Source: a virus
Direction: 5' to 3' (one strand)
IMG/VR virus record: IMGVR_UViG_3300047409_000574
Location: 32,001-96,000 of that record
DNA: 64,000 nt
Part shown: positions 1-64,000 of the stretch, piece after piece
Position numbering within the stretch: the first letter of the stretch is position 1
Layout of the letters: each line of letters opens with the position of its first letter
Notes under the pieces: generated by a model
Databases searched by the model: none
What the model was told of the DNA's origin: nothing
The model's input: the letters and a program-made list of their open reading frames with translations, nothing else
Program-made: the position numbers and the translations under genes

Positions 1-104
1 GCGGTTGACCCCGTCGGGCCGCGGTCTTAGGATGCTTGCCCCATAAAAAAGACGCCGCTCCCGGTCAGGAACGGCGTCGAGTTCTAGCATTCGAGGAGGT
101 CAGT

Positions 105-737
105 ATGACCGATCTAGCGGACGTTGCGCAAGTCGTTCTCGACGATTTGCAAGGCGAGCGCTTCTACGTTGCGCTCGTCGAGCTTCGGTTCTTCTACTGG
201 GAGACCGACTGCTCCGTCGCTTCGATCGCGGCGGGATACACGTTGCCCGCGCATGAGGTTCCCGGTGCTGCCGGGCCGCTCGTGCTCGCGTCTACATGTG
301 GGTGGTGTGGGGACAACGAGGTCGTTCATTCGCGGACAGAGCGGGCGGAGCGTGAGCGATGGTGGCGGCGACGCCATGAGGTTCGCGGCCGTCGAGAAGT
401 TGAGGTCGGATGGCTTCCCGGAGATCGCTGCTCTAACTGCAACGATGGGTTCGCTGCATGGGCGGAGATCGACCGGGCGAGAGGAGCACGACTCGACACG
501 AGCGAGCGGCAACTGCTGCGTTCGATGCCGTACTCCGACTATCTGCTCACCGAGCATTGGAAGAAGGTCAGGGCGCGGGCACTCAAGTATGCGGGCTACC
601 GCTGCCAGTTGTGTAACGCGCGAGCACGGCTCGATGTTCACCATCGGACGTATGAGCATCGAGGCTGCGAGCGTGACCAGGATGTGATCGCACTCTGCCG
701 CCCATGTCACGCTCTCCATCACGGAAAGCTCGCATGA
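105..737 (+). CDS. HNH endonuclease domain protein
   Basis: C-terminal YSDYLLTEHWKKVR..CQLC..LDVHHRTY..LCRPCHALHH HNH motif; GAGGAGG SD before ATG at 105 (ORF track starts at 36). Confidence 0.8.
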   Translation: MTDLADVAQVVLDDLQGERFYVALVELRFFYWETDCSVASIAAGYTLPAHEVPGAAGPLVLASTCGWCGDNEVVHSRTERAERERWWRRRHEVRGRREVEVGWLPGDRCSNCNDGFAAWAEIDRARGARLDTSERQLLRSMPYSDYLLTEHWKKVRARALKYAGYRCQLCNARARLDVHHRTYEHRGCERDQDVIALCRPCHALHHGKLA

Positions 738-1501
738 GCGCGGTCGAGAAGAAGCCGTGGGTCAGCCACCGCTTCCCGCCGTCGTGGCACTTCACGCGCC
801 TGCCGAACGTCATGCTTCTCGACGCGTCGCTCTCGCCGGACGCGAAGGTTCTCTGGATGCTGCTCTGTCATCTCGCCGTCGAGCAGCGAACGGATCAGCC
901 TGTTGTCGGCGTCGAGGAGGCCAGGTCGGCTATCGGCCTGGGTGAACGAACGTGGGCAAAGGCGCGAGACGAGTTGGTCGAGCGCGGCTTGCTGGAGGTG
1001 AAAGGCAGGCGCGGATTCGGCCTGCCGAACGAGTATGTCGTGCTGCCGCCGCATGACCCTCAAAACGCAGTCATGGGTGCCGACAAAACGCAGGAACTAG
1101 GTGCCGACGAATCGCAGCACCCTTCCTTATTCGAGATAGAACCCTCCTCCACCTCCACCCTGCGCGCGGGGCGCGCGCCCACCCAGGTGAACGGGAAGAA
1201 GGTGACCGTCAAGGAGGAGTTCTTCGCTATCGCGGTGCTCGACGTGTTCAACGAGATCACCGGCAAGAAGTTCGCGGCGAAGGAGACGCTCGGGAAGATC
1301 ATCCTGCGTCATCGCGAGCATCCAGAACTCGACGTGGCCGACCACCGCCGGATCATCGAGGAGCAGGTCGCCCATCCGTGGTGGAAGGGGGACGTGTCTC
1401 CGGCGGTAATCTACGGGAACGGGCCGTTGTTCGACCGGGCGCTGAACGGTGTCCGGGCTGCACCGGCCGATCCGCTCAAGGTGAACTACACCCGTGTCTG
1501 A
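734..1501 (+). CDS. Phage replication initiator (N-terminal wHTH, conserved phage C-terminal domain)
   Basis: FTRLPN..LLD.SLSPDAKVLW wHTH start typical of replisome organisers; ATGA overlap with the upstream stop; directly upstream of a DnaC-like loader. Confidence 0.7.
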   Translation: MSAVEKKPWVSHRFPPSWHFTRLPNVMLLDASLSPDAKVLWMLLCHLAVEQRTDQPVVGVEEARSAIGLGERTWAKARDELVERGLLEVKGRRGFGLPNEYVVLPPHDPQNAVMGADKTQELGADESQHPSLFEIEPSSTSTLRAGRAPTQVNGKKVTVKEEFFAIAVLDVFNEITGKKFAAKETLGKIILRHREHPELDVADHRRIIEEQVAHPWWKGDVSPAVIYGNGPLFDRALNGVRAAPADPLKVNYTRV

Positions 1502-2276
1502 CAACTCGCTGGCTCTACTCGATACGAGCTTCATGCGCACCGGCGCGCAGGTGGCCTGCCCCGGCTGCGGGAAGGCGAACGGCGGGTTGGAGGTCACGAT
1601 CTCCGGGCTGGCGTTGACGCTCTCGTGCGCGATGTGTGTGGCGCGGGCGGAGGCGGAGGCGGAGGAGCAGGAGCGCCAGGAGCGGGTGCGTGACCTGCTC
1701 GCGCGCGCGGGCGGCACCGCCAGGCTGGAGCAGTTCACGCTGGAGGGCTACCCGACCACGCAGGTGCACCAGCAGGCGCTCGCCAAGGCGCTCGGCTGGC
1801 GTGACCGGGTGCTCTCGATCCCTCCCGGCAGGCCGGGCGCACCGAACCTGGTGCTGTTCGGCGGGATCGGCTCGGGGAAGTCCGGGCTGATGTGGCCGGT
1901 CGTCCGCTCGCTCTGCGAGCACCTGCGCCGCACCCGCTACGTGGACTTCCCGGCGCTGCTGGAGCAGATGAAGGACGCCTACGCCAAGCGGGTGCCGTTC
2001 GACCAGTTCTCCGAACTGGGCCGGGTGCCGGTGCTGGTGCTCGACGATGTGGGGGCGGAGCGGCCGACGGAGTGGGCGCTCGGGGAGCTTCTCCAACTCG
2101 TGAACGCACGCTATGAGCGGCTGCTGCCGACGGCGTACATCTCGAACTTCGAGCCGCAGGAGCTTGTCGCCCGGCTCGGGCGCGGCGACGAGCATGTCGG
2201 GGAGCGCATCGTTTCGCGGATGAACGAAGGAGCTATTCAGTGTCGGCTCAAGTCGCGCGACCTGCGAGCGGCGTGA
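1494..2276 (+). CDS. DnaC/IstB-like AAA+ helicase loader
   Basis: Zn-finger CxxC..CxxC, Walker A GGIGSGKS, Walker B LVLDDVGAE, NARYERLLPT..SN, ERIVSRM. Confidence 0.9.
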   Translation: MSDNSLALLDTSFMRTGAQVACPGCGKANGGLEVTISGLALTLSCAMCVARAEAEAEEQERQERVRDLLARAGGTARLEQFTLEGYPTTQVHQQALAKALGWRDRVLSIPPGRPGAPNLVLFGGIGSGKSGLMWPVVRSLCEHLRRTRYVDFPALLEQMKDAYAKRVPFDQFSELGRVPVLVLDDVGAERPTEWALGELLQLVNARYERLLPTAYISNFEPQELVARLGRGDEHVGERIVSRMNEGAIQCRLKSRDLRAA

Positions 2277-2662
2277 GGCAGGCTCTCGACATGCTGCTCG
2301 TCCTCGCTGCTCTCGGCGCGATCTTCACGGCGACCATCGCAGCCGTCCAGGTCGTGGTCATGGTCGCGCGGAAGCTCGCTGGCCGTTTGCGATGAGCACC
2401 TTTGAGCCGTGCGCCCGACCGGCTGGTTGCGCGACACCGTTCGCGTGTAGCGGTGACACGGGTGACTACGGCACGTGTATCTACCGGGCGCTCCAGGAGC
2501 ATGAGGAGCGGGTGAAGGCTGGCACGGTGCGGCCTATCCGGGTGATCCATCCGTACAAGGCGAAAGATGCAGCAGGCTAAGTTGGGCGAATCTGCGGAAC
2601 TCGGAAGTCTGCTGTCCGGTTGGGGGCGTAGTGTTAGTCAAGCAACCGGAGAGGTGAGGCTC

Positions 2663-3304
2663 GTGGAGGTCGTGCAGTTCGAGGTCGCGGGGAAGGCGAT
2701 CACGCAAGGCTCGAAGATGCCGTTTGTGCCGAGCTACGGCGACGGTACCCCGGTGCGACGCCACACGAAGTCGTGTCCCGGCTCCAAGTCGAAGAACCAG
2801 GCGCACCACTACGCGTCGATCCCGTGTCGCTGCCCGGTGATGGCGAACGTCGTGGACGACAATGATGGGCCGCTGGGGAACTGGCGGGACACGATCGGCT
2901 TCCACGCGCGCGTGGCGATGGGCGACCGGGAGGTGTTCGACGGGCTGTGCCGGGCGACGTTCGTGTTCGTCAAGCCGCGCCCGGCGGCCCACTACGGCTC
3001 AGGCCGGAACGAGCGCATCTTGAAGGACTCGGCTCCGGCCGCGCCGGGCAAGCGGCCGGACGCGTTGAAGCTCGCGCGCGCGGTCGAGGATGCGATGACC
3101 GGGATCGTGTATGTGGACGATTCGCTGATCGTGACGGAGGTGATCGCGAAGCGGTACTGCTCGCGCTGGGAGACCGAGCGGGTGGAGGTGCGGGTCGAGT
3201 TGCTGGCGGAGCAGACGGTGCATGATCTGGTGGCGGCGGGGCTGCTTGATCTGCCTGCGGCGTCGGGCGAGCACGGGCACGAACAGTTGAGTTTGGTCGC
3301 GTAG
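2663..3304 (+). CDS. rusA: RusA-family Holliday junction resolvase
   Basis: F.V.G..ITQGSK start, KRPDALKLARAVEDAMTGIVYVDDSLIV catalytic motif; start uncertain (ORF open from 2567). Confidence 0.85.
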   Translation: MEVVQFEVAGKAITQGSKMPFVPSYGDGTPVRRHTKSCPGSKSKNQAHHYASIPCRCPVMANVVDDNDGPLGNWRDTIGFHARVAMGDREVFDGLCRATFVFVKPRPAAHYGSGRNERILKDSAPAAPGKRPDALKLARAVEDAMTGIVYVDDSLIVTEVIAKRYCSRWETERVEVRVELLAEQTVHDLVAAGLLDLPAASGEHGHEQLSLVA

Positions 3305-3538
3305 CGCGACCTGCGTAGCTCGCCAAGAGAGAGGACGGGGATTGTGATGCGCGCGTGTGCGTGTCCCCCGTCCTGCCGTTCGCCACGCTGAAAACGCAAA
3401 ACGGTGTCAAGTCGTCTTAACAATCGAGATGGCTATGCGGTTTGCTCGTCTCAAAAGGTGCCCGTTTGCGGGGCTGGCGACAAGAGGTAGCAAACGATGT
3501 TGTAAAATGTAGTCATGCATCCCGACCAAGGAGAGAGC

Positions 3539-3748
3539 ATGACTGCACCGACAGCGATGGAGAAGTCGGTCACGAATCTGTGGCGGTCGCTCCCCTACCA
3601 GGCGTTCGGCATCTGCGCGAACCCGGCGTGCGGAGAGCGCGGCGTCCAGTTCCTTTGCGGCAAGAACCCGCATAGCCGGGTCTGCCTTGTCTGCTTCGAG
3701 TTCGAGTTCAACTGCACCGCACCCAACATGAGAAGGAGGTCGGCATGA
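3539..3748 (+). CDS. Small Cys-rich (Zn-ribbon-like) hypothetical protein
   Basis: CxxxxC..C..CxxC; GGAGAG SD. Confidence 0.55.
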   Translation: MTAPTAMEKSVTNLWRSLPYQAFGICANPACGERGVQFLCGKNPHSRVCLVCFEFEFNCTAPNMRRRSA

Positions 3749-4194
3749 TCGCGTTCAGTCTCACCGGCAAGGTCGTGGCGATCCCGCGCAGCGGGCAGTT
3801 CACGACGGAGTTCATGCGTGCGTCGATCGAGCGGACGATCGCCGAGGGCAAGAAGGTCTACACGCGCTCGGGCGGATGGGAGGAGCCGAAGCGGTACGGC
3901 ATCGGCCGCCGGTACGAGGACGGCCAGCCGGTGGACGTGCGGTGCACGACGCTGCGTGTCGAGACGGACGGCGGGCCGGAGCAGACCGCCGACCTCTGGA
4001 TCACGGAGGAGCGGGTCGGCAAGGCGACGTTCGAGCGGGTGCTGGCGTTGGAGGTCGGCGCGCGGGTGAAGATCACCGGCACGGTCAAGAGCACGCTCGC
4101 GTACAACACCTTCTCACCGCAGGCCGACAAGGTGAAGGTTCTCTCGCATGCGACGAGGTGCGGGTGCGAGTTCTGTAACGAGGTGCTCTCGTGA
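3745..4194 (+). CDS. Hypothetical protein, possible OB-fold
   Basis: Beta-rich, LEVGARVKITGTV; coupled to both neighbours by 4-nt overlaps. Confidence 0.5.
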   Translation: MIAFSLTGKVVAIPRSGQFTTEFMRASIERTIAEGKKVYTRSGGWEEPKRYGIGRRYEDGQPVDVRCTTLRVETDGGPEQTADLWITEERVGKATFERVLALEVGARVKITGTVKSTLAYNTFSPQADKVKVLSHATRCGCEFCNEVLS

Positions 4195-4745
4195 AGGGCG
4201 GGCGGCTCAAGATCGTGAACGAGTCCCGCTACGCCGACGGGGAGGTCGAGGCGCTCGTGCGCTTCGGCCTCCAGGACATTGACTTGAAGGGCGAGAAGCT
4301 GCTGGCGGTGGTGAGCAACACGCGGACGCGGGAGTACCGGGGCTGGGCGGGCACGCGCGTGATGTTCTGGCGCTCGGACAGTACGGCCGGTCGGGTTGCT
4401 GCGCTCGTCCGGCGGCACAAGCCGGGGTTCATCATCCACATGATGGTTGGGCCGCCGACCAAGTTCCCGATCCGGCCGTACCGGCGCAATGGTTTCGTGC
4501 ATGACTACCGCACCTGGCAGGAGGCGCTGGTGGGGATCACCGCACATGAGGGCATGCACGTCCAGCACTTCTACGATTCGGCCTATGGGCACAACGGGAG
4601 GCGGCGGACTGGCTCGCGCCGGATCGAGCCGAAGTGCGAGGCGTTCGAGCAGTTCATGCTCCGGCGCTACCGGGAGAGCTTGCTCACGCCACCGGAGTTT
4701 GCTACCGTCTCCTGTCAAGGTCTCCGTTTGGAGACGGTCGGCTGA
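4191..4745 (+). CDS. HExxH zinc metallopeptidase-like protein
   Basis: ITAHEGMHVQH followed by E..CE. Confidence 0.55.
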   Translation: MKGGRLKIVNESRYADGEVEALVRFGLQDIDLKGEKLLAVVSNTRTREYRGWAGTRVMFWRSDSTAGRVAALVRRHKPGFIIHMMVGPPTKFPIRPYRRNGFVHDYRTWQEALVGITAHEGMHVQHFYDSAYGHNGRRRTGSRRIEPKCEAFEQFMLRRYRESLLTPPEFATVSCQGLRLETVG

Positions 4746-4761
4746 TGGGACGGAGGCACGA

Positions 4762-5124
4762 GTGACCAAGCAACTGCGGGACTGGATCGACGAGATGGTG
4801 GCGGCGGGCAAGAAGTCGGTGCCGCTTGCGAAGCTGCGAGAGAAGCTCGACGAGGTCGAGCGCAAGCCGTCCCGTGGTCGGCGCAACGGGAAGATCAACC
4901 CGGCCGATCTGGTCGGCAACGCGGAGGCTGCGCGCATCCTGGGGGTGGATCGCACGCGCATCTCGAAGTGGCGGAACAAGGATGTGCTGACGACGTTCGG
5001 CCCGAAGAAGCTGCCGTTCCCGGAGCCGGTCGCGACGCTCGACGCGGGGCCGGTGTGGGACAGGAACGACGTGCTGACGATCCTCCCGTTCGTGGAGGAG
5101 CGTCGCCGGGCACGCGCGAAGTAG
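4762..5124 (+). CDS. Helix-turn-helix DNA-binding protein (AlpA/excisionase-like)
   Basis: DLVGNAEAARILGVDRTRISKW..FPEPVATLDAGPVW; GGAGG SD. Confidence 0.75.
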   Translation: MTKQLRDWIDEMVAAGKKSVPLAKLREKLDEVERKPSRGRRNGKINPADLVGNAEAARILGVDRTRISKWRNKDVLTTFGPKKLPFPEPVATLDAGPVWDRNDVLTILPFVEERRRARAK

Positions 5125-5152
5125 AGTCTTGACCCCCAACGAAAGGACGGGC

Positions 5153-5287
5153 ATGAGCGAGAGCGAGCAGGAGCCGGGCGGCGCGCCCGAGACCCCGCCT
5201 GACGGCGGTGACGGCGGTGACGGCGGAGCGCCGGAGGTTCCGGCTGGCGGTGGTGGCGAGCAGGCGGCCCCGGCGACTGAGGACTAG
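5153..5287 (+). CDS. 44-aa acidic Gly/Pro-rich peptide
   Basis: MSESEQEPGGAPETPPDGGDGGDGG...; GAAAGGA SD; too short for the ORF track. Confidence 0.4.
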   Translation: MSESEQEPGGAPETPPDGGDGGDGGAPEVPAGGGGEQAAPATED

Positions 5288-5311
5288 CGTCCTCGCTATC
5301 GGTGGTGTGAG

Positions 5312-5340
5312 GGGGGCGGCCTGCGGGTCGCCCCTTCTTG
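5312..5340 (+). terminator. Probable intrinsic terminator
   Basis: GGGGCGGCC-TGCG-GGTCGCCCC hairpin followed by TTCTTG. Confidence 0.55.
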
Positions 5341-5393
5341 TCCGTCCGATGGGATGGGATACGATGATGGCTTCCGACCAAGAGAGGTAGAGC

Positions 5394-5963
5394 ATGGCGA
5401 ACCTAATCAATTCGGTCATTATTCAGGGGAATCTGACTCGCGACCCGGAATTGCGCTACACCCCGTCGGGTACGGCGGTCGCGAACGCGAGGATCGCGCA
5501 CAACGACCGGGTGAAGAAGGACGGCGTGTGGACTGACACGCCGTACTACTTCGATGTGACGATCTGGGGGAATCGGGGCGAGGCGTTCTGCCGGTTCTTC
5601 ACGAAGGGCAGCGCGGTGCTGATCCGCGGCCGGTTGACCTGGCGGGAGTGGGATTCGGAGAACGGCAAGCGCCAGCAGGTCGAGATCGTGGCGGACGACT
5701 GGTACTTCGTCGGCAAGAAGGGTGAGGGCGGCGGGACGACTGACCGGTACGACGGGGCGGACTACTCGCGCGGCGGGGATGGTGGCGGCCAGTACGACGT
5801 GGATGATCCGGCTGGCCCTCCTGCGACCGTTCCGGCGGGCGGGGACTTCGATGCTGACGGCGATGACATACCCTTCGCCCTTTTTGACATGTGCCCTCTT
5901 GACGGCGTAGTGTGGGCGCATGTCCGCCGGACGTGGCCGCCCACCAAGTTGCACCTGTGGTGA
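5394..5963 (+). CDS. ssb: Single-stranded DNA-binding protein
   Basis: INSVIIQGNLTRDPELRYTPSG..V.GRLTWREW; Gly-rich linker; DDIPF motif followed by an extra 28 aa. Confidence 0.95.
   Translation: MANLINSVIIQGNLTRDPELRYTPSGTAVANARIAHNDRVKKDGVWTDTPYYFDVTIWGNRGEAFCRFFTKGSAVLIRGRLTWREWDSENGKRQQVEIVADDWYFVGKKGEGGGTTDRYDGADYSRGGDGGGQYDVDDPAGPPATVPAGGDFDADGDDIPFALFDMCPLDGVVWAHVRRTWPPTKLHLW
5884..5913 (+). promoter_or_regulatory. Putative sigma70-type promoter for a leaderless HNH gene
   Basis: TTGACA (5884-5889), 18-nt spacer, TAGTGT (5908-5913); ATG 6 nt downstream at 5920. Confidence 0.45.
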
Positions 5964-6387
5964 GTGCGCCAAGTGCAAAAGGCGGGTAGCTGCGCGTGAA
6001 GCGTATCGCGCTATGTCGCCGCAAGAGCGGAAGGACTGGGTTGCTCGGCGCGATCCCGAGAAGGTGCGTGCGGCTGATCGCGTTCGGTACAAGAAGGACA
6101 AGCCGAATCGTCGCAAGGCGATGGACGAGTACGCGGCGAGCAACCGCGAGCGCGTCAACGGCCACAAGAAGGCGTGGGTCGAGCGCAACCCGGAGAAGCA
6201 TGCCGCGCACGTCGCGGTCAGCAACGCGCTGCGCGATGGCAGGCTGGTCAAGGGGCCGTGCGAGCGCGCGTCCGAGGGCGGGTGTGGGCGGCGTATCGAG
6301 GCTCATCACGATGACTACGAGAAGCCGCTAGAGGTGCGCTGGCTGTGCTCGAAGCATCACGCTGAGACGCGCAAGAAGGTGGACTGA
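5920..6387 (+). CDS. HNH-like endonuclease
   Basis: C-terminal C..C..IEAHHDDYEKPLEVRWLCSKHH motif common in phage HNH proteins. Confidence 0.75.
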   Translation: MSAGRGRPPSCTCGECAKCKRRVAAREAYRAMSPQERKDWVARRDPEKVRAADRVRYKKDKPNRRKAMDEYAASNRERVNGHKKAWVERNPEKHAAHVAVSNALRDGRLVKGPCERASEGGCGRRIEAHHDDYEKPLEVRWLCSKHHAETRKKVD

Positions 6388-8339
6388 TGGCTCGGGGCGT
6401 GCTGCATCTCGCGCCCGGCCTGAGCCTGCCGCTCGACGCGGTCACGCGCACGTTCGGCATCTTCGGGCAGCGCGGAACCGGCAAGTCCTCGACCGGCGCG
6501 GTGTTGATCGAGCAGAGCGTTCGGCTGGGCGGTCGGGCGGTGCTTCTCGACCCGACGGGAGTGCACTTCGGGCTGACGCGCGAGGGCACCGAGCCGGGCC
6601 TGCCGGGCGTCGTGCTCGGCGGTGAGCATGCAGATGCGCCGTTGGAGCCGCACGCCGGTGGGCTGGTCGCCGAGTTCGTGGTCGGCTCGGACTACCCGCT
6701 GGTCGTGCTCGACATGAAGCTGCTGCGCAAGCATCAGCGCCAGCACTTCGCGATGGAGTTGCTGGAGGCGCTCTACCACGACAACCGCGATCCGCTGCTG
6801 GTGGTGTTCGACGAGGCGGCGCAGTTCGCCCCGCAGCAGATGCGGGAGGGCGGCGAGGTGCCGCGTCTGCTCGGCGCGGTCGAGGACTTGGTCAAGCTCG
6901 GCCGGTCGCGCGGGCTGGGCGCGGTGATGATCGAGCAGCGCATCGCGACGTTGAACGCGAACGTGCGCGAGCAGATCGAAACGATGATCGCGCACCGGCT
7001 GGTCGGCCCGTTGGATCGCAAGGCGCTCAAGGAGTGGATCGCGGCGAACGGGGAGCCGGAGCGGGAGGCGGAGGCGATGGCGCTGGTGCCGAAGCTCGAC
7101 GCGGGCGAGGCGCTGGTGTGGTCGCCGTCGTTCCTCAAGTTCTTCGGGCGGGTGGCGATGAACCGGGCGACGACGTTCGACTCGCGGGCGACGCCGGAGG
7201 TTGGCAAGGCGCGCAAGAAGCTGACGGCGCGTGCGCCGGTTGATCTCGACGGGCTGCGTGTGCGGATGGCGGCGACGATTGAGGAGGCGGAGCGCAACGA
7301 TCCGAAGGTGCTGCGCTCGAAGCTTGCGGTGGCGGAGCGCAAGCTGGCCGACGTGTCGGCGCAACTCTCCGAGCTTCAAGCCTGGGCGGATGAACTCGGG
7401 AGGTCGGGTGGGGAGAGCGCGGCCGAGGAGGTCGTGAACGTCTACATGCTCGCGAAGCGCTACGTCGGGTTCTCCTGCGATCTCGTGGACGAGGTGCGTG
7501 CGCTCGGCGCGCAGAACGGCAAGCCGGTGCTCGACGAGGAGATGCTCAGGCTGCTGTTCGATCACGTGCGCGCCGTGGAGAACGCCGCCGACCGCACGAC
7601 CGAGGTGTACGAGAAGCTGCGCGAGGTGATGTACCCGCTCGCGTCGAACGTGAAGGATGCGCTGGATCGACATACACTCACCCAGTCTCGCCCCGCCGTT
7701 CCTTCGCGACTAAACGCCACGACACGGCGACAGCCGGAGCGTGAGGTCATTAGCCCAACGGCCCCTCGCGTAGCCCGGCCCGTGCCGGAGGCCGCCCATG
7801 ACAGGGGCGCGTCTGGCGGGGCGAGTACCTCTCTGACCGGCCCGGAGCAGCGGGTGCTCGACGCGGTCTACTGGTACGAGGCGCTCGGGATCATGCAGCC
7901 GACCCGGATCATGGTCGGCTTCATCGCGGGCTACCGGGTCTCGAAGAAGGGTGGCGGCACATTCTCGAACGTGCTGTCGGCGCTCAAGAACACCGAGGTG
8001 CCGCTGATCGACTATCCGGGCACCGGAGTGGTGGCGTTGACCGAGGCCGGGCGTGCGCTCGCGAACGATCCAGGGATCGAGGCGACGAACCGGGGCGTGC
8101 AGGAGGCGGTGCTGGCGCGCCTGGACGGGCCGGAGCAGCGGACGCTGCGCATCCTGATTGATCGCTGGCCGAATCCGTTGAGCCGGATCGACCTGGGCAC
8201 GGAGGCGGGCTACACGGTGACGGCGAAGGGCGGCGGGACGTTCTCGAACGTGCTCAGTCGGCTGCGCACGCTCGGTGTGATCGACTATCCCGGCACGGGG
8301 CTGGCGGTTGCAACCGAGGTGCTGTTCCCGTTAGGCTGA
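6387..8339 (+). CDS. HerA/FtsK-superfamily ATPase (DUF87-like) with coiled coil and two tandem C-terminal winged-helix repeats
   Basis: GQRGTGKS, LLDPTG, VVFDEAAQFAP, GRSRGLG..IEQR; duplicated GPEQR.L..GGGTFSNVLS.L..IDYPGTG. Confidence 0.8.
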   Translation: MARGVLHLAPGLSLPLDAVTRTFGIFGQRGTGKSSTGAVLIEQSVRLGGRAVLLDPTGVHFGLTREGTEPGLPGVVLGGEHADAPLEPHAGGLVAEFVVGSDYPLVVLDMKLLRKHQRQHFAMELLEALYHDNRDPLLVVFDEAAQFAPQQMREGGEVPRLLGAVEDLVKLGRSRGLGAVMIEQRIATLNANVREQIETMIAHRLVGPLDRKALKEWIAANGEPEREAEAMALVPKLDAGEALVWSPSFLKFFGRVAMNRATTFDSRATPEVGKARKKLTARAPVDLDGLRVRMAATIEEAERNDPKVLRSKLAVAERKLADVSAQLSELQAWADELGRSGGESAAEEVVNVYMLAKRYVGFSCDLVDEVRALGAQNGKPVLDEEMLRLLFDHVRAVENAADRTTEVYEKLREVMYPLASNVKDALDRHTLTQSRPAVPSRLNATTRRQPEREVISPTAPRVARPVPEAAHDRGASGGASTSLTGPEQRVLDAVYWYEALGIMQPTRIMVGFIAGYRVSKKGGGTFSNVLSALKNTEVPLIDYPGTGVVALTEAGRALANDPGIEATNRGVQEAVLARLDGPEQRTLRILIDRWPNPLSRIDLGTEAGYTVTAKGGGTFSNVLSRLRTLGVIDYPGTGLAVATEVLFPLG

Positions 8340-8590
8340 CAAGGGTCGGGTGTTAGCTGGGGCGAGGCAGCACGGGCCGATCCCAGTTCTCCCCTAGTGA
8401 ACGGGGGAGGTAGGCCATGCGAGCCGCCCGAGGGTGTGAGGGTAGCTCCCTCTCGTGGCCGTCCCGGCGTGTCCGTGTCCTCGTCGCCGGGGCGGCGGCC
8501 TGTAAAGCCACCGGAGTTTGCTACCCCGTGCTACACTGAGCGCATGCGGCGGGCGTCTGTGCTCACCGCTTCCGACCTGGAGGTAGAGGA

Positions 8591-9577
8591 ATGGCGAGCA
8601 CGATCAGGACGATCAAGCTGGTCTGCGGCGGACTCGCGTTCGATGTGGCGCTGCGTGGGGCGAGCGAGAAGCGGGATGTGACGCTCGACCGGGCGGCGGC
8701 GTCGTTCGTCGGTGGCTCGGAGGACGATCCCGCTGCGCTGGTCGAGGTTGCCAAGCGCATCTGCCGGATCGACGTGGTCGATCCCGGCCCGGACGCGGAG
8801 GGTCTGACGATCGAGCGGCTCTCTCGGAAGAAGGGCAAGATCGAGCAGCAGCAGTTCTACGGTGAGCCGCTGCGCGGGGTCTGGGACGGCGACGAGTTCC
8901 ACAAGATCGAGCCGGAGGAGATCGAACTGATCGACGACATGACCCGGCTCGACACACTCACCTTTCAGGAGTTCGTGCTGGCCGCCGACGTGCCGTGGGA
9001 GCGCGCGGTCGCGAGCTACTTCCTGCTCCCGGCGAACGGCACCGTGTCGGAGCAGACCAAGATGGTCACGCTGCGCGAGGCGATGGAGCGCCGGGGGGTG
9101 GTGGCGGTCGCGAAGCTGATGCCGAAGTCGCGGCAGAAGCTCGCGGTGATCTACCCGAAGCACGGCGGGCTGATGGTCACCTGTCTCGCCTACGCCGACA
9201 CGTACGCGCAGGTGCTCGACGGTGCCGCGTCGCTCGACGGGGTGGTCGTGCCCGACAAGGCGGTTGCGCTGGCCGAGCAGTTGATCGGCCTGATGCTCAA
9301 GCCCGCGTCGGTGCTGGACGAGTACCGCGACGATCTGATCGACCTCAAGGCTGACCTGGTGGAGCGCGCGAAGCTCGGCGAGCCGCTGGTCGATCCCGAG
9401 GTGGACGTGGACGTGGACGGCGACGAGGTTGCGACGGTTCCGGCTCCGACAGCGCTGGAGGACTTGCTCCAGGCGACGCTCGATGCGCTCAAGCCGAAGG
9501 TGGCACCGAAGAAGAAATCGACGGCGAAGAAGCCGTCTGTCAAGTCTCCCTCCAGGAGAACGGCCGCCACGAAGTAA
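8591..9577 (+). CDS. ku: Ku-like DNA end-binding protein
   Basis: N-terminal beta strands, L.FQEFV..VPWER..SYFLLP, LREAM..VAVAK..RQKLAVI, A.QLI..LDEYRDD, DLL.ATL, basic C-terminal tail. Confidence 0.85.
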   Translation: MASTIRTIKLVCGGLAFDVALRGASEKRDVTLDRAAASFVGGSEDDPAALVEVAKRICRIDVVDPGPDAEGLTIERLSRKKGKIEQQQFYGEPLRGVWDGDEFHKIEPEEIELIDDMTRLDTLTFQEFVLAADVPWERAVASYFLLPANGTVSEQTKMVTLREAMERRGVVAVAKLMPKSRQKLAVIYPKHGGLMVTCLAYADTYAQVLDGAASLDGVVVPDKAVALAEQLIGLMLKPASVLDEYRDDLIDLKADLVERAKLGEPLVDPEVDVDVDGDEVATVPAPTALEDLLQATLDALKPKVAPKKKSTAKKPSVKSPSRRTAATK

Positions 9578-9726
9578 ACGGTCAGGCGGCCGTAGGGCGC
9601 GTTGCGGAATTGCGCGCCCACTACACACAGGTCAGGGGTCGTCCTAACGGGCGGCCCTTGTCCGTTCCGGCGCGCTTCTATACACTCGCGTTTGCTTACG
9701 TTCCCGACCGCGAAGCGGAGGTAGAG

Positions 9727-10029
9727 ATGGCAGAGGATGAAGCCCCGGCGGAGGTGCCTGTCGCGCCGACCGGCCCGCCACCCAAGACGTTCGAGGTGGT
9801 GACGACCGCGCAGACCGAGCGCCGGTTCATCGTGCAGGCGAAGGACGAGGAGCAGGCGAAGGCGCGCTGGAAGGTGCACAACAAGGACTCGGAGACGTTG
9901 CGGGAGGGGATCGTTGTCGAGGCGGATGAGCAGATCGACACGACGCCCAGGCAGATCAGAGAGGTGCACCCTTATCCGAGGCCGCAGCAGCCGAGCGCGC
10001 CGACGACTCCGCGATCCAGGAAGAAGTAG
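9727..10029 (+). CDS. Hypothetical protein
   Basis: GGAGGTAGAG SD before ATG at 9727; host-like codon usage. Confidence 0.6.
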   Translation: MAEDEAPAEVPVAPTGPPPKTFEVVTTAQTERRFIVQAKDEEQAKARWKVHNKDSETLREGIVVEADEQIDTTPRQIREVHPYPRPQQPSAPTTPRSRKK

Positions 10030-10259
10030 TGGTGGAGAACCAGCACGAGAAAATCACCGGCTACCGTGATTTGTCCCAGGAGGAGATCGACTTGATGAAC
10101 GAGATCAAGGCGCTCGGCATTCAGGTCGGCGAGTTGGTTGAGAAGCTGCGCGAGTTCGCCGGTCTCGATCAGCGCTGGGTGAGCATCGGGCAGACCAACG
10201 TGCAGTTGGGGTTTATGGGCCTGGTCAGAAGCGTGGCGCAGCCGACCACGTTCGTCTGA
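10029..10259 (+). CDS. acb2: Acb2-like anti-CBASS cyclic-oligonucleotide sponge
   Basis: NQHEKITGYRDLSQEEIDLMNEIK..RWVSIGQTNVQLGFMGLVRSVAQPTTF closely matches the Acb2 pattern as I recall it (NQH.KI.GYRDLSQEEID.MN..K / RW..IG.T..Q.G.M...R..AQP..F). Confidence 0.85.
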   Translation: MVENQHEKITGYRDLSQEEIDLMNEIKALGIQVGELVEKLREFAGLDQRWVSIGQTNVQLGFMGLVRSVAQPTTFV

Positions 10260-10332
10260 AAGGATGCGCGGCGGGTGAACGCGACCTACCCGCCGTGCAT
10301 ACAACTTTGCTTGCCGGGTACACTCAGGGGCC

Positions 10333-10950
10333 GTGACGACGAAGGGTGAGCCGAAGCCGCCGAAGAAGCCGACCGGCGCGCGCGGTGCGGGCAAGAGCAC
10401 GCGTCCTGCGCTGCCGTCCCGGAAGAAGCCCAAGTCCACCCTGCGTCGTCCCACGCTGGCCGAGGCCATCGCGCGCAACAGGAAGGTGGTCGAGTTACGG
10501 CTGATGGAGCACAAGACCTGGCGGCAGATCGCCGAGGAAGTCGGCGTGAACGAGATGACAGCCCGGACGGGCTACCGCACCTATGTGGAGGAGATCGCCC
10601 CGCTGATCGACTCGGAGGACGCGTTCGAGAAGGCCCGCGAGTTCCTGCTCAAGCTGGAGGGCATCCAGTCGAAGTTCGCGGCGGTGGCGGCCGGGTCGAA
10701 CCACGAGATGGTGAAGATCGCGGCGCTCCGCTCTCTGGTCGATGCGATGTGGAAAGAGGTGGAGCTTCGCCAGCATCTCGGGCTGCTGCCGTCTGACCTG
10801 GCCGGGCTGGCGGACGAGACCGAGGCGCGCTGGGTGGCCCAGCAGGTAGTCGCCCTGCTCAGGAAGTACGGCGCACCGCAGAAGGCAATCACCGAGCTTC
10901 ACGAGATCATGCGGGTGCCCGAGCCGCCGCGCGCCCTGTCGGCGGTCTAG
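10333..10950 (+). CDS. terS: Terminase small subunit (HTH)
   Basis: RNRKVVELRL..TWRQIAEEVGV HTH; directly upstream of and overlapping TerL. Confidence 0.65.
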   Translation: MTTKGEPKPPKKPTGARGAGKSTRPALPSRKKPKSTLRRPTLAEAIARNRKVVELRLMEHKTWRQIAEEVGVNEMTARTGYRTYVEEIAPLIDSEDAFEKAREFLLKLEGIQSKFAAVAAGSNHEMVKIAALRSLVDAMWKEVELRQHLGLLPSDLAGLADETEARWVAQQVVALLRKYGAPQKAITELHEIMRVPEPPRALSAV

Positions 10951-12764
10951 TGCCGGTCAAGCGGGTGGCGGTGCTCGACCGGCCGCTCGCGTTCCAGACG
11001 CGGCGCACCGGCCCGCGTGCGGCGTTGCGGAGCGAGACCGCGCCGGTGGAAGCACCGCAGGAGGAGAAGCCGCTCTCGTTCCTGGAGTGGTCGCGGCGTA
11101 TCCCGACGGCGAAGGGCAACCTACTCGACTTCGACCGGTTCCCGTTCCAGCCGGAGATGTATCAGGTGTTCGGCGACCAGGAGGTAAAGGACGCTGATCT
11201 GATGAAAAGCGTGCAGGTCGGCGCGTCGGAGATGCTCGCACGTCTGACGCTTTACTTCCCCGACACGCTTGGTTTGACGGCGTTGTACGTGTTCCCAGCG
11301 CTCAAACAGATGTACGACTGGAGCGACACTCGGATCAACCCGCTGCGCGAGCAGAGCAGCTATCTCCAGTCGCGCACGAAGCAGTTACCTGATTGGGCGT
11401 GGAACAAAGGCTTGAAACGCGTGGGCCAAGGATTTTGTGTGTATCGAGGCTCGGAGTCGAAGAATGATCTGATCTCGGTGGACGCCGACCTGGTCGCGAT
11501 GGACGAGTACGACTCGTTGCATCCGCCGAACATCCCGGAGGCGGAGCGCCGGATCAGCGGGTCGGCGTGGGGGCTGATCCGCCGGGTCGGCATCCCATCC
11601 GATCCCGAATATGGAATCGCGAAGCGCTACGCCGCATCGGATCGTCGCTCGTGGATGGTGAAGTGCGGATGCAAGGAGGGCTGGCAGCCGCTCGTGTTCT
11701 CCCTGAACGTGGAGTGGGAGGAGGACGGTGAGGCGATCGAGAACCCGCGGGTGGTCTGCAAGCGCTGCCGCAAGCCGCTCGACGTGCTCAAGGGGAAGTG
11801 GGTGAAGGAGCACCCGGATCGCTCCCGGCCGGGCTTCCATGTGCACCGGCTGATGGTGCCGGGCGAGCGCGGGTTGCGCGCGGTGATCGAGGCTTCCAAG
11901 CTGCGCGAGCCGCACTTGGTCAAGAGCTTCTACAACAATGATCTAGGGATGCCGCACGCCGACAAGACCGGCGGGCTGGATCGTGCGGCCATCGCGGCGG
12001 CGCTGTCGGCGGCGGAGTCGTTCTACGGCGGCCCGTTGGAGCAGGTCGGCGGCTACCGGGGGCCGAACTATGTGACGGCCGGTGTGGATGTGGCGAGCGC
12101 GCGCGCGTTGAGCGTGCGGATCAGCGAGCACCTCGACCCGTTCGAGGTGGTCGGGCATCGCAAGCGCGCGCTCTTTATCGGCGAGGTGGACAGCTTCAAC
12201 GATCTGCCGATGCTGATGGATCACTACGGCGTGCACATCATGGTGATCGACCATCTGCCGGAGATGCGGCTGGCGCTCGGGATGGCGGAGCGCTATCCCG
12301 GCCGCGTGTATGTGTGTCACTACTCGTCCAATCAGTTCGAGCCGCTCGTGCTTGACACTGAGCAGCGCAAGGTGAGTGTGCAGCGCACGCCGGTGATGGA
12401 TGCGGTGATCTCGGTGATGCGGGGGCTGCGTAACTTCCTCCCGGCGGACTTGCCGGTGAAGTACGTGGAGCATATGATCGCGCCGCGCCGGGTGATCGAA
12501 CGCGACGAGTACGACCGCACGACGGTGCGCTACGAGTCGAAGGGGCCGGATGATGCGTTCCACGCAGAGGTCTACGATCTGGTCGCCACCGAAGTTCTCA
12601 AGATCAGGATGGAAGTAGAAGCTGCGACTGCTGGCCCCGAGATCACGTCGTTGGACGACCAACTCGAATGGGAGCGGAGCAACGTAAACAGTCTGGACGA
12701 GATGGGGTATCGCGCTGGCCCCGACATGTCGTATCGTCCAGGCCCGGATGGCGACGGTTACTGA
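10950..12764 (+). CDS. terL: Terminase large subunit, lambda GpA family
   Basis: FPFQPEM, MKSVQVGASE (deviant Walker A), VAMDEYD, SDRRSW..CGC..CKRC, FYNNDLG, nuclease AGVDV..DDAFHA. Confidence 0.92.
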   Translation: MPVKRVAVLDRPLAFQTRRTGPRAALRSETAPVEAPQEEKPLSFLEWSRRIPTAKGNLLDFDRFPFQPEMYQVFGDQEVKDADLMKSVQVGASEMLARLTLYFPDTLGLTALYVFPALKQMYDWSDTRINPLREQSSYLQSRTKQLPDWAWNKGLKRVGQGFCVYRGSESKNDLISVDADLVAMDEYDSLHPPNIPEAERRISGSAWGLIRRVGIPSDPEYGIAKRYAASDRRSWMVKCGCKEGWQPLVFSLNVEWEEDGEAIENPRVVCKRCRKPLDVLKGKWVKEHPDRSRPGFHVHRLMVPGERGLRAVIEASKLREPHLVKSFYNNDLGMPHADKTGGLDRAAIAAALSAAESFYGGPLEQVGGYRGPNYVTAGVDVASARALSVRISEHLDPFEVVGHRKRALFIGEVDSFNDLPMLMDHYGVHIMVIDHLPEMRLALGMAERYPGRVYVCHYSSNQFEPLVLDTEQRKVSVQRTPVMDAVISVMRGLRNFLPADLPVKYVEHMIAPRRVIERDEYDRTTVRYESKGPDDAFHAEVYDLVATEVLKIRMEVEAATAGPEITSLDDQLEWERSNVNSLDEMGYRAGPDMSYRPGPDGDGY

Positions 12765-13368
12765 GCGGCTCTGGTCGAAGATCGACGTGCGCGGGCCGGA
12801 TGAGTGCTGGCCGTGGACGAGGGGCAAGACGAGCGCGGGTTACGGCCAACTGCGCGTGGCGGGGAAGTTGTTGTATGCGCACCGCCTGGTGAGCGAGGAT
12901 CGAGGGGGGCCGTTGCCGTCGAACGTGGTCGTGCGCCATTCGTGCGACAACCCTCCGTGCTGCAATCCGAAGCATCTTCTGCGTGGGACGCAACGCGACA
13001 ACGTGATGGACATGTTCGAGCGCGGACGCGCGAACCACACGACGCTACGCGGGGAGAAGAGCGGGACGGCGAAGCTCACCGCCGACCAGGTCATGGCCGC
13101 TCGACACGCGTATGCGTCCGGGGCGGCGACGTTTGAGGGACTGGCGGCGGAGTACGGCGTGGTTATGGCGGCGATGTGGAACGCAGTCAACGGCATGACC
13201 TGGTCGCACCTGCCGCTGGTGAAGCGGGCGACGAAGAAGCGAGGTCGGGGGCTGTGCGAGTGCGGGTGTGGCGCTCGTGCTCCGATCGCGAAGATGACGA
13301 ACACGAAGAAGGGTCACGTGCGCGGGAGGCCAGTCAGGTTCATACGCGGCCACCATGCTCGACACTAG
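12748..13368 (+). CDS. HNH homing endonuclease
   Basis: CWPWT..GYG..AHRL..VRHSCDNPPCCNPKHL..GTQRDN; AKLT HTH; C-terminal CECGCG..RFIRGHH. Confidence 0.9.
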   Translation: MATVTERLWSKIDVRGPDECWPWTRGKTSAGYGQLRVAGKLLYAHRLVSEDRGGPLPSNVVVRHSCDNPPCCNPKHLLRGTQRDNVMDMFERGRANHTTLRGEKSGTAKLTADQVMAARHAYASGAATFEGLAAEYGVVMAAMWNAVNGMTWSHLPLVKRATKKRGRGLCECGCGARAPIAKMTNTKKGHVRGRPVRFIRGHHARH

Positions 13369-13434
13369 CCATCATCGTTTGCTACACTGAGCGGGCACGT
13401 GTGTGTAGTCGAGCGACTGGAGGTAGAGACCATG
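13368..13434 (+). promoter_or_regulatory. Repeated promoter/operator element, copy 1
   Basis: GCCATCATCGTTTGCTACACTGAG..GTGTGTAGTC..GGAGGTAGAG-ATG; related copies at 8507, 50138, 54306. Confidence 0.7.
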
Positions 13435-13860
13435 TCGGAGTTGCAGGAGTGGCTGGAGGGATGCGGCTGCGTGTGTGTGCCGGTCGAGGTGACCATCGGC
13501 CGGACGACCTACGAGGGCGTGCGGTACAAGCAGACGCGCAAGGTGCTGGAGGGCTGCCGGGCCTACACCGAGGGGGAGCGCGAGTACGTGCAGGAGGCGC
13601 TCTACCTGCTGGGTGATCTGCCCGCGACGTACAGGCGCTCGCGCCGGATCGCGTTTCTGATCGACGGGGAGGAGCACGAGTGGTATCTGGCGTCGTGGGT
13701 GACGGACGCGACGGCCAAGTCGGAGCGGTACGGGATGTTCCACTTCGAGGGTCACGCGGCGTTCCAGATCATGCCGTGGAGCGTCGGCGGGAAGATCGAC
13801 GAGCACGAGGAGCGGCCCTACCGCCGGGTGGCGATCCGGGTTGCCGAGCCGGTGGCGTAG
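13432..13860 (+). CDS. Hypothetical protein
   Basis: Strong SD, first gene after the repeated promoter. Confidence 0.65.
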   Translation: MSELQEWLEGCGCVCVPVEVTIGRTTYEGVRYKQTRKVLEGCRAYTEGEREYVQEALYLLGDLPATYRRSRRIAFLIDGEEHEWYLASWVTDATAKSERYGMFHFEGHAAFQIMPWSVGGKIDEHEERPYRRVAIRVAEPVA

Positions 13861-14469
13861 ATGGTGAAGCTGCGGAAGATCAACGCGGGCAGGTACGTGA
13901 CGCTCGACGGCCGCTACGAGATCGACCAGCAGCCCTACGAGCGGGAGTGCGACTGTGTCGCCTGCCAGGTTGGGGGTATCTGCGCGCACGGTGGGACTGC
14001 AACTGACTGGTTCTGGATCATTTGGGACACTGAGACGGATGACTACGCCGACGGGACGCACCTATCGTCGTTTGACACGTTGCGCGAAGCCAAGGAGTGG
14101 CTCGCGCCGATGGTCGCGACGCTGAACGAGGGCGTCACGCCGGAGTACGAGAAGCCGCTGGTTCGCGCGGAGCGCGAGCCGGTCAAGGCGAGCGAGCATG
14201 TCGGCACCGAGGGCGGCACGCTCGCCGCGTCACTCACGGTCGAGCAGGCGATCCCGCTGGTCACGAAGTACGGCGAGGCGACGCTCTACCGCTTGACCGA
14301 TGCGGACGGCAACACGTTCAAGTGGATCACGAAGTCTGACGAGTACGGCGAGGGCGACCGGCTGACGGCGACCTGGACGATCAAGGAGCACGGCGAGTGG
14401 AAGGGCGTCAAGGAGACGGCGGTGAAGCTCCCGTCCGGCCTGGTGGTCGAGGCGGGGGTGGCGGCATGA
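13861..14469 (+). CDS. Hypothetical protein with C-terminal OB-fold-like domain paralogous to a module of the giant protein
   Basis: SEHVGT..LTVE..YG..TDADGNTFKW..IKEHGEWKGVKETAV. Confidence 0.65.
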   Translation: MVKLRKINAGRYVTLDGRYEIDQQPYERECDCVACQVGGICAHGGTATDWFWIIWDTETDDYADGTHLSSFDTLREAKEWLAPMVATLNEGVTPEYEKPLVRAEREPVKASEHVGTEGGTLAASLTVEQAIPLVTKYGEATLYRLTDADGNTFKWITKSDEYGEGDRLTATWTIKEHGEWKGVKETAVKLPSGLVVEAGVAA

Positions 14470-14852
14470 AGATGCTGGTCTACAACGAGAAGGAGCGTGT
14501 CTGGGATGTGCCGAGCCTCCACGGCTACGCGCATCCCGTTGACAACGGCTACCACTTCCAGACTTATCTGGGCGACGGGTCGATCACCGTCGAGGGTGGT
14601 AGAGCCGACGACCTCGACCATGTGCTGGCGAAGATGGTCGAGCGCGGCATCCCCCACTCTCGCCTTGTGAAGCTCCCGAACTACGAGGGCTACCAGTACG
14701 AGCCGCTGGGCATGCGGATCGTGGACGACTATCGCGGGCCGGGTGGCGCGACGTTCAAGACGGAGTTCGAGGGGCACACGCTCAAGCTCGGGCTGCTCAA
14801 GAACTTCCGCGCCCTGCTCTATGGGTTGCACCTTGCGGGCGGATCGAAATGA
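14466..14852 (+). CDS. Hypothetical protein
   Basis: ATGA-coupled ORF. Confidence 0.55.
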   Translation: MKMLVYNEKERVWDVPSLHGYAHPVDNGYHFQTYLGDGSITVEGGRADDLDHVLAKMVERGIPHSRLVKLPNYEGYQYEPLGMRIVDDYRGPGGATFKTEFEGHTLKLGLLKNFRALLYGLHLAGGSK

Positions 14853-14922
14853 GAGCGGCGGCCCCGGCCCCACCCGGAAGCCGCCGCCTGACCACTACCA
14901 ACCAGAGAGAGAGGATCGCACA

Positions 14923-15417
14923 ATGACCGGACAGACGATAGGGCTGGCGCTCCCCACGCTTGCCGACGAGGGCGAGGTGCTCGACGCGCTGAACGCAAAG
15001 ATCGCGGAGGAGCGCGACGCGCTGGCGGCGATCGGCCGGGTGCGGCGCGAGCACGAGCGGGCGCTGGCGCGTCTGGAGGCGTCCAGGCGGGCGCTGACCG
15101 GCAAGCAGGTCAGCCGTCGCCCGGCGGTCAAGGCGGAGCGTACGGCGCTCCAGCGCGCCGGGAAGGGCAACGTGGAGAAGGTGCTGGCGTTGCTGCGCCG
15201 GGAGGGCGCGCACACGCGCGGGGAGATCACCCAGAAGCTCGGGATGAACAACGGCACGGTGACTTGGGCGATCCGGCATCTGGAGGAGCAGGGGAAGATC
15301 AAGCGGACGGGTGAGCAGCGGCGCGGCTCGGACGAGTTCCAGATGGCGCTCGTGCGCAGAGCTAAGAAGCGCGAACGTACGGCCGACGGGCTGGTGCGTG
15401 ACCTGACGCCGTCCTGA
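14923..15417 (+). CDS. Coiled-coil plus MarR-like winged-helix protein
   Basis: KVLALLRREG..TRGEITQKLGMNNGTVTWAIRHLEEQGKI. Confidence 0.7.
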   Translation: MTGQTIGLALPTLADEGEVLDALNAKIAEERDALAAIGRVRREHERALARLEASRRALTGKQVSRRPAVKAERTALQRAGKGNVEKVLALLRREGAHTRGEITQKLGMNNGTVTWAIRHLEEQGKIKRTGEQRRGSDEFQMALVRRAKKRERTADGLVRDLTPS

Positions 15418-15455
15418 GCGGTTCAGGCTGGAAGGATCGGGGGTAGGATCACCCG

Positions 15456-16022
15456 GTGGCTATCGGTCAGATGCGTGAGGCAGGTCGCCCGACGCGGGCG
15501 ATTCGTCTCACCTTCAACCCGAAGGTGACCTGCCCCGCCGGTGACCCGGTGTACGAGAGTCCCGAGGGGTCGGGGGTGCGCTGCGCGATCGAGCGGAACA
15601 CGCTTTCGGCGTTGCGTGATCCGTCCTCGCTTCTGACGTTCTGCCTGTCGCGGTACGACTCGTGTCCGACCTGGGAGTTGGAGAAGCGGCGGGTGGCGGA
15701 TCGGATCGCTCGGGAGCTTGCCGATGATCGCTCGGATCAGATCGAGCGTCCCCCGCTTCCGGCGGCGGTCTCGCTTGGTGGCGAGACCGAGGTCACCTAC
15801 TTCGAGGGTGACTGAGTGGGCGGCTCGATGACGACCGTGCCGAAGAAGCGGGTGATGGTGCCCGTGCCCGGCATGTACCTGACCGACGGAGTTGTGCTGG
15901 TCGAGTGCGTGTTGAAGCAGCGCAACGGCTGGCAGGTCGCAAACGTTGTGACTGATGCGCGTGAAGTGATCTCGCTTGCTCATCTCGCGAACTGGCGGGA
16001 GGTGACTCCGAGTGCCGCGTGA
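15456..16022 (+). CDS. Two adjacent hypothetical proteins (15456-15815, 15816-16022)
   Basis: Abutting ORFs immediately upstream of the portal. Confidence 0.5.
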
Positions 16023-18267
16023 TGGCCTGCTCGGCAAGACGCTTGACAGGCTCGAAGAACTAACTGGGCTGACTGTCGTAGATGGTGACTACCTGCGCGT
16101 GCAGGAGGCCGTCGCGAGCGAGGCGATGGTGCTCGCGCAGGAACTCGACGAGGTCGGCTACACCTGGATGGGGTTCAACCAGGGCAGGCAGAACGAGGTA
16201 TCGGCTGTCACCCGTCGCCGGTGGGCGCAGCAGGCCCGGATTGTCTGGCAGGCCGACCCGCAGGCCGGGGCCGCGGTCGAACTACTCAACGAGTTCTCGC
16301 TCGGGCGCGGGGTGCCGAAGCCGCGCGCGAAGGACGACGAGGTGCAGGAGGTGATCGACGAGTATTGGGACGACCCACAGAACCAGCGGGTGCTGACCGG
16401 TTACGCGTCGCTCGTCAAGCTCGGCACCTCGCTCTCGATTCAGAGCAACGTGTTCCCGCTCGTGTTCGACGACGGCGACGACGGCAAGGTCAAGTTCTCG
16501 TTCCTGAACCACGACACGGTCGAGTCGGCCTACACCGATCCGCTGAACCGGCAACGGGTGCTGTTCTATCTCGCGCGCAAGCATGAGGGCGAGTGGGACT
16601 TCCTGACCAACACGTGGAAGCCGGTGAGCCGACCGGACAAGCTCCTCTACTACGAGAACTGGGGGGCGCTGCACGAGGCGCTGGTCGAGCGCGGCGAGGA
16701 CACCGACGAGGCGAAGGACTGGCTCGACAAGCTGCGTAAGAAGGTTGCCGGAACGGAGGAGGTGGACAGCGAGTACGCCTACGGGCAGCCGGGCGAGGAG
16801 ATCGACGCGATGGGCACCGGGCTGATGCTGCCGCCCTACAACCGCTGGGGCGAAGGCAAGGTCTACCACCTCGCCGAGAACCAGGACATGGAGATGATCT
16901 TCGGCGTGCCGCGCATGCGCCGCACGATCCGCTGGTACACCGCCTACAACGACTTTATGAAGGCGCGGGTGGACATGGCGATGGGTGCCGCTGCGTTCCT
17001 CGCGCAGAAGAAGATTAAGGGCAGCCCCCAGGCGATGGAGAAGATCGCGCAGCGCGCGACCCGTGCGGTGTCTGATCTGCGCGCGACGATCGACTCGACA
17101 CTGATCGGCGGCGAGGAGGTGAAGCAGGGGCCGCGCCCGGCGTCGTTCGCGACGATGACCGATTCGGTCACGTTCGAGCCGCTCAACCTGAACTCGGGCG
17201 CGGGCAACGCGCTGACCGACGGGCAGATGCTTCGCGCGCAGGTGTCGGCCGGTGACCGCTGGCCGCAGCATTACCTGGGCGATGTGGGGAGCGCGAACCT
17301 GGCGACCGCGACCTCGATGGAGCTTCCCGCGCTCAAGCATGTCGAGGCGCGCATGGAGGTGCTGGAGAATCTGTTGCGCTTCGGGATCGACCGGTCGATC
17401 GAGCGGGCGGTCGAGGTCGGTCGGCTCGACCCGAACGTGGACACGACGACCGACGAGAACCCGAAGCCGGAGGAGCTTGTCGATCAGACCGGCCCGTACG
17501 TGAACGAGTCGCTGTACGAGGTGCTGGTCGAGTCGGCGCAGATGATGTGGCGCTCGCGCGGCAAGGACGTGATCCGGCCGACGATGGTGCTGCGTCACCT
17601 GGAGACCGGGCTGCCGGAGTTCGTGCTGCTACGGGAGGCGCACGAGGATCGGCAGGACGACGAGCAGGACACCGGCCGTGATCTCTCCTACGAGTTCGGG
17701 ATGCCGTCACCGTTGCGCCGGACGATGGGCGACGTGGTGACGGCGGTCTCCCAGCTTGCGACGATGGCCGACCCGAACGGGCTGAACGTCGAGTTGACGC
17801 GCACGCTGTTGACCTACGCGTTCGCGCAAGGGCTGGAGATGCAGGACGCATCCGATGTGGTCGATGCGATCTTCCCGGCCGACTACAACCCGATGGCGGC
17901 GATGCAGGCGATGCAGGGCGGCGCGCCGCCGGGTGCCGCGCCTGATCCGTTCGCGCCGGACGCGACGAGTCAACCGGCCGATCCGAACAATCCGTACAGC
18001 GCGCCCGCGCAGGCGACTCCGCCGGAACAGGTGCCGCTGAACGAGGCGGGGGTGGTTGGTTACGACCGGCTGGGGGAGCCGATGATCCTGTTGCCGGGCC
18101 GGGCGCGGGTCGGCCAGACTCCGCTCGGGATTGATGCGGCCAAGCGTGCCCGGCAGGCTGGGCTGGACGCGTTGTTCACGGCCGAGACACGGGGGGCGAC
18201 GATGGAGGCGCTTGCGGGTCTGACGATGAACCGGCTGGTGGACGAACCCACAAACGGCGACCACTAG
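16012..18267 (+). CDS. Portal protein
   Basis: Position between TerL and MuF; ADPQAGAAVELLNEFSLGRG, VQEVIDEYWDD..N, G.P.HYLGDVGSANLATATSMELP; Pro/Ala-rich tail. Confidence 0.8.
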   Translation: MPRDGLLGKTLDRLEELTGLTVVDGDYLRVQEAVASEAMVLAQELDEVGYTWMGFNQGRQNEVSAVTRRRWAQQARIVWQADPQAGAAVELLNEFSLGRGVPKPRAKDDEVQEVIDEYWDDPQNQRVLTGYASLVKLGTSLSIQSNVFPLVFDDGDDGKVKFSFLNHDTVESAYTDPLNRQRVLFYLARKHEGEWDFLTNTWKPVSRPDKLLYYENWGALHEALVERGEDTDEAKDWLDKLRKKVAGTEEVDSEYAYGQPGEEIDAMGTGLMLPPYNRWGEGKVYHLAENQDMEMIFGVPRMRRTIRWYTAYNDFMKARVDMAMGAAAFLAQKKIKGSPQAMEKIAQRATRAVSDLRATIDSTLIGGEEVKQGPRPASFATMTDSVTFEPLNLNSGAGNALTDGQMLRAQVSAGDRWPQHYLGDVGSANLATATSMELPALKHVEARMEVLENLLRFGIDRSIERAVEVGRLDPNVDTTTDENPKPEELVDQTGPYVNESLYEVLVESAQMMWRSRGKDVIRPTMVLRHLETGLPEFVLLREAHEDRQDDEQDTGRDLSYEFGMPSPLRRTMGDVVTAVSQLATMADPNGLNVELTRTLLTYAFAQGLEMQDASDVVDAIFPADYNPMAAMQAMQGGAPPGAAPDPFAPDATSQPADPNNPYSAPAQATPPEQVPLNEAGVVGYDRLGEPMILLPGRARVGQTPLGIDAAKRARQAGLDALFTAETRGATMEALAGLTMNRLVDEPTNGDH

Positions 18268-18275
18268 GAGGACGC

Positions 18276-18404
18276 ATGCTTTGGCTGCTCGTGATCCTGC
18301 TGCTGCTGTTTCTGTTCGGCGGCTTCTACGTGTCGCACCTGCTGTTCCTCGTGATCGTGGTGATCGTGCTGGTGGCGCTCCTGGGCCGGGGACGACTGTT
18401 CTAA
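18276..18404 (+). CDS. 42-aa hydrophobic membrane peptide
   Basis: MLWLLVILLLLFLFGGFYVSHLLFLVIVVIVLVALLGRGRLF; AGGAGG SD. Confidence 0.6.
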   Translation: MLWLLVILLLLFLFGGFYVSHLLFLVIVVIVLVALLGRGRLF

Positions 18405-18421
18405 AACGAAGGAGGTAGAGG

Positions 18422-18598
18422 ATGTTCGGCAAGTTCGGTGTGCGAGCGTGGATCACGCTCGCGGCGGTTGTGGTGTTCGTGCTCGCGTTCATCGTCTCGA
18501 TGGGCTGGGCTTTCCACAACTGGCAGGCGTGGGTCTCGGCTGGGTTCGCGGTGCTCGCGGCAGCGTGGTTGCCGTGGCGGGACGAGCCGCGTCTATGA
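18422..18598 (+). CDS. 58-aa two-TM membrane protein
   Basis: MFGKFGVRAWITLAAVVVFVLAFIVSMGWAFHNWQAWVSAGFAVLAAAWLPW; GGAGGTAGAG SD. Confidence 0.6.
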   Translation: MFGKFGVRAWITLAAVVVFVLAFIVSMGWAFHNWQAWVSAGFAVLAAAWLPWRDEPRL

Positions 18599-18846
18599 AC
18601 GGCGTCGATACACGAGACAACCGCGACCCGGAGTTGATCGGGGTGGAGCTTCACCGTGCACGGGAGCAGCATCCCGACGGCGGGCTGGCGGCGCTGGCCG
18701 ACAAGGCGAACCTGAACGTGCCGGACTTCGGCACACCGGAGGCGCATGAGTACCGGGTGCGCGGCAACGGCCAGGTGGCCGCTGTCGGCGAGTTCTTTGT
18801 GCGCGGCCTAGACTCCGGGCGTGACGCAGCCGCGCCCGAGCACTAG
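18595..18846 (+). CDS. Hypothetical protein
   Basis: ATGA-coupled 83-aa ORF. Confidence 0.45.
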   Translation: MNGVDTRDNRDPELIGVELHRAREQHPDGGLAALADKANLNVPDFGTPEAHEYRVRGNGQVAAVGEFFVRGLDSGRDAAAPEH

Positions 18847-21800
18847 CTCGCAGCCGCCGGAGCGGCAGCCGCCACCCGGAACCCTTCCCCCCGGTGAGGT
18901 GGCTGCCGCTCTTGGTGTGACCGCCGGTGCGGGCGCTGCGGTGGTGGCCCCGGCCGCGCCGGGCGTGGTGGTGGGGGCGGTCAGTGAGGCTGGGCTGCTG
19001 GCGGCGATGGCGGCGATCGTCAAGGCGTTCAGTGTGTTCCAGCGCAAGCGCCGGAAGGATGAGGCGATCTGGTTGACGGTGGCGTTGCGCCGCCAGTTTC
19101 CGCATCGCACGGAGAAGCAGATCACGACGCTGGTCGATGATGAGCTTCGCCGGGAGGCGGAGTTCCAGCGGAAGGCGCGCGACCGGATGGAGCGTGATCT
19201 GCCGAAGGCGTTGCGCATCTCTGATCCGGTGGAGCGGCAGGCGGCGGTGCAGGCGTTGCTCGACCGGGAGAAGCGCTACGTGGACATGCGTGAGGAGGCG
19301 ATGGCGAAGCGCGCGTCGGCGAAGGCGGAGTTGCACGACGTGAAGGAGGTCTCGCCGGACGGCGCGTACTGGAAGCTCGGCGACGCGGTCACCCACACTC
19401 TGGACTGTCACCCCCCAGGGGTTCTAGTCGAGGGGCCGGAGGCGCTGGCGTCCTTTGCCCGGCCATATACGGGAAAGCTCCTCCGCATCATGCTCGCCGG
19501 TGGACAGGAGCTTGCCGTCACCCCAAACCACCCGGTACTGACCGACGCCGGGTGGAAGGCCGCGAACACGATCCATGAAGGCGACTGCCTGTTCTGCGGC
19601 GGCAGGGGCGAGGGGGACGGCCTCACAGTGGACGACCATCAGGATGCGCCATCCAGCATCGCGGAGGTGTATCAGGCGCTTCAAGACGCGCCGACGAGCT
19701 TTAGGGCCACACGCAGTATCGGTGCGCTCGATTTCCACGGCGACGGCATGCCCGAGTCCGAAGTCAACGTTGTAGCGCTCGGCCGCGACTTGTTGAGGGA
19801 CTGGGTCGAAGCCCAGGTCGATGAGCCAGTCCCCGAAGATGTGTTCCTCGTTCGTGATCCAATGTGCGCTGGCCTGGCGACCGTTGGCGCGCGCGAGCAG
19901 CGCCGCGTCGGAAGGCTTGATTCCCTTGCGGGCGTGTTGGCCGACGGCGACGGCGACACGCCAGGTAGCTCTCTCGTCCGGGGTCATTCGGCCGACTGCC
20001 AGAGTCGTCGCTTCTCTGACGCCGCGTATCGTGACTCCCGCCTTGAGCAGCTTGCCCTTGAGCGCCTTGCGCGAGATGGAAAGCTCGTCGGCCAGACGCT
20101 TGACGGACTCGCCGGTCTCATAACGACGGACTATGTCGTCGAGGTTGTCGAGGACGATTTCTCTGGTCACGTCTACAGCCTTTCAACTCGTGGCGGGTGG
20201 TATGCGGCCAACGGAGTGATCGTCGCCAACTGCATGTTGATGGCCGAGCGCTTCTGGCCTTGGGTCGTATTAGACCAAGTTCACCCTCTCATGCATACCG
20301 GTTGCAAATGCTATTTGGTTTCCAAGCGAGAAGCCGTCGAGCGGGGCTACATGGAAGCGGACTTCGTGCCAGACGAGAAGGACGCCGTCGCAACCGCTGT
20401 TGCGAACATGCGCCGCGCCGGTCACATCCAGGAGGTGGCTTGGCCGGAGGAGATCGAGCAGTTCATCGAGGACACGCTGACCGAGGCTGACGAGGGCGCG
20501 TCGCTCGACGGGGCGATGATCGCGTTCTATGTGGAGCCGACCACGGCGAAGAAGCTCGCGCTCGGAGGCAAGGACACCGAGCCGCCGGAGCAGTTGCATG
20601 TCACGCTCAAGTTTCTGGGGGACGATGCGAGCAAGATCAAGAACCGCGCGAAGATCGAGCGGGTGCTGGCGGAGTTCGCGGCGGGCGAGAAGCCACTCGT
20701 GGGGAAGGTCGCGGGTCTCGGTGAGTTCAAGGCACCGTCGGGCGGCAAGGAGGGCACGGTGAAGCCGGTGTTCGCTAAGCCGGACGTGTCCGGCCTGTCG
20801 GCGTTCCACGATCGGCTGATCGACGCGCTGGGCAAGCTCGTGCGCGAGGACGACTACGACAGCTATGTGCCGCACATCACGCTGGCCTATGTGCCGAAGT
20901 CGAAGCCGCTCGGCGAGGTGGAGAAGCCACCGGCGTTGCCGTTGCGCTTCGAGGAGATCACGCTGGCGTGGGGCGGGGAGAAGAAGTCGTGGAAGCTTGG
21001 GGCGAAGCTCCAGGAGGCCCGGTGGGAGCGGCGCTTCCCGAAGGGGAGCGAGCACGCGGGTGAGTTTATGCCGAAGGCGGCGACGGCGATCCGGCGGACG
21101 GTGCGGGCGGCGCTCAAGGACTTGGTGCCTGCGAAGCCGGTGCCGTTGTTGCAGGAGCGCGGGAAGCCGCAGGGCCGCCATGTCTGGTTGCGTGGCCGGT
21201 TCGTGTTTGTGCCGCGTCGGAAGGCGTGGAACCGGAAGCTCGACCATGTGCACTTCCACTCTCCGGCGCAGTCCACGAACATCTACCGGAACGGGAATCT
21301 GGTGCAGATCGAGGGGCAGCCTGCGCCGCCGCACCATCACGATCTGAACCCGCCGACGGGCGCGGACATTCGCAACATTCCCGGCACGGCGGAGTACGAC
21401 CCCGGCCACCCGGACAAGGGCGATCCCGGCAAGCGTTCGGCGCGTTCGCAGGGGCGCACACGTGAGCAGGAGATCGGTTCGCTGGAGTCGCTGCTGCGCG
21501 ACCCGGAGCTTCCGCGTGACGATCGGATTCGCTATTCGGCGAAGTTGGCGGAGCTTCGCGGCGACCACAAGTTGGCGGCGAGCTTGCGCGCTCGACTGGG
21601 CGACAAGGGGGGCGTGCACGACGCACCGGACTTGAGCGACGAGGCTGTCGTGGCGTTGCGCGAGAAGATCGTTCAGGCGCGCGCGCCGGAGATGGATGAG
21701 GTGAACGCGCGGGTCGAGCGGGCGCTGGCCGAGCAGGACTTCAACGTGAAGCCGATCCTCGACGGTGACTCGATGCCGATTGTGTCGGAGGTGCTCGAAG

Positions 21801-24800
21801 CGCACGGCTTCGCGGCTGGCGGGGTGTGGCAAGACCACGCCAAGAAGCCGCTGTCGGAGTGGGGCACGGACACGTCGGTGTCGTTCTTCCATCCGGCGTC
21901 GGGCGCGCGGGTGACGGTGTGGTGGCGGATGGGCGAGTTCCGGGTCAGGCACGAGGTGTGGGGGCAGGGTCGGAAGAACTGGGATCACCCGCCCGAGCCG
22001 GACGATCATTCGCCGCGCGACTGGGAGGAGTTCGCCGACGAGGTGCGCGGGGTGGCGTTCCGGCTGGCGCACGAGAACGGTGCGTCGCCGAACGTCGGCG
22101 AGGTGGAGCACGACCCGACGGTGAGCGATCACGGCGGCTTCCACAACAGCTACACCGGCCTGATCCGTCTGGGCGAGGACTCCACTGACGTGCTCGATCT
22201 CGCCGCGCTACGCACGGGGACGACCTACGACAGACGGCCGTCGCCGGAGGTGTTGCAGGGCGTGTGGGCGTCGTACAAGGTCGGCGTGCACGAGGCGATC
22301 CACGGGGCCGGGAACGGGATCGGGAACGAATACCAGGTGGCGAGCCACAAGTCGGTCGAGGAGGCGCTGACTGAGGAGCTTGCGCATATCGAGACGGTGA
22401 AGCTGCTGCGCGCGCACGGCGCGACCGACGTGCTGGAGTGGTATCGCGCGCACCCGTTCGACTACCGCTCGCTCGGCACCTACTGGCCGCACCGGCGGGC
22501 GATCGACACGATCTTGAATCAGGCGGGGATCGCACCGGAGTTGCGGGAGGACTACCTGCGCAACCTGCGCTGGAACGTGAAGCCGTTTCTTCGGATCGAG
22601 ACGCTGGTGGACGCGGTGGTCGCCGGGCCGAATCCGCACAACAAGGATCGCGACAAGACCCATCACTGGGTGACCGATCTGCTCACGCGTGCGGAGGAGA
22701 CTGGCTACGGCGGCGACAAGTTCGTGCCGATCCTGCGCCCTGATCTGCGTGACATGGCGGGGCCGGACGGGGTGATGTGGAACGGCCGCCGGATCAGGGT
22801 CGGCTCGATCGTGCAGATCGAGACGGGCCGCCGGGAGAAGGGTCGCTGGAAGAAGGTGCTGGTCGATGCGGAGGTGCTCAAGGTCGGGCAGGCAGCCCAG
22901 CCGCCGTTCCTGTTCAAGCTCGATGTGCGCACGTCTGATGGCAAGCATCAGCACAACGTGATGAACACGCAGGTGAAGGGTGTGCATGCGACGCCGGAGT
23001 CAGTCGAGCCGCCGAGCATCGTGTTGGGCGACGCGCAGCAGGACAGCGCCGGGAAGTGGGCAGGCGAGGGCGCGCGAGTGCGGGTGCTCACCGGCCCACG
23101 TATGGGCGTCGAGGCGAACGTAGTGAGCGCGCGTTACGGCAGCCCCGGCATCCTCTTGCTCGACCACGGTGGCGAGGTTGGGACGCTGGAGACGACCACG
23201 CAGTTCACCGCCCCGCTGGAGAACCTGGAGGTTGTCCAGGAGTCGGAGCCGCCGCAGAAGATCACGGTCGGCGATCTGATCCGCTACGACGGCCGCGCGG
23301 ACGGCGGACTGTCGGAGGCGCGGGTGACCGGGATCGAGAAGTGGGGCAGCGGCGACCGGGCCGGGTTCTCGATCGAGGCGATCACGACGGAGAACAGTCT
23401 CAAGCCGGACACGCAGGTGACGTTGACGCAGGAGCGGATGACGACCGTGCAGGCGGTGCCGGAGGAGCCGCCGGTTGCGATGCCGGAGAACTGGCCGAGC
23501 TTGGCGGCGGTGGCGGTCGCGGCTGATCCCGGCGCGGTGCCGCCCGAGGCGCGCACGGCGGAGGAACGGCAGGCTCACGGCGAGCGGCTTGCGCGGGTGC
23601 GGGAGGAGTTCGCGAACGGCGTGCACGCGAAGTGGGGCGAGCGCGGGATGGGCACCCGGAGGACGAACACGGTGACGCCGATGGGGACGTGGAGGCGGCT
23701 CGCGCCGGACAAGATCGCGGCAGGCGACCATGTCCGGTTCACGTCTACCGGGCCGGTCGCGCCCGCGTTCGACTCGGAGGGCACGAAGCGGTCGTTCTTC
23801 GTCAAGACGGTGGTCTCCAGCGCGAAGGGCCGGGCGGTCGTCACTGACATAACCGGCGTGGAGTACACGATCACTTCGGCGCAGCGGCCGACTAAGGAGC
23901 ATCTCAAGACTGGCTACCACGATCTGTTGCTTCGGCTGGCGAAGGCCAAGGGCTACTTGGCGAGCCACACCGATCCGATGTATGCGATCTACGACCACCA
24001 GGACGACGTGCACAAGGTGCTGACGGGGCTGGTGACCAACCAGGAGGGGTCGCTCCAGTCGAGGCGTGAGGTGGCGGTACGGGTGCAGGGAGACTCGTTT
24101 GCGGCGGTGCTGGCGGCCGGGCGGATACAGAACGGTCACGAGGACGGCAGTCTGCTGCCCGTCCGGTGGAAGGACAGGCCCGGCGAGGGCGGCTACGGCG
24201 CGCGCCGGTGGGAGTGGGAGCAGCGGGCGTTCTCGATCCCGGAGGGCGCGCCCGCGGCCGACCATCCGATCTACGGCTACGTCGCGACGCCGAACGAGTC
24301 GCTCGACCGGTCGATCGCCAAGGCGTTCGGCGAGGTGAAGGTGACGCTCAAGGACACGGTGCGTCCGCGTACGACGGTCACCTACTCCGACTCGAACTAC
24401 ATCGGGGTGCCGACGGGGGATGCGATGCCGTCGCCGATCAACCGGCCGCAGGAGCACTCGGTGGTGCCGTGGCAGCACGAGGGGTTCGGCTGGGTGCGCA
24501 AGCCGGTGGTCGAGATGGGCGACCGGCCGCGCCCGTATCCGCCGTTCACCCCGAGGGAGGAGGCGCTGATCCGGCAGGCCGGGCACACGTGGGGCGCGAG
24601 CGACCCGAAGGAGATGGAGGCCAACCGGGAGGCGAAGCGTCGGGAGGTCGCGCGCGCGAAGGGCTGGGAGCCGTGGGCGCACGGCGACTTCATCGAGGCG
24701 CAGATTCACGGCGGGATCGGACTCGACGATGTGGCTCGGGTGGACTTCCCGGCGAGCTTGGAGTCGGTGCCGCCGGAGTGGACGGCGGAGCTTGACCGGC

Positions 24801-27800
24801 TGGGGATTCCGTGGGCGCACCAGCCGGTCGATGACGCGGGCGCAGGAGAGAAGGGTGACGCGCCGGGCGGGTATCCGAAGTCGTCGCCGGAGTCGTTGGA
24901 GATGCCTGCTGGGACAACGCTCTGGCATACGACTCCGGCCTACTCTGAGGATGCGGTTCGCGCCGAAGGGTTCCGGGCGAGTCCGCACGGCGAGAGCGGC
25001 CCAGGCATCTACATGACCGATGATCCGACGTTCCGCGACAGGATGACGCGGTACGAGGAACTGTCTGGGCGTGGCGGCGCGGAGCGGGTTGCGATCACCG
25101 CGATCACGACGAGGCCGCTGCGGCTGCTTGACCGGCAGACACCGGAGGGCGAGGCGCTGCTGCGCAAGATTCAGCAGGACGCGTCGGCGAGCGGGGAGGG
25201 TGCGCAGCCGGGGACGTTGACGGGGTTGCGGGCGGCTGGCTTCGACGGTGTCCGGTACGACTCGTTCGGCGACATGGAGGTCGTGATCCACGACCCGACG
25301 GCGCTGGCGATCGTCGGCGGCGAGAAGGGTGACGTGCAGGAGCCGTGGCAGGTGCCGAAGCTGGAGTTCGCACCGAAGCCGGACTATCCGAAGGAGGTGT
25401 TCGACGCGTACATCGCGCGCACGCTTCCGCAGGCGAAGAACGACGAGGTCGCGGACGCGTGGAACACGCTGCGCGAGCGCGAGCAGGAGTGGGACGCGAG
25501 CATGCGCCGGGCGCTCTCGCTCGGACAGATCACGCTCCCGGATGCGAAGGCGCTCGGCTACTACCCGATGGGCCACGAGCAGGAAAGCGAGTATGTAAAG
25601 GGGACGGGCTGGCAGCCGCTTCCGCCGGTGCTTTACCACGTGACGACGGCGGCGTCGGCGGTGCGCGCGATGGGTCTCAAGACTCGCGCCGAACTGGAGA
25701 TGGACAACGGAGTTGGTCTAGGCGCGGGCGACGACGCGACGATCAGCTTCACGGCTGATCTGCCGACGGCGGTGGGGATCGAGCGGGCGATCCGGGAGGC
25801 GGTCGAGGTGCTGGCCGGGCGGGTCACGCTCGACGAGATCATCGAGCGGGCCAAGACCGGTTCGGATGCGCAGCGGCCGTACTACAACGAGTGGGCGGAG
25901 AGCAGGAGTGGGCCGAACGGGGAGGAGCCGAAGTTCCTGGAGTGGATGCGCCGGGGCCGCAAGATCGACACGAGCTTCCAGGGCGCTTTGCTACCGACGC
26001 TGGCCGGGTGGCGGGAGGCGCTCGGTGTCGAGGATGTGGAGGGTGTCGGCGAGCCGTACATGGGCGCGAAGGACGGGGTGCCGCGCTTCGCGTCGGTGAC
26101 TCGTCCGATGACGGAGGAGGAGCGCCAGCACGCGGTCTGGGATGTGTGGCGGGAGCTTGCGATGTCCCGGGAGAACATCGGCGGCGGCCCGATCGACCCG
26201 ATGTTCATGTCCACGGACACGGCGGCGCTGGCGCGGGTTGATCCGAACGAGATCGCGACGCTGACGGTGCATCCGAAGCCGGGCGCGCAGGGCTACCCGA
26301 TGAGCGGGCTGGGGGAGTGGCGGACGGCGACCGGCGACGCGGTGCAGGTCGTGGGCCTGGGCGAGAAGGGCGACCCGCCAGTGGGGCCGCCTGGCCCGCG
26401 CGCGGAGGCGGTGCAGTTGACGCCGGAGGAGTTCGCGGCGCATCCGCGCACGTGGTGGCACGGCACGAAGTTCGGCAAGCTCGCGGACTCGGTCGAGACG
26501 AGCGGGCAGGGCTTCCACATCGGCACTTACGAGGCGGCGCGGGAGGCGGTTGCCGCGCAGACCGGAGACGATCCTGGCCCGCGAGGCGATCCGCAGGCGT
26601 TGGCGCTCGGTGTGTTCAGCAGGTACATGGTCGAGCCGCAGGCGCAGGCTGACGGTAGCTACACGTTCGACTACCAGACCGCGCCCGGCAAGGCATGGAA
26701 CCGCGACTACGGCACGATGCGGGTGCGGTTCGAGGGCGACTGGATCGTCGCTGATTCGACGCCAGGCCCGGCCGTGGAGACAGGAACGCGTACCGTCCAG
26801 TCCGCCACCGGGCCGATGGAGCTTCCGGCCTACGAGCCGTTTGAGCCGTGGTTGCGCACCGCGAGCAGGAGGTCGTGGTTGGGGGCGCGGTACAACGGCG
26901 TGGAGCTTCTGCCGCCGGGCAAGCGGCCGTACACAGACGCGGGCGTACTTGCTGGCCCGAACGCGCCATCGGAGCCGTTGGAGGGGATGAAGATGGTGCC
27001 GGTTTGGATTGTCGGGGAGATGACGAACACGCCCCGAGACCCGCGCAAGGATGGTGCGGCGAACGCCAGGATGACTTCGTTGCTCAAGCGCGGCCAGGCC
27101 CGGCGCGGCTGGTTCTACGAGAATGACTCTGAGGATGCCGGGTCGGTTTCGGCGGCGCTTCCCTCGCGCGCGCATGTGCGGACGCATGAGGACTTCGTGC
27201 GGGAGGCGGTGCAGAGCGGTGAGCCGGTGCCCGCGCATGTGCTTGCGAGCTACCCGGCGCTTGGTGAGAAGGGCGACGTGCCGCTCGACAGCTTGAACCC
27301 GACGGATGGAGTATTCGCGGACTACACCCCGGCAGAGCGCGCGAGCGCTCCGCTCGGTGGTGCTCTCACGACGCTCGACAAGACGATGGCGGTCGATCCC
27401 GAGACGCCGGTGACGATCTACCGTGGTGCTCCGGCGCATCAGCGGGAGATCGCGCCGGGCGACTTCGTCACCACGAACTTGCAACTCGCCAGGGACTACG
27501 GCGGCGGCCACGTGATCGAGAAGCAGGTGCCCGCATCGCATGTGCTCGATGACTCGTCGGAGCCGCTCGGCGAGGAATACATCTACCGTCCACCCCCGAT
27601 CACCGGTCGTCCGTTCGAGGCGACGATGTATCACGGCACGTTGCTGCGCAACCGGCCGTCGATTCTCCGGCACGGCCTGCGGCCCGACCCGGACACAAAC
27701 GACGTGTGGTTGACCGACAACGAGAAGAACGCTCGGAGCTACACCGACCGGACGATGATGGGCGCTCGCGGCGCGGTCGTGACGGCGAGGGTGCGGCTGG

Positions 27801-30800
27801 AGAATCCGTTTGTGATCGACCGGACAGGAGCGAACGCTGACCGTGATCTCTGGAAGCTGTTGGAGCCGGAAGGAATCAAGGACGGCGACGCGTTCTGGGG
27901 CGACGCGTTGAGGGCGCGTGGCTACGACGGGATCATTCATCGTGGCGATGAGGGAACCGATGTAGAGGTGTTCGGTGACCATGCGGGCCAGGTGTCGGTG
28001 CTCGGTGCGGAGAAGTCGAGCGGCGAGAAGGGCGGCGGCAGTCTCGGCGAGCACGACCATGTGAATCAGGGCTACTGGTCGGAGGACAACCCACTGTTCT
28101 TCCCAGAGCATCCCGCCGTTCAGTTGCAGGACGGACGAGAGCAGGCGTTCTGGAAGGCGACCTACTACCCGCGCATGGACGACTTCGACTTCTGGCTGGC
28201 GAACGAGAAGGGCATGCCGCACCACGACGAGGTGCGTAGCAACCGCGACCCGTTCGAGTCGCGTGGTGCGAGCATCGACGTAGCCGGGTACGGGCCGGAC
28301 TGGACGCCGGACAAGCACTACGCGGAGTGGATTCGCGAGGTGGCTGACAACATCGCGTCGGGTTCGACACCGGAGGAGCTTGGCTACCTGTACGCCGACG
28401 AGGTGCCGCCGCACGACGAACTGGTGCAGGAGGTCTACGACGACTTGGTGGGCCGGATTCGTCAGCGGGTGCGGGGCTACCGGCGTGACATGAATGACGC
28501 GGTCGCGATGGCGTCGGGCGAGAAGGGCGACCGGCCGTACAGTGTCGTGCCGGACGTGCCGCCGGGCGACAAGGGCGATGTTGGCCCGCCGCGGGTGTAC
28601 GCGCCGTTCGACCCGGCGGCGATCGGTCTGAACGAGAAGGACAGCGCGGGCAAGCTCTACACCTGGCACGGCGAGATGCAGAGGGCGACCGGCCAGCATG
28701 TGCGCGGCAACCCGATCGCGCCGAACGACCCGCGTATCCCGCCGGTGCTTTACCACGCGACGACGAACCTTCCGGCGGTGCTCGACGACGGCTACTTGCG
28801 CGGGCGCGGGGAGGGCGGGCTGGGCGGCGACGACACCGACCGGATCGTGAGCCTGACGACTGACGCGCAGACGGCCGTGCAGATCGCGGCCGACCTGCAC
28901 TTCCTGGGCAGGCTCGGCCGTGAGTTCCCGGTGATGCCTGCCTATTCGGAGACGAAGGTGCCGATCGAGGCGAGCGACCCGGAGTGGATGCAGAGCCTCG
29001 ATTCCAAGACGCTGATCGGGGACGAGCGTGTCGAGACGAACCAGCGGATAGTCGAGATGCTGGTTGCGCAGGCCAAGAGCGAGGGGTGGGAGTTCGGTTC
29101 CGCTGCGACGAAGGGCGACGGCGGCCCGTCGTGGAAAACCTACGACCTGGGTGACTGGTTGAACCAGTATTTCCATGAGCGCCGCTCGCAGATCGGAGTC
29201 CAGAACCCGATCGTGTTCAACACGACCGAGACGGCGCGCAGCATCGACCCGGACAAGGTCGGCGTGGTCGTGGTGGACAAGGCGGCGCTTGACAACGGGG
29301 CGGTGCTGACGGACTTCGATCTGTCGCGTGACTTCGGCTTGAGCGAGATCAGGAGCTACGGCGACGTGCGGGTGACGGGGCCGATCCGCGACTCGCTGCT
29401 CGTCGGTTACGGCGCGCCCGGCCTGGCGACGGGGGAGAAGGGCGGCACGCCGGACACGGTCGAGCCGCACATCGTGGCGGCCTACGAGGCGCGCAAGGCG
29501 CTGCACGAACTGCTCTACCGGCGCAACGGGATCGAGCACCAGGACACGCCGGAGTGGCGGGCGGCCGACGAGGCGGTGCAGGCGGGCGAACGGGTGACGG
29601 CGGAGGCCGAACGTGTCGCGGGCGGCCGGGTGTTCCGGCTGCGCGAGGATCAGTTGCACCAGGCGAACAAGAAGATCAACGACCTCGCGCGCCGGGCAGC
29701 CAAGCTCGGGCTGGCCGAGCCGCGCATTGTGCCGATGGGCGACGAGTTCCACCCGGTGATGAAGGACGGCCAGCCGACCGGCGACCTGGCGAAGCTTTCC
29801 TACATCCGCGTGGAGGGTGAGGAGCCGAAGATCGCAGGCTGGGAGTTCCTGGCGACGTTGCAGCATCTCGGCGGCGTGAATGTGGTGCGCCGGGTGCCGG
29901 GCAACGATGAGGGCATCTCGTTGGAGCAGTACCACCACGGCGACGCGGTCTGCGACTACTGCAAGACCAAGCGCGACCGGAAGGACACGTTCATCGTGCG
30001 CAACGTCGAGTCCGGGCTGACCCAGCAGATCGGCCGGTCGTGCCTCAAGGACTTCCTGGGGCACGGCGATCCGACGGCTATCGCGGCGTACTTGGAGCGC
30101 TGGCGGGCGATGGACGATCTCGGCAGCCTGGGGGATGACGACGGGGAGGGTGGCGGGCGCGTCAAGACGTATCTGCCGCTCGACGACTACTTGACGCATG
30201 TGGCGACGATGCTGCGCACGCAGGGCTGGTCGCCGCGCTCGGGCACCGGGTTCGCGACGGCGGATGCTGCGCGGGAGAACCACTACAACTTTGTGCGCAA
30301 GAACAACGACCAGCGCGGCAGGCCGATGTACGAGGTGCCGACGGCGGAGGATGAGCAGCGGGCGAAGGACGCGCTCGACTGGGTGCGCACCACGCTCGCG
30401 CCGAAGCAGAACAAGTCGGAGTTCGAGCACAACATGGCGGCGATGACGAGCGGGTCGCATGTGCCGGAGCGCGGGGAGGGGATCGTCGCCTACGTGCCGG
30501 TCGCGCACGCGAAGGCGCTGGAGAAGGAGATCGTGCTCCAGCGCGAGCAGACAGCACGCGGCACGTCGGAGCATCTCGGCACGGTGAAGGAGCGCTTGAA
30601 GCTGCGGCTGACGGTGGAGGCGGTGTTCGAGCGCGAGGGTGACTACGGGGTGACGTACATCACCCGGATGGCCGACCCGGACGGGAACATCGTCAAGTGG
30701 TTCGGCTCCTACCCGTTGGAGCAGGGCAAGACCTACGAGGGCATGTGGGGGGTGAAGAAGCACGACGAGTACAAGGGCGGCAAGGAGACGGTCGTGACCC

Positions 30801-33800
30801 GGCCGACCAAGCTGGAGATGGTTGTCGAGGACACCGGCGAGAAGGGTGACGCGCCGGTGCGCTACGAGGGCGACTTCCTGGAGCGCCGGGCGCAGCGGGA
30901 TGCGGCTGCTGCCGCCCTGGCGACCGGGGGGCCGGTGCATGCGCCGTCGGAGTTCATCACGTTGCCGAAGTCGGGCAAGCTTCGCGCGCCCGCGATGGAG
31001 GCGCTCGCGGCGCTCGATTCGTTGCTGGTGATTCCGCCGATGCATGGGCCGATTCCGGTGAAGGCGACGGCGGGCAAGAACACGCGGGGTGGCTATGCGC
31101 GCAGGCCGGATGCGGATGCTCCGCGCGCGCCGGTTTGGGAGGGGCCGACGGTGCGTATGACGGGCTTCGGCAAGGGCCGCTCGAACCGTCCGGCGAAGCT
31201 CGCGTCGGAGATCGCGGTTGGTGACGTGATCGTGTTGGCGGCGGGCTACTACGCGCCGGTGACGGCGACGAGCCAGGAGGAGCACGAGATCGGGTTCGGG
31301 CGTGAGCCGGTGATGAAGGCGCATATCACGATCGACCGGGGCGAGGGGGGCAAGCCGAACCTCCAGGAACTCACGTACAAGCCGGACGAGTTGATCCCGT
31401 TCCAGTGGGCACCGGCCGCGGCGGATGTGCCGGAGCATCCGACGTTGTATCCGAAGGAGATCAGGGTGTCGGTCTCGGATGACAGGGACACCGACTCGGC
31501 GCTGGCAACGCTGATTCACGAGATGGGCCACTACATCGACAACCAGGCGTTCCGTAACTACCCGCGGATGGCGGGGTTCGCGACCGACCATGCGGGCTTC
31601 CGTGTGAGGGGGGATGAGAAGGAACGCCGTGAGGCGGTCGAGCGGATGCGCGCTGCGGGCCAGAAGGGCGTCGATCTGTTGGAGCTTTACGATGCGGAGG
31701 AGACACCGTTGTCGGCGTGGTTGGAGGCGGTGCGGGACAGCCCCGAGGCCGAAGGGTTGCGCACCGGCGTGTCGTACGCGGAGGCGGCCACGCACAAGTA
31801 TTTGCTTTCGCCGAAGGAGTTGTGGGCGCGCTCGTTCGCCCAGTGGGTGGCGACCCGTTCCGACAACCCGGCGCTCAAGGCGTGGCTGGTCTCGTTGCAG
31901 AACCAGCCGGACACGCACATCGTGCAGCACAAGCGTTACGACCGGGTGGCGCACGCGAACGTGCTGGTGCCGGTCGAGGAGAAGCGGCCGAACTATCTGC
32001 TGTTGCGCCAGTGGTCGGATGAGAACTTCGTGCCGATCGGCGAGGCGATGGACGTGCTGTTCGAGCGTCTACACTGGTTGCGTGGCGGAGCCGGGAGTGG
32101 ACGAGACGGGGACACCGATCCTGTTGCCGGACGGCTCGTTGGAGGCCGATCCGGTGGAGGAGTTGGTGATCGACATGCTCTGGTCGCCGACGCTCTCGCC
32201 GTCGCCGGACTAGGCGAGAAGGGAGGCTCCGGCCTGCCGGACACGGTGTGGTTGGAGACATCGCCGTCCGATCTCGGGCATGCGCGCATGAAGGATCGGG
32301 TGCCGTGGAGCTACGACCCGGCGAGCGGCCGGTTGTTCATCGGCTCGGGCGGTTCGGATCACACCGAGCTAACGCGGGCGATGCGCGCGCAGGGTCACGA
32401 GATGGGCGACGACGAGTGGAACGGCGTGTGGATGATGGACGGCCCGAGCGTGGGGGTGCATGTGCACTCGAACCTGGGGCCGCCGGACTTCGGCAACCCG
32501 CTGGGTCACGATGAGCCGTTGCCGCCGGTGCTGGCGTCGCGGTTGCGCCAGGCGTTCGGCGGGCCGCTGCACGGGCACGCTGGCGGGGAGAAGGGTGATC
32601 CCGGTGTCGCGTCGCTCAAGGGCGACGGGCCGTTGCCGATGGAGAATGGTCTCTACTACCGCCTACACACGGTGGGTGCGCCGTTCGGGCCGGAGCATGC
32701 GAGCACGGTGCCGCCGATCCCGGAGGAGGTGGCCGCGTCGAGCGAGGTGATGCGTGGACTCGCGACGCCGAAGCCGGGCTACTCGGCGTTCTGGAATCCG
32801 CATCATCTCGTCCAGTACGCGGAGGCGATGAGTTGGGAGCCGACGAAGGTGCGGGTGCTCGCGTTCCGGGGCACACCGATCGGCGAGGGCAGCGATGGTG
32901 AGCCGCGCGTGATGCCGGACTCGACGAAGGTCGAGGCGCGGATGGGCTGGCAGAAGTTCGTGGATCGCACCGACTGGACGCCGAACGGCTACGGGATGTG
33001 GCACGAGCACACGTGGGGCGATGGGCCGGACGGTCGGATCGCCGACGACGGCTACCGCACGCTCGCGCAGCTAGGTGACAAGGGCGACATGACGAACCCG
33101 GAGTTGCTCGGCGGCGCGTGGACGTTGCCGATCACGTACGACCGCGACGGTCTCCACCATGTGGTGCCGATCGACGCGACGATCGCGCCGGACGTGCAGC
33201 GTGCGATCGACCGGGGCTTCACTACGGTGGCGTCGTGTTCGGGCTTGAAGGCCGATCATCCCGAAGGGGCGGGCAACCCGCACGCAGGCCGGTCGGGCGA
33301 CGGCTATCTGGCGTTCCCGTTGGCGGCTCACTCACCGGAGCAGATTGCGGCGATCGAGCACGCCGCGAAGCAGGCTGGGTTTGCTCATCTCTACGCCGAC
33401 GTTTACGGCGAGCCTGGGCTGATGGTCTACACGCCAGACATGAAGCTGCGCCAGCGCGCGTACCGTCAGGCGAACGAGGCGGTTGGGCTGGCCCCGGATG
33501 CCGACCCGCCCTCTGGGGCTGCGTTCAACGAGTGGTATGCAGCACGCGTGGCCGCGTTCAAGAGGCTGGGTGTCGGCCGGGCGACCGACGAGGAGGTCGC
33601 ACCGGCGTGGCGGGAGTTCTTCGACACGCTGAACGGTGCACGCCAGCCGGTGGACTACGCGAGCATCCCGCCGGTGCTCTATCACGCGGCGCGTGACTCG
33701 ACCGCGAGCGGCGGCGGCGATCCGGTGGTGCATGTCGAGGTCGCCCCGGCGGCGGCCGAAGCTGGCGCGCTGATCCAGGCGGGACACGAGCGCGCCGGTG

Positions 33801-34654
33801 TGGTGGAGATCACACGTGACGCGCTCGCGGGGAGCGATCTTATCCGGCTGCCGGACGGTTCGATCCAGGTGCGCGGCAACCCGAACTTCGGCGGCGAGAA
33901 GGGCGACCCGAGCCTGCCGGAGTCCACACGGGTCGAGCCGACCGACGAACTGCTCGCGGAGATCGAGAAGCTCCAGGCGAGCGTCGGCGGGCGCGGCAAG
34001 CTCGGCAGGCAGGGCGACACGGATGATCTGCTCGGCGAGGTGCTGAGTGACATGCGTTACGCGCGACGGCTGCCGGAGTATGCGGCGGCGTACAAGTTCT
34101 ACGAGCGGCGCACACCGGATGGCGGGATCGCCGGGCTGATGGTGCTGGCCGACCCGCCGCTGAACGTGCCGGAGCACCGGCTGCCTTACGGCATGACGTT
34201 GGACAACACGGTTGTGCTCGGGCGGCTGGTGAGTGTGCAGCCGGGCACCGGCACGATCATGCTGCGCGACGCGGCCCGCTACGCGGCCGAGCATGGCAAG
34301 GGGCTGGTGTTGTGGTCGCTGCCGGGCGCGCGCGAGTTCTACCGCAAGGCGGGCATGAGCGAGGAGAAGGACGGCTGGGTTTACAAGGAGTGGTGGACGG
34401 CGGAGCAGGTCGCCGACCACACACGTAGGCTGGTCGAGAGCCTTGACGAACCTGCGGTAGCAACCGCCGCAGGCAGCGCGGACGGGGACAGGGCCGGGGG
34501 GTTCAGTCCCGTCCGCGCGCTACTTGAAACGCTCGGGGTGCCGCCGGAGGAGGAGGAGGAAACACTGGTGAAGCTGCTGCTGCTCGGCGAGGGGCGGGAG
34601 CGGTTCATGCGGGAGTGGTGCGGGGAGGCCGGGGTGGACTTCGCCGTTTTGTGA
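18821..34654 (+). CDS. Giant (5277 aa) MuF-like minor head / polyvalent protein: MuF with intein, 2H phosphoesterase, two zincins, multiple ADP-ribosyltransferase-like modules, Zn-finger/OB module, GNAT
   Basis: Follows the portal; C..HPLMHTGCKC MuF-type motif; LHVTL/PHITL; HEAIH and HEMGH; repeated [LW][YW]H.T/YRG..G[YF]DG motifs; GTGT..L..AREFYRKAG. Confidence 0.85.
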   Translation: MTQPRPSTSSQPPERQPPPGTLPPGEVAAALGVTAGAGAAVVAPAAPGVVVGAVSEAGLLAAMAAIVKAFSVFQRKRRKDEAIWLTVALRRQFPHRTEKQITTLVDDELRREAEFQRKARDRMERDLPKALRISDPVERQAAVQALLDREKRYVDMREEAMAKRASAKAELHDVKEVSPDGAYWKLGDAVTHTLDCHPPGVLVEGPEALASFARPYTGKLLRIMLAGGQELAVTPNHPVLTDAGWKAANTIHEGDCLFCGGRGEGDGLTVDDHQDAPSSIAEVYQALQDAPTSFRATRSIGALDFHGDGMPESEVNVVALGRDLLRDWVEAQVDEPVPEDVFLVRDPMCAGLATVGAREQRRVGRLDSLAGVLADGDGDTPGSSLVRGHSADCQSRRFSDAAYRDSRLEQLALERLARDGKLVGQTLDGLAGLITTDYVVEVVEDDFSGHVYSLSTRGGWYAANGVIVANCMLMAERFWPWVVLDQVHPLMHTGCKCYLVSKREAVERGYMEADFVPDEKDAVATAVANMRRAGHIQEVAWPEEIEQFIEDTLTEADEGASLDGAMIAFYVEPTTAKKLALGGKDTEPPEQLHVTLKFLGDDASKIKNRAKIERVLAEFAAGEKPLVGKVAGLGEFKAPSGGKEGTVKPVFAKPDVSGLSAFHDRLIDALGKLVREDDYDSYVPHITLAYVPKSKPLGEVEKPPALPLRFEEITLAWGGEKKSWKLGAKLQEARWERRFPKGSEHAGEFMPKAATAIRRTVRAALKDLVPAKPVPLLQERGKPQGRHVWLRGRFVFVPRRKAWNRKLDHVHFHSPAQSTNIYRNGNLVQIEGQPAPPHHHDLNPPTGADIRNIPGTAEYDPGHPDKGDPGKRSARSQGRTREQEIGSLESLLRDPELPRDDRIRYSAKLAELRGDHKLAASLRARLGDKGGVHDAPDLSDEAVVALREKIVQARAPEMDEVNARVERALAEQDFNVKPILDGDSMPIVSEVLEAHGFAAGGVWQDHAKKPLSEWGTDTSVSFFHPASGARVTVWWRMGEFRVRHEVWGQGRKNWDHPPEPDDHSPRDWEEFADEVRGVAFRLAHENGASPNVGEVEHDPTVSDHGGFHNSYTGLIRLGEDSTDVLDLAALRTGTTYDRRPSPEVLQGVWASYKVGVHEAIHGAGNGIGNEYQVASHKSVEEALTEELAHIETVKLLRAHGATDVLEWYRAHPFDYRSLGTYWPHRRAIDTILNQAGIAPELREDYLRNLRWNVKPFLRIETLVDAVVAGPNPHNKDRDKTHHWVTDLLTRAEETGYGGDKFVPILRPDLRDMAGPDGVMWNGRRIRVGSIVQIETGRREKGRWKKVLVDAEVLKVGQAAQPPFLFKLDVRTSDGKHQHNVMNTQVKGVHATPESVEPPSIVLGDAQQDSAGKWAGEGARVRVLTGPRMGVEANVVSARYGSPGILLLDHGGEVGTLETTTQFTAPLENLEVVQESEPPQKITVGDLIRYDGRADGGLSEARVTGIEKWGSGDRAGFSIEAITTENSLKPDTQVTLTQERMTTVQAVPEEPPVAMPENWPSLAAVAVAADPGAVPPEARTAEERQAHGERLARVREEFANGVHAKWGERGMGTRRTNTVTPMGTWRRLAPDKIAAGDHVRFTSTGPVAPAFDSEGTKRSFFVKTVVSSAKGRAVVTDITGVEYTITSAQRPTKEHLKTGYHDLLLRLAKAKGYLASHTDPMYAIYDHQDDVHKVLTGLVTNQEGSLQSRREVAVRVQGDSFAAVLAAGRIQNGHEDGSLLPVRWKDRPGEGGYGARRWEWEQRAFSIPEGAPAADHPIYGYVATPNESLDRSIAKAFGEVKVTLKDTVRPRTTVTYSDSNYIGVPTGDAMPSPINRPQEHSVVPWQHEGFGWVRKPVVEMGDRPRPYPPFTPREEALIRQAGHTWGASDPKEMEANREAKRREVARAKGWEPWAHGDFIEAQIHGGIGLDDVARVDFPASLESVPPEWTAELDRLGIPWAHQPVDDAGAGEKGDAPGGYPKSSPESLEMPAGTTLWHTTPAYSEDAVRAEGFRASPHGESGPGIYMTDDPTFRDRMTRYEELSGRGGAERVAITAITTRPLRLLDRQTPEGEALLRKIQQDASASGEGAQPGTLTGLRAAGFDGVRYDSFGDMEVVIHDPTALAIVGGEKGDVQEPWQVPKLEFAPKPDYPKEVFDAYIARTLPQAKNDEVADAWNTLREREQEWDASMRRALSLGQITLPDAKALGYYPMGHEQESEYVKGTGWQPLPPVLYHVTTAASAVRAMGLKTRAELEMDNGVGLGAGDDATISFTADLPTAVGIERAIREAVEVLAGRVTLDEIIERAKTGSDAQRPYYNEWAESRSGPNGEEPKFLEWMRRGRKIDTSFQGALLPTLAGWREALGVEDVEGVGEPYMGAKDGVPRFASVTRPMTEEERQHAVWDVWRELAMSRENIGGGPIDPMFMSTDTAALARVDPNEIATLTVHPKPGAQGYPMSGLGEWRTATGDAVQVVGLGEKGDPPVGPPGPRAEAVQLTPEEFAAHPRTWWHGTKFGKLADSVETSGQGFHIGTYEAAREAVAAQTGDDPGPRGDPQALALGVFSRYMVEPQAQADGSYTFDYQTAPGKAWNRDYGTMRVRFEGDWIVADSTPGPAVETGTRTVQSATGPMELPAYEPFEPWLRTASRRSWLGARYNGVELLPPGKRPYTDAGVLAGPNAPSEPLEGMKMVPVWIVGEMTNTPRDPRKDGAANARMTSLLKRGQARRGWFYENDSEDAGSVSAALPSRAHVRTHEDFVREAVQSGEPVPAHVLASYPALGEKGDVPLDSLNPTDGVFADYTPAERASAPLGGALTTLDKTMAVDPETPVTIYRGAPAHQREIAPGDFVTTNLQLARDYGGGHVIEKQVPASHVLDDSSEPLGEEYIYRPPPITGRPFEATMYHGTLLRNRPSILRHGLRPDPDTNDVWLTDNEKNARSYTDRTMMGARGAVVTARVRLENPFVIDRTGANADRDLWKLLEPEGIKDGDAFWGDALRARGYDGIIHRGDEGTDVEVFGDHAGQVSVLGAEKSSGEKGGGSLGEHDHVNQGYWSEDNPLFFPEHPAVQLQDGREQAFWKATYYPRMDDFDFWLANEKGMPHHDEVRSNRDPFESRGASIDVAGYGPDWTPDKHYAEWIREVADNIASGSTPEELGYLYADEVPPHDELVQEVYDDLVGRIRQRVRGYRRDMNDAVAMASGEKGDRPYSVVPDVPPGDKGDVGPPRVYAPFDPAAIGLNEKDSAGKLYTWHGEMQRATGQHVRGNPIAPNDPRIPPVLYHATTNLPAVLDDGYLRGRGEGGLGGDDTDRIVSLTTDAQTAVQIAADLHFLGRLGREFPVMPAYSETKVPIEASDPEWMQSLDSKTLIGDERVETNQRIVEMLVAQAKSEGWEFGSAATKGDGGPSWKTYDLGDWLNQYFHERRSQIGVQNPIVFNTTETARSIDPDKVGVVVVDKAALDNGAVLTDFDLSRDFGLSEIRSYGDVRVTGPIRDSLLVGYGAPGLATGEKGGTPDTVEPHIVAAYEARKALHELLYRRNGIEHQDTPEWRAADEAVQAGERVTAEAERVAGGRVFRLREDQLHQANKKINDLARRAAKLGLAEPRIVPMGDEFHPVMKDGQPTGDLAKLSYIRVEGEEPKIAGWEFLATLQHLGGVNVVRRVPGNDEGISLEQYHHGDAVCDYCKTKRDRKDTFIVRNVESGLTQQIGRSCLKDFLGHGDPTAIAAYLERWRAMDDLGSLGDDDGEGGGRVKTYLPLDDYLTHVATMLRTQGWSPRSGTGFATADAARENHYNFVRKNNDQRGRPMYEVPTAEDEQRAKDALDWVRTTLAPKQNKSEFEHNMAAMTSGSHVPERGEGIVAYVPVAHAKALEKEIVLQREQTARGTSEHLGTVKERLKLRLTVEAVFEREGDYGVTYITRMADPDGNIVKWFGSYPLEQGKTYEGMWGVKKHDEYKGGKETVVTRPTKLEMVVEDTGEKGDAPVRYEGDFLERRAQRDAAAAALATGGPVHAPSEFITLPKSGKLRAPAMEALAALDSLLVIPPMHGPIPVKATAGKNTRGGYARRPDADAPRAPVWEGPTVRMTGFGKGRSNRPAKLASEIAVGDVIVLAAGYYAPVTATSQEEHEIGFGREPVMKAHITIDRGEGGKPNLQELTYKPDELIPFQWAPAAADVPEHPTLYPKEIRVSVSDDRDTDSALATLIHEMGHYIDNQAFRNYPRMAGFATDHAGFRVRGDEKERREAVERMRAAGQKGVDLLELYDAEETPLSAWLEAVRDSPEAEGLRTGVSYAEAATHKYLLSPKELWARSFAQWVATRSDNPALKAWLVSLQNQPDTHIVQHKRYDRVAHANVLVPVEEKRPNYLLLRQWSDENFVPIGEAMDVLFERLHWLRGGAGSGRDGDTDPVAGRLVGGRSGGGVGDRHALVADALAVAGLGEKGGSGLPDTVWLETSPSDLGHARMKDRVPWSYDPASGRLFIGSGGSDHTELTRAMRAQGHEMGDDEWNGVWMMDGPSVGVHVHSNLGPPDFGNPLGHDEPLPPVLASRLRQAFGGPLHGHAGGEKGDPGVASLKGDGPLPMENGLYYRLHTVGAPFGPEHASTVPPIPEEVAASSEVMRGLATPKPGYSAFWNPHHLVQYAEAMSWEPTKVRVLAFRGTPIGEGSDGEPRVMPDSTKVEARMGWQKFVDRTDWTPNGYGMWHEHTWGDGPDGRIADDGYRTLAQLGDKGDMTNPELLGGAWTLPITYDRDGLHHVVPIDATIAPDVQRAIDRGFTTVASCSGLKADHPEGAGNPHAGRSGDGYLAFPLAAHSPEQIAAIEHAAKQAGFAHLYADVYGEPGLMVYTPDMKLRQRAYRQANEAVGLAPDADPPSGAAFNEWYAARVAAFKRLGVGRATDEEVAPAWREFFDTLNGARQPVDYASIPPVLYHAARDSTASGGGDPVVHVEVAPAAAEAGALIQAGHERAGVVEITRDALAGSDLIRLPDGSIQVRGNPNFGGEKGDPSLPESTRVEPTDELLAEIEKLQASVGGRGKLGRQGDTDDLLGEVLSDMRYARRLPEYAAAYKFYERRTPDGGIAGLMVLADPPLNVPEHRLPYGMTLDNTVVLGRLVSVQPGTGTIMLRDAARYAAEHGKGLVLWSLPGAREFYRKAGMSEEKDGWVYKEWWTAEQVADHTRRLVESLDEPAVATAAGSADGDRAGGFSPVRALLETLGVPPEEEEETLVKLLLLGEGRERFMREWCGEAGVDFAVL
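19406..20230 (+). mobile_element. Intein (275 aa) in the MuF domain, with no in-frame endonuclease motif
   Basis: Starts CHPPGVLV; block B VTPNHPVLTDAGW; block F/G GHVYSLST.GGWY.ANGVIVAN followed by +1 Cys. Confidence 0.85.
19424..20170 (-). CDS. Antisense HTH plus Vsr/DUF559-like PD-(D/E)xK endonuclease nested in the intein
   Basis: IVRRYETGESVKRLADELSISRKAL..L..AGVTIR HTH; EE.F..WL..LG..PQ..RYNVDF..VAVEIE..LRDAGWRILMV; GAAAGG SD 8 nt upstream. Confidence 0.7.
   Translation of the reverse strand: MTREIVLDNLDDIVRRYETGESVKRLADELSISRKALKGKLLKAGVTIRGVREATTLAVGRMTPDERATWRVAVAVGQHARKGIKPSDAALLARANGRQASAHWITNEEHIFGDWLIDLGFDPVPQQVAAERYNVDFGLGHAVAVEIERTDTACGPKARRRVLKRLIHLRDAGWRILMVVHCEAVPLAPAAAEQAVAFMDRVRGLPPGVGQYRVVWGDGKLLSTGEHDAEELSRIWPGKGRQRLRPLD
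21410..33907 (+). repeat. Dispersed in-frame G-[ED]-K-G-[DG] inter-domain linker (15 copies including one PDKGD)
   Basis: Copies start at 21410, 21599, 24845, 25319, 26360, 27263, 28022, 28517, 28565, 29432, 30836, 32213, 32585, 33074, 33893. Confidence 0.9.
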
Positions 34655-34656
34655 CC

Positions 34657-34780
34657 GGTCAACTCTCTTGCCCTGGGTGCGCCCATTGGGGCAACAGAAT
34701 CGGCGAGTGTATGCGACACTTCCGAGGTTGATGTTCTCGCCGGTGCGCACCCATGCCTGATCGCCGCCAAGAGGCTGATC
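34657..34780 (+). ncRNA. Candidate structured RNA / long nested stem-loop after the giant gene
   Basis: Nested pairings CTCTTG/CAAGAG, TGGGTGCGC/GCGCACCCA, ATCGGCGAG/CTCGCCGGT. Confidence 0.35.
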
Positions 34781-34841
34781 GCCGTAAGGAGGTTCGTCGT
34801 AAAGCCGAGCGCAGGGCGGCGCTGCTCCCTCCTACCAGCCC

Positions 34842-35543
34842 ATGAGCGCGGTGGAATCACTCCGACCTGAGACGGCTATCGACGCGATGCTGCGCGAGCT
34901 TCTCGCCCGGCCTGACCCGACGACCGCCGCAGAGAACGCTGTCAACAAGGCTGTCGCGGCCGAGCGCGACTATGTGGACGGCAAGATCGAGGTTCTGGAG
35001 GAGCGGCTGGCCGGAATCGACGAGGCAACAAAGTTGCGACTCGGCGGGATCATTGAAATCCCGCATGCGATCGACGAGAAGGTCGGCAACCTCAAGGATG
35101 TGACGTTCGAGAAGTTTGCTTCGGTCGCGACTCAGTTCGCCGAGCGCGACACTCGTTCTGAGCGTGAGTCGCGCGACAACAAGATTGCTGTAGACGCAGC
35201 TTTCGCCGCTCAGAAGGAGATTGCTGCGAAGGTCGATGAGGCGAACTCGAAGCGGATTGACAAGTCCGAGCAGGCGACGGAGAAGATCATCGACGCGCTC
35301 GGCGACAAGATCGACGACTTGAAGGAACGGCTGGCTCGGGTCGAGTCGTCGAAGCAGGGTGCGACCGAGCAGCGGCAGGAGTCGCGGGCGAATATTTCGA
35401 CGAGCACGGCGATCCTGGGTGGGATCGCGGCGGTGTTCGCGTTGCTCGCGTTGCTTGGTGGCGGCTACGCGTTCTCGAAGGCGGGCGGCACCCAGCAGCA
35501 GCCGGTAGTGGTTCTGCCTGCTCAGACGGCGACGACTCCGTAA
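34842..35543 (+). CDS. Coiled-coil protein with C-terminal TM helix
   Basis: Long heptad region (AVDAAFAAQKE..IDDLKERLARVE) then a hydrophobic segment. Confidence 0.65.
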   Translation: MSAVESLRPETAIDAMLRELLARPDPTTAAENAVNKAVAAERDYVDGKIEVLEERLAGIDEATKLRLGGIIEIPHAIDEKVGNLKDVTFEKFASVATQFAERDTRSERESRDNKIAVDAAFAAQKEIAAKVDEANSKRIDKSEQATEKIIDALGDKIDDLKERLARVESSKQGATEQRQESRANISTSTAILGGIAAVFALLALLGGGYAFSKAGGTQQQPVVVLPAQTATTP

Positions 35544-35553
35544 GCTCCGGCGC

Positions 35554-35877
35554 ATGAGCGGGGCCGCATCTGACCAGTCAATGGTCGCCGAAGTTTCGAC
35601 TGGACTGACGGAGGACGAACGTTCTCGCGTGCGCAAGGAGGGTTACGACGAGGGCTGGCGGGACGGCTGCGACTACACTCTCGCGAAGTTCGAGGAGGTC
35701 AGGCTGGCGCAGCTAGCGGACGGTGAACGGCGGGTCGCGGCGATCGAGGAGGGCGCGGAACGCTCCTCGCATAAGTTCGACCGGGAACTGGAGGCGTTGT
35801 CGCGCGACATGGTCTCTGCTCACAACGAGGGGCTGCACAACGAGACTCCGCGAAGGACGTGTCCGTTGTGCCGGTGA
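35554..35877 (+). CDS. Hypothetical protein
   Basis: GYDEGW motif, C-terminal H..H..CPLC. Confidence 0.5.
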   Translation: MSGAASDQSMVAEVSTGLTEDERSRVRKEGYDEGWRDGCDYTLAKFEEVRLAQLADGERRVAAIEEGAERSSHKFDRELEALSRDMVSAHNEGLHNETPRRTCPLCR

Positions 35878-36195
35878 GCGCGCATGAGAGTCTCGGCCCC
35901 GGCGTGCCGATGACACTCTGGCGGCGGAAGCGCTGGTGGCTGGGTGGGCGGCATCTGCCGTGGGGTTTGCACATCGGGGGGCTGCATGTCACCTGGTACG
36001 ACGCTTGGCTCGGCCGGTGTACCACTGACGAACTTGTGACGTTCGTCGCGCGTGAACATCGACGTTAGGGTGGCTTCGGGCGGCCCTGGCCTCTGGGCGA
36101 GTGCACGGGGTCGCCCGCTTCGCATAGAGTCGGGCTGCTGCCCGGACGGGTCAGCCCGAGATGGCGGCGGATGCGCGCCTGGTTAGGAGTACGTC

Positions 36196-36894
36196 ATGCA
36201 GGTGGACTACACCGATCTCGCGATGGTGTCGCGGATCAGGGTCGAGGTTCGCGGCGGGTCGATGGAGGCGGCGGAGAAGGTCGCGTTCCTGGTGCTCGAA
36301 CACGCCCGGCAGGCTGGCTACCTGGAGGGTGTCGTGCCCGACGGCGGAGAGTGGAGCGACCACTTCTTCAACGCGCCGAACATGACCCGCAAGTCCGGGG
36401 AGGGGCCGGAGCCGTGGACGGAACTGGGAATGCTTTACGCCGGTCGGCTGGCGTTCACGTTCCAGCCGATGGTCGCGTCGGGCGGGTTGCGCCAGTACGG
36501 GTACACGGTCGAGCCGGGCGGCGAGCATGCTCCGATCCCCCCGCACGGCGAGCACGGGTTCATCGTGCTGGATCGACAGCGGCCGGTGACGCGGGAGAAC
36601 TCGTGGGACGGGCTGCCGCCGTGGCAGCCGCCTGATGGCACGGTTGCGGAGACGGGGGAGGATGTGCTCGACGACATTCGCAAGCGCCCCGATGTGATCG
36701 AGGTGTCGGCGAGCATGAGCGTGCAGCGCGCGAGCGGAGGGGTGTGGGTGGTCGGGGTGGTGTTCGATGCACGCCCGCCGGTCAATGGACGCGGGGAGAC
36801 GCTGCTCGATGCGGCTCTCGATGCTCTTGCCAGGTGCTCGGAGCCGCTGGAAGGCGCGCAGAAGGTTGCGGCCGAACGAATCGCTGGGATTTAG
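36196..36894 (+). CDS. Hypothetical protein
   Basis: AGGAG SD, typical codon usage. Confidence 0.6.
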   Translation: MQVDYTDLAMVSRIRVEVRGGSMEAAEKVAFLVLEHARQAGYLEGVVPDGGEWSDHFFNAPNMTRKSGEGPEPWTELGMLYAGRLAFTFQPMVASGGLRQYGYTVEPGGEHAPIPPHGEHGFIVLDRQRPVTRENSWDGLPPWQPPDGTVAETGEDVLDDIRKRPDVIEVSASMSVQRASGGVWVVGVVFDARPPVNGRGETLLDAALDALARCSEPLEGAQKVAAERIAGI

Positions 36895-36905
36895 GGTAGA
36901 GAGAC

Positions 36906-36944
36906 CGGGCGGCGGGCGACCCCCTTTTCACGGCCCGCCGCCCG
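36906..36944. terminator. GC-rich inverted repeat (terminator-like)
   Basis: CGGGCGGCGGGC..GCCCGCCGCCCG 12-bp stem. Confidence 0.45.
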
Positions 36945-37011
36945 TTGCAGGGGCTTGCAGGTTGCAACGCTGGTGGCTATCGTTCGAGTTCCGACCTTGA
37001 GAGGTAGAGAG

Positions 37012-37296
37012 ATGAGTTTGCGACCTTTGGCAGACCGCGTTCTCGTGTTGCCGGAAACCGGCGCGGAGAATGTCGGCGGTGTGTTCATCCCGGAGCAGTT
37101 CCGGGACAAGCAGAAGATGGGCATGGTGAAGGCGGTCGGCCCCGGCCTGCCGGACGAGCAGGGCAGGCGGGTGCCGCCGCAGGTCGAGGTGGGCGACAAG
37201 GTGCTCTACTCGCAGTACGGCGGGATCGACGTGGAGATCGACGGGGTCAACTATCTCGTGCTGCGAGAAGGAGATTTGATCGGGGTGGTGGAGTAA
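37012..37296 (+). CDS. groES: Co-chaperonin GroES
   Basis: LRPLADRVLV..GGVFIPE..G.VKAVGPG..VEVGDKVLYSQYGG..DGVNYLVLREGDLIGV. Confidence 0.95.
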   Translation: MSLRPLADRVLVLPETGAENVGGVFIPEQFRDKQKMGMVKAVGPGLPDEQGRRVPPQVEVGDKVLYSQYGGIDVEIDGVNYLVLREGDLIGVVE

Positions 37297-37882
37297 TGGG
37301 ACTCCGCATCCCCGATGGCGCGAGGTGCATCGTGCCCGGCTGTCGGGAGACGCCGACGCTTTCGTTGAGCGTGCGCATTCGGCGGCGGGACACGAGTGCG
37401 GCCTGGGCACCGGAGACGCACGCGTATGCGTGTGAAAGGCACGGCGAGGGTGGTTGCAGAGTGACGGTGTATTTCGAGCCGACCGGTGACTATCACGTTG
37501 AGACGACGGTGATCGGGGTCAGAGGGCCGGTGGCGCGGCGCACGCAGATCAAGCTGCGCTGACCGGCGGAACGACTACAGAGAGGTAGAGCATGTCGAGT
37601 TTCACTTTCGCGTGGCACTACGTTCGGGATGAGCACGACGATGTGCATGTGTACCGAGAGTCCGGGCGCAACACGATGTGTGGTAAGGACAAGCGGTGGA
37701 CGACGAGCATGGTGCCGCTCGGAGATCACAACGATCATTTCGTGTCGTGTGAGAATTGCCGTGACGCGCTCAGGATTGTGATGCTGGACTTCGTGGACAG
37801 GGTGACGGGGCTGCACCAGCGGCTCTCGGCTTTGGAGGCGGAGGAGCGCAACAAAGCTGGGAGGGTGCGGGCGGCGGTCTAG
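37296..37882 (+). CDS. Two small Cys/His-containing hypothetical proteins (37296-37562, 37592-37882)
   Basis: Cys motifs; the second has an AGAGAGGTAGAGC SD. Confidence 0.55.
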
Positions 37883-37906
37883 CGAACGGCGTGCGATCAT
37901 GCCGGG

Positions 37907-39886
37907 GTGAGCGCTGCCCTAGAGGAAGGCATCTGGGATGCCCTGCGGCACCCTCGCGGGCGCGGCGGCCAGTGGTCGAAGGTGTTGGGCAAGGTGGAGG
38001 CGGCGGCCGGGGAGAAGGGTGACCCGGCCGTCGTCTCGAAGCTCAAGGCGAAGCTGGAGCCGCCGCCGATCGTTCGGCGTGTCAAGAAGCTGGAGACGAC
38101 GGAGGCGTTTCGGCGCGGCCGTCGCAGCCTGGGCTACATGCGTCAGTCGGGCGTGCATGGGGACGAGTTCATGTTCGACCTGGCGACCGATCAGGGGTTC
38201 GCGGGTCGGCCGCACGCGGTGAGCGAGGAGGAGCTACAGGCGCATATCGACGCGGGGGCGGTCGAGATGTGGCGGGGCACGTCGGATCGTTCGTACGCGG
38301 ACACGTTTCTGACCGGGACGTACTACGCGCTTGCGCTCGACACGCCCATTCCGACCCCGAGCGGGTGGAGCACGATAGGGCAGATCGAGGCTGGGGATCA
38401 GGTATTCGACGCCGATGGCAAGCCCACGGAAGTCGTGGGCGTGACGCCTGTGTTCATGGATCGGCCATGCTACGCAGTCCGGTTCGACGATGGCTCCGAG
38501 ATTGTTGCTGACGCCGACCATCAGTGGTTGGTATCCACCCGTCCTAGTCGCGAACATGCGCGACGGTGGAAAAACCCCGACAGGCGGATCGTGATGGGAA
38601 GGGCGAGGGCGATGCGAGGCGCTGGGGTGTTGCTTCGCGAGATTGGTTCCGAGCTTGGAATCACGGTGGACGCAGCGTGGAGTGAAGGATCGCACGGCGG
38701 TGATCGCGTCGTGACGACGGCGGAGATGGCTGCAACGATCGCGAGTCGGTACGCGGTTGCGAATGTCGCGCCGCTCAGGCTGCCGGATGCGGCCCTGCCA
38801 ATCGACCCGTATGTGCTGGGCGCGTGGCTTGGCGACGGCACGGCCGCTAACGCCACCTTCACGTGCGAGGACGAGGAGATCGTCTGGCAGATTAGGGCCG
38901 CAGGTCATGCTGTTCAGCGTCGGGGCGAGTCGGGCTACGGGTGTCCGAGATGGCAGATTTTCGACCTTCGCAGGAAGTTGGATTCAGCATCGCTTCTCGA
39001 CAACAAGCATGTGCCGTCAGAGTATTTCCGGGCGTCGGCCGAACAGCGTCGTGCCCTCATCTGCGGGCTAATGGACACAGACGGAACGGTGTCCAAGTTC
39101 GGCCAGTGTGAGTTTGGCAACGCGAATCGCGCGCTGGCTTACGGCATGGCCGAACTGCTTGCCTCTGTTGGCATCAAGGTGCGAATTCTTTGCCGCGACG
39201 ACGACAGGAGGAGTCGTAAGCCCTTCTTCCGGGTGATGTTCTCGACCCATTCACCCGTGTTTCGACTTCGGCGCAAGCTTGATCGCCAACAACTAGGGCG
39301 GGCCGAGGTGGATAGCAAGATCGGCAGGCACTCCGTTGTCGAGGTGCGCCAGGTTGAGAGTGTGCCTGTCAGGTGTCTGGAGGTTGCGTCCCTGTCGCAC
39401 CTGTTCGTTGTCGGCAGGGCGATGATTCCGACGCACAACTGTGGGTTGGGCTTCCGCGGCAACGGCATCTACACGGCGTCGGGTGCGCGCGCGGAGCAGA
39501 TGGCGCGGGCGTACGCGACTGCACCGCCGACACGCGGGATCGCGGCGAGGTCGGATTCGCCGACTGTGGTGCGGATGGCGTTGCACCGGGACGCGAAGGT
39601 GGTCGAGTTCGAGGATGCGGCGCGGAGCGCCCGGCACGCCCATCAGGCGGCGATGGTGGTGGGGGAGAAGTCGGGCGGTGCGGGCGGCACACCGGATCAG
39701 GTGCGGGCGGAGGTCTATCGTGATCCGTCACGCTGGGCGCTCGCGAACGGCTATGACGCGGTGCGGGTGACGCAGGCGGATGGCAGCGACGAGCACATCG
39801 TGTTGAACCGGACGGCGTTGCTGGTCTCGACGGAGTTTCGGGAGGCCGGGCAGAGCGTGATGCGTGGGGCGAGGCACGCGGCGTGA
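37907..39886 (+). CDS. HPR-tagged effector with an ADP-ribosyltransferase-like domain split by an intein
   Basis: LEEGIWDALRHPRGRGGQW, GEKGD; extein MWRGT..FLTGTYY|CGLGFRGNGIYTA..GYDAVRV..EHIVLNRTALLV. Confidence 0.7.
   Translation: MSAALEEGIWDALRHPRGRGGQWSKVLGKVEAAAGEKGDPAVVSKLKAKLEPPPIVRRVKKLETTEAFRRGRRSLGYMRQSGVHGDEFMFDLATDQGFAGRPHAVSEEELQAHIDAGAVEMWRGTSDRSYADTFLTGTYYALALDTPIPTPSGWSTIGQIEAGDQVFDADGKPTEVVGVTPVFMDRPCYAVRFDDGSEIVADADHQWLVSTRPSREHARRWKNPDRRIVMGRARAMRGAGVLLREIGSELGITVDAAWSEGSHGGDRVVTTAEMAATIASRYAVANVAPLRLPDAALPIDPYVLGAWLGDGTAANATFTCEDEEIVWQIRAAGHAVQRRGESGYGCPRWQIFDLRRKLDSASLLDNKHVPSEYFRASAEQRRALICGLMDTDGTVSKFGQCEFGNANRALAYGMAELLASVGIKVRILCRDDDRRSRKPFFRVMFSTHSPVFRLRRKLDRQQLGRAEVDSKIGRHSVVEVRQVESVPVRCLEVASLSHLFVVGRAMIPTHNCGLGFRGNGIYTASGARAEQMARAYATAPPTRGIAARSDSPTVVRMALHRDAKVVEFEDAARSARHAHQAAMVVGEKSGGAGGTPDQVRAEVYRDPSRWALANGYDAVRVTQADGSDEHIVLNRTALLVSTEFREAGQSVMRGARHAA
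38327..39439 (+). mobile_element. Class-3 (Ala1, W-C-T) intein with LAGLIDADG endonuclease, 371 aa
   Basis: ALALDTPIPTPSGW; ADADHQW; PYVLGAWLGDG and LICGLMDTDG; VRCLEV; IPTHN|C. Confidence 0.9.
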
Positions 39887-40113
39887 GCGGCGAGCCGCCG
39901 GTTGCCTGGGAGATCGACTTGCGGCTGCATGATTTGCGCCGTGAGTTGGCGCGGATGGAGGACACCGGGGAGGAGTTTGATCTGGCCTGGGTGGCGGCGA
40001 TGATGCGTGCGGCGTACGCGAAGGGCTATGTGGATGCGCTGGTCGAGCCGGAGCCGGGGAAGTGGATCACGGAGTACGGCTACAAGGTGCCTGCGAAGGC
40101 GAAGCGTGGCTGA
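39883..40113 (+). CDS. Hypothetical protein
   Basis: GTGA-coupled; MRAAYAKGYVDAL. Confidence 0.55.
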   Translation: MSGEPPVAWEIDLRLHDLRRELARMEDTGEEFDLAWVAAMMRAAYAKGYVDALVEPEPGKWITEYGYKVPAKAKRG

Positions 40114-41998
40114 CTCGGCGACGCTCGACGCGCAGGTGTCGTATTCGAGGAAGGCTGCGGCGCTGATGAATAGCGAGGCGGTGCTCGGGCTGCCGCTCGA
40201 CCAGCTTTGGGCTGTTCGCGACGCGCTCGCGCAGGCGCGCACGGAGGATGATCTGCCGTCGCATGTGCGCGTGCTGTTCGACGAGCAGACGCACGCGAAG
40301 ATTGTGGAGGCTCGCTACACGGAGCGGCTGCATCCTCGTGGCCGGGGTGGGAAGTGGATCAGGGGGATGCACCGGATCGAGCAGGTGGCGTCGATGGCGA
40401 GCACGGCGACGAAGCTCAAGGTCGGCAAGGGTCGCAAGGGTCGCAAGGCAAAACCGGTGGGCTGGTTGGAGGCGGTGCGGGAGCATCAGAAGGTGCCGGT
40501 GCTCAAGCAGAGCGATCTGGTGCGGCGGCGGCGGCAGGCGTTCTCGACTCCACGCGAGGAGTGGAAGCTGGTCTCGACGGGCGACGGGGATGTTTACGCT
40601 CAGGGCGACGCGACGTTGACCTGGCGGTCGAGGAAGATCAACGACAACGTCGAGTGGGGGTATGAACTTCGGATCGACGGTGGAGAGCCGCGCTGGATTG
40701 AGAGCTATCCGGGCGACGGCATCTACGACGTGGCTCGACGGGCGATGCCGGAGCGGCGCTCGGAGTCCGACAAGTTCATGGACGAGTGGTACGGCGGCCC
40801 TGGCCGACCGGGCTTGTATCAGCGGGTGAGCGGTGATCCGGGCGAGCAGTTCGTGGCGCAGCACGAGCGGATCATGGATGCGGGCGCACGGATCGACGCG
40901 GAGATCGTCCGGCGGATGGGTGACGCGGTGAAGCGGCATCGGGAGGCGGTCAAGGCGGAGCGGGATGCGAAGAAGGCGGTGGTGCTGGCCGAGAAGCATG
41001 AGGAGGTGCTGGCGTTCACCGGGATCGGCCGGGAGATGCTCGGGTGGCTGGAGCACGACCCGGAGCAGTTGACGCCGGATGCGCTACGCGAGCGGCTGCG
41101 GCTCTACAACCGTGAGGCGGTGAAGCTGGCGCGCAACCAGGACAAGTCGGTGATGACGACGGCGAACGCGCAGTTGTGGGACATGCACGAGTACGACCGG
41201 TTCAACGTCGCGGAGCGGAACGGCATCGACTTGCAGGCCGCGCACGACGCAGGCTACGAGGCGCGCGTTGTGGTGTTTCGCGCGGCCGATGAGCGGCGGG
41301 CGGCCGAACAAGACCTTGCCGACAGGCGGCGCGCCGCGACCTGGGAGGTGCTCGGGGAGACGCGTCGGTTCGGCAACGAGTTCGAGATCACCCACGACTA
41401 CTCGCCGGACGTGATGCACTACGACGAGACGACTGCGAAGGCGCTCGACTTCGTCGCGGTGTTTCTGCCGCACGACTGGATTGTGGACTCGAACCGGTCG
41501 GAGTATCGGCTGCTGGTTGGCGAGGCGGATCAGCGCGGGAGCTACGGGCATGCACGGTCGTTCAACGTGCAGACCGGTGTGGGGACTTCGGTGTTGACCG
41601 GCAACCGTGAGCAGAAGGATCACGGGGCGATGTTGCCGCGTGGGGCGGGGGTGGCGTTGCACGAGATGGTGCACCGCGCGGAGTACGTCCATGACGGGAT
41701 CAAGGGGGCGGAGTGGACGTTCTACCAGCAGCGGGTTTCGCCGGGCGTCAACCGCACATGGGAGACGCCGGAGAGGCTGATCGACTTGATCCCGAACTCG
41801 GGCTACGAGGAGCACGAGATGGCGCGCCGCGATCACTTCACCCATCCCTACTCCGGGAAAAGTTACGGGGATGACATGGAGTCAGCGTGGGAGCTTCTGA
41901 CGATGGGCGTGCAGGACTTGGCGACCGGCGAGCACGGGATCATCGACAAGGACGAGGAGTACCGGCAGTTCGTCCTGGGCGCGCTCGCCATTCTCTGA
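40106..41998 (+). CDS. HPR-tagged effector with C-terminal zincin metallopeptidase
   Basis: IVEARYTERLHPRGRGGKW; ALHEMVHRAE..DHFTHPYSGKSY..WELLTMG. Confidence 0.75.
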   Translation: MADSATLDAQVSYSRKAAALMNSEAVLGLPLDQLWAVRDALAQARTEDDLPSHVRVLFDEQTHAKIVEARYTERLHPRGRGGKWIRGMHRIEQVASMASTATKLKVGKGRKGRKAKPVGWLEAVREHQKVPVLKQSDLVRRRRQAFSTPREEWKLVSTGDGDVYAQGDATLTWRSRKINDNVEWGYELRIDGGEPRWIESYPGDGIYDVARRAMPERRSESDKFMDEWYGGPGRPGLYQRVSGDPGEQFVAQHERIMDAGARIDAEIVRRMGDAVKRHREAVKAERDAKKAVVLAEKHEEVLAFTGIGREMLGWLEHDPEQLTPDALRERLRLYNREAVKLARNQDKSVMTTANAQLWDMHEYDRFNVAERNGIDLQAAHDAGYEARVVVFRAADERRAAEQDLADRRRAATWEVLGETRRFGNEFEITHDYSPDVMHYDETTAKALDFVAVFLPHDWIVDSNRSEYRLLVGEADQRGSYGHARSFNVQTGVGTSVLTGNREQKDHGAMLPRGAGVALHEMVHRAEYVHDGIKGAEWTFYQQRVSPGVNRTWETPERLIDLIPNSGYEEHEMARRDHFTHPYSGKSYGDDMESAWELLTMGVQDLATGEHGIIDKDEEYRQFVLGALAIL

Positions 41999-43917
41999 TG
42001 TTCGCGCTGCTCACCGATGACGCGCTGTTGCGCTGGCAGGACGGAAAGGTGTCGGGCTTCCCGTTCGAGACGGTGCTCGACGCGGAGATCAAGCTGGGTG
42101 ATGGGCCGCAGGCGGCGACACCGACGGGGCCGTTCTATCGAGTGGGTTCGCCGGAGCATGCGGTGATGGCGTTGACGAAGCTGCTGCCGGGCGCGGAGTT
42201 GCACGGGGAGGTGCCGGTGATCCCGGAGTTCCCGGACGAGCTTGACCCGGAGCCGCTCCAGGAGGCGGCGGAGTTCGCCGAGCGCCTGCATCTCCGCAAC
42301 CGGCTCGGCCGGTTCCGCGACATGCCTGACCTGCACCTGCCGCACGTCGGCGCGCCCGAGCACCACGCGCTCTACAACGAGTTGGGGATGGGCGACGAGC
42401 AGTTGATCGACGCGGTTCGCAAGGCGGTGCAGGAGCGGCCGGAGCGCGTCACGCATGGCTACACCGGCCACAACTCCTTCTTCATCGTTGGCGACGAGGT
42501 GTTCTCGCACAACGACTGGCCTAACATCCCGCGTGACCTGCGCGACCAGGCGGTCATGGTGCACTCGCACTCCCCCGACGGGCTGACCGGCTCGCTTCGG
42601 CGGCCGGACTACTTCGACCAGCCGCACGACAAGCAGCCGTTGAACGCCGAGGACATGTTCATCTGGATCAAGGGGATGCGCGACAGGCAGATGGGGCCGA
42701 GGCTGGCGATGATCTACGCCGACGGCACGATGGATGTGGTCGGGATCACGCACGAGACCGACGACAAGGTGCTCAAGTGGGGGCAGAAGCGCCTGCACGA
42801 TTCCATCGGCCGGGCGGAGCGCGACCACATGCGCGCGTGGCTTGCCGAGCGGAAGTTCTCGTACCACGAGCAGTTGCGCTGGGGGACACCGGATGAGGCT
42901 CGACAGATTCGGGCGCTGCATCCGAGCGAGTCGATTCGCGAGACGGGCACGGCGGCGGGCGAGAAGGGCGGCCAGGAGAAGCTCTCGACGGGCAAGTGGG
43001 TCAACAAGCTCCCGGCGGAGTATCTGCCGAGGTCGGACGCTGCTCGGTTCTGGTCGTTTCTGCCCGGTGTTGGAGGCGAGAAGGGCGATGAGCCGCTCAG
43101 TTCGCTCACGACCGCCGAGAACTTCGCAGCGGTGTTCGACGGGTTCGAGCACGGCGGGATCGTCGCGCACGTTGAGGAGCATGTGCAGGTCAACCCGCCG
43201 GACGCGCAACTGAGGGTCGGCGGGAGCCTGGCGCTCGCGGAGGTGCGCGGCGTGTTCGAGGACACGACCGCCGATGGCCCCCGGCTGGGCGGGCAGTTCG
43301 ACAGTTACCTGGCGCGCGACGAGGAGAACAAGCTGCGCGCGTTCCTTTCGCTGTTGATCCTCAAGCCGGAGCAGCAGGGCCGGGGGTTCGGCACGGCGTT
43401 CTTTCAGCACATGCTGGAGGAGTACCGGCGCAACGGGGTGCACGCGGTCGGGCTAACGGCTGGCGACAGAGTGGGCGGCTTCCACTGGGCCGTACAGGGC
43501 TTCGACTTCACGACGGGTCTCTACTCGATCCTGGCGTCCGGTGAGGACTTGGAGCGCCGCTCCCATCTCTACGGCGACGAGAAGTTCGCGCGCGCGTACG
43601 CGGTCAGCCGGATGTGGAAGGAGCGCAACCTCGACCACCCACACTTCTTCATGGAGCGGACATACCAGGAGCTACCGCCCGACCACTACGAGCAGTTCGA
43701 GGCGCAGATGCCGACCAAGGAGAAGCTCGACGCCTACGCGGCCGGTGACCTGTCGGCATTGGACGGCACGTTCGACTCGCCGCAGGAGATCGCGCTGTTC
43801 GGCAAGCAGACCCATACCTGGGTGGAGTCGCACGACCCGTACTCGATGGGTGAACGCATGTGGTTGGGCAAGCGCTTCCTGCTCGGGGCGGAGTGGCGCG
43901 GGGAGATGACCCTCTGA
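41998..43917 (+). CDS. HPR-like-tagged effector with JAB-like and GNAT domains
   Basis: LQEAAEFAERLHLRNRLGRF; MVHSHSP..LNAED; GEKGG and GEKGD linkers; LKPEQQGRGFGTAF..GGFHWAVQGFDF. Confidence 0.7.
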   Translation: MFALLTDDALLRWQDGKVSGFPFETVLDAEIKLGDGPQAATPTGPFYRVGSPEHAVMALTKLLPGAELHGEVPVIPEFPDELDPEPLQEAAEFAERLHLRNRLGRFRDMPDLHLPHVGAPEHHALYNELGMGDEQLIDAVRKAVQERPERVTHGYTGHNSFFIVGDEVFSHNDWPNIPRDLRDQAVMVHSHSPDGLTGSLRRPDYFDQPHDKQPLNAEDMFIWIKGMRDRQMGPRLAMIYADGTMDVVGITHETDDKVLKWGQKRLHDSIGRAERDHMRAWLAERKFSYHEQLRWGTPDEARQIRALHPSESIRETGTAAGEKGGQEKLSTGKWVNKLPAEYLPRSDAARFWSFLPGVGGEKGDEPLSSLTTAENFAAVFDGFEHGGIVAHVEEHVQVNPPDAQLRVGGSLALAEVRGVFEDTTADGPRLGGQFDSYLARDEENKLRAFLSLLILKPEQQGRGFGTAFFQHMLEEYRRNGVHAVGLTAGDRVGGFHWAVQGFDFTTGLYSILASGEDLERRSHLYGDEKFARAYAVSRMWKERNLDHPHFFMERTYQELPPDHYEQFEAQMPTKEKLDAYAAGDLSALDGTFDSPQEIALFGKQTHTWVESHDPYSMGERMWLGKRFLLGAEWRGEMTL

Positions 43918-43959
43918 CGGGGGCTTGTTGGAGTCAGCGCTGATGGCTACGATGGGGGC

Positions 43960-44115
43960 ATGGCTTCTAGGCTGACAGAGATCACCCAGCAGGTCGCGGA
44001 GGAGTGGCGCAAGGAGGGCAAGCTGTTGGTGCCGCCCGACAAGGCGCTTCCCGATCCCACGGACGCGTTCTGGGACGAAGTCCAGCGTCGCTACGACGAG
44101 CAAGTCGCCGCGTAG
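43960..44115 (+). CDS. 51-aa protein, probably leaderless
   Basis: MASRLTEITQQVAEEWRKEG..FWDEVQRRY; TACGAT -10-like hexamer 6 nt upstream. Confidence 0.5.
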   Translation: MASRLTEITQQVAEEWRKEGKLLVPPDKALPDPTDAFWDEVQRRYDEQVAA

Positions 44116-44288
44116 CAATCAGCGTTGACGACCCGGCACGGTTCCAGTACCGTGCCCTAGGTCGTGTCCGATGTTCTGCATGAAGCTGTCAGGAGCCGCC
44201 GGGGCCGGTTCACCGCGTTCTGCGCGGGGCTGATCTTCGGGATGCTGGTCGGTGTGCCGGTCGGGATCGCGCTGGCGGTGTGGCGCTG

Positions 44289-44651
44289 ATGCTGCGCGCC
44301 CATCCGCTCGGGCCGCGTGTGCTGGTCAAGCCGCTGGAGGCCGCCGATTCAACGTCGGCAGGGGTTGTGTTGCCGGAGGGCGTGCGGGGGAAGGAGTCGC
44401 GCGGGGTGGTCGTGGCTGCTGGCGCATGGTGGCGGCATGACAGCTACGGGGTGCCGGAGGAGCAACTCGACGCGCCATTCCCGGTCTCGCCGGGGGACGT
44501 GGTTGTCTATCCGCGGGGTGCGGGCATCGAGGTGACGCTCGATCTGTCGGAGACCGGCGAGCAGGAGGACTTGCTGCTTTTGCACATCAACGACTGTCTG
44601 CTCCGGCTAGAGGAGATCGAGGTGCGCAACCGCGACGAGAGCCATCGGTGA
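44289..44651 (+). CDS. groES: Second, divergent GroES-like co-chaperonin
   Basis: HPLGPRVLVKP..TSAGVVLPE..RGVVVAAG..VSPGDVVVY..GIEV..LLL...D. Confidence 0.8.
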   Translation: MLRAHPLGPRVLVKPLEAADSTSAGVVLPEGVRGKESRGVVVAAGAWWRHDSYGVPEEQLDAPFPVSPGDVVVYPRGAGIEVTLDLSETGEQEDLLLLHINDCLLRLEEIEVRNRDESHR

Positions 44652-46471
44652 TCCGGCAGTTTCGGGTGCGCGGTCTGCCTGCGTTCGAGCAGGATGTGAA
44701 GGTGACGGTGAGCAAGGTGAAAGAGGTGCCGGTGAAGGTGGGGGACACGGTGACGGTGTTGTGCTCGGCGACGGTGGAGGCGGTGTACGGCTCGCAGGGT
44801 CAGGAGGTTGATCTGGGGAACCTCGTTCCGAGACGGATCACGGAAGTGCGGCGAAGCGAGTGACGCTGCTGCCGCCGGTCAAGATCGACGAGCAGATCAT
44901 GGTGCTCGGCAAGGTGGACGGCGAAGGTCGCTTCGACAAGCTGAGTGGGCAGGCCGGGGTGGTGCGGGCGTTCTCGACCCAGTGGGAGTACGGCCGGATC
45001 ATCGCAACGTGCCGGGTCGAGTTCTACGATCACACGCTCGGGATCAGATGGCTGCCCCGGCACCGGGTGGTGCCGTTGCACGAGAACGGCATTCAGCGTC
45101 GGATACGTCGGGGCCGTCAGTGGCTTCGTCAACTGTCGGCGAGATGATCGACGGGCGGCGGCCGATGAAGGTGCGGGCGGATGTGTACGAGGCTCGCGCA
45201 TCGGTTATCTTCCGTTTCCGAGTGACGGGAACCGTGAAAGACGCGGAGGCGCGTCGGGAGTGGATCAGGTCGTCGGCGCAGAAGCTCGCGGAGTTCGCGG
45301 CGCGCAAGGCGGGGGTTGAGGTGAGGGTCGAGTTCGATGAGCGGCTGGCACGGGTCGGCTCCAAGATGGTCGAGCTTTAGATGGCCGGACAGGCGAGCAC
45401 GGTGGTGCTGGCGAAGCTGCCGCCGGGTACGAAGGTGACCAAGGTCACGTCGGGCGGGTTCTGTCTGGTGGTCTGCGAGCACGAGACGACGCGACAGCGT
45501 GGCGGCGGTTACGCTGGCCGGATGTGCACGGTCTGTCTGTTCTCCAGCGTCCAGCCGGTCGAGTCGTGGAAGCCGGTGAGCTTCCTCGCCAGGGTGCCGA
45601 AGTCGGCACGCACGCTTCCCGAGCGTGTGGCTCAGGAGAGCTTGTTTTAGGTGGCGTCCGCGCATGTCACGGTGCTGCTCGGGGGCGCGCCGCGCTGGTC
45701 TCCAGCGTCGGCGTACAGCCTGGTCGGCGAGTCGGTGCTCGACGCGGACGGGAGCGTCTGGGGGACAGTCGAGAACTGCGAGTGCGACGCGACGGCTGTC
45801 TACGTGCTGCTCGACTACGACGGTGCGAAGGAACCGACCGAGGCGCATATCGCGGGGCCGCCGGAGCCGCTGGCGGTCGCGTTCGATTCCGAGGACGGCA
45901 ACCCGACGGCGTACCTGACGTTCGAGTCGGGGGTGCTGCCGGTCGAGTTCATTCTGGACGCGCCGGTTGTTGACGACTGACGAGACCCGGCTGGCCGGGC
46001 TGCACTTTGCGGCCTCGTTGCGCGGTGCGACCGACCGGGAGACCTCGCTGTCGTGGATGGCTGATCGTGGTTACATCGCCTGGGACGACGATCTGGCGTT
46101 GTTCGCGTTGACCGAGAAGGGGCGGGTGCGCGCTGACGCGCTGGCCGCCGTGTTGTCGGACGGCCGCTCGCACAGTCGGCTGCCGTTGGTGGTGCTGCTG
46201 GCCGTCGGTGGGCTGGTCACGGTCAGGATGTTCCGCCGGTAAGCTGCGGGAGGTGCGGATCGTCGCCGAGACCGTGAGTGGCCGGTTCACCCTTGTGGAG
46301 ATGGACGGTGGCGCGGGTCGGGTGGTGAACCGGGAGACGCACGGCTACGTGCTGGCCCCGGCGGTCGAGTCGGTGCTCGCCCGCGGCGGCTGGGTGGCCT
46401 ACACCGGGACGGACGCGGAGGGCGAGGCGCGCAAGCTGATGGACGCCGCGTGGCTGGAGCGGGTCGCGTGA
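44648..46471 (+). CDS. Run of about seven small coupled hypothetical genes
   Basis: ORFs 44648-44863, 44860-45147, 45144-45380, 45381-45650, 45651-45980, 45967-46242, ~46250-46471 with overlapping or abutting start/stop codons. Confidence 0.5.
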
Positions 46472-48468
46472 GCACGACCGCGGCACCTTTGACGTTCGAC
46501 GCGTGGGAGGAGATGCGGGTCGAGATCGAGGAGGTCGCCGCCGACGGCACCCAGACCGCGGAGGAGCGGGCCGCCCGGCTGAACGAGTTCAAGCTCGACC
46601 TGACTGAGATGCTGGGGGTGGTCGCGACCTACATCGGGGATGCGCAGACGGAGGCGTCTGGTCGTACGAGGGAGGAGCAGTTGGCGGTCGAGCGGCTGCG
46701 CGAGAGTGCCGACATTCGCGCTGAGTTGCTGGAGCGCGGGGTGGCGACCGAGGAGGCGCTCGACGATGCGCTGATGCTTTCGCATGAGGCGATCGACCAG
46801 CTTGTCGAGGACGGCATGCTGGAGGAAACGGCGATGCACGTGGCCGGGTTCATGCGCAAGTTCGAGGAGGGTAGGCATCCGCGCGGGCGGGGCGGCAAGT
46901 GGATCGACGTGCTCGGCAAGATCACGAAGCTCAAGGAGGGCGACTCGCACTCGGCCGGGATGGGGGTGCGTGCGAAGAACATGGGCGGCACGATCCATGT
47001 GCAGCGGCACGGCAAGACGTTGTCGAAGCACACGAACCGGGAGAGCGCGGCGCGGGCGCTGCTGGCGGCGGCCGAGACCGCCCCGCCGAAGCGTCGCCGC
47101 GAACCGGTCGCGAGCGCCGAACATTGGAAGGGCGGCACGCATGTGTCGGTGACGGGCGGCCAGCACAAGGGCAAGTCCGGTGAGGTGGTCACCCATCATG
47201 CGTCTACCGGCGAGGCGACGGTGGACTTCGGCACCCATGTCGGGGTTGTGAAGCAGGAGCATCTGCGCCAGGACAGAGCACCGGGCGCGGGTGGCGCGGA
47301 GCGTGCGGCGGAGGATACGAAGATCGCATCGCGCGCGGCCGAGCAGGAGCTTTCGCCGGAGGAGAAGAAGGCGCTGTACGACGAGCGCAAGACTCGGCTG
47401 GAGACGCAGGCGGTGAAGGCGGTGAAGTCGGCGGCCGAGCGCGGGAAGCTCTCGGATGCGGAGTCTCATTTTTCTGAGACGGGTCGCGTCAGTCAGCGCA
47501 CGCTCGCGAACTATGTGGAGGAGGCTTCGACCTCGCCGCAGACGAGCGAGCTTTACTCGTCGATCAACGCTGCGACGGGTGAGCGCGTCTGGAACTCATC
47601 GCGCAAGGTGCTGCACGAGAGGATCATCACGGCGTACTTGAAGAAGCGGAAGATCGACCCGGAGACTGGCAAGTCGGTGCTCGACTACAGCCCCGACGCG
47701 GAGGACTTGCAGTCGCACCCGGATGGGCCGCGAGTTTTATTTTCTGGTGGGGGTTATGCGAGCGGAAAGGGCGGCGTGTTGAAGATTCTCGCGGCGCGCG
47801 GGGAGACGCCGCCGGACTCGTTCGTACTCGACCCGGATCAGATCAAGGCGGAGCTTCCCGAGTTTCAGGCGATGATCGGCACCGACCCGGAGGCGAACAT
47901 GCACGTCTACCGGGAGGCGTGGGCGATTGCGCAGGAGATTCAGGCGCGTGCGATGGAGAAGAAGCTGAACATCACGGTCGATGGGATCAGCAACACCGCG
48001 CCGGAGGAGATGGGCCAGCGCGTCAAGGCGTTCACCGATCGCGGCTACAGCGCTCATGTTGTCTATGCGGACATTCCGACGGAGGAGGCTCTCAAGCGTG
48101 CCGCGAATCGTGCCGAGAACGCGAAGGAGGACTCCGACCGCAGGATGATCCCGGAGATCATCATGCGCTCCGTGCATCGCGATGTGGCGGCGACGGTTCC
48201 GGCACTACCTGGCTACTTGGACGAGCACGGGATTCCAGCGCACATCGAGGTGTGGAACAACGATCAGGGCAAGGACGAGCAGGGACAGTTCCGTCCGCCC
48301 CTCAAGTTTTTCGAGCACGCGTCGTCGTCGCATCCTGGAATTGCCGGTGTCGGGGACAAGGCTGGTGGCGAGCTACAGACCGGCAGCATCGTCCACGATC
48401 AGGGCTTGTGGGACGCGTTTAGGAATAAGGGTCACGAGTCGATCTCTCACGTCGAGGGAACGAATTAG
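46468..48468 (+). CDS. HPR-tagged effector with KOW-like and zeta-toxin-like P-loop kinase domains
   Basis: FEEGRHPRGRGGKW; V.VTGGQHKGKSGEV; LFSGGGYASGKG, LDPDQIKAELPE, NITVDG, ALKRA.NR..RMIP; GDKAG near the end. Confidence 0.8.
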   Translation: MSTTAAPLTFDAWEEMRVEIEEVAADGTQTAEERAARLNEFKLDLTEMLGVVATYIGDAQTEASGRTREEQLAVERLRESADIRAELLERGVATEEALDDALMLSHEAIDQLVEDGMLEETAMHVAGFMRKFEEGRHPRGRGGKWIDVLGKITKLKEGDSHSAGMGVRAKNMGGTIHVQRHGKTLSKHTNRESAARALLAAAETAPPKRRREPVASAEHWKGGTHVSVTGGQHKGKSGEVVTHHASTGEATVDFGTHVGVVKQEHLRQDRAPGAGGAERAAEDTKIASRAAEQELSPEEKKALYDERKTRLETQAVKAVKSAAERGKLSDAESHFSETGRVSQRTLANYVEEASTSPQTSELYSSINAATGERVWNSSRKVLHERIITAYLKKRKIDPETGKSVLDYSPDAEDLQSHPDGPRVLFSGGGYASGKGGVLKILAARGETPPDSFVLDPDQIKAELPEFQAMIGTDPEANMHVYREAWAIAQEIQARAMEKKLNITVDGISNTAPEEMGQRVKAFTDRGYSAHVVYADIPTEEALKRAANRAENAKEDSDRRMIPEIIMRSVHRDVAATVPALPGYLDEHGIPAHIEVWNNDQGKDEQGQFRPPLKFFEHASSSHPGIAGVGDKAGGELQTGSIVHDQGLWDAFRNKGHESISHVEGTN

Positions 48469-48501
48469 GAACCGCTGCTTGCTTGTCACGGTAAGTAGGG
48501 T

Positions 48502-48717
48502 GTGCGCGTGGACTCGACCAAGACCAAGCGCGAAATAGCGACCGACCTCCTGCGTGATCTGTTTCGGGATCGAACGCGGATCGAGATTGCCGAAGCCGTC
48601 AAGCGCGGCGCGGCGCTCGGGGTCAGTCGGCGCACGCTGCTTCGCGCGGGGAGCGAGCTAGGGGTGCGCGAGGTGCACAACGGGCCGTTCCCGGCGTTCT
48701 GGCAACTCGACGGGTGA
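48502..48717 (+). CDS. Small HTH-like protein
   Basis: AAL GVSRRTLLRA..LGV..W.L. Confidence 0.5.
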   Translation: MRVDSTKTKREIATDLLRDLFRDRTRIEIAEAVKRGAALGVSRRTLLRAGSELGVREVHNGPFPAFWQLDG

Positions 48718-49187
48718 GCGCGTTCGAGATTTACACGGACGGCTGTTGCGCGCCGTCCAACCCTGGCCCCGGCGGCTATGCGGCGGTGATCTTGTCGGAG
48801 GCGTTCGCTGATGGCTCGTGGATCGTCAGCGGCGGTGAGCCGGACACGACAAACAATCGGATGGAGCTTCGGGCGGCGATCGAAAGTCTCTGCGCAATAC
48901 CTGGTGCGAGCACCGTCAGGATCATCACGGACAGCAAGTACGTTCGGGATGGGTTCACGAAGTGGCTGCCCAAATGGAAGCAGCGGGGCTGGCGCACGGC
49001 GTCGAAGGAGCCGGTGAAGAATGTCGATCTGTGGAAGGCGCTCGATGTAGCTGTGGCGCGGCACGCCGAGGTCGGGTTCTTCTGGATGCGCGGCCACCTG
49101 GGCAATCGTTGGAACGAGCGCGCAGATGAGGTCGCTGCTCTGGAGGCAGAGAAGTGGCTCGACGTTCCGGCCTGGAGTGCGGGTTGA
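48714..49187 (+). CDS. rnhA: Ribonuclease HI
   Basis: IYTDGCC..NPGPGGY, TTNNRMEL, TDSKYV, WK..GW..VKNVDLW, W.RGH.G..WNERAD. Confidence 0.97.
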   Translation: MSAFEIYTDGCCAPSNPGPGGYAAVILSEAFADGSWIVSGGEPDTTNNRMELRAAIESLCAIPGASTVRIITDSKYVRDGFTKWLPKWKQRGWRTASKEPVKNVDLWKALDVAVARHAEVGFFWMRGHLGNRWNERADEVAALEAEKWLDVPAWSAG

Positions 49188-49205
49188 GCGTGCGATACTT
49201 CACCC

Positions 49206-50132
49206 GTGGCTGACGAGCCGATGAAGCCGAAGGACGACATGACACCGCCGCCCGAGGCTGATGCGCCGACTGATGCGAAGCCAACCGACGCGAAGCCGAG
49301 CACGGTCTCCCCGGCGGGGATGACCGAGGCCGAGATTAGGGCCGCAGGCTTGGCTGTCGATGTTCCCTTTGAGAGTGGTAGCGCGACGCCGGAGCGGCTC
49401 AAGTATTCGAGCAACGCGGGGCAGGAGTGGACGCCACCGGCGGGCTGGCCGCCGGAGACCGGTGCGGTGCCGGATGAGGGGAGCGCGGCGGCGGTTGATC
49501 CGCCAGCACCGCCGGGGCCGGAGGTGCCGCCGGAGACTTCGCCTGCGCCCGGCCCGCCGGTGCCGCCTGCGTCGTGAGCAACGCGCTCAACCTGACGTGT
49601 CTGCCGAACGACCAGCTACGCCGTCAGGGCGCTTCGATCCTTCGAGTCGTTGCGGAGGTTCGTGACTTCGTCGAGGGCGAGGATGTGCCGGAGTCGCTCG
49701 TGCGCGATCTAGTGGAGATGGAGCGGGCAGGTCGGTGGCTGGTCAACGCGACTTCGATCAACCTTACGCGCGGGATTCCGGCAGTCGGCCTGACGGTGCC
49801 GCCCGTCAAGTAGCGTGCCGACCTGTCGTGTGTGTCCGGCCGAAATAATCTGGGCCATCTCGGACAACGGGAGGCGCATGCCGATCGACGCGGTGCCAGC
49901 CTCTCACGGCACGATCCTGTTGAAGCATGAGGGTGGGCCGGGGGAGCCGCCGCGCGCCCATGTGGTGTCGGTGGAGGAGCGGGAGAAGCTGCTGGCGGAG
50001 CACCGTTACCGGGTGGAGCATCTGGGGCATGCGGATACGCCGTTCGTGCTGTTTGTGCCTCATCACTTGACTTGCGCGAAGGTTGCGGCGGTGCGGGCGG
50101 GGGCGTTGAAAGGCCAGGAGCCTTTGTTCTAG
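49206..50132 (+). CDS. Three hypothetical proteins (49206-49577 Pro-rich, 49574-49813, 49815-50132 Zn-ribbon)
   Basis: Coupled ORFs; the last has CRVC.AEIIW..GRRMPID..HHLTC. Confidence 0.55.
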
Positions 50133-50137
50133 CGAGA

Positions 50138-50212
50138 GCCATCATTGTTTGCTACACTGAGGGCGACCCGCCAGACCAGCGGGAAGTGTGTAGACCACGG
50201 AGGTAGCGAATG
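50138..50212 (+). promoter_or_regulatory. Repeated promoter/operator element with CAGACCA-loop hairpin, copy 2
   Basis: GCCATCATTGTTTGCTACACTGAG..CCCGC-CAGACCA-GCGGG..GTGTGTAG..GGAGGTAG. Confidence 0.7.
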
Positions 50213-53200
50213 GCTCGGAGGGAATCGAACATCATGTCGGCCCAGGCGGCTCGCGCCCAGGCCAACCGGCTTGCTGCGCGCAACGCGCCGCATGCGCCGT
50301 GGGTGAAGTACGAGACGCTGCTCGGAATCGTCGATCGTGAGTGCGAGAAGCTCGGCCGCCGCTGGTACGGCGTCCCGAGCGCGTACGCGGCAATCAAGGA
50401 GATCGAGGCGGCCGACCCGGAGACGCGCAAGCTCGCCCGCCGGATGATGCTTGACCGGCTCGACGCGTTCCCGTTGCGGAAGGAGGCGTAGTCATGGCTG
50501 CTGCGACGAAGGAAGAACTGCTCGCCGACGTGGACGTGACGAAGCTGCCGGTGCGGCGTGTCGCGCCGGAGATGCTGACCGATGAGCCGCTTGCGGAGAT
50601 CGCGGTCGGCGACCTGGTCGTGATGCACTCGCGCAACGCGCTGCGTGTCGCGCAGGTGCTCACGGTGACGCCGAAGCGGGTGATGGTCGCCTACACGACC
50701 GAGGGCGCTTGGACGGCGGCGCGGAAGATCGCGGAGATGTATCTGACGCCCGGCTATGTCGAGCGGCTCGTGGGGCAGGCGCGCAGGACGGCGGGAAGCA
50801 ACTACGACTGGTTCGTCGCGCAGTCGAAGCCGGAGACGGCGAGCTACAACCCGAGCGAGGCGGACATGGCGCGCAATCGCGCACGGGTCGAGCGGGAGAC
50901 GCGCGAGGAGCACATCGAGCGGACGGTTCGCGAGGCGCGCGAGGGTGCGGAGGCGAAGGTCGCCGAAGCGAAGCTGGGCTGCGAGCAGTACGTGACGGTG
51001 ACGACGAAGTCGGTCAAGCGCTCCGACGTGTACGGGTTGAAGTCGTGAAGCGCAGGCCGGTGCCGCGCGAGTGGCGGGAGGATCATCACGACCTCACGTT
51101 GGACTCGCGGCGGCGATACGCGGGTCGTGATGGGTCGCGGCTCGCCAATCGTGCGGGTGGCGTTTGCTCGTGTGGGGAGCGCTTCGGTTTGAGGGCCGAC
51201 CCGCCGCGCCACAACATGGACGGTGGCGACGTGCGCGAGGCGTACAACGATCACGTCGAGGCGGCCTACTACGCGGAAGCTGACGCGGCGGCGGCGCAGG
51301 CGAAGCGCCGGTACAAGATCGGTGTCGCGACGACCCACCACGATGTGGTCGAGGTCGAGGCAAGCACCGGCGATGAGGCGGTCGAGATTGCACGCGCGAT
51401 GAACGCGCACGGCGAGGTGCCGCAGTCGCTTGGGATGACCGAGGTCACCTACCACGTGCTTGAGCCGGTGCAGTCGTGATGCGCGCCGTGACGGTTGCGC
51501 TCGCCGCTCACCGCTATGGCGAGTTGGAGAAGGCGATCCAACGGGAGACCGACCCGGCGAGGCGCGCCGAGCTTGTACGTGACCTGAACCGCATCGACAG
51601 GATGAGACGGAGGGCGACATGAAGTACGGGGCTGAGCTTGAGGAGGAGATCGTCGTGTTCCTGGGGCATGACGCGTCGCCCGAGGAACCGTTGATGCTCG
51701 GCTCGATCCAGAGCTTCTTCGCCTGGCGGCCGAGCGAGTCTCTGGCGGTCGAGCAGGCGCTCACCCGCCTGGTCAAGAAGGGTCAGGTGGTCGAGACGCG
51801 TGACGAGAACAATCTGCGCTGCTATTACGTGGCGGTGCCGACTGCTGGGCTGAGGCGTTCGCTGGCGGACGCGAGCTACGTGCTCGACTGGTTGCGCGCT
51901 CGCGAGTCGCCCGAGAACATCATCGGGTTGCAGGAGCGGGTCGTGCGGACGCTCGGCGGCGAGGGGCAGGCCCGTGAGATCAGAGGGGCGGTGCCGTCGT
52001 GATCGTCGTTGCGATCACGAGCCGCGAGTACGACGTGGCGACCAAGGCGCTCGACTCGTACAGCCCGGACGACGTTCGCGACCACGTGGCGCTCGCGAAG
52101 GTTCGCGTCAAGCTGGGCGACGCCAACGAGACCAAGAAGATTCGCTTCTCCAACAAGGAGGCAAATGTCTTGATGGATGCGCTCAACGAGTGCGACCCGT
52201 TCGACTCCGGCGAGGAGCAGACCGCCGGAGTTCTGAGCGAGAAGCTGACGGGCCGGGTGGCGTTGTGAGCGAGCTACATGATCCGTTCCACGATCGCGAG
52301 CGCTTTTCGGTTGTGCGCGAACCGAGTCAGACTCGGATGGTCTACGCCGTGATCGACAAGCTGAACGGCAATCTTCGCTATTCGCGCCATCACTCATCCG
52401 TCGCAGCGCACAAGCAGGCGGATAGCTTGAACGAAGCGTATCGCGCGGAGCGGCGCGCATGAGCAAGCTGCTGACGAGGGGCGAGCAACTGGTCGGGCAT
52501 CCGCTGATGGCGGAGCGGGTGGCCGGGGTGCCGCACTACGTTCCGGGCCAGCACCAGGTGGCGATCACCAGCCCGGCGGTGTTGCGCGAGATGGGCATTG
52601 ACGACGGCGTGGAGCATCCGGCGGCGGAGATCACCTATGTCGATCAGATGGGCGAGGCGGTCATGGTGCTCGCGTCCAAGGATGACGACGGCTGGGAGCC
52701 GGTGATTGTGGGCCGGGCCGGGCATCAGGTGTTCCGGGGCTGGCGGGTGGTCGGCGTGGACGGGTTCGAGTTTGTGTTGAGCGAGAAGATGCTGGCGGCG
52801 CTGGAGCGCGCGGAGCAGGAGATGGCGACGTGACGCTCGGCGACTGGAACAGGGTGCGCGGTGCTCGCGCGTGGTTCTACGGTCTCCGGGTTAGGGACTC
52901 CTCGAAGTCGCCCAACGTACTCACGTTCGCGGTGCATCGCGAGGCTGACGGGGTGACGCTTCGCGGCATCCGCGCGTCGGGTTACCGGACGACCACGCTC
53001 GCGCGCAAGATGAATGTGAGGGACTTGCCGGGCTATCAGTCGGCGGCGCTGGCGGCGATTCGCGAGTTCGAGGCGAACGAACGTGGCTAGGCGGGTCGGC
53101 CCGCGCGAGCGCCCGTGCTCGGATGGCGAGCTTGGGCATCCGATCGACCAGGTTTTCATCCACACCTGGCACGGCAACTACTCGGCGTTCAACGGCTACC

Positions 53201-53301
53201 GGTTCACGCCGTCGGACTACTCCGAACTCGGCTGTAGTCGGTGCGGTGTGTCGTGGCGGACGAACGCCGCCTACGTCGAGGAGTTGACGGCTCGTGTCTA
53301 G
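50210..53301 (+). CDS. Operon of about ten small hypothetical (early-type) genes
   Basis: 50210-50491, 50494-51048, 51045-51479, 51619-52002, 51999-52268, 52265-52462, 52459-52833, 52830-53090, 53083-53301; tightly coupled. Confidence 0.55.
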
Positions 53302-54304
53302 ACCTCGTGGGTTCGCACAATGGAACCCGAAGCCCGACACGCTGGCCGTCCTGGCGGATGTGGAGGGCGTGCTGGCGAGGTACTCCGAGTTCCTGCCGTT
53401 GACGGCCAGACAAATCTTCTACGCACTCGTTGGCACGACTGGCTACGACAAGACGGAGAAGGCGTATGCGCGGCTGTGCGAGTACCTGGTGCGCGCACGG
53501 CGGGCGCAGATGATTCCGTTCGAGTCTATCCGCGACGACGGCACGACCCACCACGACTTCGTGAAGTACCTGGGCGTTTCCAACTTCTGGGAGCAGATGG
53601 TCGATCATGCCGACCACTACGTGCGCGACAAGATGGCCGACCAGCCGGTCTACGTCGAACTGTGGTGTGAGGCGGCAGGCATGGTGCCCCAGTTGGAGCG
53701 GGTCGCGAACCGCTACTCGATCCCGGTCTACTCGACGGGTGGGTTCTCGTCGGTGACGGTGACCTACGAGATCGCGGAGCGCGCGCTGGCACGTGACCGG
53801 CCGACGGTGTTTCTGCACGCGGGGGACTACGACCCGTCGGGCGAGTCGATCTTCGATTCGATGACGCGGGACTCGGTGGCGTTCCTGCGCAACCGGATGG
53901 TCTGGGAGGGCAAGAAGAAGGGCTGGCCGTCCGGGGTGATGGACGAGATTCAGACCGGCAACGGCGGGCTGTTCGTCGGGGCGATCGGCGAGGCGATGCC
54001 GGAGGGCTACCCGGACTTGCGTCCGCGCCGGGTGGCGCTGACGGAGGAGCAGGTGGAGGAGCACGACCTGCCGACGGCTCCGGCGAAGCCGACCGATACG
54101 CGGTCGGCGAACTGGGTGGGCGAGACCTGTCAGTTGGAGGCGATGCCGCCGGATTTACTCGCGGAGGTGATCCAGGAGGCGATCCTCAGTGTGCTCGACC
54201 GCGACCGGCTGGAGGAGGTTTGGCTGGAGGAGAAGCGGGAGCGCCAGGTGGCGAAGGAGCAGATCGCTCGGCTGATCGAATCTGGCGACACTGAGGATGC
54301 GTAG
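53294..54304 (+). CDS. Toprim-domain protein (Topo VI-A / DUF2399-like)
   Basis: LTARQIFYALV, IPFESIRD, VELWCEA, GGFSS, FLHAGDYDPSG, RVALT.EQV...LP, QLEAMPP. Confidence 0.8.
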   Translation: MSRPRGFAQWNPKPDTLAVLADVEGVLARYSEFLPLTARQIFYALVGTTGYDKTEKAYARLCEYLVRARRAQMIPFESIRDDGTTHHDFVKYLGVSNFWEQMVDHADHYVRDKMADQPVYVELWCEAAGMVPQLERVANRYSIPVYSTGGFSSVTVTYEIAERALARDRPTVFLHAGDYDPSGESIFDSMTRDSVAFLRNRMVWEGKKKGWPSGVMDEIQTGNGGLFVGAIGEAMPEGYPDLRPRRVALTEEQVEEHDLPTAPAKPTDTRSANWVGETCQLEAMPPDLLAEVIQEAILSVLDRDRLEEVWLEEKRERQVAKEQIARLIESGDTEDA

Positions 54305-54305
54305 G

Positions 54306-54391
54306 GCCATCAGAGTTTGCTAGGACGTGCTACACTGAGGCCAGCCCGCAGACCACGGGCGTGTGTAGTCAACTGAGAGAGGTAGAGCATG
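54306..54391 (+). promoter_or_regulatory. Repeated promoter/operator element with CAGACCA-loop hairpin, copy 3
   Basis: GCCATCAGAGTTTGCTA..TGCTACACTGAG..GCCCG-CAGACCA-CGGGC-GTGTGTAGTC..GAGAGGTAGAGC-ATG. Confidence 0.7.
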
Positions 54392-55087
54392 ACGAGCAAC
54401 AAGCGCATCACCCGCTCCGCGACCCCGGCTCCTGGCGTGACTGTCGAGGTCGAGCGCGAGAGCATGGGCCAGGTGACCGAGTACGAGGTCTACGTGACCA
54501 ACGCGAAGGGGCGTGTTCGCTGGGGCGGCGGCACCAAGCGCGAGGCCCAGCGCATCTTCGACCGGACGGTCAAGAGGTTTGCGAAGGGGGTGGCGAAGTG
54601 AGCGGCGAGTTCTGCACCTGTCAGCAGGTGAGTAGGAACGTGTTTGACTGCCCGCTGCACGGCGAGCGGTTGCGCGCCGACTCGGTGCGCTACCAGGCCG
54701 AGCAGGAGTCGAAGCGGCAGGCGCGCGTCGAGCGTCGGGCGGACGACGCGGAGTACGCGCGCGGTGTGGACGACACGCGCCGGGCGCAGGAGGCTGGCCC
54801 GGCGGGTAGCGCCGCACGCGAGCAGGCGTACCTGGAGATGGAGGCCCAGTGGGCGCGGGAGGGTCACGATGGCTGATCTGGAGATCACACGTGACCGCAC
54901 CGGCGAGTTCATGGTCGTCCAGGTCGAGGGCGTCACTGACGCCGGTGTCGAGTTCGTGGACGGCTACTGCCCCGTAGGGGTGGAGTTCCAGGTGATCGAC
55001 AGCGGCCGGATCATCGTCCCGGAGCAGACGGCCGAGGCGATCCAGATTCTTGCGCGCGAGCGCGGTCTCACAACGGAGGTGGTCTAG
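54389..55087 (+). CDS. Three small hypothetical genes (54389-54601, 54598-54876, 54869-55087)
   Basis: Coupled ORFs after the repeated promoter. Confidence 0.55.
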
Positions 55088-56053
55088 GTGGCGATCGAGC
55101 AGCGCAAACGCACGAAGTGCGGGGGGTGTGGTCGGCGTAGGTTCGTGACACGAATGGACACTGGCGTGCTGTGCGATGGGTGTCGGCCGGATCAACTCTG
55201 GCGGGGCGTTACACCCGAGCAGCGATTCTGGGCAAACGTAAAGAAGCTCGAAGGTGTTGACGCGTGCTGGCTTTGGACACGAGGTAGTGACGCGCACGGC
55301 TTCGGCGTTCTGACGTTTGAGGGCAGACAAGAGGCTGTTCACCGCGTGTCGTGGCGACTTCACTTCGGCCCGATTCCCAAAGGAATGTGCGTGCTGCGTC
55401 GCTGCGAGCAGGCGCTCTGCGTCCGGCCGGATCATCTTTGGCTTGGTACGCGGCGCGACAAAGTGAACGACAAAACGAAGCGGGATCGCGTTAGGCGGAT
55501 CGCGGCTGCGCCTGTCGGCATGGTCATTACCAAGAAGCCCAAGATGACAGACCTGGAGATTGCGTGGACGGCTGGGCTGTTCGAGGGCGAAGGATCGCTA
55601 ATCGTTGTAGCGAAGCTCGATCCCTCCAGGCCATCGACCCAACTCTCATTGACGAGTACGGATCGCGATGTGATTGTGCGCTTCGCCGAGACCGTCGGAG
55701 CGGGCCGCGTGTATGGGCCGTATCAACCAGGTGCGGGCAAGTACGATCACTGGAAGCAGCAATATCTCTGGCGCGGTCATGGCTGGGCGCTGCTTCGCCG
55801 CCTGCGCGCTGAGTGGGGGCCGTATCTTGGTCGGAGACGACTCGCGCGATTCGACGAGATCGCAGCGATGGAGCCGCCGCCCTACGTTCGGATCAATCGC
55901 CATCAGCGCAGGTTCACTGAGGACGATGTGCGCGACATGCGTTCGTCCTACGCGCGGGGCGAGACGCAGGTGGCAATCGGGAAGCGTTACGGGATCGCCC
56001 AGCCGCATGTCGGAGAGATTGTTCGTCTTGAAACCTACAAGGAGATCGCATGA
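55088..56053 (+). CDS. Composite HNH plus LAGLIDADG homing endonuclease with C-terminal HTH
   Basis: CWLWT..VHRVSW..CVRPDHLWLGT (degenerate HNH); AWTAGLFEGEGS; FTEDDVRDMR..TQVAIGKRYGI. Confidence 0.8.
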   Translation: MAIEQRKRTKCGGCGRRRFVTRMDTGVLCDGCRPDQLWRGVTPEQRFWANVKKLEGVDACWLWTRGSDAHGFGVLTFEGRQEAVHRVSWRLHFGPIPKGMCVLRRCEQALCVRPDHLWLGTRRDKVNDKTKRDRVRRIAAAPVGMVITKKPKMTDLEIAWTAGLFEGEGSLIVVAKLDPSRPSTQLSLTSTDRDVIVRFAETVGAGRVYGPYQPGAGKYDHWKQQYLWRGHGWALLRRLRAEWGPYLGRRRLARFDEIAAMEPPPYVRINRHQRRFTEDDVRDMRSSYARGETQVAIGKRYGIAQPHVGEIVRLETYKEIA

Positions 56054-56826
56054 GCGTTCAGACCAGAACGGACGCGAAGCGCGGATGTGGATTTCGCGTC
56101 AAAGGCGGCCTCTACATGGTCTCGGGGCAACTCTCGGAGCCGTGCCCGCTGCTCCCGGTCGAGACGAAGGTGTGTCCGACCTGCGGCGAGGGGATTCGTC
56201 CCGCGCGCGGGTTCACCTGGGTGGACGCGGCGAGCTTCATCCCGCCGGTCACGCACGGCACGGCGGAGCACGACGCGGTCTGTCCGCTCTCGCCTGATCC
56301 GACACCGCGCGCGATCGTGAAGCTCGACCATGTCGAGCCGATCCGTTTCCAGGTGGTCGGGGTGCCGGGAACCTTCGCGACTGCGGACGAGGCGGCCCAT
56401 GCGGCGGTCACCACTCCGCGTTCGCGGATGGGTGACCGGGTCGGCCTGATCTGGATTGGGGCGGTGCACTATCCGACCCCGCAGTCGTTCATGCGGGAGG
56501 CGGCGGAGATGGGTGTGTCGCGTCGGATCACGGCGGTGCCCCGCGACTTCGTGATCGGCGAGACCTGGATTCTGCTCGGGCATCGCCGGGCCGCGGAGCA
56601 CGCATGCTCGGACTGCGGCGATCTGCCGAAGGGCGACCCGGAGTGTCCGGTCTGCGACGGCTCCGGCTACGAGAGTGTGCCGGGGATCATCACGGCGTTC
56701 CGGCCGACGGCCGTGGAATATGTAACGACCGGCCTTGAATCAGAGGAGGAGATTGAAGCCCTCGAAAAGCGCGGCATTACTCCGGTCGAAGTGATCCTCG
56801 ACGAGACGCAGACCAGGCTTGTCTGA
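56050..56826 (+). CDS. Conserved-looking phage hypothetical protein
   Basis: RGCGFR.KGGLY, WIGAVHYPTP.SF..EA..MGVSRRI. Confidence 0.65.
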   Translation: MSVQTRTDAKRGCGFRVKGGLYMVSGQLSEPCPLLPVETKVCPTCGEGIRPARGFTWVDAASFIPPVTHGTAEHDAVCPLSPDPTPRAIVKLDHVEPIRFQVVGVPGTFATADEAAHAAVTTPRSRMGDRVGLIWIGAVHYPTPQSFMREAAEMGVSRRITAVPRDFVIGETWILLGHRRAAEHACSDCGDLPKGDPECPVCDGSGYESVPGIITAFRPTAVEYVTTGLESEEEIEALEKRGITPVEVILDETQTRLV

Positions 56827-57566
56827 TGTTCGACAAGAAGGCGTACATGCGTGATTGGCGGGAGAAGAACAAGGAGCGCATCCGCGCCACACAGACGGCC
56901 TGGCGCAAGAATAACCCCGAGCGCGTGGCCGAGTATAGGCGTCGCGATCTGGAGCGAAACGCGGAGACCTATCGCCGCTATCGCGAGGAGCACGCGGAAG
57001 AACTGCGCGTACGTGCGCAGGCGAGATATGCGGCGAACGCCGATCGTCTACGCGCCGAGCGTCGCGCGTACTATCGTGAGCACAAGGACGCGAACCGGAT
57101 TGCGCACGCGCTGTACGTCGCGGAGAATCGCGAGTGCGTGCAGGCGTACATGCGGGCTTGGCGTGTGACCGAGATCGGCCTCTTGTCGATCAGGAAGTCG
57201 CACTCTCGTCGCTCCGCGCGTGTCAACGGAGCCGCTGGTAGCTGGACTGTGGAGCAGTTCTACGCGCGCTGTGAGTTCTACGGTTGGCGCTGCTATCTCT
57301 GCGGCGATCCGCTTACTCTTAGCTCGTTGGTTGTTGAGCATCGGATTCCGCTCTCACGCGGCGGAAGCAACTGGCCCGCGAATCTCGCACCATCGTGTCG
57401 GTCGTGCAACTCGCGCAAAGGGACGCTGACTGAGTTTGAATATCGCCTGCGACTGGTTGGCGTGGAGGTGACGCCGGGCGGTGGAACTGTTGAAGCGATC
57501 GACGTTCAGATCGCTCGGCTATGCAAGTTGCAAGACACGGCGATTCTTCTCGAAAGTCTGCGGTGA
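56826..57566 (+). CDS. HNH endonuclease
   Basis: Charged helical N-terminus; CYLCG..VEHRIPLSRGGSNWPANLAPSCRSCNSRKG. Confidence 0.9.
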   Translation: MFDKKAYMRDWREKNKERIRATQTAWRKNNPERVAEYRRRDLERNAETYRRYREEHAEELRVRAQARYAANADRLRAERRAYYREHKDANRIAHALYVAENRECVQAYMRAWRVTEIGLLSIRKSHSRRSARVNGAAGSWTVEQFYARCEFYGWRCYLCGDPLTLSSLVVEHRIPLSRGGSNWPANLAPSCRSCNSRKGTLTEFEYRLRLVGVEVTPGGGTVEAIDVQIARLCKLQDTAILLESLR

Positions 57567-59146
57567 GGAATGGTCACTTGACGATCGGAGAGCAGGATTG
57601 GGAGCCGACGGAGGAGCGGCCGACCCGGCTGGTCGAGGTTGGCGATGGAGCGGCCCGGCGTTTCTACGTGGTGAGCGAGATCAGCGGGGAGGTTGCCAAC
57701 GGGGCCGCCCAGATGATTGCCTTTCAGGCGGATGAGGAGTTGTGCCGGTTGAAGTGCAGGGAGGCCCGCCGGTCGATCGAGGAGGCGCTGTATGCGCGGG
57801 TGGTCGAGTGGAGAACCGAGACCGGGAGGGCCAAGGAGTGAGCTACTTGACGGCGCATAGGTACGGACTGACGCACGTGGAGCCGACCGACGAGGAACGG
57901 CAGAGCGGGTGGCGACAGGTCTGGGAGCATCCGTCAGGACTGAGAGCGATGCGGCATCCGTCCACGGGTCGCTGGCATGTCTCGGACGGCTGGGCAATCG
58001 AGGACGGCTTCTGTAGCAGCCTGCGCGCGGCTGCGGCGAAGATCGAGCGCATGGTGGCGGCGCGGGACGCGGACGTTCATGCCTGACTACGCGCTGGTGG
58101 GTGATGAGTCCACGGGGAAGTGGACGGCGCATACGGCGACGTGTGAGGTTGCCCGGCAGGCAGCCGACGACGGGGTGCCGGTGATGACGCTGCTTGGTGC
58201 GAAGCCGTTGCCGCCCTACTTTCGGCTTGAGCGACACGAGTGCCTCAATGGCCGCTGAATACACGGTGGAGGAGGCGAACGTGCAGGCGGTCAAGGCCGC
58301 CCGCTACTTCGGGACGGTGCTGGCGCGCCACTCGCGGACGGTGATCGCGGTCGAGATCGACGGGGTGACGATCGTGGTTGCGCGTGAGCCGGATGGTGGG
58401 AAGCTCGCGGCGGCGGTCGAGGGCGCGGCGGGGATTTTCGGGCCGGACTACAAGGTCAACCGGCTGACGCGCACGCAGGCGGAGACTGTGGTGCCGCCGG
58501 AGCCGAATCGCGGCGTCACAATGTCGGCTGCGCCGGACGAGCCTGTCGATGCAGGAGCCGGACGCGACGAGAACCTTGTTGCGCCTGCTGCGCCGGGCGA
58601 GCCTGTGCAGGTGGTGGTGTTGGTGCCGATGTATCACGTGCCGCCGCCGGAGCACAATCAGAAGCCGGGGCATGTGCACCTGCACGTGCTCAACGATGCG
58701 AAGCTGGGCAGACGGTTCCGCAAGTCCGGTGAGTCCATCTGCTGGAAGAAGAAGGGCAGCAACCAGCGGTTGCCGGACGGCGAGACGACGATGTGCAAGG
58801 AGTGCGTGCGCGTCGCGGCCCAGAACAACCTGGAGTGGAAACTATGAGCGGGGAGGAACGCGTGGACAACGAGACGAAGCTGAACCTGCTGGCGAAGGAG
58901 ATGGGCGACCGGTTCAACGAGGTGCTCCGTGAGCACGACGAGGAGGTGCACGAGGGGGAGCGCTGCGAGGACGAGCGGCTGAACATCCTCGCCTATCTGA
59001 TCCACCGGATGGGCGCGCCGGGCGACGACCACTCGTGGATTCGCTTCTTCGGGCTGCTCAAGCTGCGGGTGGAGGACTACTCGGTGATGCACGTCGAGAA
59101 CCACCGGCATGAGCACGACCACAACGGGGACGGGCCGCATGGCTAA
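57563..59146 (+). CDS. Five small hypothetical genes
   Basis: 57563-57841, 57838-58086, 58079-58258, 58248-58847, 58844-59146. Confidence 0.5.
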
Positions 59147-60548
59147 CGACGACGCGAAGGACAACTACGACCGGGAGATGCAGCAGGTCGAGCATCTGCT
59201 GTCGAGCGCGATGACGTGGCTGGCGATCTGGTGTCCGCACGGGATGGACTCGGCAAGGGTCAGCGACTACTACGAGGCGGCGGCGTTGCGCGCACGGATC
59301 GAGCGGGCACGGGAGGCGCTGGCAGGCAAGGCGGGCGACGCGACCGAGGTGGCGCTCGGGAAGCTCCAGACGATGTTGCAGGAGGTGCCGAGAATTGACG
59401 CGGCGACGATCGCTGAGAACGCCATCGGCCTGTTCCTGGAGGATATGGAGCGAGGCCACTGGGTGGTGAGGGAGCCGCCGTACGACATTCTTCGCCTGGG
59501 GCAGCTACCGGGTGCGCTTGTGCGGGCGGCGCGCGCGTCGGCGGTCGCGGAGATCGTGCAGGGTGTCGAAGCCGATACGCCTGACGCACCGGGCCTGGTC
59601 GAGTTCGTGCGGTCGAACGCGGAGCAGGGCGGCTCGCTCACTCCCGAGGATGTTGAGGCGGCCACGTCGGGTGCTGAGTGTCGTCGGCTGCGCGGCCCGT
59701 TCCAAATCGGCCCGACGTGTACGTGTGCGCCGGAGACGTGCGCGCTCGATGTGCCGGAGCATCTGGAGCCGACACCGGAGAACACGGGGGTGCGGTCGCT
59801 GCGTGAGCAGGCCCATTCGATGGGCGAGGCGCTGGCGGCGCTCTGGCATGCGGGGGCGCGCACCGGGTCGCTCCCGAGCGCGAAGCTCCACGAATACATG
59901 GGGCTGACCTGGGAGGAGTATCAGGGATTCGTGCAACTCTCGGGGCCGTGGTCGGACAAGCCCGTGCCGGGCGGTGCGGGAAGCTGGCGGACTGGGCGTA
60001 AGGTCGGGAGGACTATTTACCGGCAGGTTGGCATGCAGCCGACCGACGACGATCCGCTGATCGGTGTGATGGACACCCGCGAGCTTGCCCAGCACGCGGT
60101 GGATAGTCGGAACGAGCATCAGCGTGACCTTGACTTCTTCGCTGACAACGCGGATGACTACTTCCGCATGTTGAACGAGTTGCGGGCGGCGGCGACCGAG
60201 TACCGGCGGATGGTCGAGTCGCGCCCGGCGGCGAACGAGGCCGAGCACGAGGAGCGGGAGGCGTCGATGGAGGAGGCGACCGCGGCGCTCGACAAGGCGC
60301 TGACGTGGAAGCCGACCGCCGACGACATGGGGCTGCTGGGGATCGCGCATGCGGGGCTGCTGCGCGCGCTCGACTTTCGGGCTGCGACGCCGGAGGCGCT
60401 GGCGATCAAGCTCGACGTGCGGGTGGCGCTGCGCCGGTCGGGGTTCACCGGGCCGATGGGCGAGCAGGGTGACGGGGCCGGTCGTTCGGGGATGGTCGAG
60501 GACAGCCACCGTCCGGCTGGGCCGATGATGTGGAGAGACGGAACGTGA
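59139..60548 (+). CDS. Mosaic hypothetical protein
   Basis: Contains WRTGRKVGRTIY..LIGVMDT.ELA motif; appears multi-modular. Confidence 0.55.
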   Translation: MANDDAKDNYDREMQQVEHLLSSAMTWLAIWCPHGMDSARVSDYYEAAALRARIERAREALAGKAGDATEVALGKLQTMLQEVPRIDAATIAENAIGLFLEDMERGHWVVREPPYDILRLGQLPGALVRAARASAVAEIVQGVEADTPDAPGLVEFVRSNAEQGGSLTPEDVEAATSGAECRRLRGPFQIGPTCTCAPETCALDVPEHLEPTPENTGVRSLREQAHSMGEALAALWHAGARTGSLPSAKLHEYMGLTWEEYQGFVQLSGPWSDKPVPGGAGSWRTGRKVGRTIYRQVGMQPTDDDPLIGVMDTRELAQHAVDSRNEHQRDLDFFADNADDYFRMLNELRAAATEYRRMVESRPAANEAEHEEREASMEEATAALDKALTWKPTADDMGLLGIAHAGLLRALDFRAATPEALAIKLDVRVALRRSGFTGPMGEQGDGAGRSGMVEDSHRPAGPMMWRDGT

Positions 60549-61087
60549 CCGGTCGGGCGTGGACGATTCACGTTCACGAGGACGACCCGCAATACCTCTC
60601 GATCAACAACGGCGGCAACGACACGCTGCTCAGAACGAGCGGCGGCTCGGGAGACAACGAGCGGGCCGCTCAGTTCGCTGCGTGGGTTGCTGCGCTGGCC
60701 GGGGCGGGCGCACCCGGACGGCAGGACGACACTTGCGACGAGTGCGCGGCGGTAAACGTCGGGCCGTGCCCGCACGCGAAGAAGGCCGAGGCTGGGTGTG
60801 TGCGTCTGCGCGAGCGGCTCGGTGATCTGGAAGCAGCCGACGAAACGGCTGCGATGAACGCCGCCAATCTTGTGAAGGCCGATAGCGAACTTGCTCGTTT
60901 GCGCGAGCGGCTGGCGCTGGCGACGGAAGCGCTCGAACAGGCAGACAAGCAGACCTCCGCGCTCCACGACACGCTCTATGCGCAGGTGTCAGACCCGGCG
61001 GTACGCGACGCGCTCAACGGCGAAGTCTGGACACTCCACGGCATCGCCCGTGGCGCGCTGGCACGGCTGGGGCAGGAGACAACGTGA
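60545..61087 (+). CDS. Hypothetical protein, paralogous in blocks to 61622-62270
   Basis: Shared AGAGAPGRQD, CVRLRERL, ATEALEQ, HGIAR..LAR blocks. Confidence 0.6.
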   Translation: MTGRAWTIHVHEDDPQYLSINNGGNDTLLRTSGGSGDNERAAQFAAWVAALAGAGAPGRQDDTCDECAAVNVGPCPHAKKAEAGCVRLRERLGDLEAADETAAMNAANLVKADSELARLRERLALATEALEQADKQTSALHDTLYAQVSDPAVRDALNGEVWTLHGIARGALARLGQETT

Positions 61088-61625
61088 CCTGCGTCACCGT
61101 TCGCAAATCAACCCCGGCCTGCTGCCGCCGCTCGCTGTTCGATTTCGCGAAGCAGGATCGCTACGACGGCGGGGGCGAACCGGGCGACCGTATCCGCTGC
61201 TCCGAGTGCGGAAACTGGCTGGTCTACAAACCGCCCGGCTGGGAAGTGGACGAGGCCCTCCCGCATGTGGTGATCGCGTCGTGACCGCCCGGGACGCGGG
61301 AGCAGGCCGCACGGTGAAGGTTCTCGTGGCCGAGCGTGAAGTCCTTGACGCACTCGCGAGTGGGCCGAAGTCATCGCGCGAGATCAGTGAGATCACCGTC
61401 CACGCGGCCCGTAAAGCGTGGGCCGACGAGAACGGCGTCGACTACGACCCCAACAACCCGGCACCGTTCGTGAAGCTGCTCGGATGGCACACGGCGAGCG
61501 AGCGCGGACTCTCGCCGATGCACGCATGGGAGGTCTATGCGGTCGCTCGGCGGTTGGAGAAGCGCGGCGAGATTGTCCGTGTGCAGATCGACGGGCGTCG
61601 CCCGATGCTCTGGAGGCTGGCGTGA
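61084..61625 (+). CDS. Two small genes (61084-61284 Zn-ribbon; 61281-61625 winged helix)
   Basis: CSECG; EVLDALASGPKS..RRLEKRGEIVR..LWRL. Confidence 0.55.
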
Positions 61626-62782
61626 CCGCCCGGGACGCCGACAAGACAGCGCAGGAGGCGTTGGCGGCGCTCGCGGAGTGCCCGCCCGGTGGCCCGTGGT
61701 GGTACGACGGCCGCGACATCTTCCACAACCCCGAAGGCTTCGCGGGCAGACAGCATCTCGTCGTCCCGCTCCCCGAGACGTGGCATGAGTCGCAGCGCGT
61801 CCCTGACGCTGTTGCGCGTCTGATCGTCGCAGCCGTCAATCACTTCATTGCGCTGGCCGCCGGGGCGGGCGCACCCGGACGGCAGGATGGCGAGCGGGAC
61901 GAGCTAGACAAGTTGCTGGATGCCTACCACGCACTCCTTCACACACCGGAGGCAGAGGGCTATCAGGCGTGGTCGCTCGCGGAGAGGGCGCTAAACCTAT
62001 GCGTGCGTCTGCGCGAGCGGCTGGCCCTGCACGAACGCGACCACGGCATCGGCAAGTGCGTCCCGTCAGACGTGTTCAACGCGAAGGTCAACGAGTGGAT
62101 CGCGCTCAAGGACGATGAGCAGAAGGGACGGCGAACAGCCGAGTCCAAGCTGGCCGTGGCGACGGAAGCGCTCGAACAGATCAAATCCCTCGAACGGAAG
62201 CACGGCCTAGAGGCAGCACACGGGATCGCCCGTGACACGCTGGCACGGGCTGCGGGAGACGGGCGAATGAGTGATCCTGCTGAACTGATCGCTGCGGCCA
62301 TCGAGCGGCTCCGACCGGCGATCGAGGCGCGGCTGCACGCCTACTGCGACGAGCACGACTGGGAGAAGCTCCGTGAGTGGGAGATGGCCGGGATCGCTAC
62401 CGAGGAAGCAGCCGTCGAGCTTGTCCAACTGGCCCGTGCGCTTGTGGCCGTGTCGGCGGACGACTGTGAGCACGAGTGGGTGGACATGCGCAACGAAGTC
62501 GTCGAGTCCGGTGAGTGGTGCCGCAAGTGCAACACGATTCGCGCCGGTTTGATTGAGGGCGGGGGAAAAGGAGGTGGCCCATCTTCCTCCGAAGAAGAAG
62601 TGTCGTCTACTCAAACCGCCGCCCTCAATGAGACCGCCGCCAGCATGGGCTGCGGGTGCCGTCCGGGAAGCCACGACGACACGCTCGGCGAGATCGTCAA
62701 GCACCATCCCGGCTACAACCCGTGGACGATCCGCCAGCGTATGCTCGCCGCCAAACCAGATGCGGAAAAGGGGCCGAACTGA
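61622..62782 (+). CDS. Hypothetical protein, probably two genes fused by a 1-nt insertion near 62247
   Basis: PGGPWW..ARLIVAAVN motif; internal in-frame ATGA at 62267. Confidence 0.5.
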   Translation: MTARDADKTAQEALAALAECPPGGPWWYDGRDIFHNPEGFAGRQHLVVPLPETWHESQRVPDAVARLIVAAVNHFIALAAGAGAPGRQDGERDELDKLLDAYHALLHTPEAEGYQAWSLAERALNLCVRLRERLALHERDHGIGKCVPSDVFNAKVNEWIALKDDEQKGRRTAESKLAVATEALEQIKSLERKHGLEAAHGIARDTLARAAGDGRMSDPAELIAAAIERLRPAIEARLHAYCDEHDWEKLREWEMAGIATEEAAVELVQLARALVAVSADDCEHEWVDMRNEVVESGEWCRKCNTIRAGLIEGGGKGGGPSSSEEEVSSTQTAALNETAASMGCGCRPGSHDDTLGEIVKHHPGYNPWTIRQRMLAAKPDAEKGPN

Positions 62783-63937
62783 TGAGCGTGCCGGTAGATG
62801 AGGTTCGTGAGGCGCGACGGGAGGCGTGGCGGAAGTTCTATGCGTCCGACTGGCTGGTGCCCGACCCCGAGTTCTACGGCCGCCGGGCCGGGCTGATCCT
62901 CCAGACCGAGGACGGCCTGGTGCTTGACGGGCCGCCGGAGTGGCCGGACGGGTTCACACCCGGCTACTACGACACGTTCGAGACCGGCGCGCTGCTGACC
63001 GGTACGGCGACGCTGCGCCCGCTGCGCCGGTGGGACTGGTGGCGGCTGACTACGCTGGTCTGCGTGCTGTTCATCCTGGCGTACACGGTTTACTTCGCCT
63101 GGGTGGTGTTCACGTCGTGACCCTCGTGCTGTTCGTCTGGGCGATCTGGACGGCGGCGATCGGCGTGGCCGCGGTTGCTTACCGGGCGCGGGCGCTCAAG
63201 GCGGAGAGGCTGCTCGACGTGGCCGACGAGGCGATGGTTGAGATGCGGGAGGAGATCGCGACCGCGAAGCTGGTGCTCGCGGCGGAGCGTAGGAAGCTGC
63301 GCCGGTGAGCGGGCGCGCCGAGTTCAAGCTTGCGCTGCGCGAGGCCGAGAACACGCTGCCTCATTCGGTGTGGCTGCGTGCGATAGCTCTCGGGCTGGAC
63401 GTGCTGATCGACACGCTGGTGCCTGCCTGCGATTGTCCGCCGGGGGCGAAGTTCCATGCGAACAACTGCCCGGAGTTCCCCGGCATCGAGCGCCGCCAGG
63501 AGAAGTTTCGGTGATCCAGTTCCCGCCGACTCGTGAGCGGAAGGTGACTGCTGCCTGCGGCTGCGTGCTGTTCGAGGTGGTCGAGTGGGGCGTCAGCCAT
63601 GCGGGTGATCTGGTGAGTGGTCTCGCGCGCGGGGTGCGCCCGTGTCAAGCTGACGGGCATATGGAGGCGATGCGGGAGGCGGCGGCCGACGGCGGCCCGA
63701 TGGACGAGATCGTGGAGCGGTTCGAGCGGGCGACCGCCTGAGTTGGGGTGTGCTTCGTTGATCGTGGGGATCATCGCGTCGGTCTGGTCGCTTCGGGAGT
63801 TCGCGAACGAAGGGGCGACCCGGAAGGCGGTGGCGTTGGCGGTGTTCGGGCTGGTGGCGTTCGCGTTGTCGCTGGCGGCGCTGTATGTCGATCGCAGGTG
63901 GCCGGAGGAGGAAGATGATGACGACGGACGAGAGTGA
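62782..63937 (+). CDS. Run of small hypothetical genes, several with TM helices
   Basis: 62782-63120, 63117-63308, 63305-63514, 63511-63741, ~63760-63937. Confidence 0.45.
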
Positions 63938-64000
63938 TCTGCTTGGCGAACTGATCGAACGGCTGGGCGAGGTCGGCGTGAAGATCACGCGTGGGCACTT

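Follow-up and report, generated by a model that had tools for sequence, protein, structure and literature searches.

The window analyzed here, a stretch of 64,000 nucleotides, comes from a myophage record of 126,255 bp and carries a giant ORF of 5277 aa, for which the database gene call (P0002) gives 5245 aa. It lies in a virion/late-gene context, with the terminase and portal genes upstream, and has the traits of a polyvalent protein, namely, a 2H phosphoesterase, a zincin-like domain, an ART-PolyVal domain, and a second HExxH module. Its main features are the following, in window coordinates, with amino acid positions counted in the giant ORF.

10797-12764, terminase gene, upstream of the giant ORF (PHROGs)
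16012-18267, portal gene, directly upstream of the giant ORF (PHROGs)
18821..34654, + strand, giant polyvalent ORF, putative virion cargo, GTG start, 5277 aa, 5277 open codons
19406..20230, + strand, intein (aa 196-470), weak Intein_splicing and intein_Nterm matches
20561..20971, + strand, 2H phosphoesterase module (LigT / 2'-5' RNA ligase-like), Pfam 2_5_RNA_ligase2, E 2.2e-10, above cut-off
21881..22702, + strand, zincin-like metallopeptidase domain (aa ~1021-1294), then a Tudor/SH3-like barrel
22289-22303, + strand, HEAIH of the zincin-like domain (aa 1157), EEALTEE downstream
27623..27973, + strand, ART-PolyVal ADP-ribosyltransferase module, Pfam PF18760, 32.7 bits (cut-off 31.2), E 1.5e-7
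29630..30823, + strand, module that also occurs on its own, as ~380-aa homologues, in 143 phage records (tblastn)
31517..31531, + strand, second HExxH (HEMGH, aa 4233), whose module weakly matches LPD1

The intein interrupts a conserved N-terminal head-morphogenesis-like domain (aa 59-195 and 471-569), both flanks of which are joined without an intein in the relative P0003. The 2H module also matched PHROG RNA ligase families, and the LPD1 match in the second HExxH module was below the Pfam threshold (20.9 against a cut-off of 27). The initial annotation had described the protein as anchored by a MuF domain and ending in a GNAT domain. No MuF/gp7 match (PF04233, TIGR01641) was obtained with Pfam at an E of ≤0.01 in the N-terminal segment or at an E of ≤0.1 in P0003, P0005, and P0008, or with NCBIfam at an E of ≤0.1 in P0003, P0008, P0012, P0064, and the N-terminal segment, and the MuF anchor is thus not supported in the giant protein or in these five relatives. 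A weak lead comes from embeddings, which gave a score of 0.87 to a cluster with 82% Phage_Mu_F members; the position of the ORF directly 3' of the portal gene is also that of the MuF / SPP1 gp7 family. The C-terminal GNAT assignment was not borne out by any Pfam match. At the DNA level, megablast of positions 12000-36000 against the phage collection gave no match, and a core-alignment search of viral, metagenome, and genome contigs for orthologous loci found no relative. The giant ORF compared with itself had no internal BLASTP match at an E of <0.01.

The giant ORF contains 14 copies of the pentapeptide G[ED]KG[DG] and one degenerate copy, PDKGD. All 15 are in frame and lie where they had first been reported, as listed here with the alignments to relatives (HSPs) that meet them.

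21410..21424, + strand, PDKGD, degenerate copy (aa 864), aligns with GEKSDG of P0003
21599..21613, + strand, GDKGG (aa 927), aligns with GEKSGG of P0003
24845..24859, + strand, GEKGD (aa 2009), where an HSP to P0019 stops, on GAGK of P0019
25319..25333, + strand, GEKGD (aa 2167)
26360..26374, + strand, GEKGD (aa 2514), HSPs to P0004, P0007, and P0044 stop 2-4 aa upstream
27263..27277, + strand, GEKGD (aa 2815), junction common to P0003 (GEKSGG) and P0019 (GAGK)
28022..28036, + strand, GEKGG (aa 3068)
28517..28531, + strand, GEKGD (aa 3233)
28565..28579, + strand, GDKGD (aa 3249), 16 aa past the preceding copy
29432..29446, + strand, GEKGG (aa 3538), aligns on GMGAGK of P0019
30836..30850, + strand, GEKGD (aa 4006)
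32213..32227, + strand, GEKGG (aa 4465)
32585..32599, + strand, GEKGD (aa 4589), junction common to P0003
33074..33088, + strand, GDKGD (aa 4752), junction common to P0003 (GEKSGG) and P0019 (GAGK)
33893..33907, + strand, GEKGD (aa 5025), where an HSP to P0019 begins, on GMGAGK of P0019

Composition alone would give 0.054 copies of G[ED]KG[DG] against the 14 observed, and 2000 shuffles of the giant ORF gave a mean of 0.048 and a maximum of 3. Each copy stands alone as a pentapeptide, at spacings of 16 to 1082 residues, and the set therefore does not form a collagen-like Gly-X-Y run, in agreement with the earlier description. The 2A StopGo consensus reads D-V/I-E-x-N-P-G-P; the motif fails to match it, and we rejected that reading as well. 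Proline was enriched 2.7-fold in the 10 residues 3' of the motif. Across the 22 sites in the genome, the first Gly codon was GGC in 15, GGG in 3, GGA in 2, and GGT in 2, and the fourth-position Gly codon was GGC in 14, GGT in 6, GGG in 1, and GGA in 1, which is close to the background of the giant ORF (GGC 55%, GGG 25%, GGT 13%, GGA 6%). The 30 nt on each side of the copies appeared unrelated by eye. This synonymous variation, together with the unrelated DNA flanks and the lack of similarity among the modules of the protein, points to selection on the peptide rather than on the DNA, as had been suggested from the codons.

A six-frame scan of the genome placed all 22 copies in + strand coding frames of 4 proteins, with the 8 copies beyond the giant ORF, all in frame, belonging to three further cargo-like proteins. 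A PSSM made from the motif sites and run over 157 + strand ORFs returned the same number of sites at scores of ≥19.5, and the next best score was 11.1, that of the PDKGD copy. The tripeptide G[ED]K occurred 35 times against 15.9 expected, and 22 of the 35 were part of the full motif. Both the scan and the PSSM found no copy in the capsid protein, the portal, the head protease, or the tail genes. The occurrences elsewhere in the window and their host genes are as follows.

37907..39886, + strand, 659-aa ORF with a LAGLIDADG intein, 1 motif copy and 1 variant
37949-37975, + strand, HPRGRGGQW leader of the 659-aa intein ORF
38009-38023, + strand, GEKGD, aa 35 of the 659-aa intein ORF
39662, + strand, GEKSGG variant, aa 586 of the 659-aa intein ORF
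41887..43917, + strand, 676-aa GNAT-like ORF, weak GNAT match at aa 482-523, just downstream of its motif copies
42958-42972, + strand, GEKGG, aa 358 of the 676-aa ORF
43075-43089, + strand, GEKGD, aa 397 of the 676-aa ORF
46450..48468, + strand, 672-aa Zeta_toxin/AAA_33 kinase-like ORF, HPRGRGGKW at 46876
48352, + strand, GDKAGG variant, aa 635 of the Zeta_toxin-like ORF

Outside the window, a 2395-aa ORF with PG_binding_1 and endolysin-like matches holds 5 further copies, and a third G[ED]K[SA]GG variant, besides those at window positions 39662 and 48352, lies at genome position 116069. The copies at 38009, 42958, and 43075, the five in the 2395-aa ORF, and the three variants had been missed in the initial annotation. 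In two proteins, the HPRGRGGxW leader is followed by the motif 8-12 aa later; searches of the literature with HPRG leader strings returned only unrelated papers. Two Cpn10/GroES genes are found among the cargo genes.

The motif sits at the C-terminal edge of modules, as judged by homology breakpoints. Among 26 HSPs to relatives from aa 1600 onward, 20 of the 52 ends fell within 15 aa of a motif copy, whereas random placement of the sites in 5000 trials averaged 6.1 and never exceeded 18, and C-terminal ends were mostly 0-8 aa from the motif. The tblastn alignment of the module at 29630..30823 likewise stops 5 aa before the copy at 30836. The proposed location of the motif at module boundaries is therefore upheld, and comparison with P0003 and P0019 also supported the gain, loss, and reordering of modules with breakpoints exactly on the motif. 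At least nine modules are shared piecemeal between the giant ORF and other giant proteins, and relatives present the same modules in a different order with a spelling of their own at equivalent junctions. In P0003, G[ED]KS[GD]G occurs seven times, and five of the seven align on the giant ORF copies 864, 927, 2815, 4589, and 4752. P0019 yielded nine HSPs to giant ORF modules in a different order, and 10 of their 18 ends lay within 15 aa of one of its 17 GAGK sites (random mean 2.4, maximum 9). Further relatives have the repeated spellings EK[AL]DPG, REDPGT, GRADPGI, SPGRR, and GQASP; the lineage motifs SPGRR, GQASP, and MATPT have no acidic residue.

The expectation that homologues carry a motif at equivalent junctions was thus realized in P0003 and P0019, each with its own spelling, but not everywhere. 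Junctions without the motif include aa 2925/2926, where two P0019 modules are fused, and a module start near aa 1733; the P0003 equivalent of copy 2514 has none. A crisp motif, i.e., an exact 4-mer above shuffles, was missing in 66 of the 77 relatives of at least 1000 aa. This test replaced a noisy one with a reduced alphabet, in which 8 of the 77 proteins exceeded shuffles and P0003 itself failed. A 4153-aa homologue in genome G002 has Pro-rich linkers only, and the related ~130-kb genomes G001, G003, and G005 showed no concentrated motif in a test that recovers GEKG in the present genome. Two candidate junction motifs were rejected: the 4-mer LAQP of L005 is a 14-aa tandem repeat, and GGVE/KTGG of G001 lies within a Gly-rich, repeat-like stretch. 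The P0019 motif, back-translated and searched in viral contigs, gave only 19 single-match stretches, taken as chance, and a search for shorter homologues as stand-alone modules gave only two matches.

Such rearrangements with breakpoints on the motif, i.e., modules reordered relative to P0019 and gained or lost relative to P0003, would also be expected of uncleaved beads on a string, in which the motif is a structural hinge or turn, or a scar or facilitator of module exchange, and has become uniform within a lineage through module insertion or reshuffling by recombination at the linker, with no signal involved. The Pro-rich spacers 3' of the linker, as in ordinary interdomain linkers, fit this explanation, as do the generic linkers that suffice in most relatives and the turn-like core that many lineage motifs show by eye (basic/other, small, D/S/N/T, P, G). 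Nevertheless, the background-like third bases of the Gly codons and the unrelated flanks leave little DNA identity for recombination, and identical modules occur in lineages with unrelated linkers (GEKGD versus GMGAGK), which argues that exchange is independent of linker homology. These two observations also weaken the microhomology role that had been offered as a second function of the linker. A passive hinge further leaves unexplained the residue-exact conservation with a bimodal score, as well as the copy that, in a separate protein, divides a 34-aa leader from the rest of the chain, and we regard this explanation as unlikely.

The motif may instead be a signal that is not proteolytic, such as a docking or modification site (for example, at the conserved Lys) for prohead packaging, a site of chaperone hand-off, or a mark for the protein to pause or unfold while it is ejected through the tail. 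That the motif is restricted to cargo-like proteins, its proximity to the HPRGRGGxW leader in two of them, the two Cpn10/GroES genes amid the cargo genes, and the Lys or Arg in most lineage spellings agree with such a role. However, GQASP, LASPAL, and MATPT have no basic residue, one signal per protein would be enough for packaging while the giant ORF has 14, and no reader of such a kind was identified, so that we give this explanation a low probability. An origin by chance in a Gly-, Glu-, and Asp-rich high-GC ORF (Gly 10%, Glu plus Asp 15% of residues) is practically nil, refuted by the shuffles, the genome scan with all copies in coding frames, and the PSSM score gap, and opposed by the excess of G[ED]K.

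To us, the motif looks like a set of putative protease cutting sites between enzyme modules, and we put the probability that the copies are recognition sites at which a phage protease divides the cargo into its modules at roughly 0.55. This reading is strengthened by the occurrence of the motif in other cargo-like proteins, by the lineage-specific spellings at orthologous junctions, and by two candidate proteases, a gp21-like prohead protease encoded in the genome and a conserved zincin-like domain embedded in the giant protein itself. The first, P0113 (genome 122,664-124,187), gave nothing useful in a sequence search against solved structures, but its N-domain aligned with T4 gp21 (5jbl_A) at a Z of 10.4 and an rmsd of 3.0 over 134 of 165 residues, the next row having a Z of 6.8. 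T4 gp21 was also its top Foldseek match (probability 0.98, E 4.6e-3), and across 35 sequences H95 and S162 hardly vary. The second, the zincin-like domain, was modeled by AF2 with a pLDDT of 88.9. It matched no Pfam peptidase family, its model had no Foldseek match at an E of ≤0.001, and its alignments to M1-aminopeptidase, LTA4H, and DPP III (Z 7-8.9, ~190-210 residues) are in a range common by chance. HExxH is conserved in 87 of 100 aligned zincin-like domains, drawn from 93 of 108 relatives, with 11 gapped and 2 differing.

On this basis, we infer recognition by one factor, cleavage, the position of the cut, packaging, and injection as follows. The giant ORF would be a head-packaged polyvalent cargo protein of the 126-kb myophage, and G-[ED]-K-[GSA]-[DG] would be the recognition sequence of one phage-encoded factor, most likely a protease, that may act on the precursor, as well as on at least three or four further cargo proteins, and cleave between modules, either within the prohead or on entry. 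The outcome would be about 14-16 separate enzymes instead of one 570-kDa chain, including an ADP-ribosyltransferase, a 2H phosphoesterase, zincins, and modules of unknown kind. The first candidate reader would be P0113, for which a cut after Glu, i.e., x-G-E|K, would fit the gp21 class, and the second would be the zincin. For a prohead protease as the reader, a capsid protein, portal, and scaffold free of sites are unexpected, since the gp21 class normally cuts these. The relatives and genomes without a crisp motif, the junctions that lack it, the lineage motifs free of acidic residues, and the modest fold match of the zincin also weigh against the cleavage reading.

More tentatively, and at somewhat less than an even chance, such giant proteins may be genuine polyproteins whose cleavage grammar is private to each lineage, in which a motif (such as GEKGD, GEKSGG, GMGAGK, EK[AL]DPG, or REDPGT) co-evolves with the protease. 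Motif-flanked modules would be packaged, cut free, and injected, whether they belong to the giant protein or are encoded separately behind the HPRGRGGxW leader, and anti-host enzymes would then be delivered by a plug-in system. The phage's first strike against host defenses is thought to be carried by polyvalent proteins, whose processing has so far been conjecture. A residue-exact junction motif offers concrete sites that can be tested by mass spectrometry or with a reporter, and it helps to read module boundaries in giant proteins that are otherwise unannotatable. Should the motif prove to be a cleavage code, the conversion of a 570-kDa chain into many small enzymes able to pass the tail would be accounted for, and proteins of choice might be loaded into phage heads by means of it.

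Polyvalent proteins were likened to RNA-virus polyproteins in 2017 by Iyer, Burroughs, Anand, de Souza, and Aravind (PMC5512222), who also proposed that the domains are released by embedded zincin-like peptidases or else by assemblin-like ones, and the polyprotein idea is therefore not new. The giant ORF resembles the proteins described there in its many anti-host enzyme domains per polypeptide, its virion-gene neighbors, and ART-PolyVal, and it differs in a junction motif that is residue-exact, lineage-specific, and common to separate cargo genes. We found no junction consensus in the main text of that paper, and the words "linker," "boundaries," and "low-complexity" are absent from it. The paper also notes that the N4 virion RNA polymerase is packaged unprocessed, peptidase domain included, which counts against the cleavage reading. 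The MuF polymorphic toxins of temperate phages, called multi-domain by Jamet et al. 2017 (PMC5576092), are similar in their head-morphogenesis-type N-terminal domain, variable toxic or enzymatic modules, and presumed delivery with the DNA, but the giant ORF has ~15 modules and the junction motif, and a MuF match was not found in it.

Prohead processing in T4, phiKZ, 201phi2-1, and SPN3US (PMC9026906, PMC10052503) is comparable in that a gp21-fold protease is encoded here. In those phages, gp21, phiKZ gp175, and SPN3US gp245 cleave after Glu (L/I-X-E, S/A-X-E, and A-X-E, respectively), packaged enzymes such as the ART Alt have prohead-targeting leaders that are removed after Glu, and ejection proteins have propeptides, some of which are cut at several sites (PMC9026906, PMC10052503). 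T4 Alt is trimmed at both ends (PMC9026906), a layout echoed here by a leader followed by the motif and by the intein ORF with a site near each end. Unlike those sites, which are three residues long and serve propeptide removal from separate proteins, the motif here has five to six residues, divides a single chain into 14-16 modules, and does not occur in the capsid protein or the portal.

We did not find a lineage-specific junction motif in print in the literature on polyvalent proteins, prohead proteases, cleavage, or polyproteins; among the papers listed for the string GEKGD, most concern collagen and none a phage. Eukaryotic RNA-virus polyproteins have a short consensus at each junction that differs between related lineages and a protease in the same polyprotein. 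Their domains and protease families are unrelated to those of the giant ORF, where the sites are putative, but a repeated consensus at domain junctions together with a virus-encoded candidate protease is found here as in viral polyproteins.

The giant ORF at 18821-34654 (+) begins with a GTG start and runs for 5277 open codons. The 15 pentapeptides that the initial annotation had placed in this frame were all found there, 14 of them as G[ED]KG[DG] and one as the degenerate PDKGD (residue 864). The composition of the ORF predicts 0.054 copies of the motif against the 14 present, and shuffled versions (n=2000) had a mean of 0.048 and a maximum of 3. Neighboring copies are isolated, lying 16 to 1082 residues apart, and a collagen-like repeat is therefore ruled out, as had been proposed. 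The Gly codons within the motif vary much like those in the remainder of the ORF, the 30-nt flanks on either side of the copies show no visible kinship by eye, and BLASTP of the giant protein against itself gave no match at E<0.01. Judged from sequence, these features suggest that the repeat unit is the peptide only and that selection acts at the protein level, consistent with the earlier claim of selection on the peptide rather than on a DNA site.

The source of this DNA is a single virus record of 126,255 bp (bases 32,001-96,000), with nearly every long high-GC3 frame on the + strand and no close relative found by megablast against the phage collection. PHROGs and Pfam searches identified tail sheath, tape measure, and baseplate wedge genes, indicating that the phage is a myovirus, together with the following head genes:

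10797-12764, large terminase, upstream of the giant ORF (PHROGs/Pfam)
16012-18267, portal, directly upstream of the giant ORF (PHROGs/Pfam)
genome 124,328-125,698, major capsid protein (Phage_capsid_4 match)

Large-terminase PHROG matches were seen in two ORFs, 6366-8339 and 10797-12764; the former match is partial (residues 30-232) and may represent an intein-related or duplicated fragment. In the giant ORF, an intein at 19406-20230 (residues 196-470), with a Cys at each splice junction, splits the conserved N-terminal domain. It is absent from the orthologue P0003, and the relatives P0021, P0054, P0075, P0080, and P0089 align through this region and are probably also intein-bearing. The description of the protein as MuF-anchored was not confirmed: no MuF or gp7 profile matched the giant protein or five relatives, the leads being one weak embedding similarity and the gene position after the portal. 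An H-T-G-C-K-C at residue 492 resembles what we take to be a MuF signature.

Pfam recognized few modules in the giant ORF:

residues 589-717, 2_5_RNA_ligase2
within residues 2815-3067, ART-PolyVal
weak matches, intein, LPD1, and DUF3626

With residues 757-1590 as the query, full-depth HMMER searching of 1.84 billion representatives returned 108 relatives, and 77 proteins of at least 1000 aa, the giant ORF included, were analyzed. BLASTP of the giant ORF against the relatives gave 26 HSPs from residue 1600 onward, and 20 of their 52 ends lay within 15 residues of a copy, whereas random sites averaged 6.1 and never exceeded 18 (5000 trials); this statistic is descriptive because the HSPs are mutually non-independent. 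The motif thus falls between modules, as first noted. Since C-terminal HSP ends mostly lie 0-8 residues from the motif and HSP starts mostly 10-45 residues past it, the layout appears to be module, motif, Pro-rich spacer, and next module, with Pro enriched 2.7-fold in the first 10 residues past the motif. The module at residues 3604-4001 also exists on its own, as homologues of ~380 aa in 143 phage records, and its alignment stops 5 residues short of the copy at 4006; a model of residues 940-1400 opens with a confident helix, 14 residues past the copy at 927. Junctions without a copy occur at residues 2925/2926, where two modules of the relative P0019 are fused, and at a module start near residue 1733.

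Scanned in all six frames, the whole genome yielded 22 copies, all in + strand coding frames and restricted to four cargo-like proteins, with none in the capsid protein, portal, head protease, or tail genes:

18821-34654, +, giant ORF, 14 copies
37907-39886, +, intein ORF with a LAGLIDADG intein, 1 copy at residue 35
41887-43917, +, ORF with 2 copies just upstream of a weak GNAT match
genome 110,351-117,538, +, 2395-aa ORF with 5 copies and PG_binding_1 and endolysin-like matches

The last of these is probably an ejected cell-wall-degrading protein; four of its copies fall within residues 198-343, bounding pieces of ~20-60 aa, and one is at 2073. A position matrix built from the 22 sites and scanned over 157 ORFs gave bimodal scores, with the 22 sites at 19.5 or higher and PDKGD next at 11.1. 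The shorter G[ED]K was counted 35 times, where 15.9 were expected, and 13 of these lack the full motif. Three of these 13 read G[ED]K[SA]GG, at residue 586 of the 659-aa intein ORF and residue 635 of the 672-aa Zeta_toxin ORF (46450-48468), both near the C-terminus, and in the 2395-aa ORF. Another string, HPRGRGG[KQE]W, for which a literature search found no paper, might serve in capsid targeting or docking. It is present in four cargo-like ORFs (37949, 40331, 46876, and residues ~183-191 of the 2395-aa ORF, genome 110,9xx), and the looser HP[RK]..G.[WF], commonly in the form LHPR[GD]RxG[KR][WF], in 21 of 111 proteins surveyed. The cargo-like intein ORF (659 aa) contains the genome's second intein, which includes a homing-endonuclease domain (LAGLIDADG_3), and its PHROG matches to "terminase" and "primase" families are probably due to inteins carried by family members. 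Two Cpn10/GroES-like genes also lie among the cargo genes (36955-37296, E 7e-25; 44280-44651, E 3e-12).

Relatives spell the motif in their own ways. P0003 (2978 aa) carries G[ED]KS[GD]G seven times, five of them aligning on the copies at 864, 927, 2815, 4589, and 4752, and has no motif at the equivalent of copy 2514. P0019 (5592 aa) has 17 GAGK, mostly GMGAGK, and shares 9 HSPs with the giant ORF (35-75% identity, module order differing); of the 18 HSP ends, 10 are no more than 15 residues from a GAGK site of P0019 (random mean 2.4, maximum 9), and the GEKGG copy at 3538 aligns straight onto a GMGAGK. Further spellings were as follows:

P0009, E-K-[AL]-D-P-G, ~13 times
P0016, R-E-D-P-G-T
P0060, G-R-A-D-P-G-I
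P0074, S-P-G-R-R
P0059, G-Q-A-S-P
P0028, T-G-K-A-N-P
P0044 and P0045, S-P-G-T

By eye, many lineage motifs share a loose core in which a basic and then a small residue precede D/S/N/T, P, and G; P follows the GEKGD-type motif in 4 of the 14 giant-ORF copies. In an exact 4-mer test, 66 of the 77 large proteins lacked a crisp motif. The other 11 exceeded the maximum of 200 shuffles, one passing 4-mer, EALA in P0051, looking like helical noise. Among the 66 are the nearest relatives, P0005-P0008, whose aligned junctions show nothing crisper than loose forms (e.g., DEKLDPG, GLKGG, and DPGS). In related phage genomes, a 127.5-kb record encodes a homologue of 4153 aa that contains two zincin cores and linkers that are Pro-rich only, and three records of ~130 kb (G001, G003, and G005) encode homologues of 1293-1408 aa and yielded no concentrated 4-mer in a test that recovered GEKG in the phage's own genome (15 copies in 4 ORFs). 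The IMG/VR contig L015 encodes a head protease 36% identical to P0113, the prohead protease candidate described below, and, upstream of it, at 2-5821, a reading frame that continues past the contig end and spans 1940 aa or more, with 14 M-A-T-P-[TSIG] at irregular spacings of 49-442 residues. This frame has no HExxH and no BLASTP similarity to the giant ORF or the 2395-aa ORF, and its repeats look like a further lineage-private punctuation in an unrelated large virion-region protein. A 1026-aa ORF at L005:3967-7044 was rejected as a case of junction punctuation, its ~20 tandem 14-aa repeats (LAQPYTV..GRS) forming a repeat domain.

We favor, with a probability of roughly 0.55, a reading in which the motif is recognized by a protease. 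The giant chain would enter the prohead together with the other proteins that carry the motif, all would be cut at their junctions, the giant chain into ~14-16 pieces of 16-1082 residues, and the pieces would be delivered along with the DNA. Two pairs of copies are close together (28517-28579, 16 residues apart; 42958-43089, 39 residues apart), and would yield short peptides if cut. An uncleaved hinge or a recombination scar is an unlikely alternative: all junctions of one lineage change spelling together, with synonymous codons and unrelated flanks, which makes a single trans-acting reader, i.e., a factor recognizing the motif, likelier than recombination alone. A non-proteolytic docking, modification, or threading signal is more doubtful still, and chance is negligible.

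Two candidate proteases for such a recognition site are present. P0113 (genome 122,664-124,187) is encoded upstream of the capsid gene and has no Pfam match. In its model (35-sequence alignment, pLDDT 80.5), the N-domain (residues 19-198) resembles T4 gp21 (5jbl_A; Z 10.4, rmsd 3.0, 134 residues aligned), the next row dropping to Z 6.8; Foldseek also placed gp21 on top, with the KSHV protease further down. H95 and S162 are almost invariant in the alignment, and the C-terminal half is predicted to form long, scaffold-like helices. According to the accounts in PMC9026906 and PMC10052503, three such enzymes cleave after Glu, gp21 at L/I-X-E, phiKZ gp175 at S/A-X-E, and SPN3US gp245 at A-X-E. The sites here have the form [L, G, A, S, T and others]-G-[E/D]-K and, by analogy, would be compatible with cleavage C-terminal to the acidic residue, as would the E-K spellings (P0003, P0007, and P0009) and R-E-D (P0016), but not SPGRR, GQASP, or MATPT. 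The Glu rule and the T4-like layout of leader and site favor the prohead protease as the reader. On the other hand, absence of the motif from shell proteins favors a cargo-dedicated reader, such as the putative zincin embedded in the giant ORF. In the model of residues 940-1400 (23-sequence alignment, pLDDT 88.9), model residues ~82-355 are structurally similar to M1 aminopeptidase, LTA4H, and DPP III catalytic domains at Z 7-8.9, a range common by chance, and are followed by a Tudor/SH3-like barrel. HEAIH and a downstream EEALTEE are conserved, with HExxH in 87 of 100 aligned domains.

Among the literature matches listed for the string GEKGD, most concerned collagen and none phage, and, as in the initial annotation, we found no published description of a junction consensus, although preprints or subscription papers may exist. 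Iyer et al. (PMC5512222) have already described polyvalent proteins, likened them to polyproteins, and proposed that embedded peptidases of this kind process them, in a text where, its supplement aside, "linker" does not occur; the junction consensus is the feature added here. That gp21-class proteases process ejection proteins is likewise established in the accounts of PMC9026906 and PMC10052503. As described there, T4 internal proteins carry a short targeting leader, removed by gp21, and then the cut site; here, in two proteins, HPRGRGGxW is followed 8-12 residues on by the motif. The T4 ART Alt is trimmed at both ends, and here the intein ORF has the motif near one end and its GEKSGG variant near the other.

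Follow-up and report, generated by a model that had tools for sequence, protein, structure and literature searches.

How an intein can be mobile when its own reading frame contains no recognisable endonuclease is the question raised by a locus in an uncultured 126-kb soil phage. The locus was analysed in a window of 64,000 nucleotides (positions 32,001 to 96,000 of IMG/VR record IMGVR_UViG_3300047409_000574), in which an intein interrupts a giant gene and a second open reading frame (ORF) runs on the opposite strand inside the intein (Table 1). As regards identity and architecture, the element is very likely a mobile intein of the 'anti-sense VSR-like homing endonuclease' type, which has been described as "anti-sense VSR-like HEN" inteins in actinophage minor capsid proteins (Gosselin, Arsenault, Gogarten, bioRxiv 10.1101/2025.01.02.630785).

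Table 1. Features of the intein locus; positions are those of the window.
Feature	Position	Strand	Basis or remark
Host gene, 5277-aa ORF directly 3' of portal gene	18821..34654	+	ORF, Pfam/PHROGs profiles
Class-1 intein, 275 aa, Cys1 to Asn275	19406..20230	+	splicing blocks, Intein_splicing, phrog_15127
Block A, CHPPGVLV	19406..19429	+	Leu7 codon CTA (19424-19426) = minus-ORF TAG stop
Block B, VTPNHPVLT (Thr39, His42)	19517..19543	+	antisense = GQYRVVWGD in nuclease tail
Read-through linker, intein aa 76-254	19631..20167	+	purely antisense of nuclease gene
Block F, DFSGHVYSLST	20156..20188	+	His255 codon CAC (20168-20170) = minus-strand GTG
Block G, NGVIVAN, penultimate Ala	20210..20230	+	C-terminal splicing block
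Nested antisense ORF, 248 aa, GTG start, TAG stop	19424..20170	-	HTH + Vsr/DUF559-like (putative)
HTH DNA-binding module, nuclease aa 10-50	20021..20143	-	HTH_7, HTH_58, HTH_23
Nuclease core, aa 116-180	19631..19825	-	invariant Tyr133, Asp136 (19763-19765), Glu146 (19733-19735)
Nuclease C-terminal tail, aa 201-248	19427..19570	-	antisense of intein aa 8-55
SD-like GAAAGG, 8 nt 5' of GTG	20179..20184	-	family consensus GGAGG
Position of family -10-like hexamer	20216..20221	-	window GATCAC, not -10-like

The ORF upstream of the host gene is that of the portal (phrog_10963, 3.9e-26), and a LigT/2'-5' RNA ligase-like domain is the only domain recognised in the 5277-aa host ORF. A first reading of this DNA, made from the sequence only, had called the host MuF. 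Phage_Mu_F (PF04233) gave no Pfam match in the first 860 residues of the host, in the N-extein or in the C-extein, a weak test because the intein splits the MuF domain; nor did PHROGs give a MuF match for the N-extein. The label is tentative and draws on the position after the portal gene and on homologous inteins that lie inside annotated MuF genes. The junctions read THTLD/C...N/CML in the window versus H-P-N/C...N/C-R-C in the relatives (slashes mark the splice sites). No close relatives of either extein and no intein-less allele from the window phage's own lineage were found, and blastn of the region against phages gave no match. In two DNA sequencing runs only sequence identical to the window was present, and one of these runs is its probable source; no RNA sequencing run was found to contain the stretch.

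The plus strand has the residues of a class-1 intein. Cys1 (aligned in 71 of 74 relatives), the Thr-x-x-His of block B and blocks F (GHVYSLST) and G (NGVIVAN) are all present, and the codons for Asn275 (20228-20230) and Cys+1 (20231-20233) supply the class-1 end residues. The region matches phrog_15127, an intein-bearing head protein (E 8.2e-29), and Intein_splicing (PF14890; E 3.2e-7, 30.7 bits, under the cut-off of 35.8). Intein_splicing is the sole Pfam match inside the intein, which bears out the earlier remark that no LAGLIDADG or HNH motif is found there. That remark had also singled out the Ala-Asn ending. Ala274 does occupy the penultimate position (relatives at this column: His 30, Lys 5, Ser 4), but such an ending is ordinary, and the missing His is not disqualifying, since phage inteins able to splice show little conservation of this residue (Kelley 2016). 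The greater share of A/T-ending codons noted in the plus strand was likewise recovered: GC3 is 0.69 over intein aa 76-255 versus 0.87 in both exteins.

The minus-strand ORF is codon-aligned with the intein, its triplets coinciding with plus-frame triplets (19424-19406 = 18). Its layout is as first described: it is wholly nested in the intein, with start, SD and stop all within 19406-20230, it has a GAAAGG SD, and its GTG is complementary to the block F codon for His255. Its final 48 codons lie opposite intein aa 8-55, block B included, and the tail thus reads GQYRVVWGD opposite VTPNHPVLT, in agreement with the overlap reported before.

The assignment of the product as HTH plus Vsr/DUF559-like nuclease (Vsr-like/DUF559/MTES_1575, PD-(D/E)xK-related) gained support from the family profile, which matches nuclease structures and HTH Pfam profiles. 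The window nuclease alone matched PF18741 with an E of 6.4e-4 and 20.2 bits, under the cut-off of 38.2; 62 of the 69 family members matched this profile (best 8.7e-10) and 15 of 69 matched DUF559. Against the PDB, the best solved match of the family profile was the DUF559 protein 3hrl (3hrl_A, 1.1e-7), ahead of 3r3p_A (I-Bth0305I, 1.4e-3) and Vsr (1cw0, 0.018). The catalytic acidic pattern Y-N-x-D ... A-V-E is present, with Tyr133, Asp136 and Glu146 invariant in 69 of 69 members, window included. In the G-G-x-W-H loop (n=69), Gly-Gly is found in 54-56 members, Trp in 47 and His in 55. A word-indexed protein search gave no match, and protein cluster names were uninformative, one being 'transposase-like protein'. 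Overall, these comparisons support the minus ORF as encoding a probable member of a genuine HTH + Vsr/DUF559-like nuclease family.

Members of this family are found in many phages. A tblastn search yielded 79 phage records with ∼30% identity across 82-95% of the query, from GenBank phages that infect Salmonella, Escherichia, Cronobacter, Pantoea, Vibrio, Idiomarinaceae and Gordonia. In IMG/VR, 415 of 476 candidate stretches were confirmed, and the nuclease profile found 1741 cluster representatives at E<=1e-30. The layout is shared by 84 of 84 related loci (GC 0.37-0.72): the ORF occupies register 0 within an antisense open frame longer than itself and sits in a MuF-type intein at a single conserved host site. 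Degenerate or non-intein copies are under-sampled in this set, since the nuclease ORF was used to gather it and one of its two search patterns mirrored block B on the antisense strand. In the GenBank records checked, the ORF is antisense to an annotated MuF or head-morphogenesis CDS in 7 of 7.

The shared register places the putative expression signals of the nuclease opposite splicing motifs. In 65 of 74 loci the nuclease gene begins opposite the block F His codon, with the SD core in 58 of these 65; the family GGAGG lies opposite the Asn-Leu-Gln codons of block F, and the family -10-like hexamer opposite block G residues -5/-4. In codon-choice tests, which count related sequences, the block F His codon was CAT in 50 of 61 loci (17.0 expected) and the block F Leu codon CTC in 48 of 61 (18.6 expected), and loci with Ile-Ile in block G used ATT-ATA in 14 of 19 at each site (3.41 and 2.66 expected), ATA making up 22% of the Ile codons elsewhere in the intein. 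A recount over 40 clusters at >=50% identity, which lessens but does not remove the effect of kinship, gave an SD in 35, ATG in 30 and TAnnnT in 28. Only an alignment of the upstream regions anchored at the start codon revealed the -10-like element. In a windowed count, a hexamer with at least 5 of 6 matches occurs at -60..-40 in 36 of 63 loci versus 1.9% of background windows. Sigma-70 two-hexamer scans upstream of the minus ORF detected no promoter in the window or in coliphage Snoke, and the leader RNA of the window's minus ORF has no unusual structure (z -0.61). On balance, we favour the view that splicing blocks F and G double as the control region of the nuclease via synonymous codons and that the codon-aligned register is the rule. 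The proposed control region, (TGn)TATAAT, GGAGG and ATG, would probably be kept by synonymous choice against the genome bias.

A mechanism that fits these observations can be outlined. From the plus strand, the intein would be translated within the giant head-associated protein and excise itself by class-1 splicing through Cys1, the block B Thr and His, Asn275 and Cys+1, with the central ∼180 intein residues forming a read-through loop without function where endonucleases are usually inserted. From the minus strand, the same codons in exact register would encode the separate HTH + Vsr/DUF559-like nuclease, translated from an SD and a start codon of its own within block F; in most relatives a cassette antisense in blocks G and F, ordered TATAAT-like -10, GGAGG, ATG, would drive it. 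The family nuclease most likely cuts intein-less alleles at the MuF H-x-x-N/C-x-C site, after which recombinational repair would copy the intein and the nuclease gene together (homing). Splicing, antisense transcription, cleavage and homing are all steps that we infer. Since TTA, CTA and TCA read as stop codons on the other strand, each gene in this register need only avoid these three codons. It is plausible that antisense expression, as first proposed, would uncouple homing from late expression of the structural gene.

The strongest alternative concerns the window's own copy and is a sub-case of this explanation instead of an exclusive rival. The minus ORF may descend from an antisense homing endonuclease gene that is now silent or catalytically dead, and may look intact only through the constraint on the in-frame intein and the rarity of TTA, CTA and TCA in a GC-rich phage. 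An inactive copy would stay open, since frameshifts are barred by the host frame and antisense stops seldom arise in such a phage: the three codons account for only 14 of the 5277 host codons, and in other parts of this ORF composition alone leaves codon-aligned antisense stretches of up to 2025 codons open. In the window protein, R-T-D-T-A (aa 149-153) replaces the family G-G-x-W-H, Trp180 is Val, the column equivalent to His213 of I-Bth0305I is Ala, and the protein retains 26 of the 35 conserved core positions, the fourth lowest number among the 69 members (median 32). Its expression signals deviate as well, with no -10-like hexamer at the family position, GAAAGG for GGAGG, and GTG as the start, although GTG also serves as start in 12 of 65 family members. 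Against a relic speak the retained Tyr133, Asn134, Asp136 and Glu146, the alignment with relatives over the full length (for the copy in Salmonella phage LP31, 31% identity and E 3e-23) and a nuclease frame in which GC3 (0.76) still exceeds GC1 (0.69) and GC2 (0.46). The loop His may moreover be dispensable, since the widespread Jerseyvirus/Kagunavirus copies also carry Ala at this column (GGGW-A). We give decay of the window copy a nearly even chance. That it is still expressed and active is rather doubtful, as it is without the -10-like element and without the GG-x-W-H motif.

The antisense protein could also be made and serve the phage, not the intein, either as an HTH regulator or as a nuclease against competing phages or host DNA, or the antisense transcript could tune head-gene expression. 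Such a function would accord with the varying number of HTH modules per family member (1-5 matched stretches), the missing His motif in some large clades and the seemingly vertical inheritance of some Vsr-like groups reported in the text of the bioRxiv preprint 10.1101/2025.01.02.630785. We regard it as improbable, given that every one of the 84 loci lies inside an intein at one host site, that, among characterised proteins, a homing endonuclease is closest in sequence, and that precise intein-plus and intein-minus alleles occur among ∼90% identical phages. The intein is present in 70 of 228 related coliphage and Salmonella-phage records, and many of the other records match as two pieces spanning ∼830 nt, the intein-less length. 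Intein-less K1ind1, for example, reads ...PPAHPN/CRSTT..., with exteins 96% identical.

By itself, the openness of the frame in the window says nothing; the evidence against chance comes from the homologues. Over 73 distinct loci, 236.6 antisense stops were expected from extein codon usage and 3 were observed; in the 29 codons around block B the numbers were 30.0 and 0. The loci of lowest GC (down to 0.37) are open despite 4-18 stops expected per locus. All 15 disjoint pairs had their lower pN/pS ratio in the nuclease frame (0.31-0.68, versus 0.57-1.19 for the host frame), and the frame-wise substitution check on homologous inteins that had been advised thus favours the nuclease. The ratio of third- to first-position differences was 1.39-1.96 over nuclease aa 1-180, 1.04 over aa 181-200 and 0.47-0.70 over aa 201-248, and amino-acid identity was lower in the plus frame (0.43-0.69) than in the minus frame (0.57-0.79) in every bin of intein aa 76-255. 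Judged from these substitution patterns, it is the nuclease frame that is under selection over nuclease aa 1-180, where the plus frame is just kept open; intein aa 76-254 have to stay open, and their own residues give no sign of selection. Over nuclease aa 201-248 the intein frame dominates substitutions, with the minus frame still kept stop-free in relatives. The view that both strands are constrained over about 750 nt is therefore too broad: dual constraint is concentrated at blocks F and G, through the expression signals, and near block B.

These data also bear on two further explanations, both of which we consider highly improbable. A shadow ORF, that is, a by-product of high GC and plus-frame conservation with no protein in any lineage, would explain the openness in the window, which is uninformative, and the conserved QYRV.WGD tail, which is the mirror image of block B, but not the open frames at GC 0.37, the pN/pS and codon-position patterns across 180 codons, or the SD, ATG and TATAAT built by synonymous choice. 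The sequence-only reading had itself named the absence of nuclease homology, or stops in homologues, as signs of a shadow; nuclease and HTH profiles match, and the stops are too few for it. That the plus-frame middle of the intein is itself functional (e.g. a novel endonuclease) and the minus ORF secondary can be dismissed almost entirely: the plus frame is necessarily translated and open throughout, but it has no Pfam domain besides the splicing blocks, its identity is the lower one in each bin, its GC3 is lowered there, and the text of bioRxiv 10.1101/2025.01.02.630785 describes no recognisable structure for that part.

The anti-sense homing endonuclease type, then, remains the preferred reading, and the suspicion that out-of-frame endonucleases had already been reported in actinophage inteins proved right. 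In our literature search, the preprint of Gosselin et al. 2025 was the only relevant report of anti-sense homing endonucleases in inteins. As in the inteins described there, the window has a contiguous, non-split intein without an in-frame endonuclease and a Vsr-like ORF wholly within it on the opposite strand; the hosts include phage minor capsid proteins, and matches to 3R3P and Vsr are common to both. The window element is one more example of the layout first described in this preprint. It differs from that PhagesDB survey in coming from an uncultured soil phage with a 5277-aa host ORF. The main text of the preprint makes no mention of promoter, ribosom-, start codon or register, and its supplements may hold more; here, the ORF, start, SD and (in relatives) -10 overlap blocks A-B, F and G. 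A constant register, a reach beyond actinophages and signals in blocks F and G are likewise not found in that main text.

Other known systems share single traits with the element. In the 'fractured genes' of Dassa et al. 2009 (PMC2677866), as far as described there, a Vsr-like putative endonuclease gene also occupies the endonuclease site of an intein, likewise with short coding overlaps between endonuclease and intein, but the three coding regions lie on one strand, the intein consists of two trans-splicing halves and the hosts belong to DNA metabolism. An intein of the window type stays one polypeptide because the nuclease gene is reversed and codon-aligned. I-Bth0305I (Taylor et al. 2011, PMC3239194, PDB 3R3P) is the prototype of the EDxHD homing endonucleases, with His213 as proposed general base and dimer contact. 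Like the window protein, it combines an N-terminal HTH-type DNA-binding region with a C-terminal Vsr-like catalytic domain, and Asp136 aligns with its catalytic Asp196; unlike the window gene, it is encoded in a group I intron. The full EDxHD constellation (Asp196, His213, Asp222) is not present, the Asp222 column of the family having His 20, Leu 14 and Ala 6, and because of this and of the weak alignment (E 1.4e-3) we file the nuclease as related to, not as a member of, the EDxHD group.

Anti-sense LAGLIDADG endonucleases in inteins (Gorbalenya 1998; Gogarten et al. 2002, both cited in 10.1101/2025.01.02.630785) are likewise encoded opposite the intein strand and belong to a different nuclease family. 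The ShiLan insertion in phage methylases (Arsenault et al. 2025, PMC11855218) resembles the window in that a hidden gene, here for an HNH endonuclease, overlaps an open host reading frame, and it is read through for that reason. It differs in lying on the same strand in another frame and in having no splicing domain; according to that report, the HNH gene has no detectable RBS, and leaderless initiation was proposed.

For the window, the analysis provides the correct annotation of a puzzling intein without an in-frame endonuclease, the hidden gene lying opposite, together with a warning that in a GC-rich phage an intact-looking gene of this sort may be inactive. More widely, an architecture reported in 2025 as rare and actinophage-specific, as far as the preprint's text goes, is common (415 IMG/VR stretches, 1741 clusters, 79 GenBank phages), and gene callers systematically overlook such an antisense nuclease gene. 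The family is a clean natural case of long antisense dual coding, with three codons avoided and signals embedded in catalytic protein motifs. If the proposal for blocks F and G is true, the intein and its endonuclease gene form one self-contained element coded in both directions. The layout also bears on how inteins acquire endonucleases, through invasion of a free-standing gene. Coliphages with natural intein-plus and intein-minus alleles offer a direct test system for the codon rule and the embedded signals.

The nested frame had been called the only convincing minus-strand gene of the window; three other minus frames in the window show coding-like GC3.

The source record is a 126,255-bp IMG/VR virus from soil metagenomes, estimated to be 91% complete, and almost all genes of the window lie on the plus strand. 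The class-1 intein of the giant host ORF comprises Cys1 (CHPPGVLV), block B (VTPNHPVLT), block F (DFSGHVYSLST), block G (NGVIVAN) and Cys+1. Pfam matched Intein_splicing (E 3.2e-7) in the intein and found neither a LAGLIDADG nor an HNH domain, in agreement with the sequence-only reading; a PHROG of intein-bearing head proteins matched with E 8e-29. The wholly nested minus ORF described in that reading was confirmed in the window sequence: its GTG start is the complement of the block F His255 codon, an SD (GAAAGG) lies 8 nt upstream, its stop is the complement of the block A Leu7 codon, and its triplets coincide exactly with those of the intein. The intein does end in Ala-Asn as pointed out, but this is unremarkable among phage inteins, which often lack the penultimate His and splice nonetheless (Kelley et al. 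2016). The nested ORF had also been called the only convincing minus-strand gene in the window, which is not established, because three other minus frames have coding-like GC3.

Features of the window, with coordinates and strand
Feature	Position	Strand	Remarks
Portal gene	16012-18267		phrog_10963, E 3.9e-26; 5' of the giant ORF
Host ORF, 5277 aa	18821-34654	+	directly 3' of the portal gene
Class-1 intein	19406-20230	+	host ORF residues 196-470
Minus ORF, 248 aa	20170..19424	-	GTG start, TAG stop
LigT / 2'-5' RNA ligase-like domain	about 20560-20970		in host ORF (Pfam)
Minus-strand open frame	54493-54963	-	coding-like GC3 (0.80-0.82 across the three frames)
Minus-strand open frame	58661-59164	-	coding-like GC3 (as above)
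Minus-strand open frame	60161-60988	-	coding-like GC3 (as above)

Stops in the codon-aligned antisense frame correspond to the host codons TTA, CTA and TCA, which account for 14 of the 5277 codons of the giant ORF. These codons are so rare in the phage that other parts of this ORF have antisense frames open for as many as 2025 codons; the window's evidence alone does not show that the minus ORF exceeds chance, and the comparative evidence is decisive. Host-frame GC3 is 0.87 in both exteins versus 0.69 over intein aa 76-255, so the plus-strand codons do end in A/T more often here than in the flanks; read in the minus frame, the same stretch has GC3 0.76 > GC1 0.69 > GC2 0.46. By tblastn the minus ORF matched 79 phage records (Salmonella 62, Gordonia 8, Idiomarinaceae 2, Escherichia 2, and one each of Cronobacter, Pantoea, Shigella, Jerseyvirus and Vibrio), with identities of about 30% and alignments covering 82-95% of the ORF. 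Among the matches listed (40 of 79), all lay under head-morphogenesis, MuF or unnamed genes, and in 7/7 GenBank records examined the match was antisense to an annotated MuF CDS, with an open ORF of 233-316 aa. In IMG/VR, 476 candidate stretches yielded 415 confirmed ones, and the best 80 of these were combined with 4 GenBank loci. In all 84 loci, with GC from 0.37 to 0.72, a longer open frame on the opposite strand encloses the ORF, and the two are codon-aligned in every case. Computed from each locus's own extein codon usage, 236.6 antisense stops were expected in the homologous stretch of 73 distinct loci, versus 3 observed, all near the C-terminal end; the stop-interrupted homologues that a GC-bias shadow ORF would leave were thus not what was found. 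The loci were gathered with the ORF itself, and of the two patterns used in the search one mirrored block B in antisense; this sampling therefore under-represents decayed or free-standing copies.

With the two frames in codon register, a single codon alignment could be used for both. For all 15 disjoint pairs (62-89% nucleotide identity), pN/pS of the nuclease frame (0.31-0.68) was below that of the host frame (0.57-1.19). The ratio of position 3 to position 1 differences, counted in the nuclease frame, was 1.39-1.96 for nuclease aa 1-180 (intein aa 76-255), 1.04 for aa 181-200 (intein aa 56-75) and 0.47-0.70 for aa 201-248 (intein aa 8-55). The intein middle thus follows the coding needs of the nuclease, and the host ribosome simply translates through it; the N-terminal splicing domain is coded for the intein. 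Over the 29 codons around block B, 30.0 antisense stops were expected in 71 loci from the Leu and Ser residues present and extein codon usage, versus none observed; even in this splicing domain, then, the minus frame stays open. The proposed constraint on both strands over about 750 nt is too wide a claim: the nuclease frame dominates over aa 1-180, and over aa 201-248 the intein frame does, with the minus frame nevertheless maintained free of stops. In nearly all loci the stop of the nuclease ORF falls among the intein's first 25 or so codons; the mobile unit therefore carries start, SD and stop alike.

Upstream regions were aligned on the start codon; the figures that follow count related sequences too and should not be read as probabilities for independent events. 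The start is the reverse complement of the block F His codon before V-Y-(N/D)-L in 65 of 74 distinct loci (ATG 53, GTG 12), 58 of which have an SD core 4-17 nt upstream, usually GGAGG, the antisense of the block F Asn-Leu-Gln codons. This His codon is CAT in 50/61 loci (17.0 expected from exteins) and the Leu codon CTC in 48/61 (18.6 expected). Block G Ile-Ile or Ile-Val, read in antisense, forms a -10-like hexamer about 51 or 54 nt ahead of the start codon. It matches TATAAT at five or more of six positions with A2 and T6 (hexamer positions) in 36/63 loci (perfect in 12, TACAAT in 14; L022 and L073, near-duplicates of L016 and L066, omitted), compared with 1.9% of windows of equal size in other parts of the loci; 11 loci also have a TGn, as in an extended -10. 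In the 19 loci with I-I-x-(H/S)-N, the first Ile is ATT in 14 (3.41 expected) and the second ATA in 14 (2.66 expected); this choice persists even where exteins use ATC only, and ATA makes up 22% of Ile codons elsewhere in the same inteins. With one value for each of 40 clusters (at least 50% protein identity), SD was found in 35, ATG in 30, TAnnnT in 28 and the five-of-six match in 21. Even so, the pattern is difficult to account for unless the minus gene has transcription and translation of its own.

The predicted helix-turn-helix plus Vsr/DUF559-like nuclease was supported by sequence profiles of the family. Of 69 aligned non-identical family members, 62 matched PF18741 (REase_MTES_1575) and 15 DUF559 in Pfam, and their N-termini matched various HTH families. 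Tyr133, Asp136 and Glu146 are invariant in this alignment, which has the consensus A-V-G-x-Y-N-x-D ... P-V-A-V-E-x-x-G-G-x-W-H. The family profile matched the DUF559 structure 3hrl_A (E 1.1e-7, positions 102-200), 3r3p_A, the catalytic domain of the homing endonuclease I-Bth0305I (E 1.4e-3), and Vsr (1cw0, 0.018). Searched against 1.84 billion representatives, the profile found 1741 at E<=1e-30, 240-446 aa long with one to five HTH-type stretches; neighbours in the ESM Atlas are viral clusters that carry DUF559 and HTH domains. Side by side, protein representatives P0001-P0150 and loci L002-L004 range from one N-terminal HTH module (window) to about five, giving 240-446 aa. We file the protein as a putative Vsr/DUF559-like nuclease, related to the EDxHD family rather than a demonstrated member.

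A query of the intein of phage Snoke (MK931441.1) plus flanks matched 228 phage records, 70 covering at least 80% of it. Many Escherichia Kagunavirus records gave two-piece matches to about half of the query, spanning about 830 nt, the query length without the intein. Phage K1ind1 has an uninterrupted ...PPAHPN|CRSTT... with exteins 96% identical; compared with this allele, the Snoke insertion is 272 aa (816 nt). Presence or absence this exact between near-identical phages is the pattern that homing (or precise loss) produces. The annotated 'intein' mat_peptide of Snoke spans 630 nt, and the GenBank records examined carry no annotation of the antisense ORF. The inteins of two loci (L035 and L055) have Ala in place of Cys1 (...HPRGK|AELP...) and retain Cys+1 as well as the nuclease gene on the antisense strand; these could be class-2-like variants.

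The suspicion that out-of-frame endonucleases of actinophage inteins had been reported proved right: inteins with an anti-sense VSR-like homing endonuclease in actinophage minor capsid proteins are described in a preprint (Gosselin, Arsenault and Gogarten, bioRxiv 10.1101/2025.01.02.630785), and the window is a further member of this type. In the texts of earlier reports, the Vsr-like endonuclease genes of Dassa et al. (2009, PMC2677866) lie between split-intein halves, all on one strand, and the out-of-frame HNH of Arsenault et al. (2025, PMC11855218) is on the same strand, in a read-through insertion; Taylor et al. (2011, PMC3239194) characterised I-Bth0305I and named the EDxHD family. The preprint's main text, supplements aside, nowhere uses promoter, ribosom-, start codon or register. 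Several points were not found in it: the invariant codon-aligned register and the three-codon rule behind it, the -10, SD and start signals embedded in the splicing blocks, the map of selection frame by frame, and the spread to Gammaproteobacteria phages and hundreds of uncultured viral contigs. The comparative work gives specific, testable claims on how the antisense gene stays open and is expressed, and the window adds a family member in an unusual host gene.

Reading the locus as an intein with an antisense homing-type nuclease is largely right and already in print; the activity of the window copy is uncertain. This copy is full-length and aligns end to end with that of Salmonella phage LP31 (31% identity, E 3e-23), and keeps Tyr133, Asn134, Asp136 and Glu146. 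It is an outlier within the family: it retains 26 of 35 conserved core positions, fourth lowest of 69 (median 32), starts with GTG behind GAAAGG rather than the usual GGAGG, and has GTG-ATC in block G, giving GATCAC at the family's -10 position, which is not -10-like. It reads R-T-D-T-A where the family has G-G-x-W-H, whose His aligns with I-Bth0305I His213 (profile versus 3r3p_A, E 1.4e-3), the proposed general base, also needed for dimerisation in the account of Taylor et al. (2011, PMC3239194). The widespread Jerseyvirus/Kagunavirus copies also have Ala in this column. The enterobacterial-phage copies of coliphage Snoke, Pantoea AH01 and Salmonella LP31 (L001, L088, L089) read GGGW-A, with Ala for the loop His as in the window, yet their TGcTATAAT is perfect and they retain GAGG and ATG, so the family may not require this His. 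An inactive copy would still look intact, because a frameshift would break the host frame, and GC bias keeps antisense stops rare. From these features, expression and activity of the window copy seem possible but somewhat doubtful.

The host gene had been taken for a MuF gene; it does follow the portal gene, and it is filed as 'MuF-position' rather than as an established MuF gene. Apart from the intein, Pfam recognised in the host ORF only the LigT / 2'-5' RNA ligase-like domain, the other ~4500 residues being without a family. The host is unusual: a polyvalent head protein of giant size, in a soil phage of 126 kb. Within its ORF a G-(E/D)-K-G-(D/G) motif, mostly (L/G)GEKGD, recurs 14 times at window 21599-33907, with spacings of 16-1082 residues; the copies look like domain linkers or polyprotein processing sites. 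Fragments identical to window 19101-19332 and 19859-20127 occur in contigs of a second soil-metagenome run (X2) from another study; the phage therefore occurs in more than one sample.
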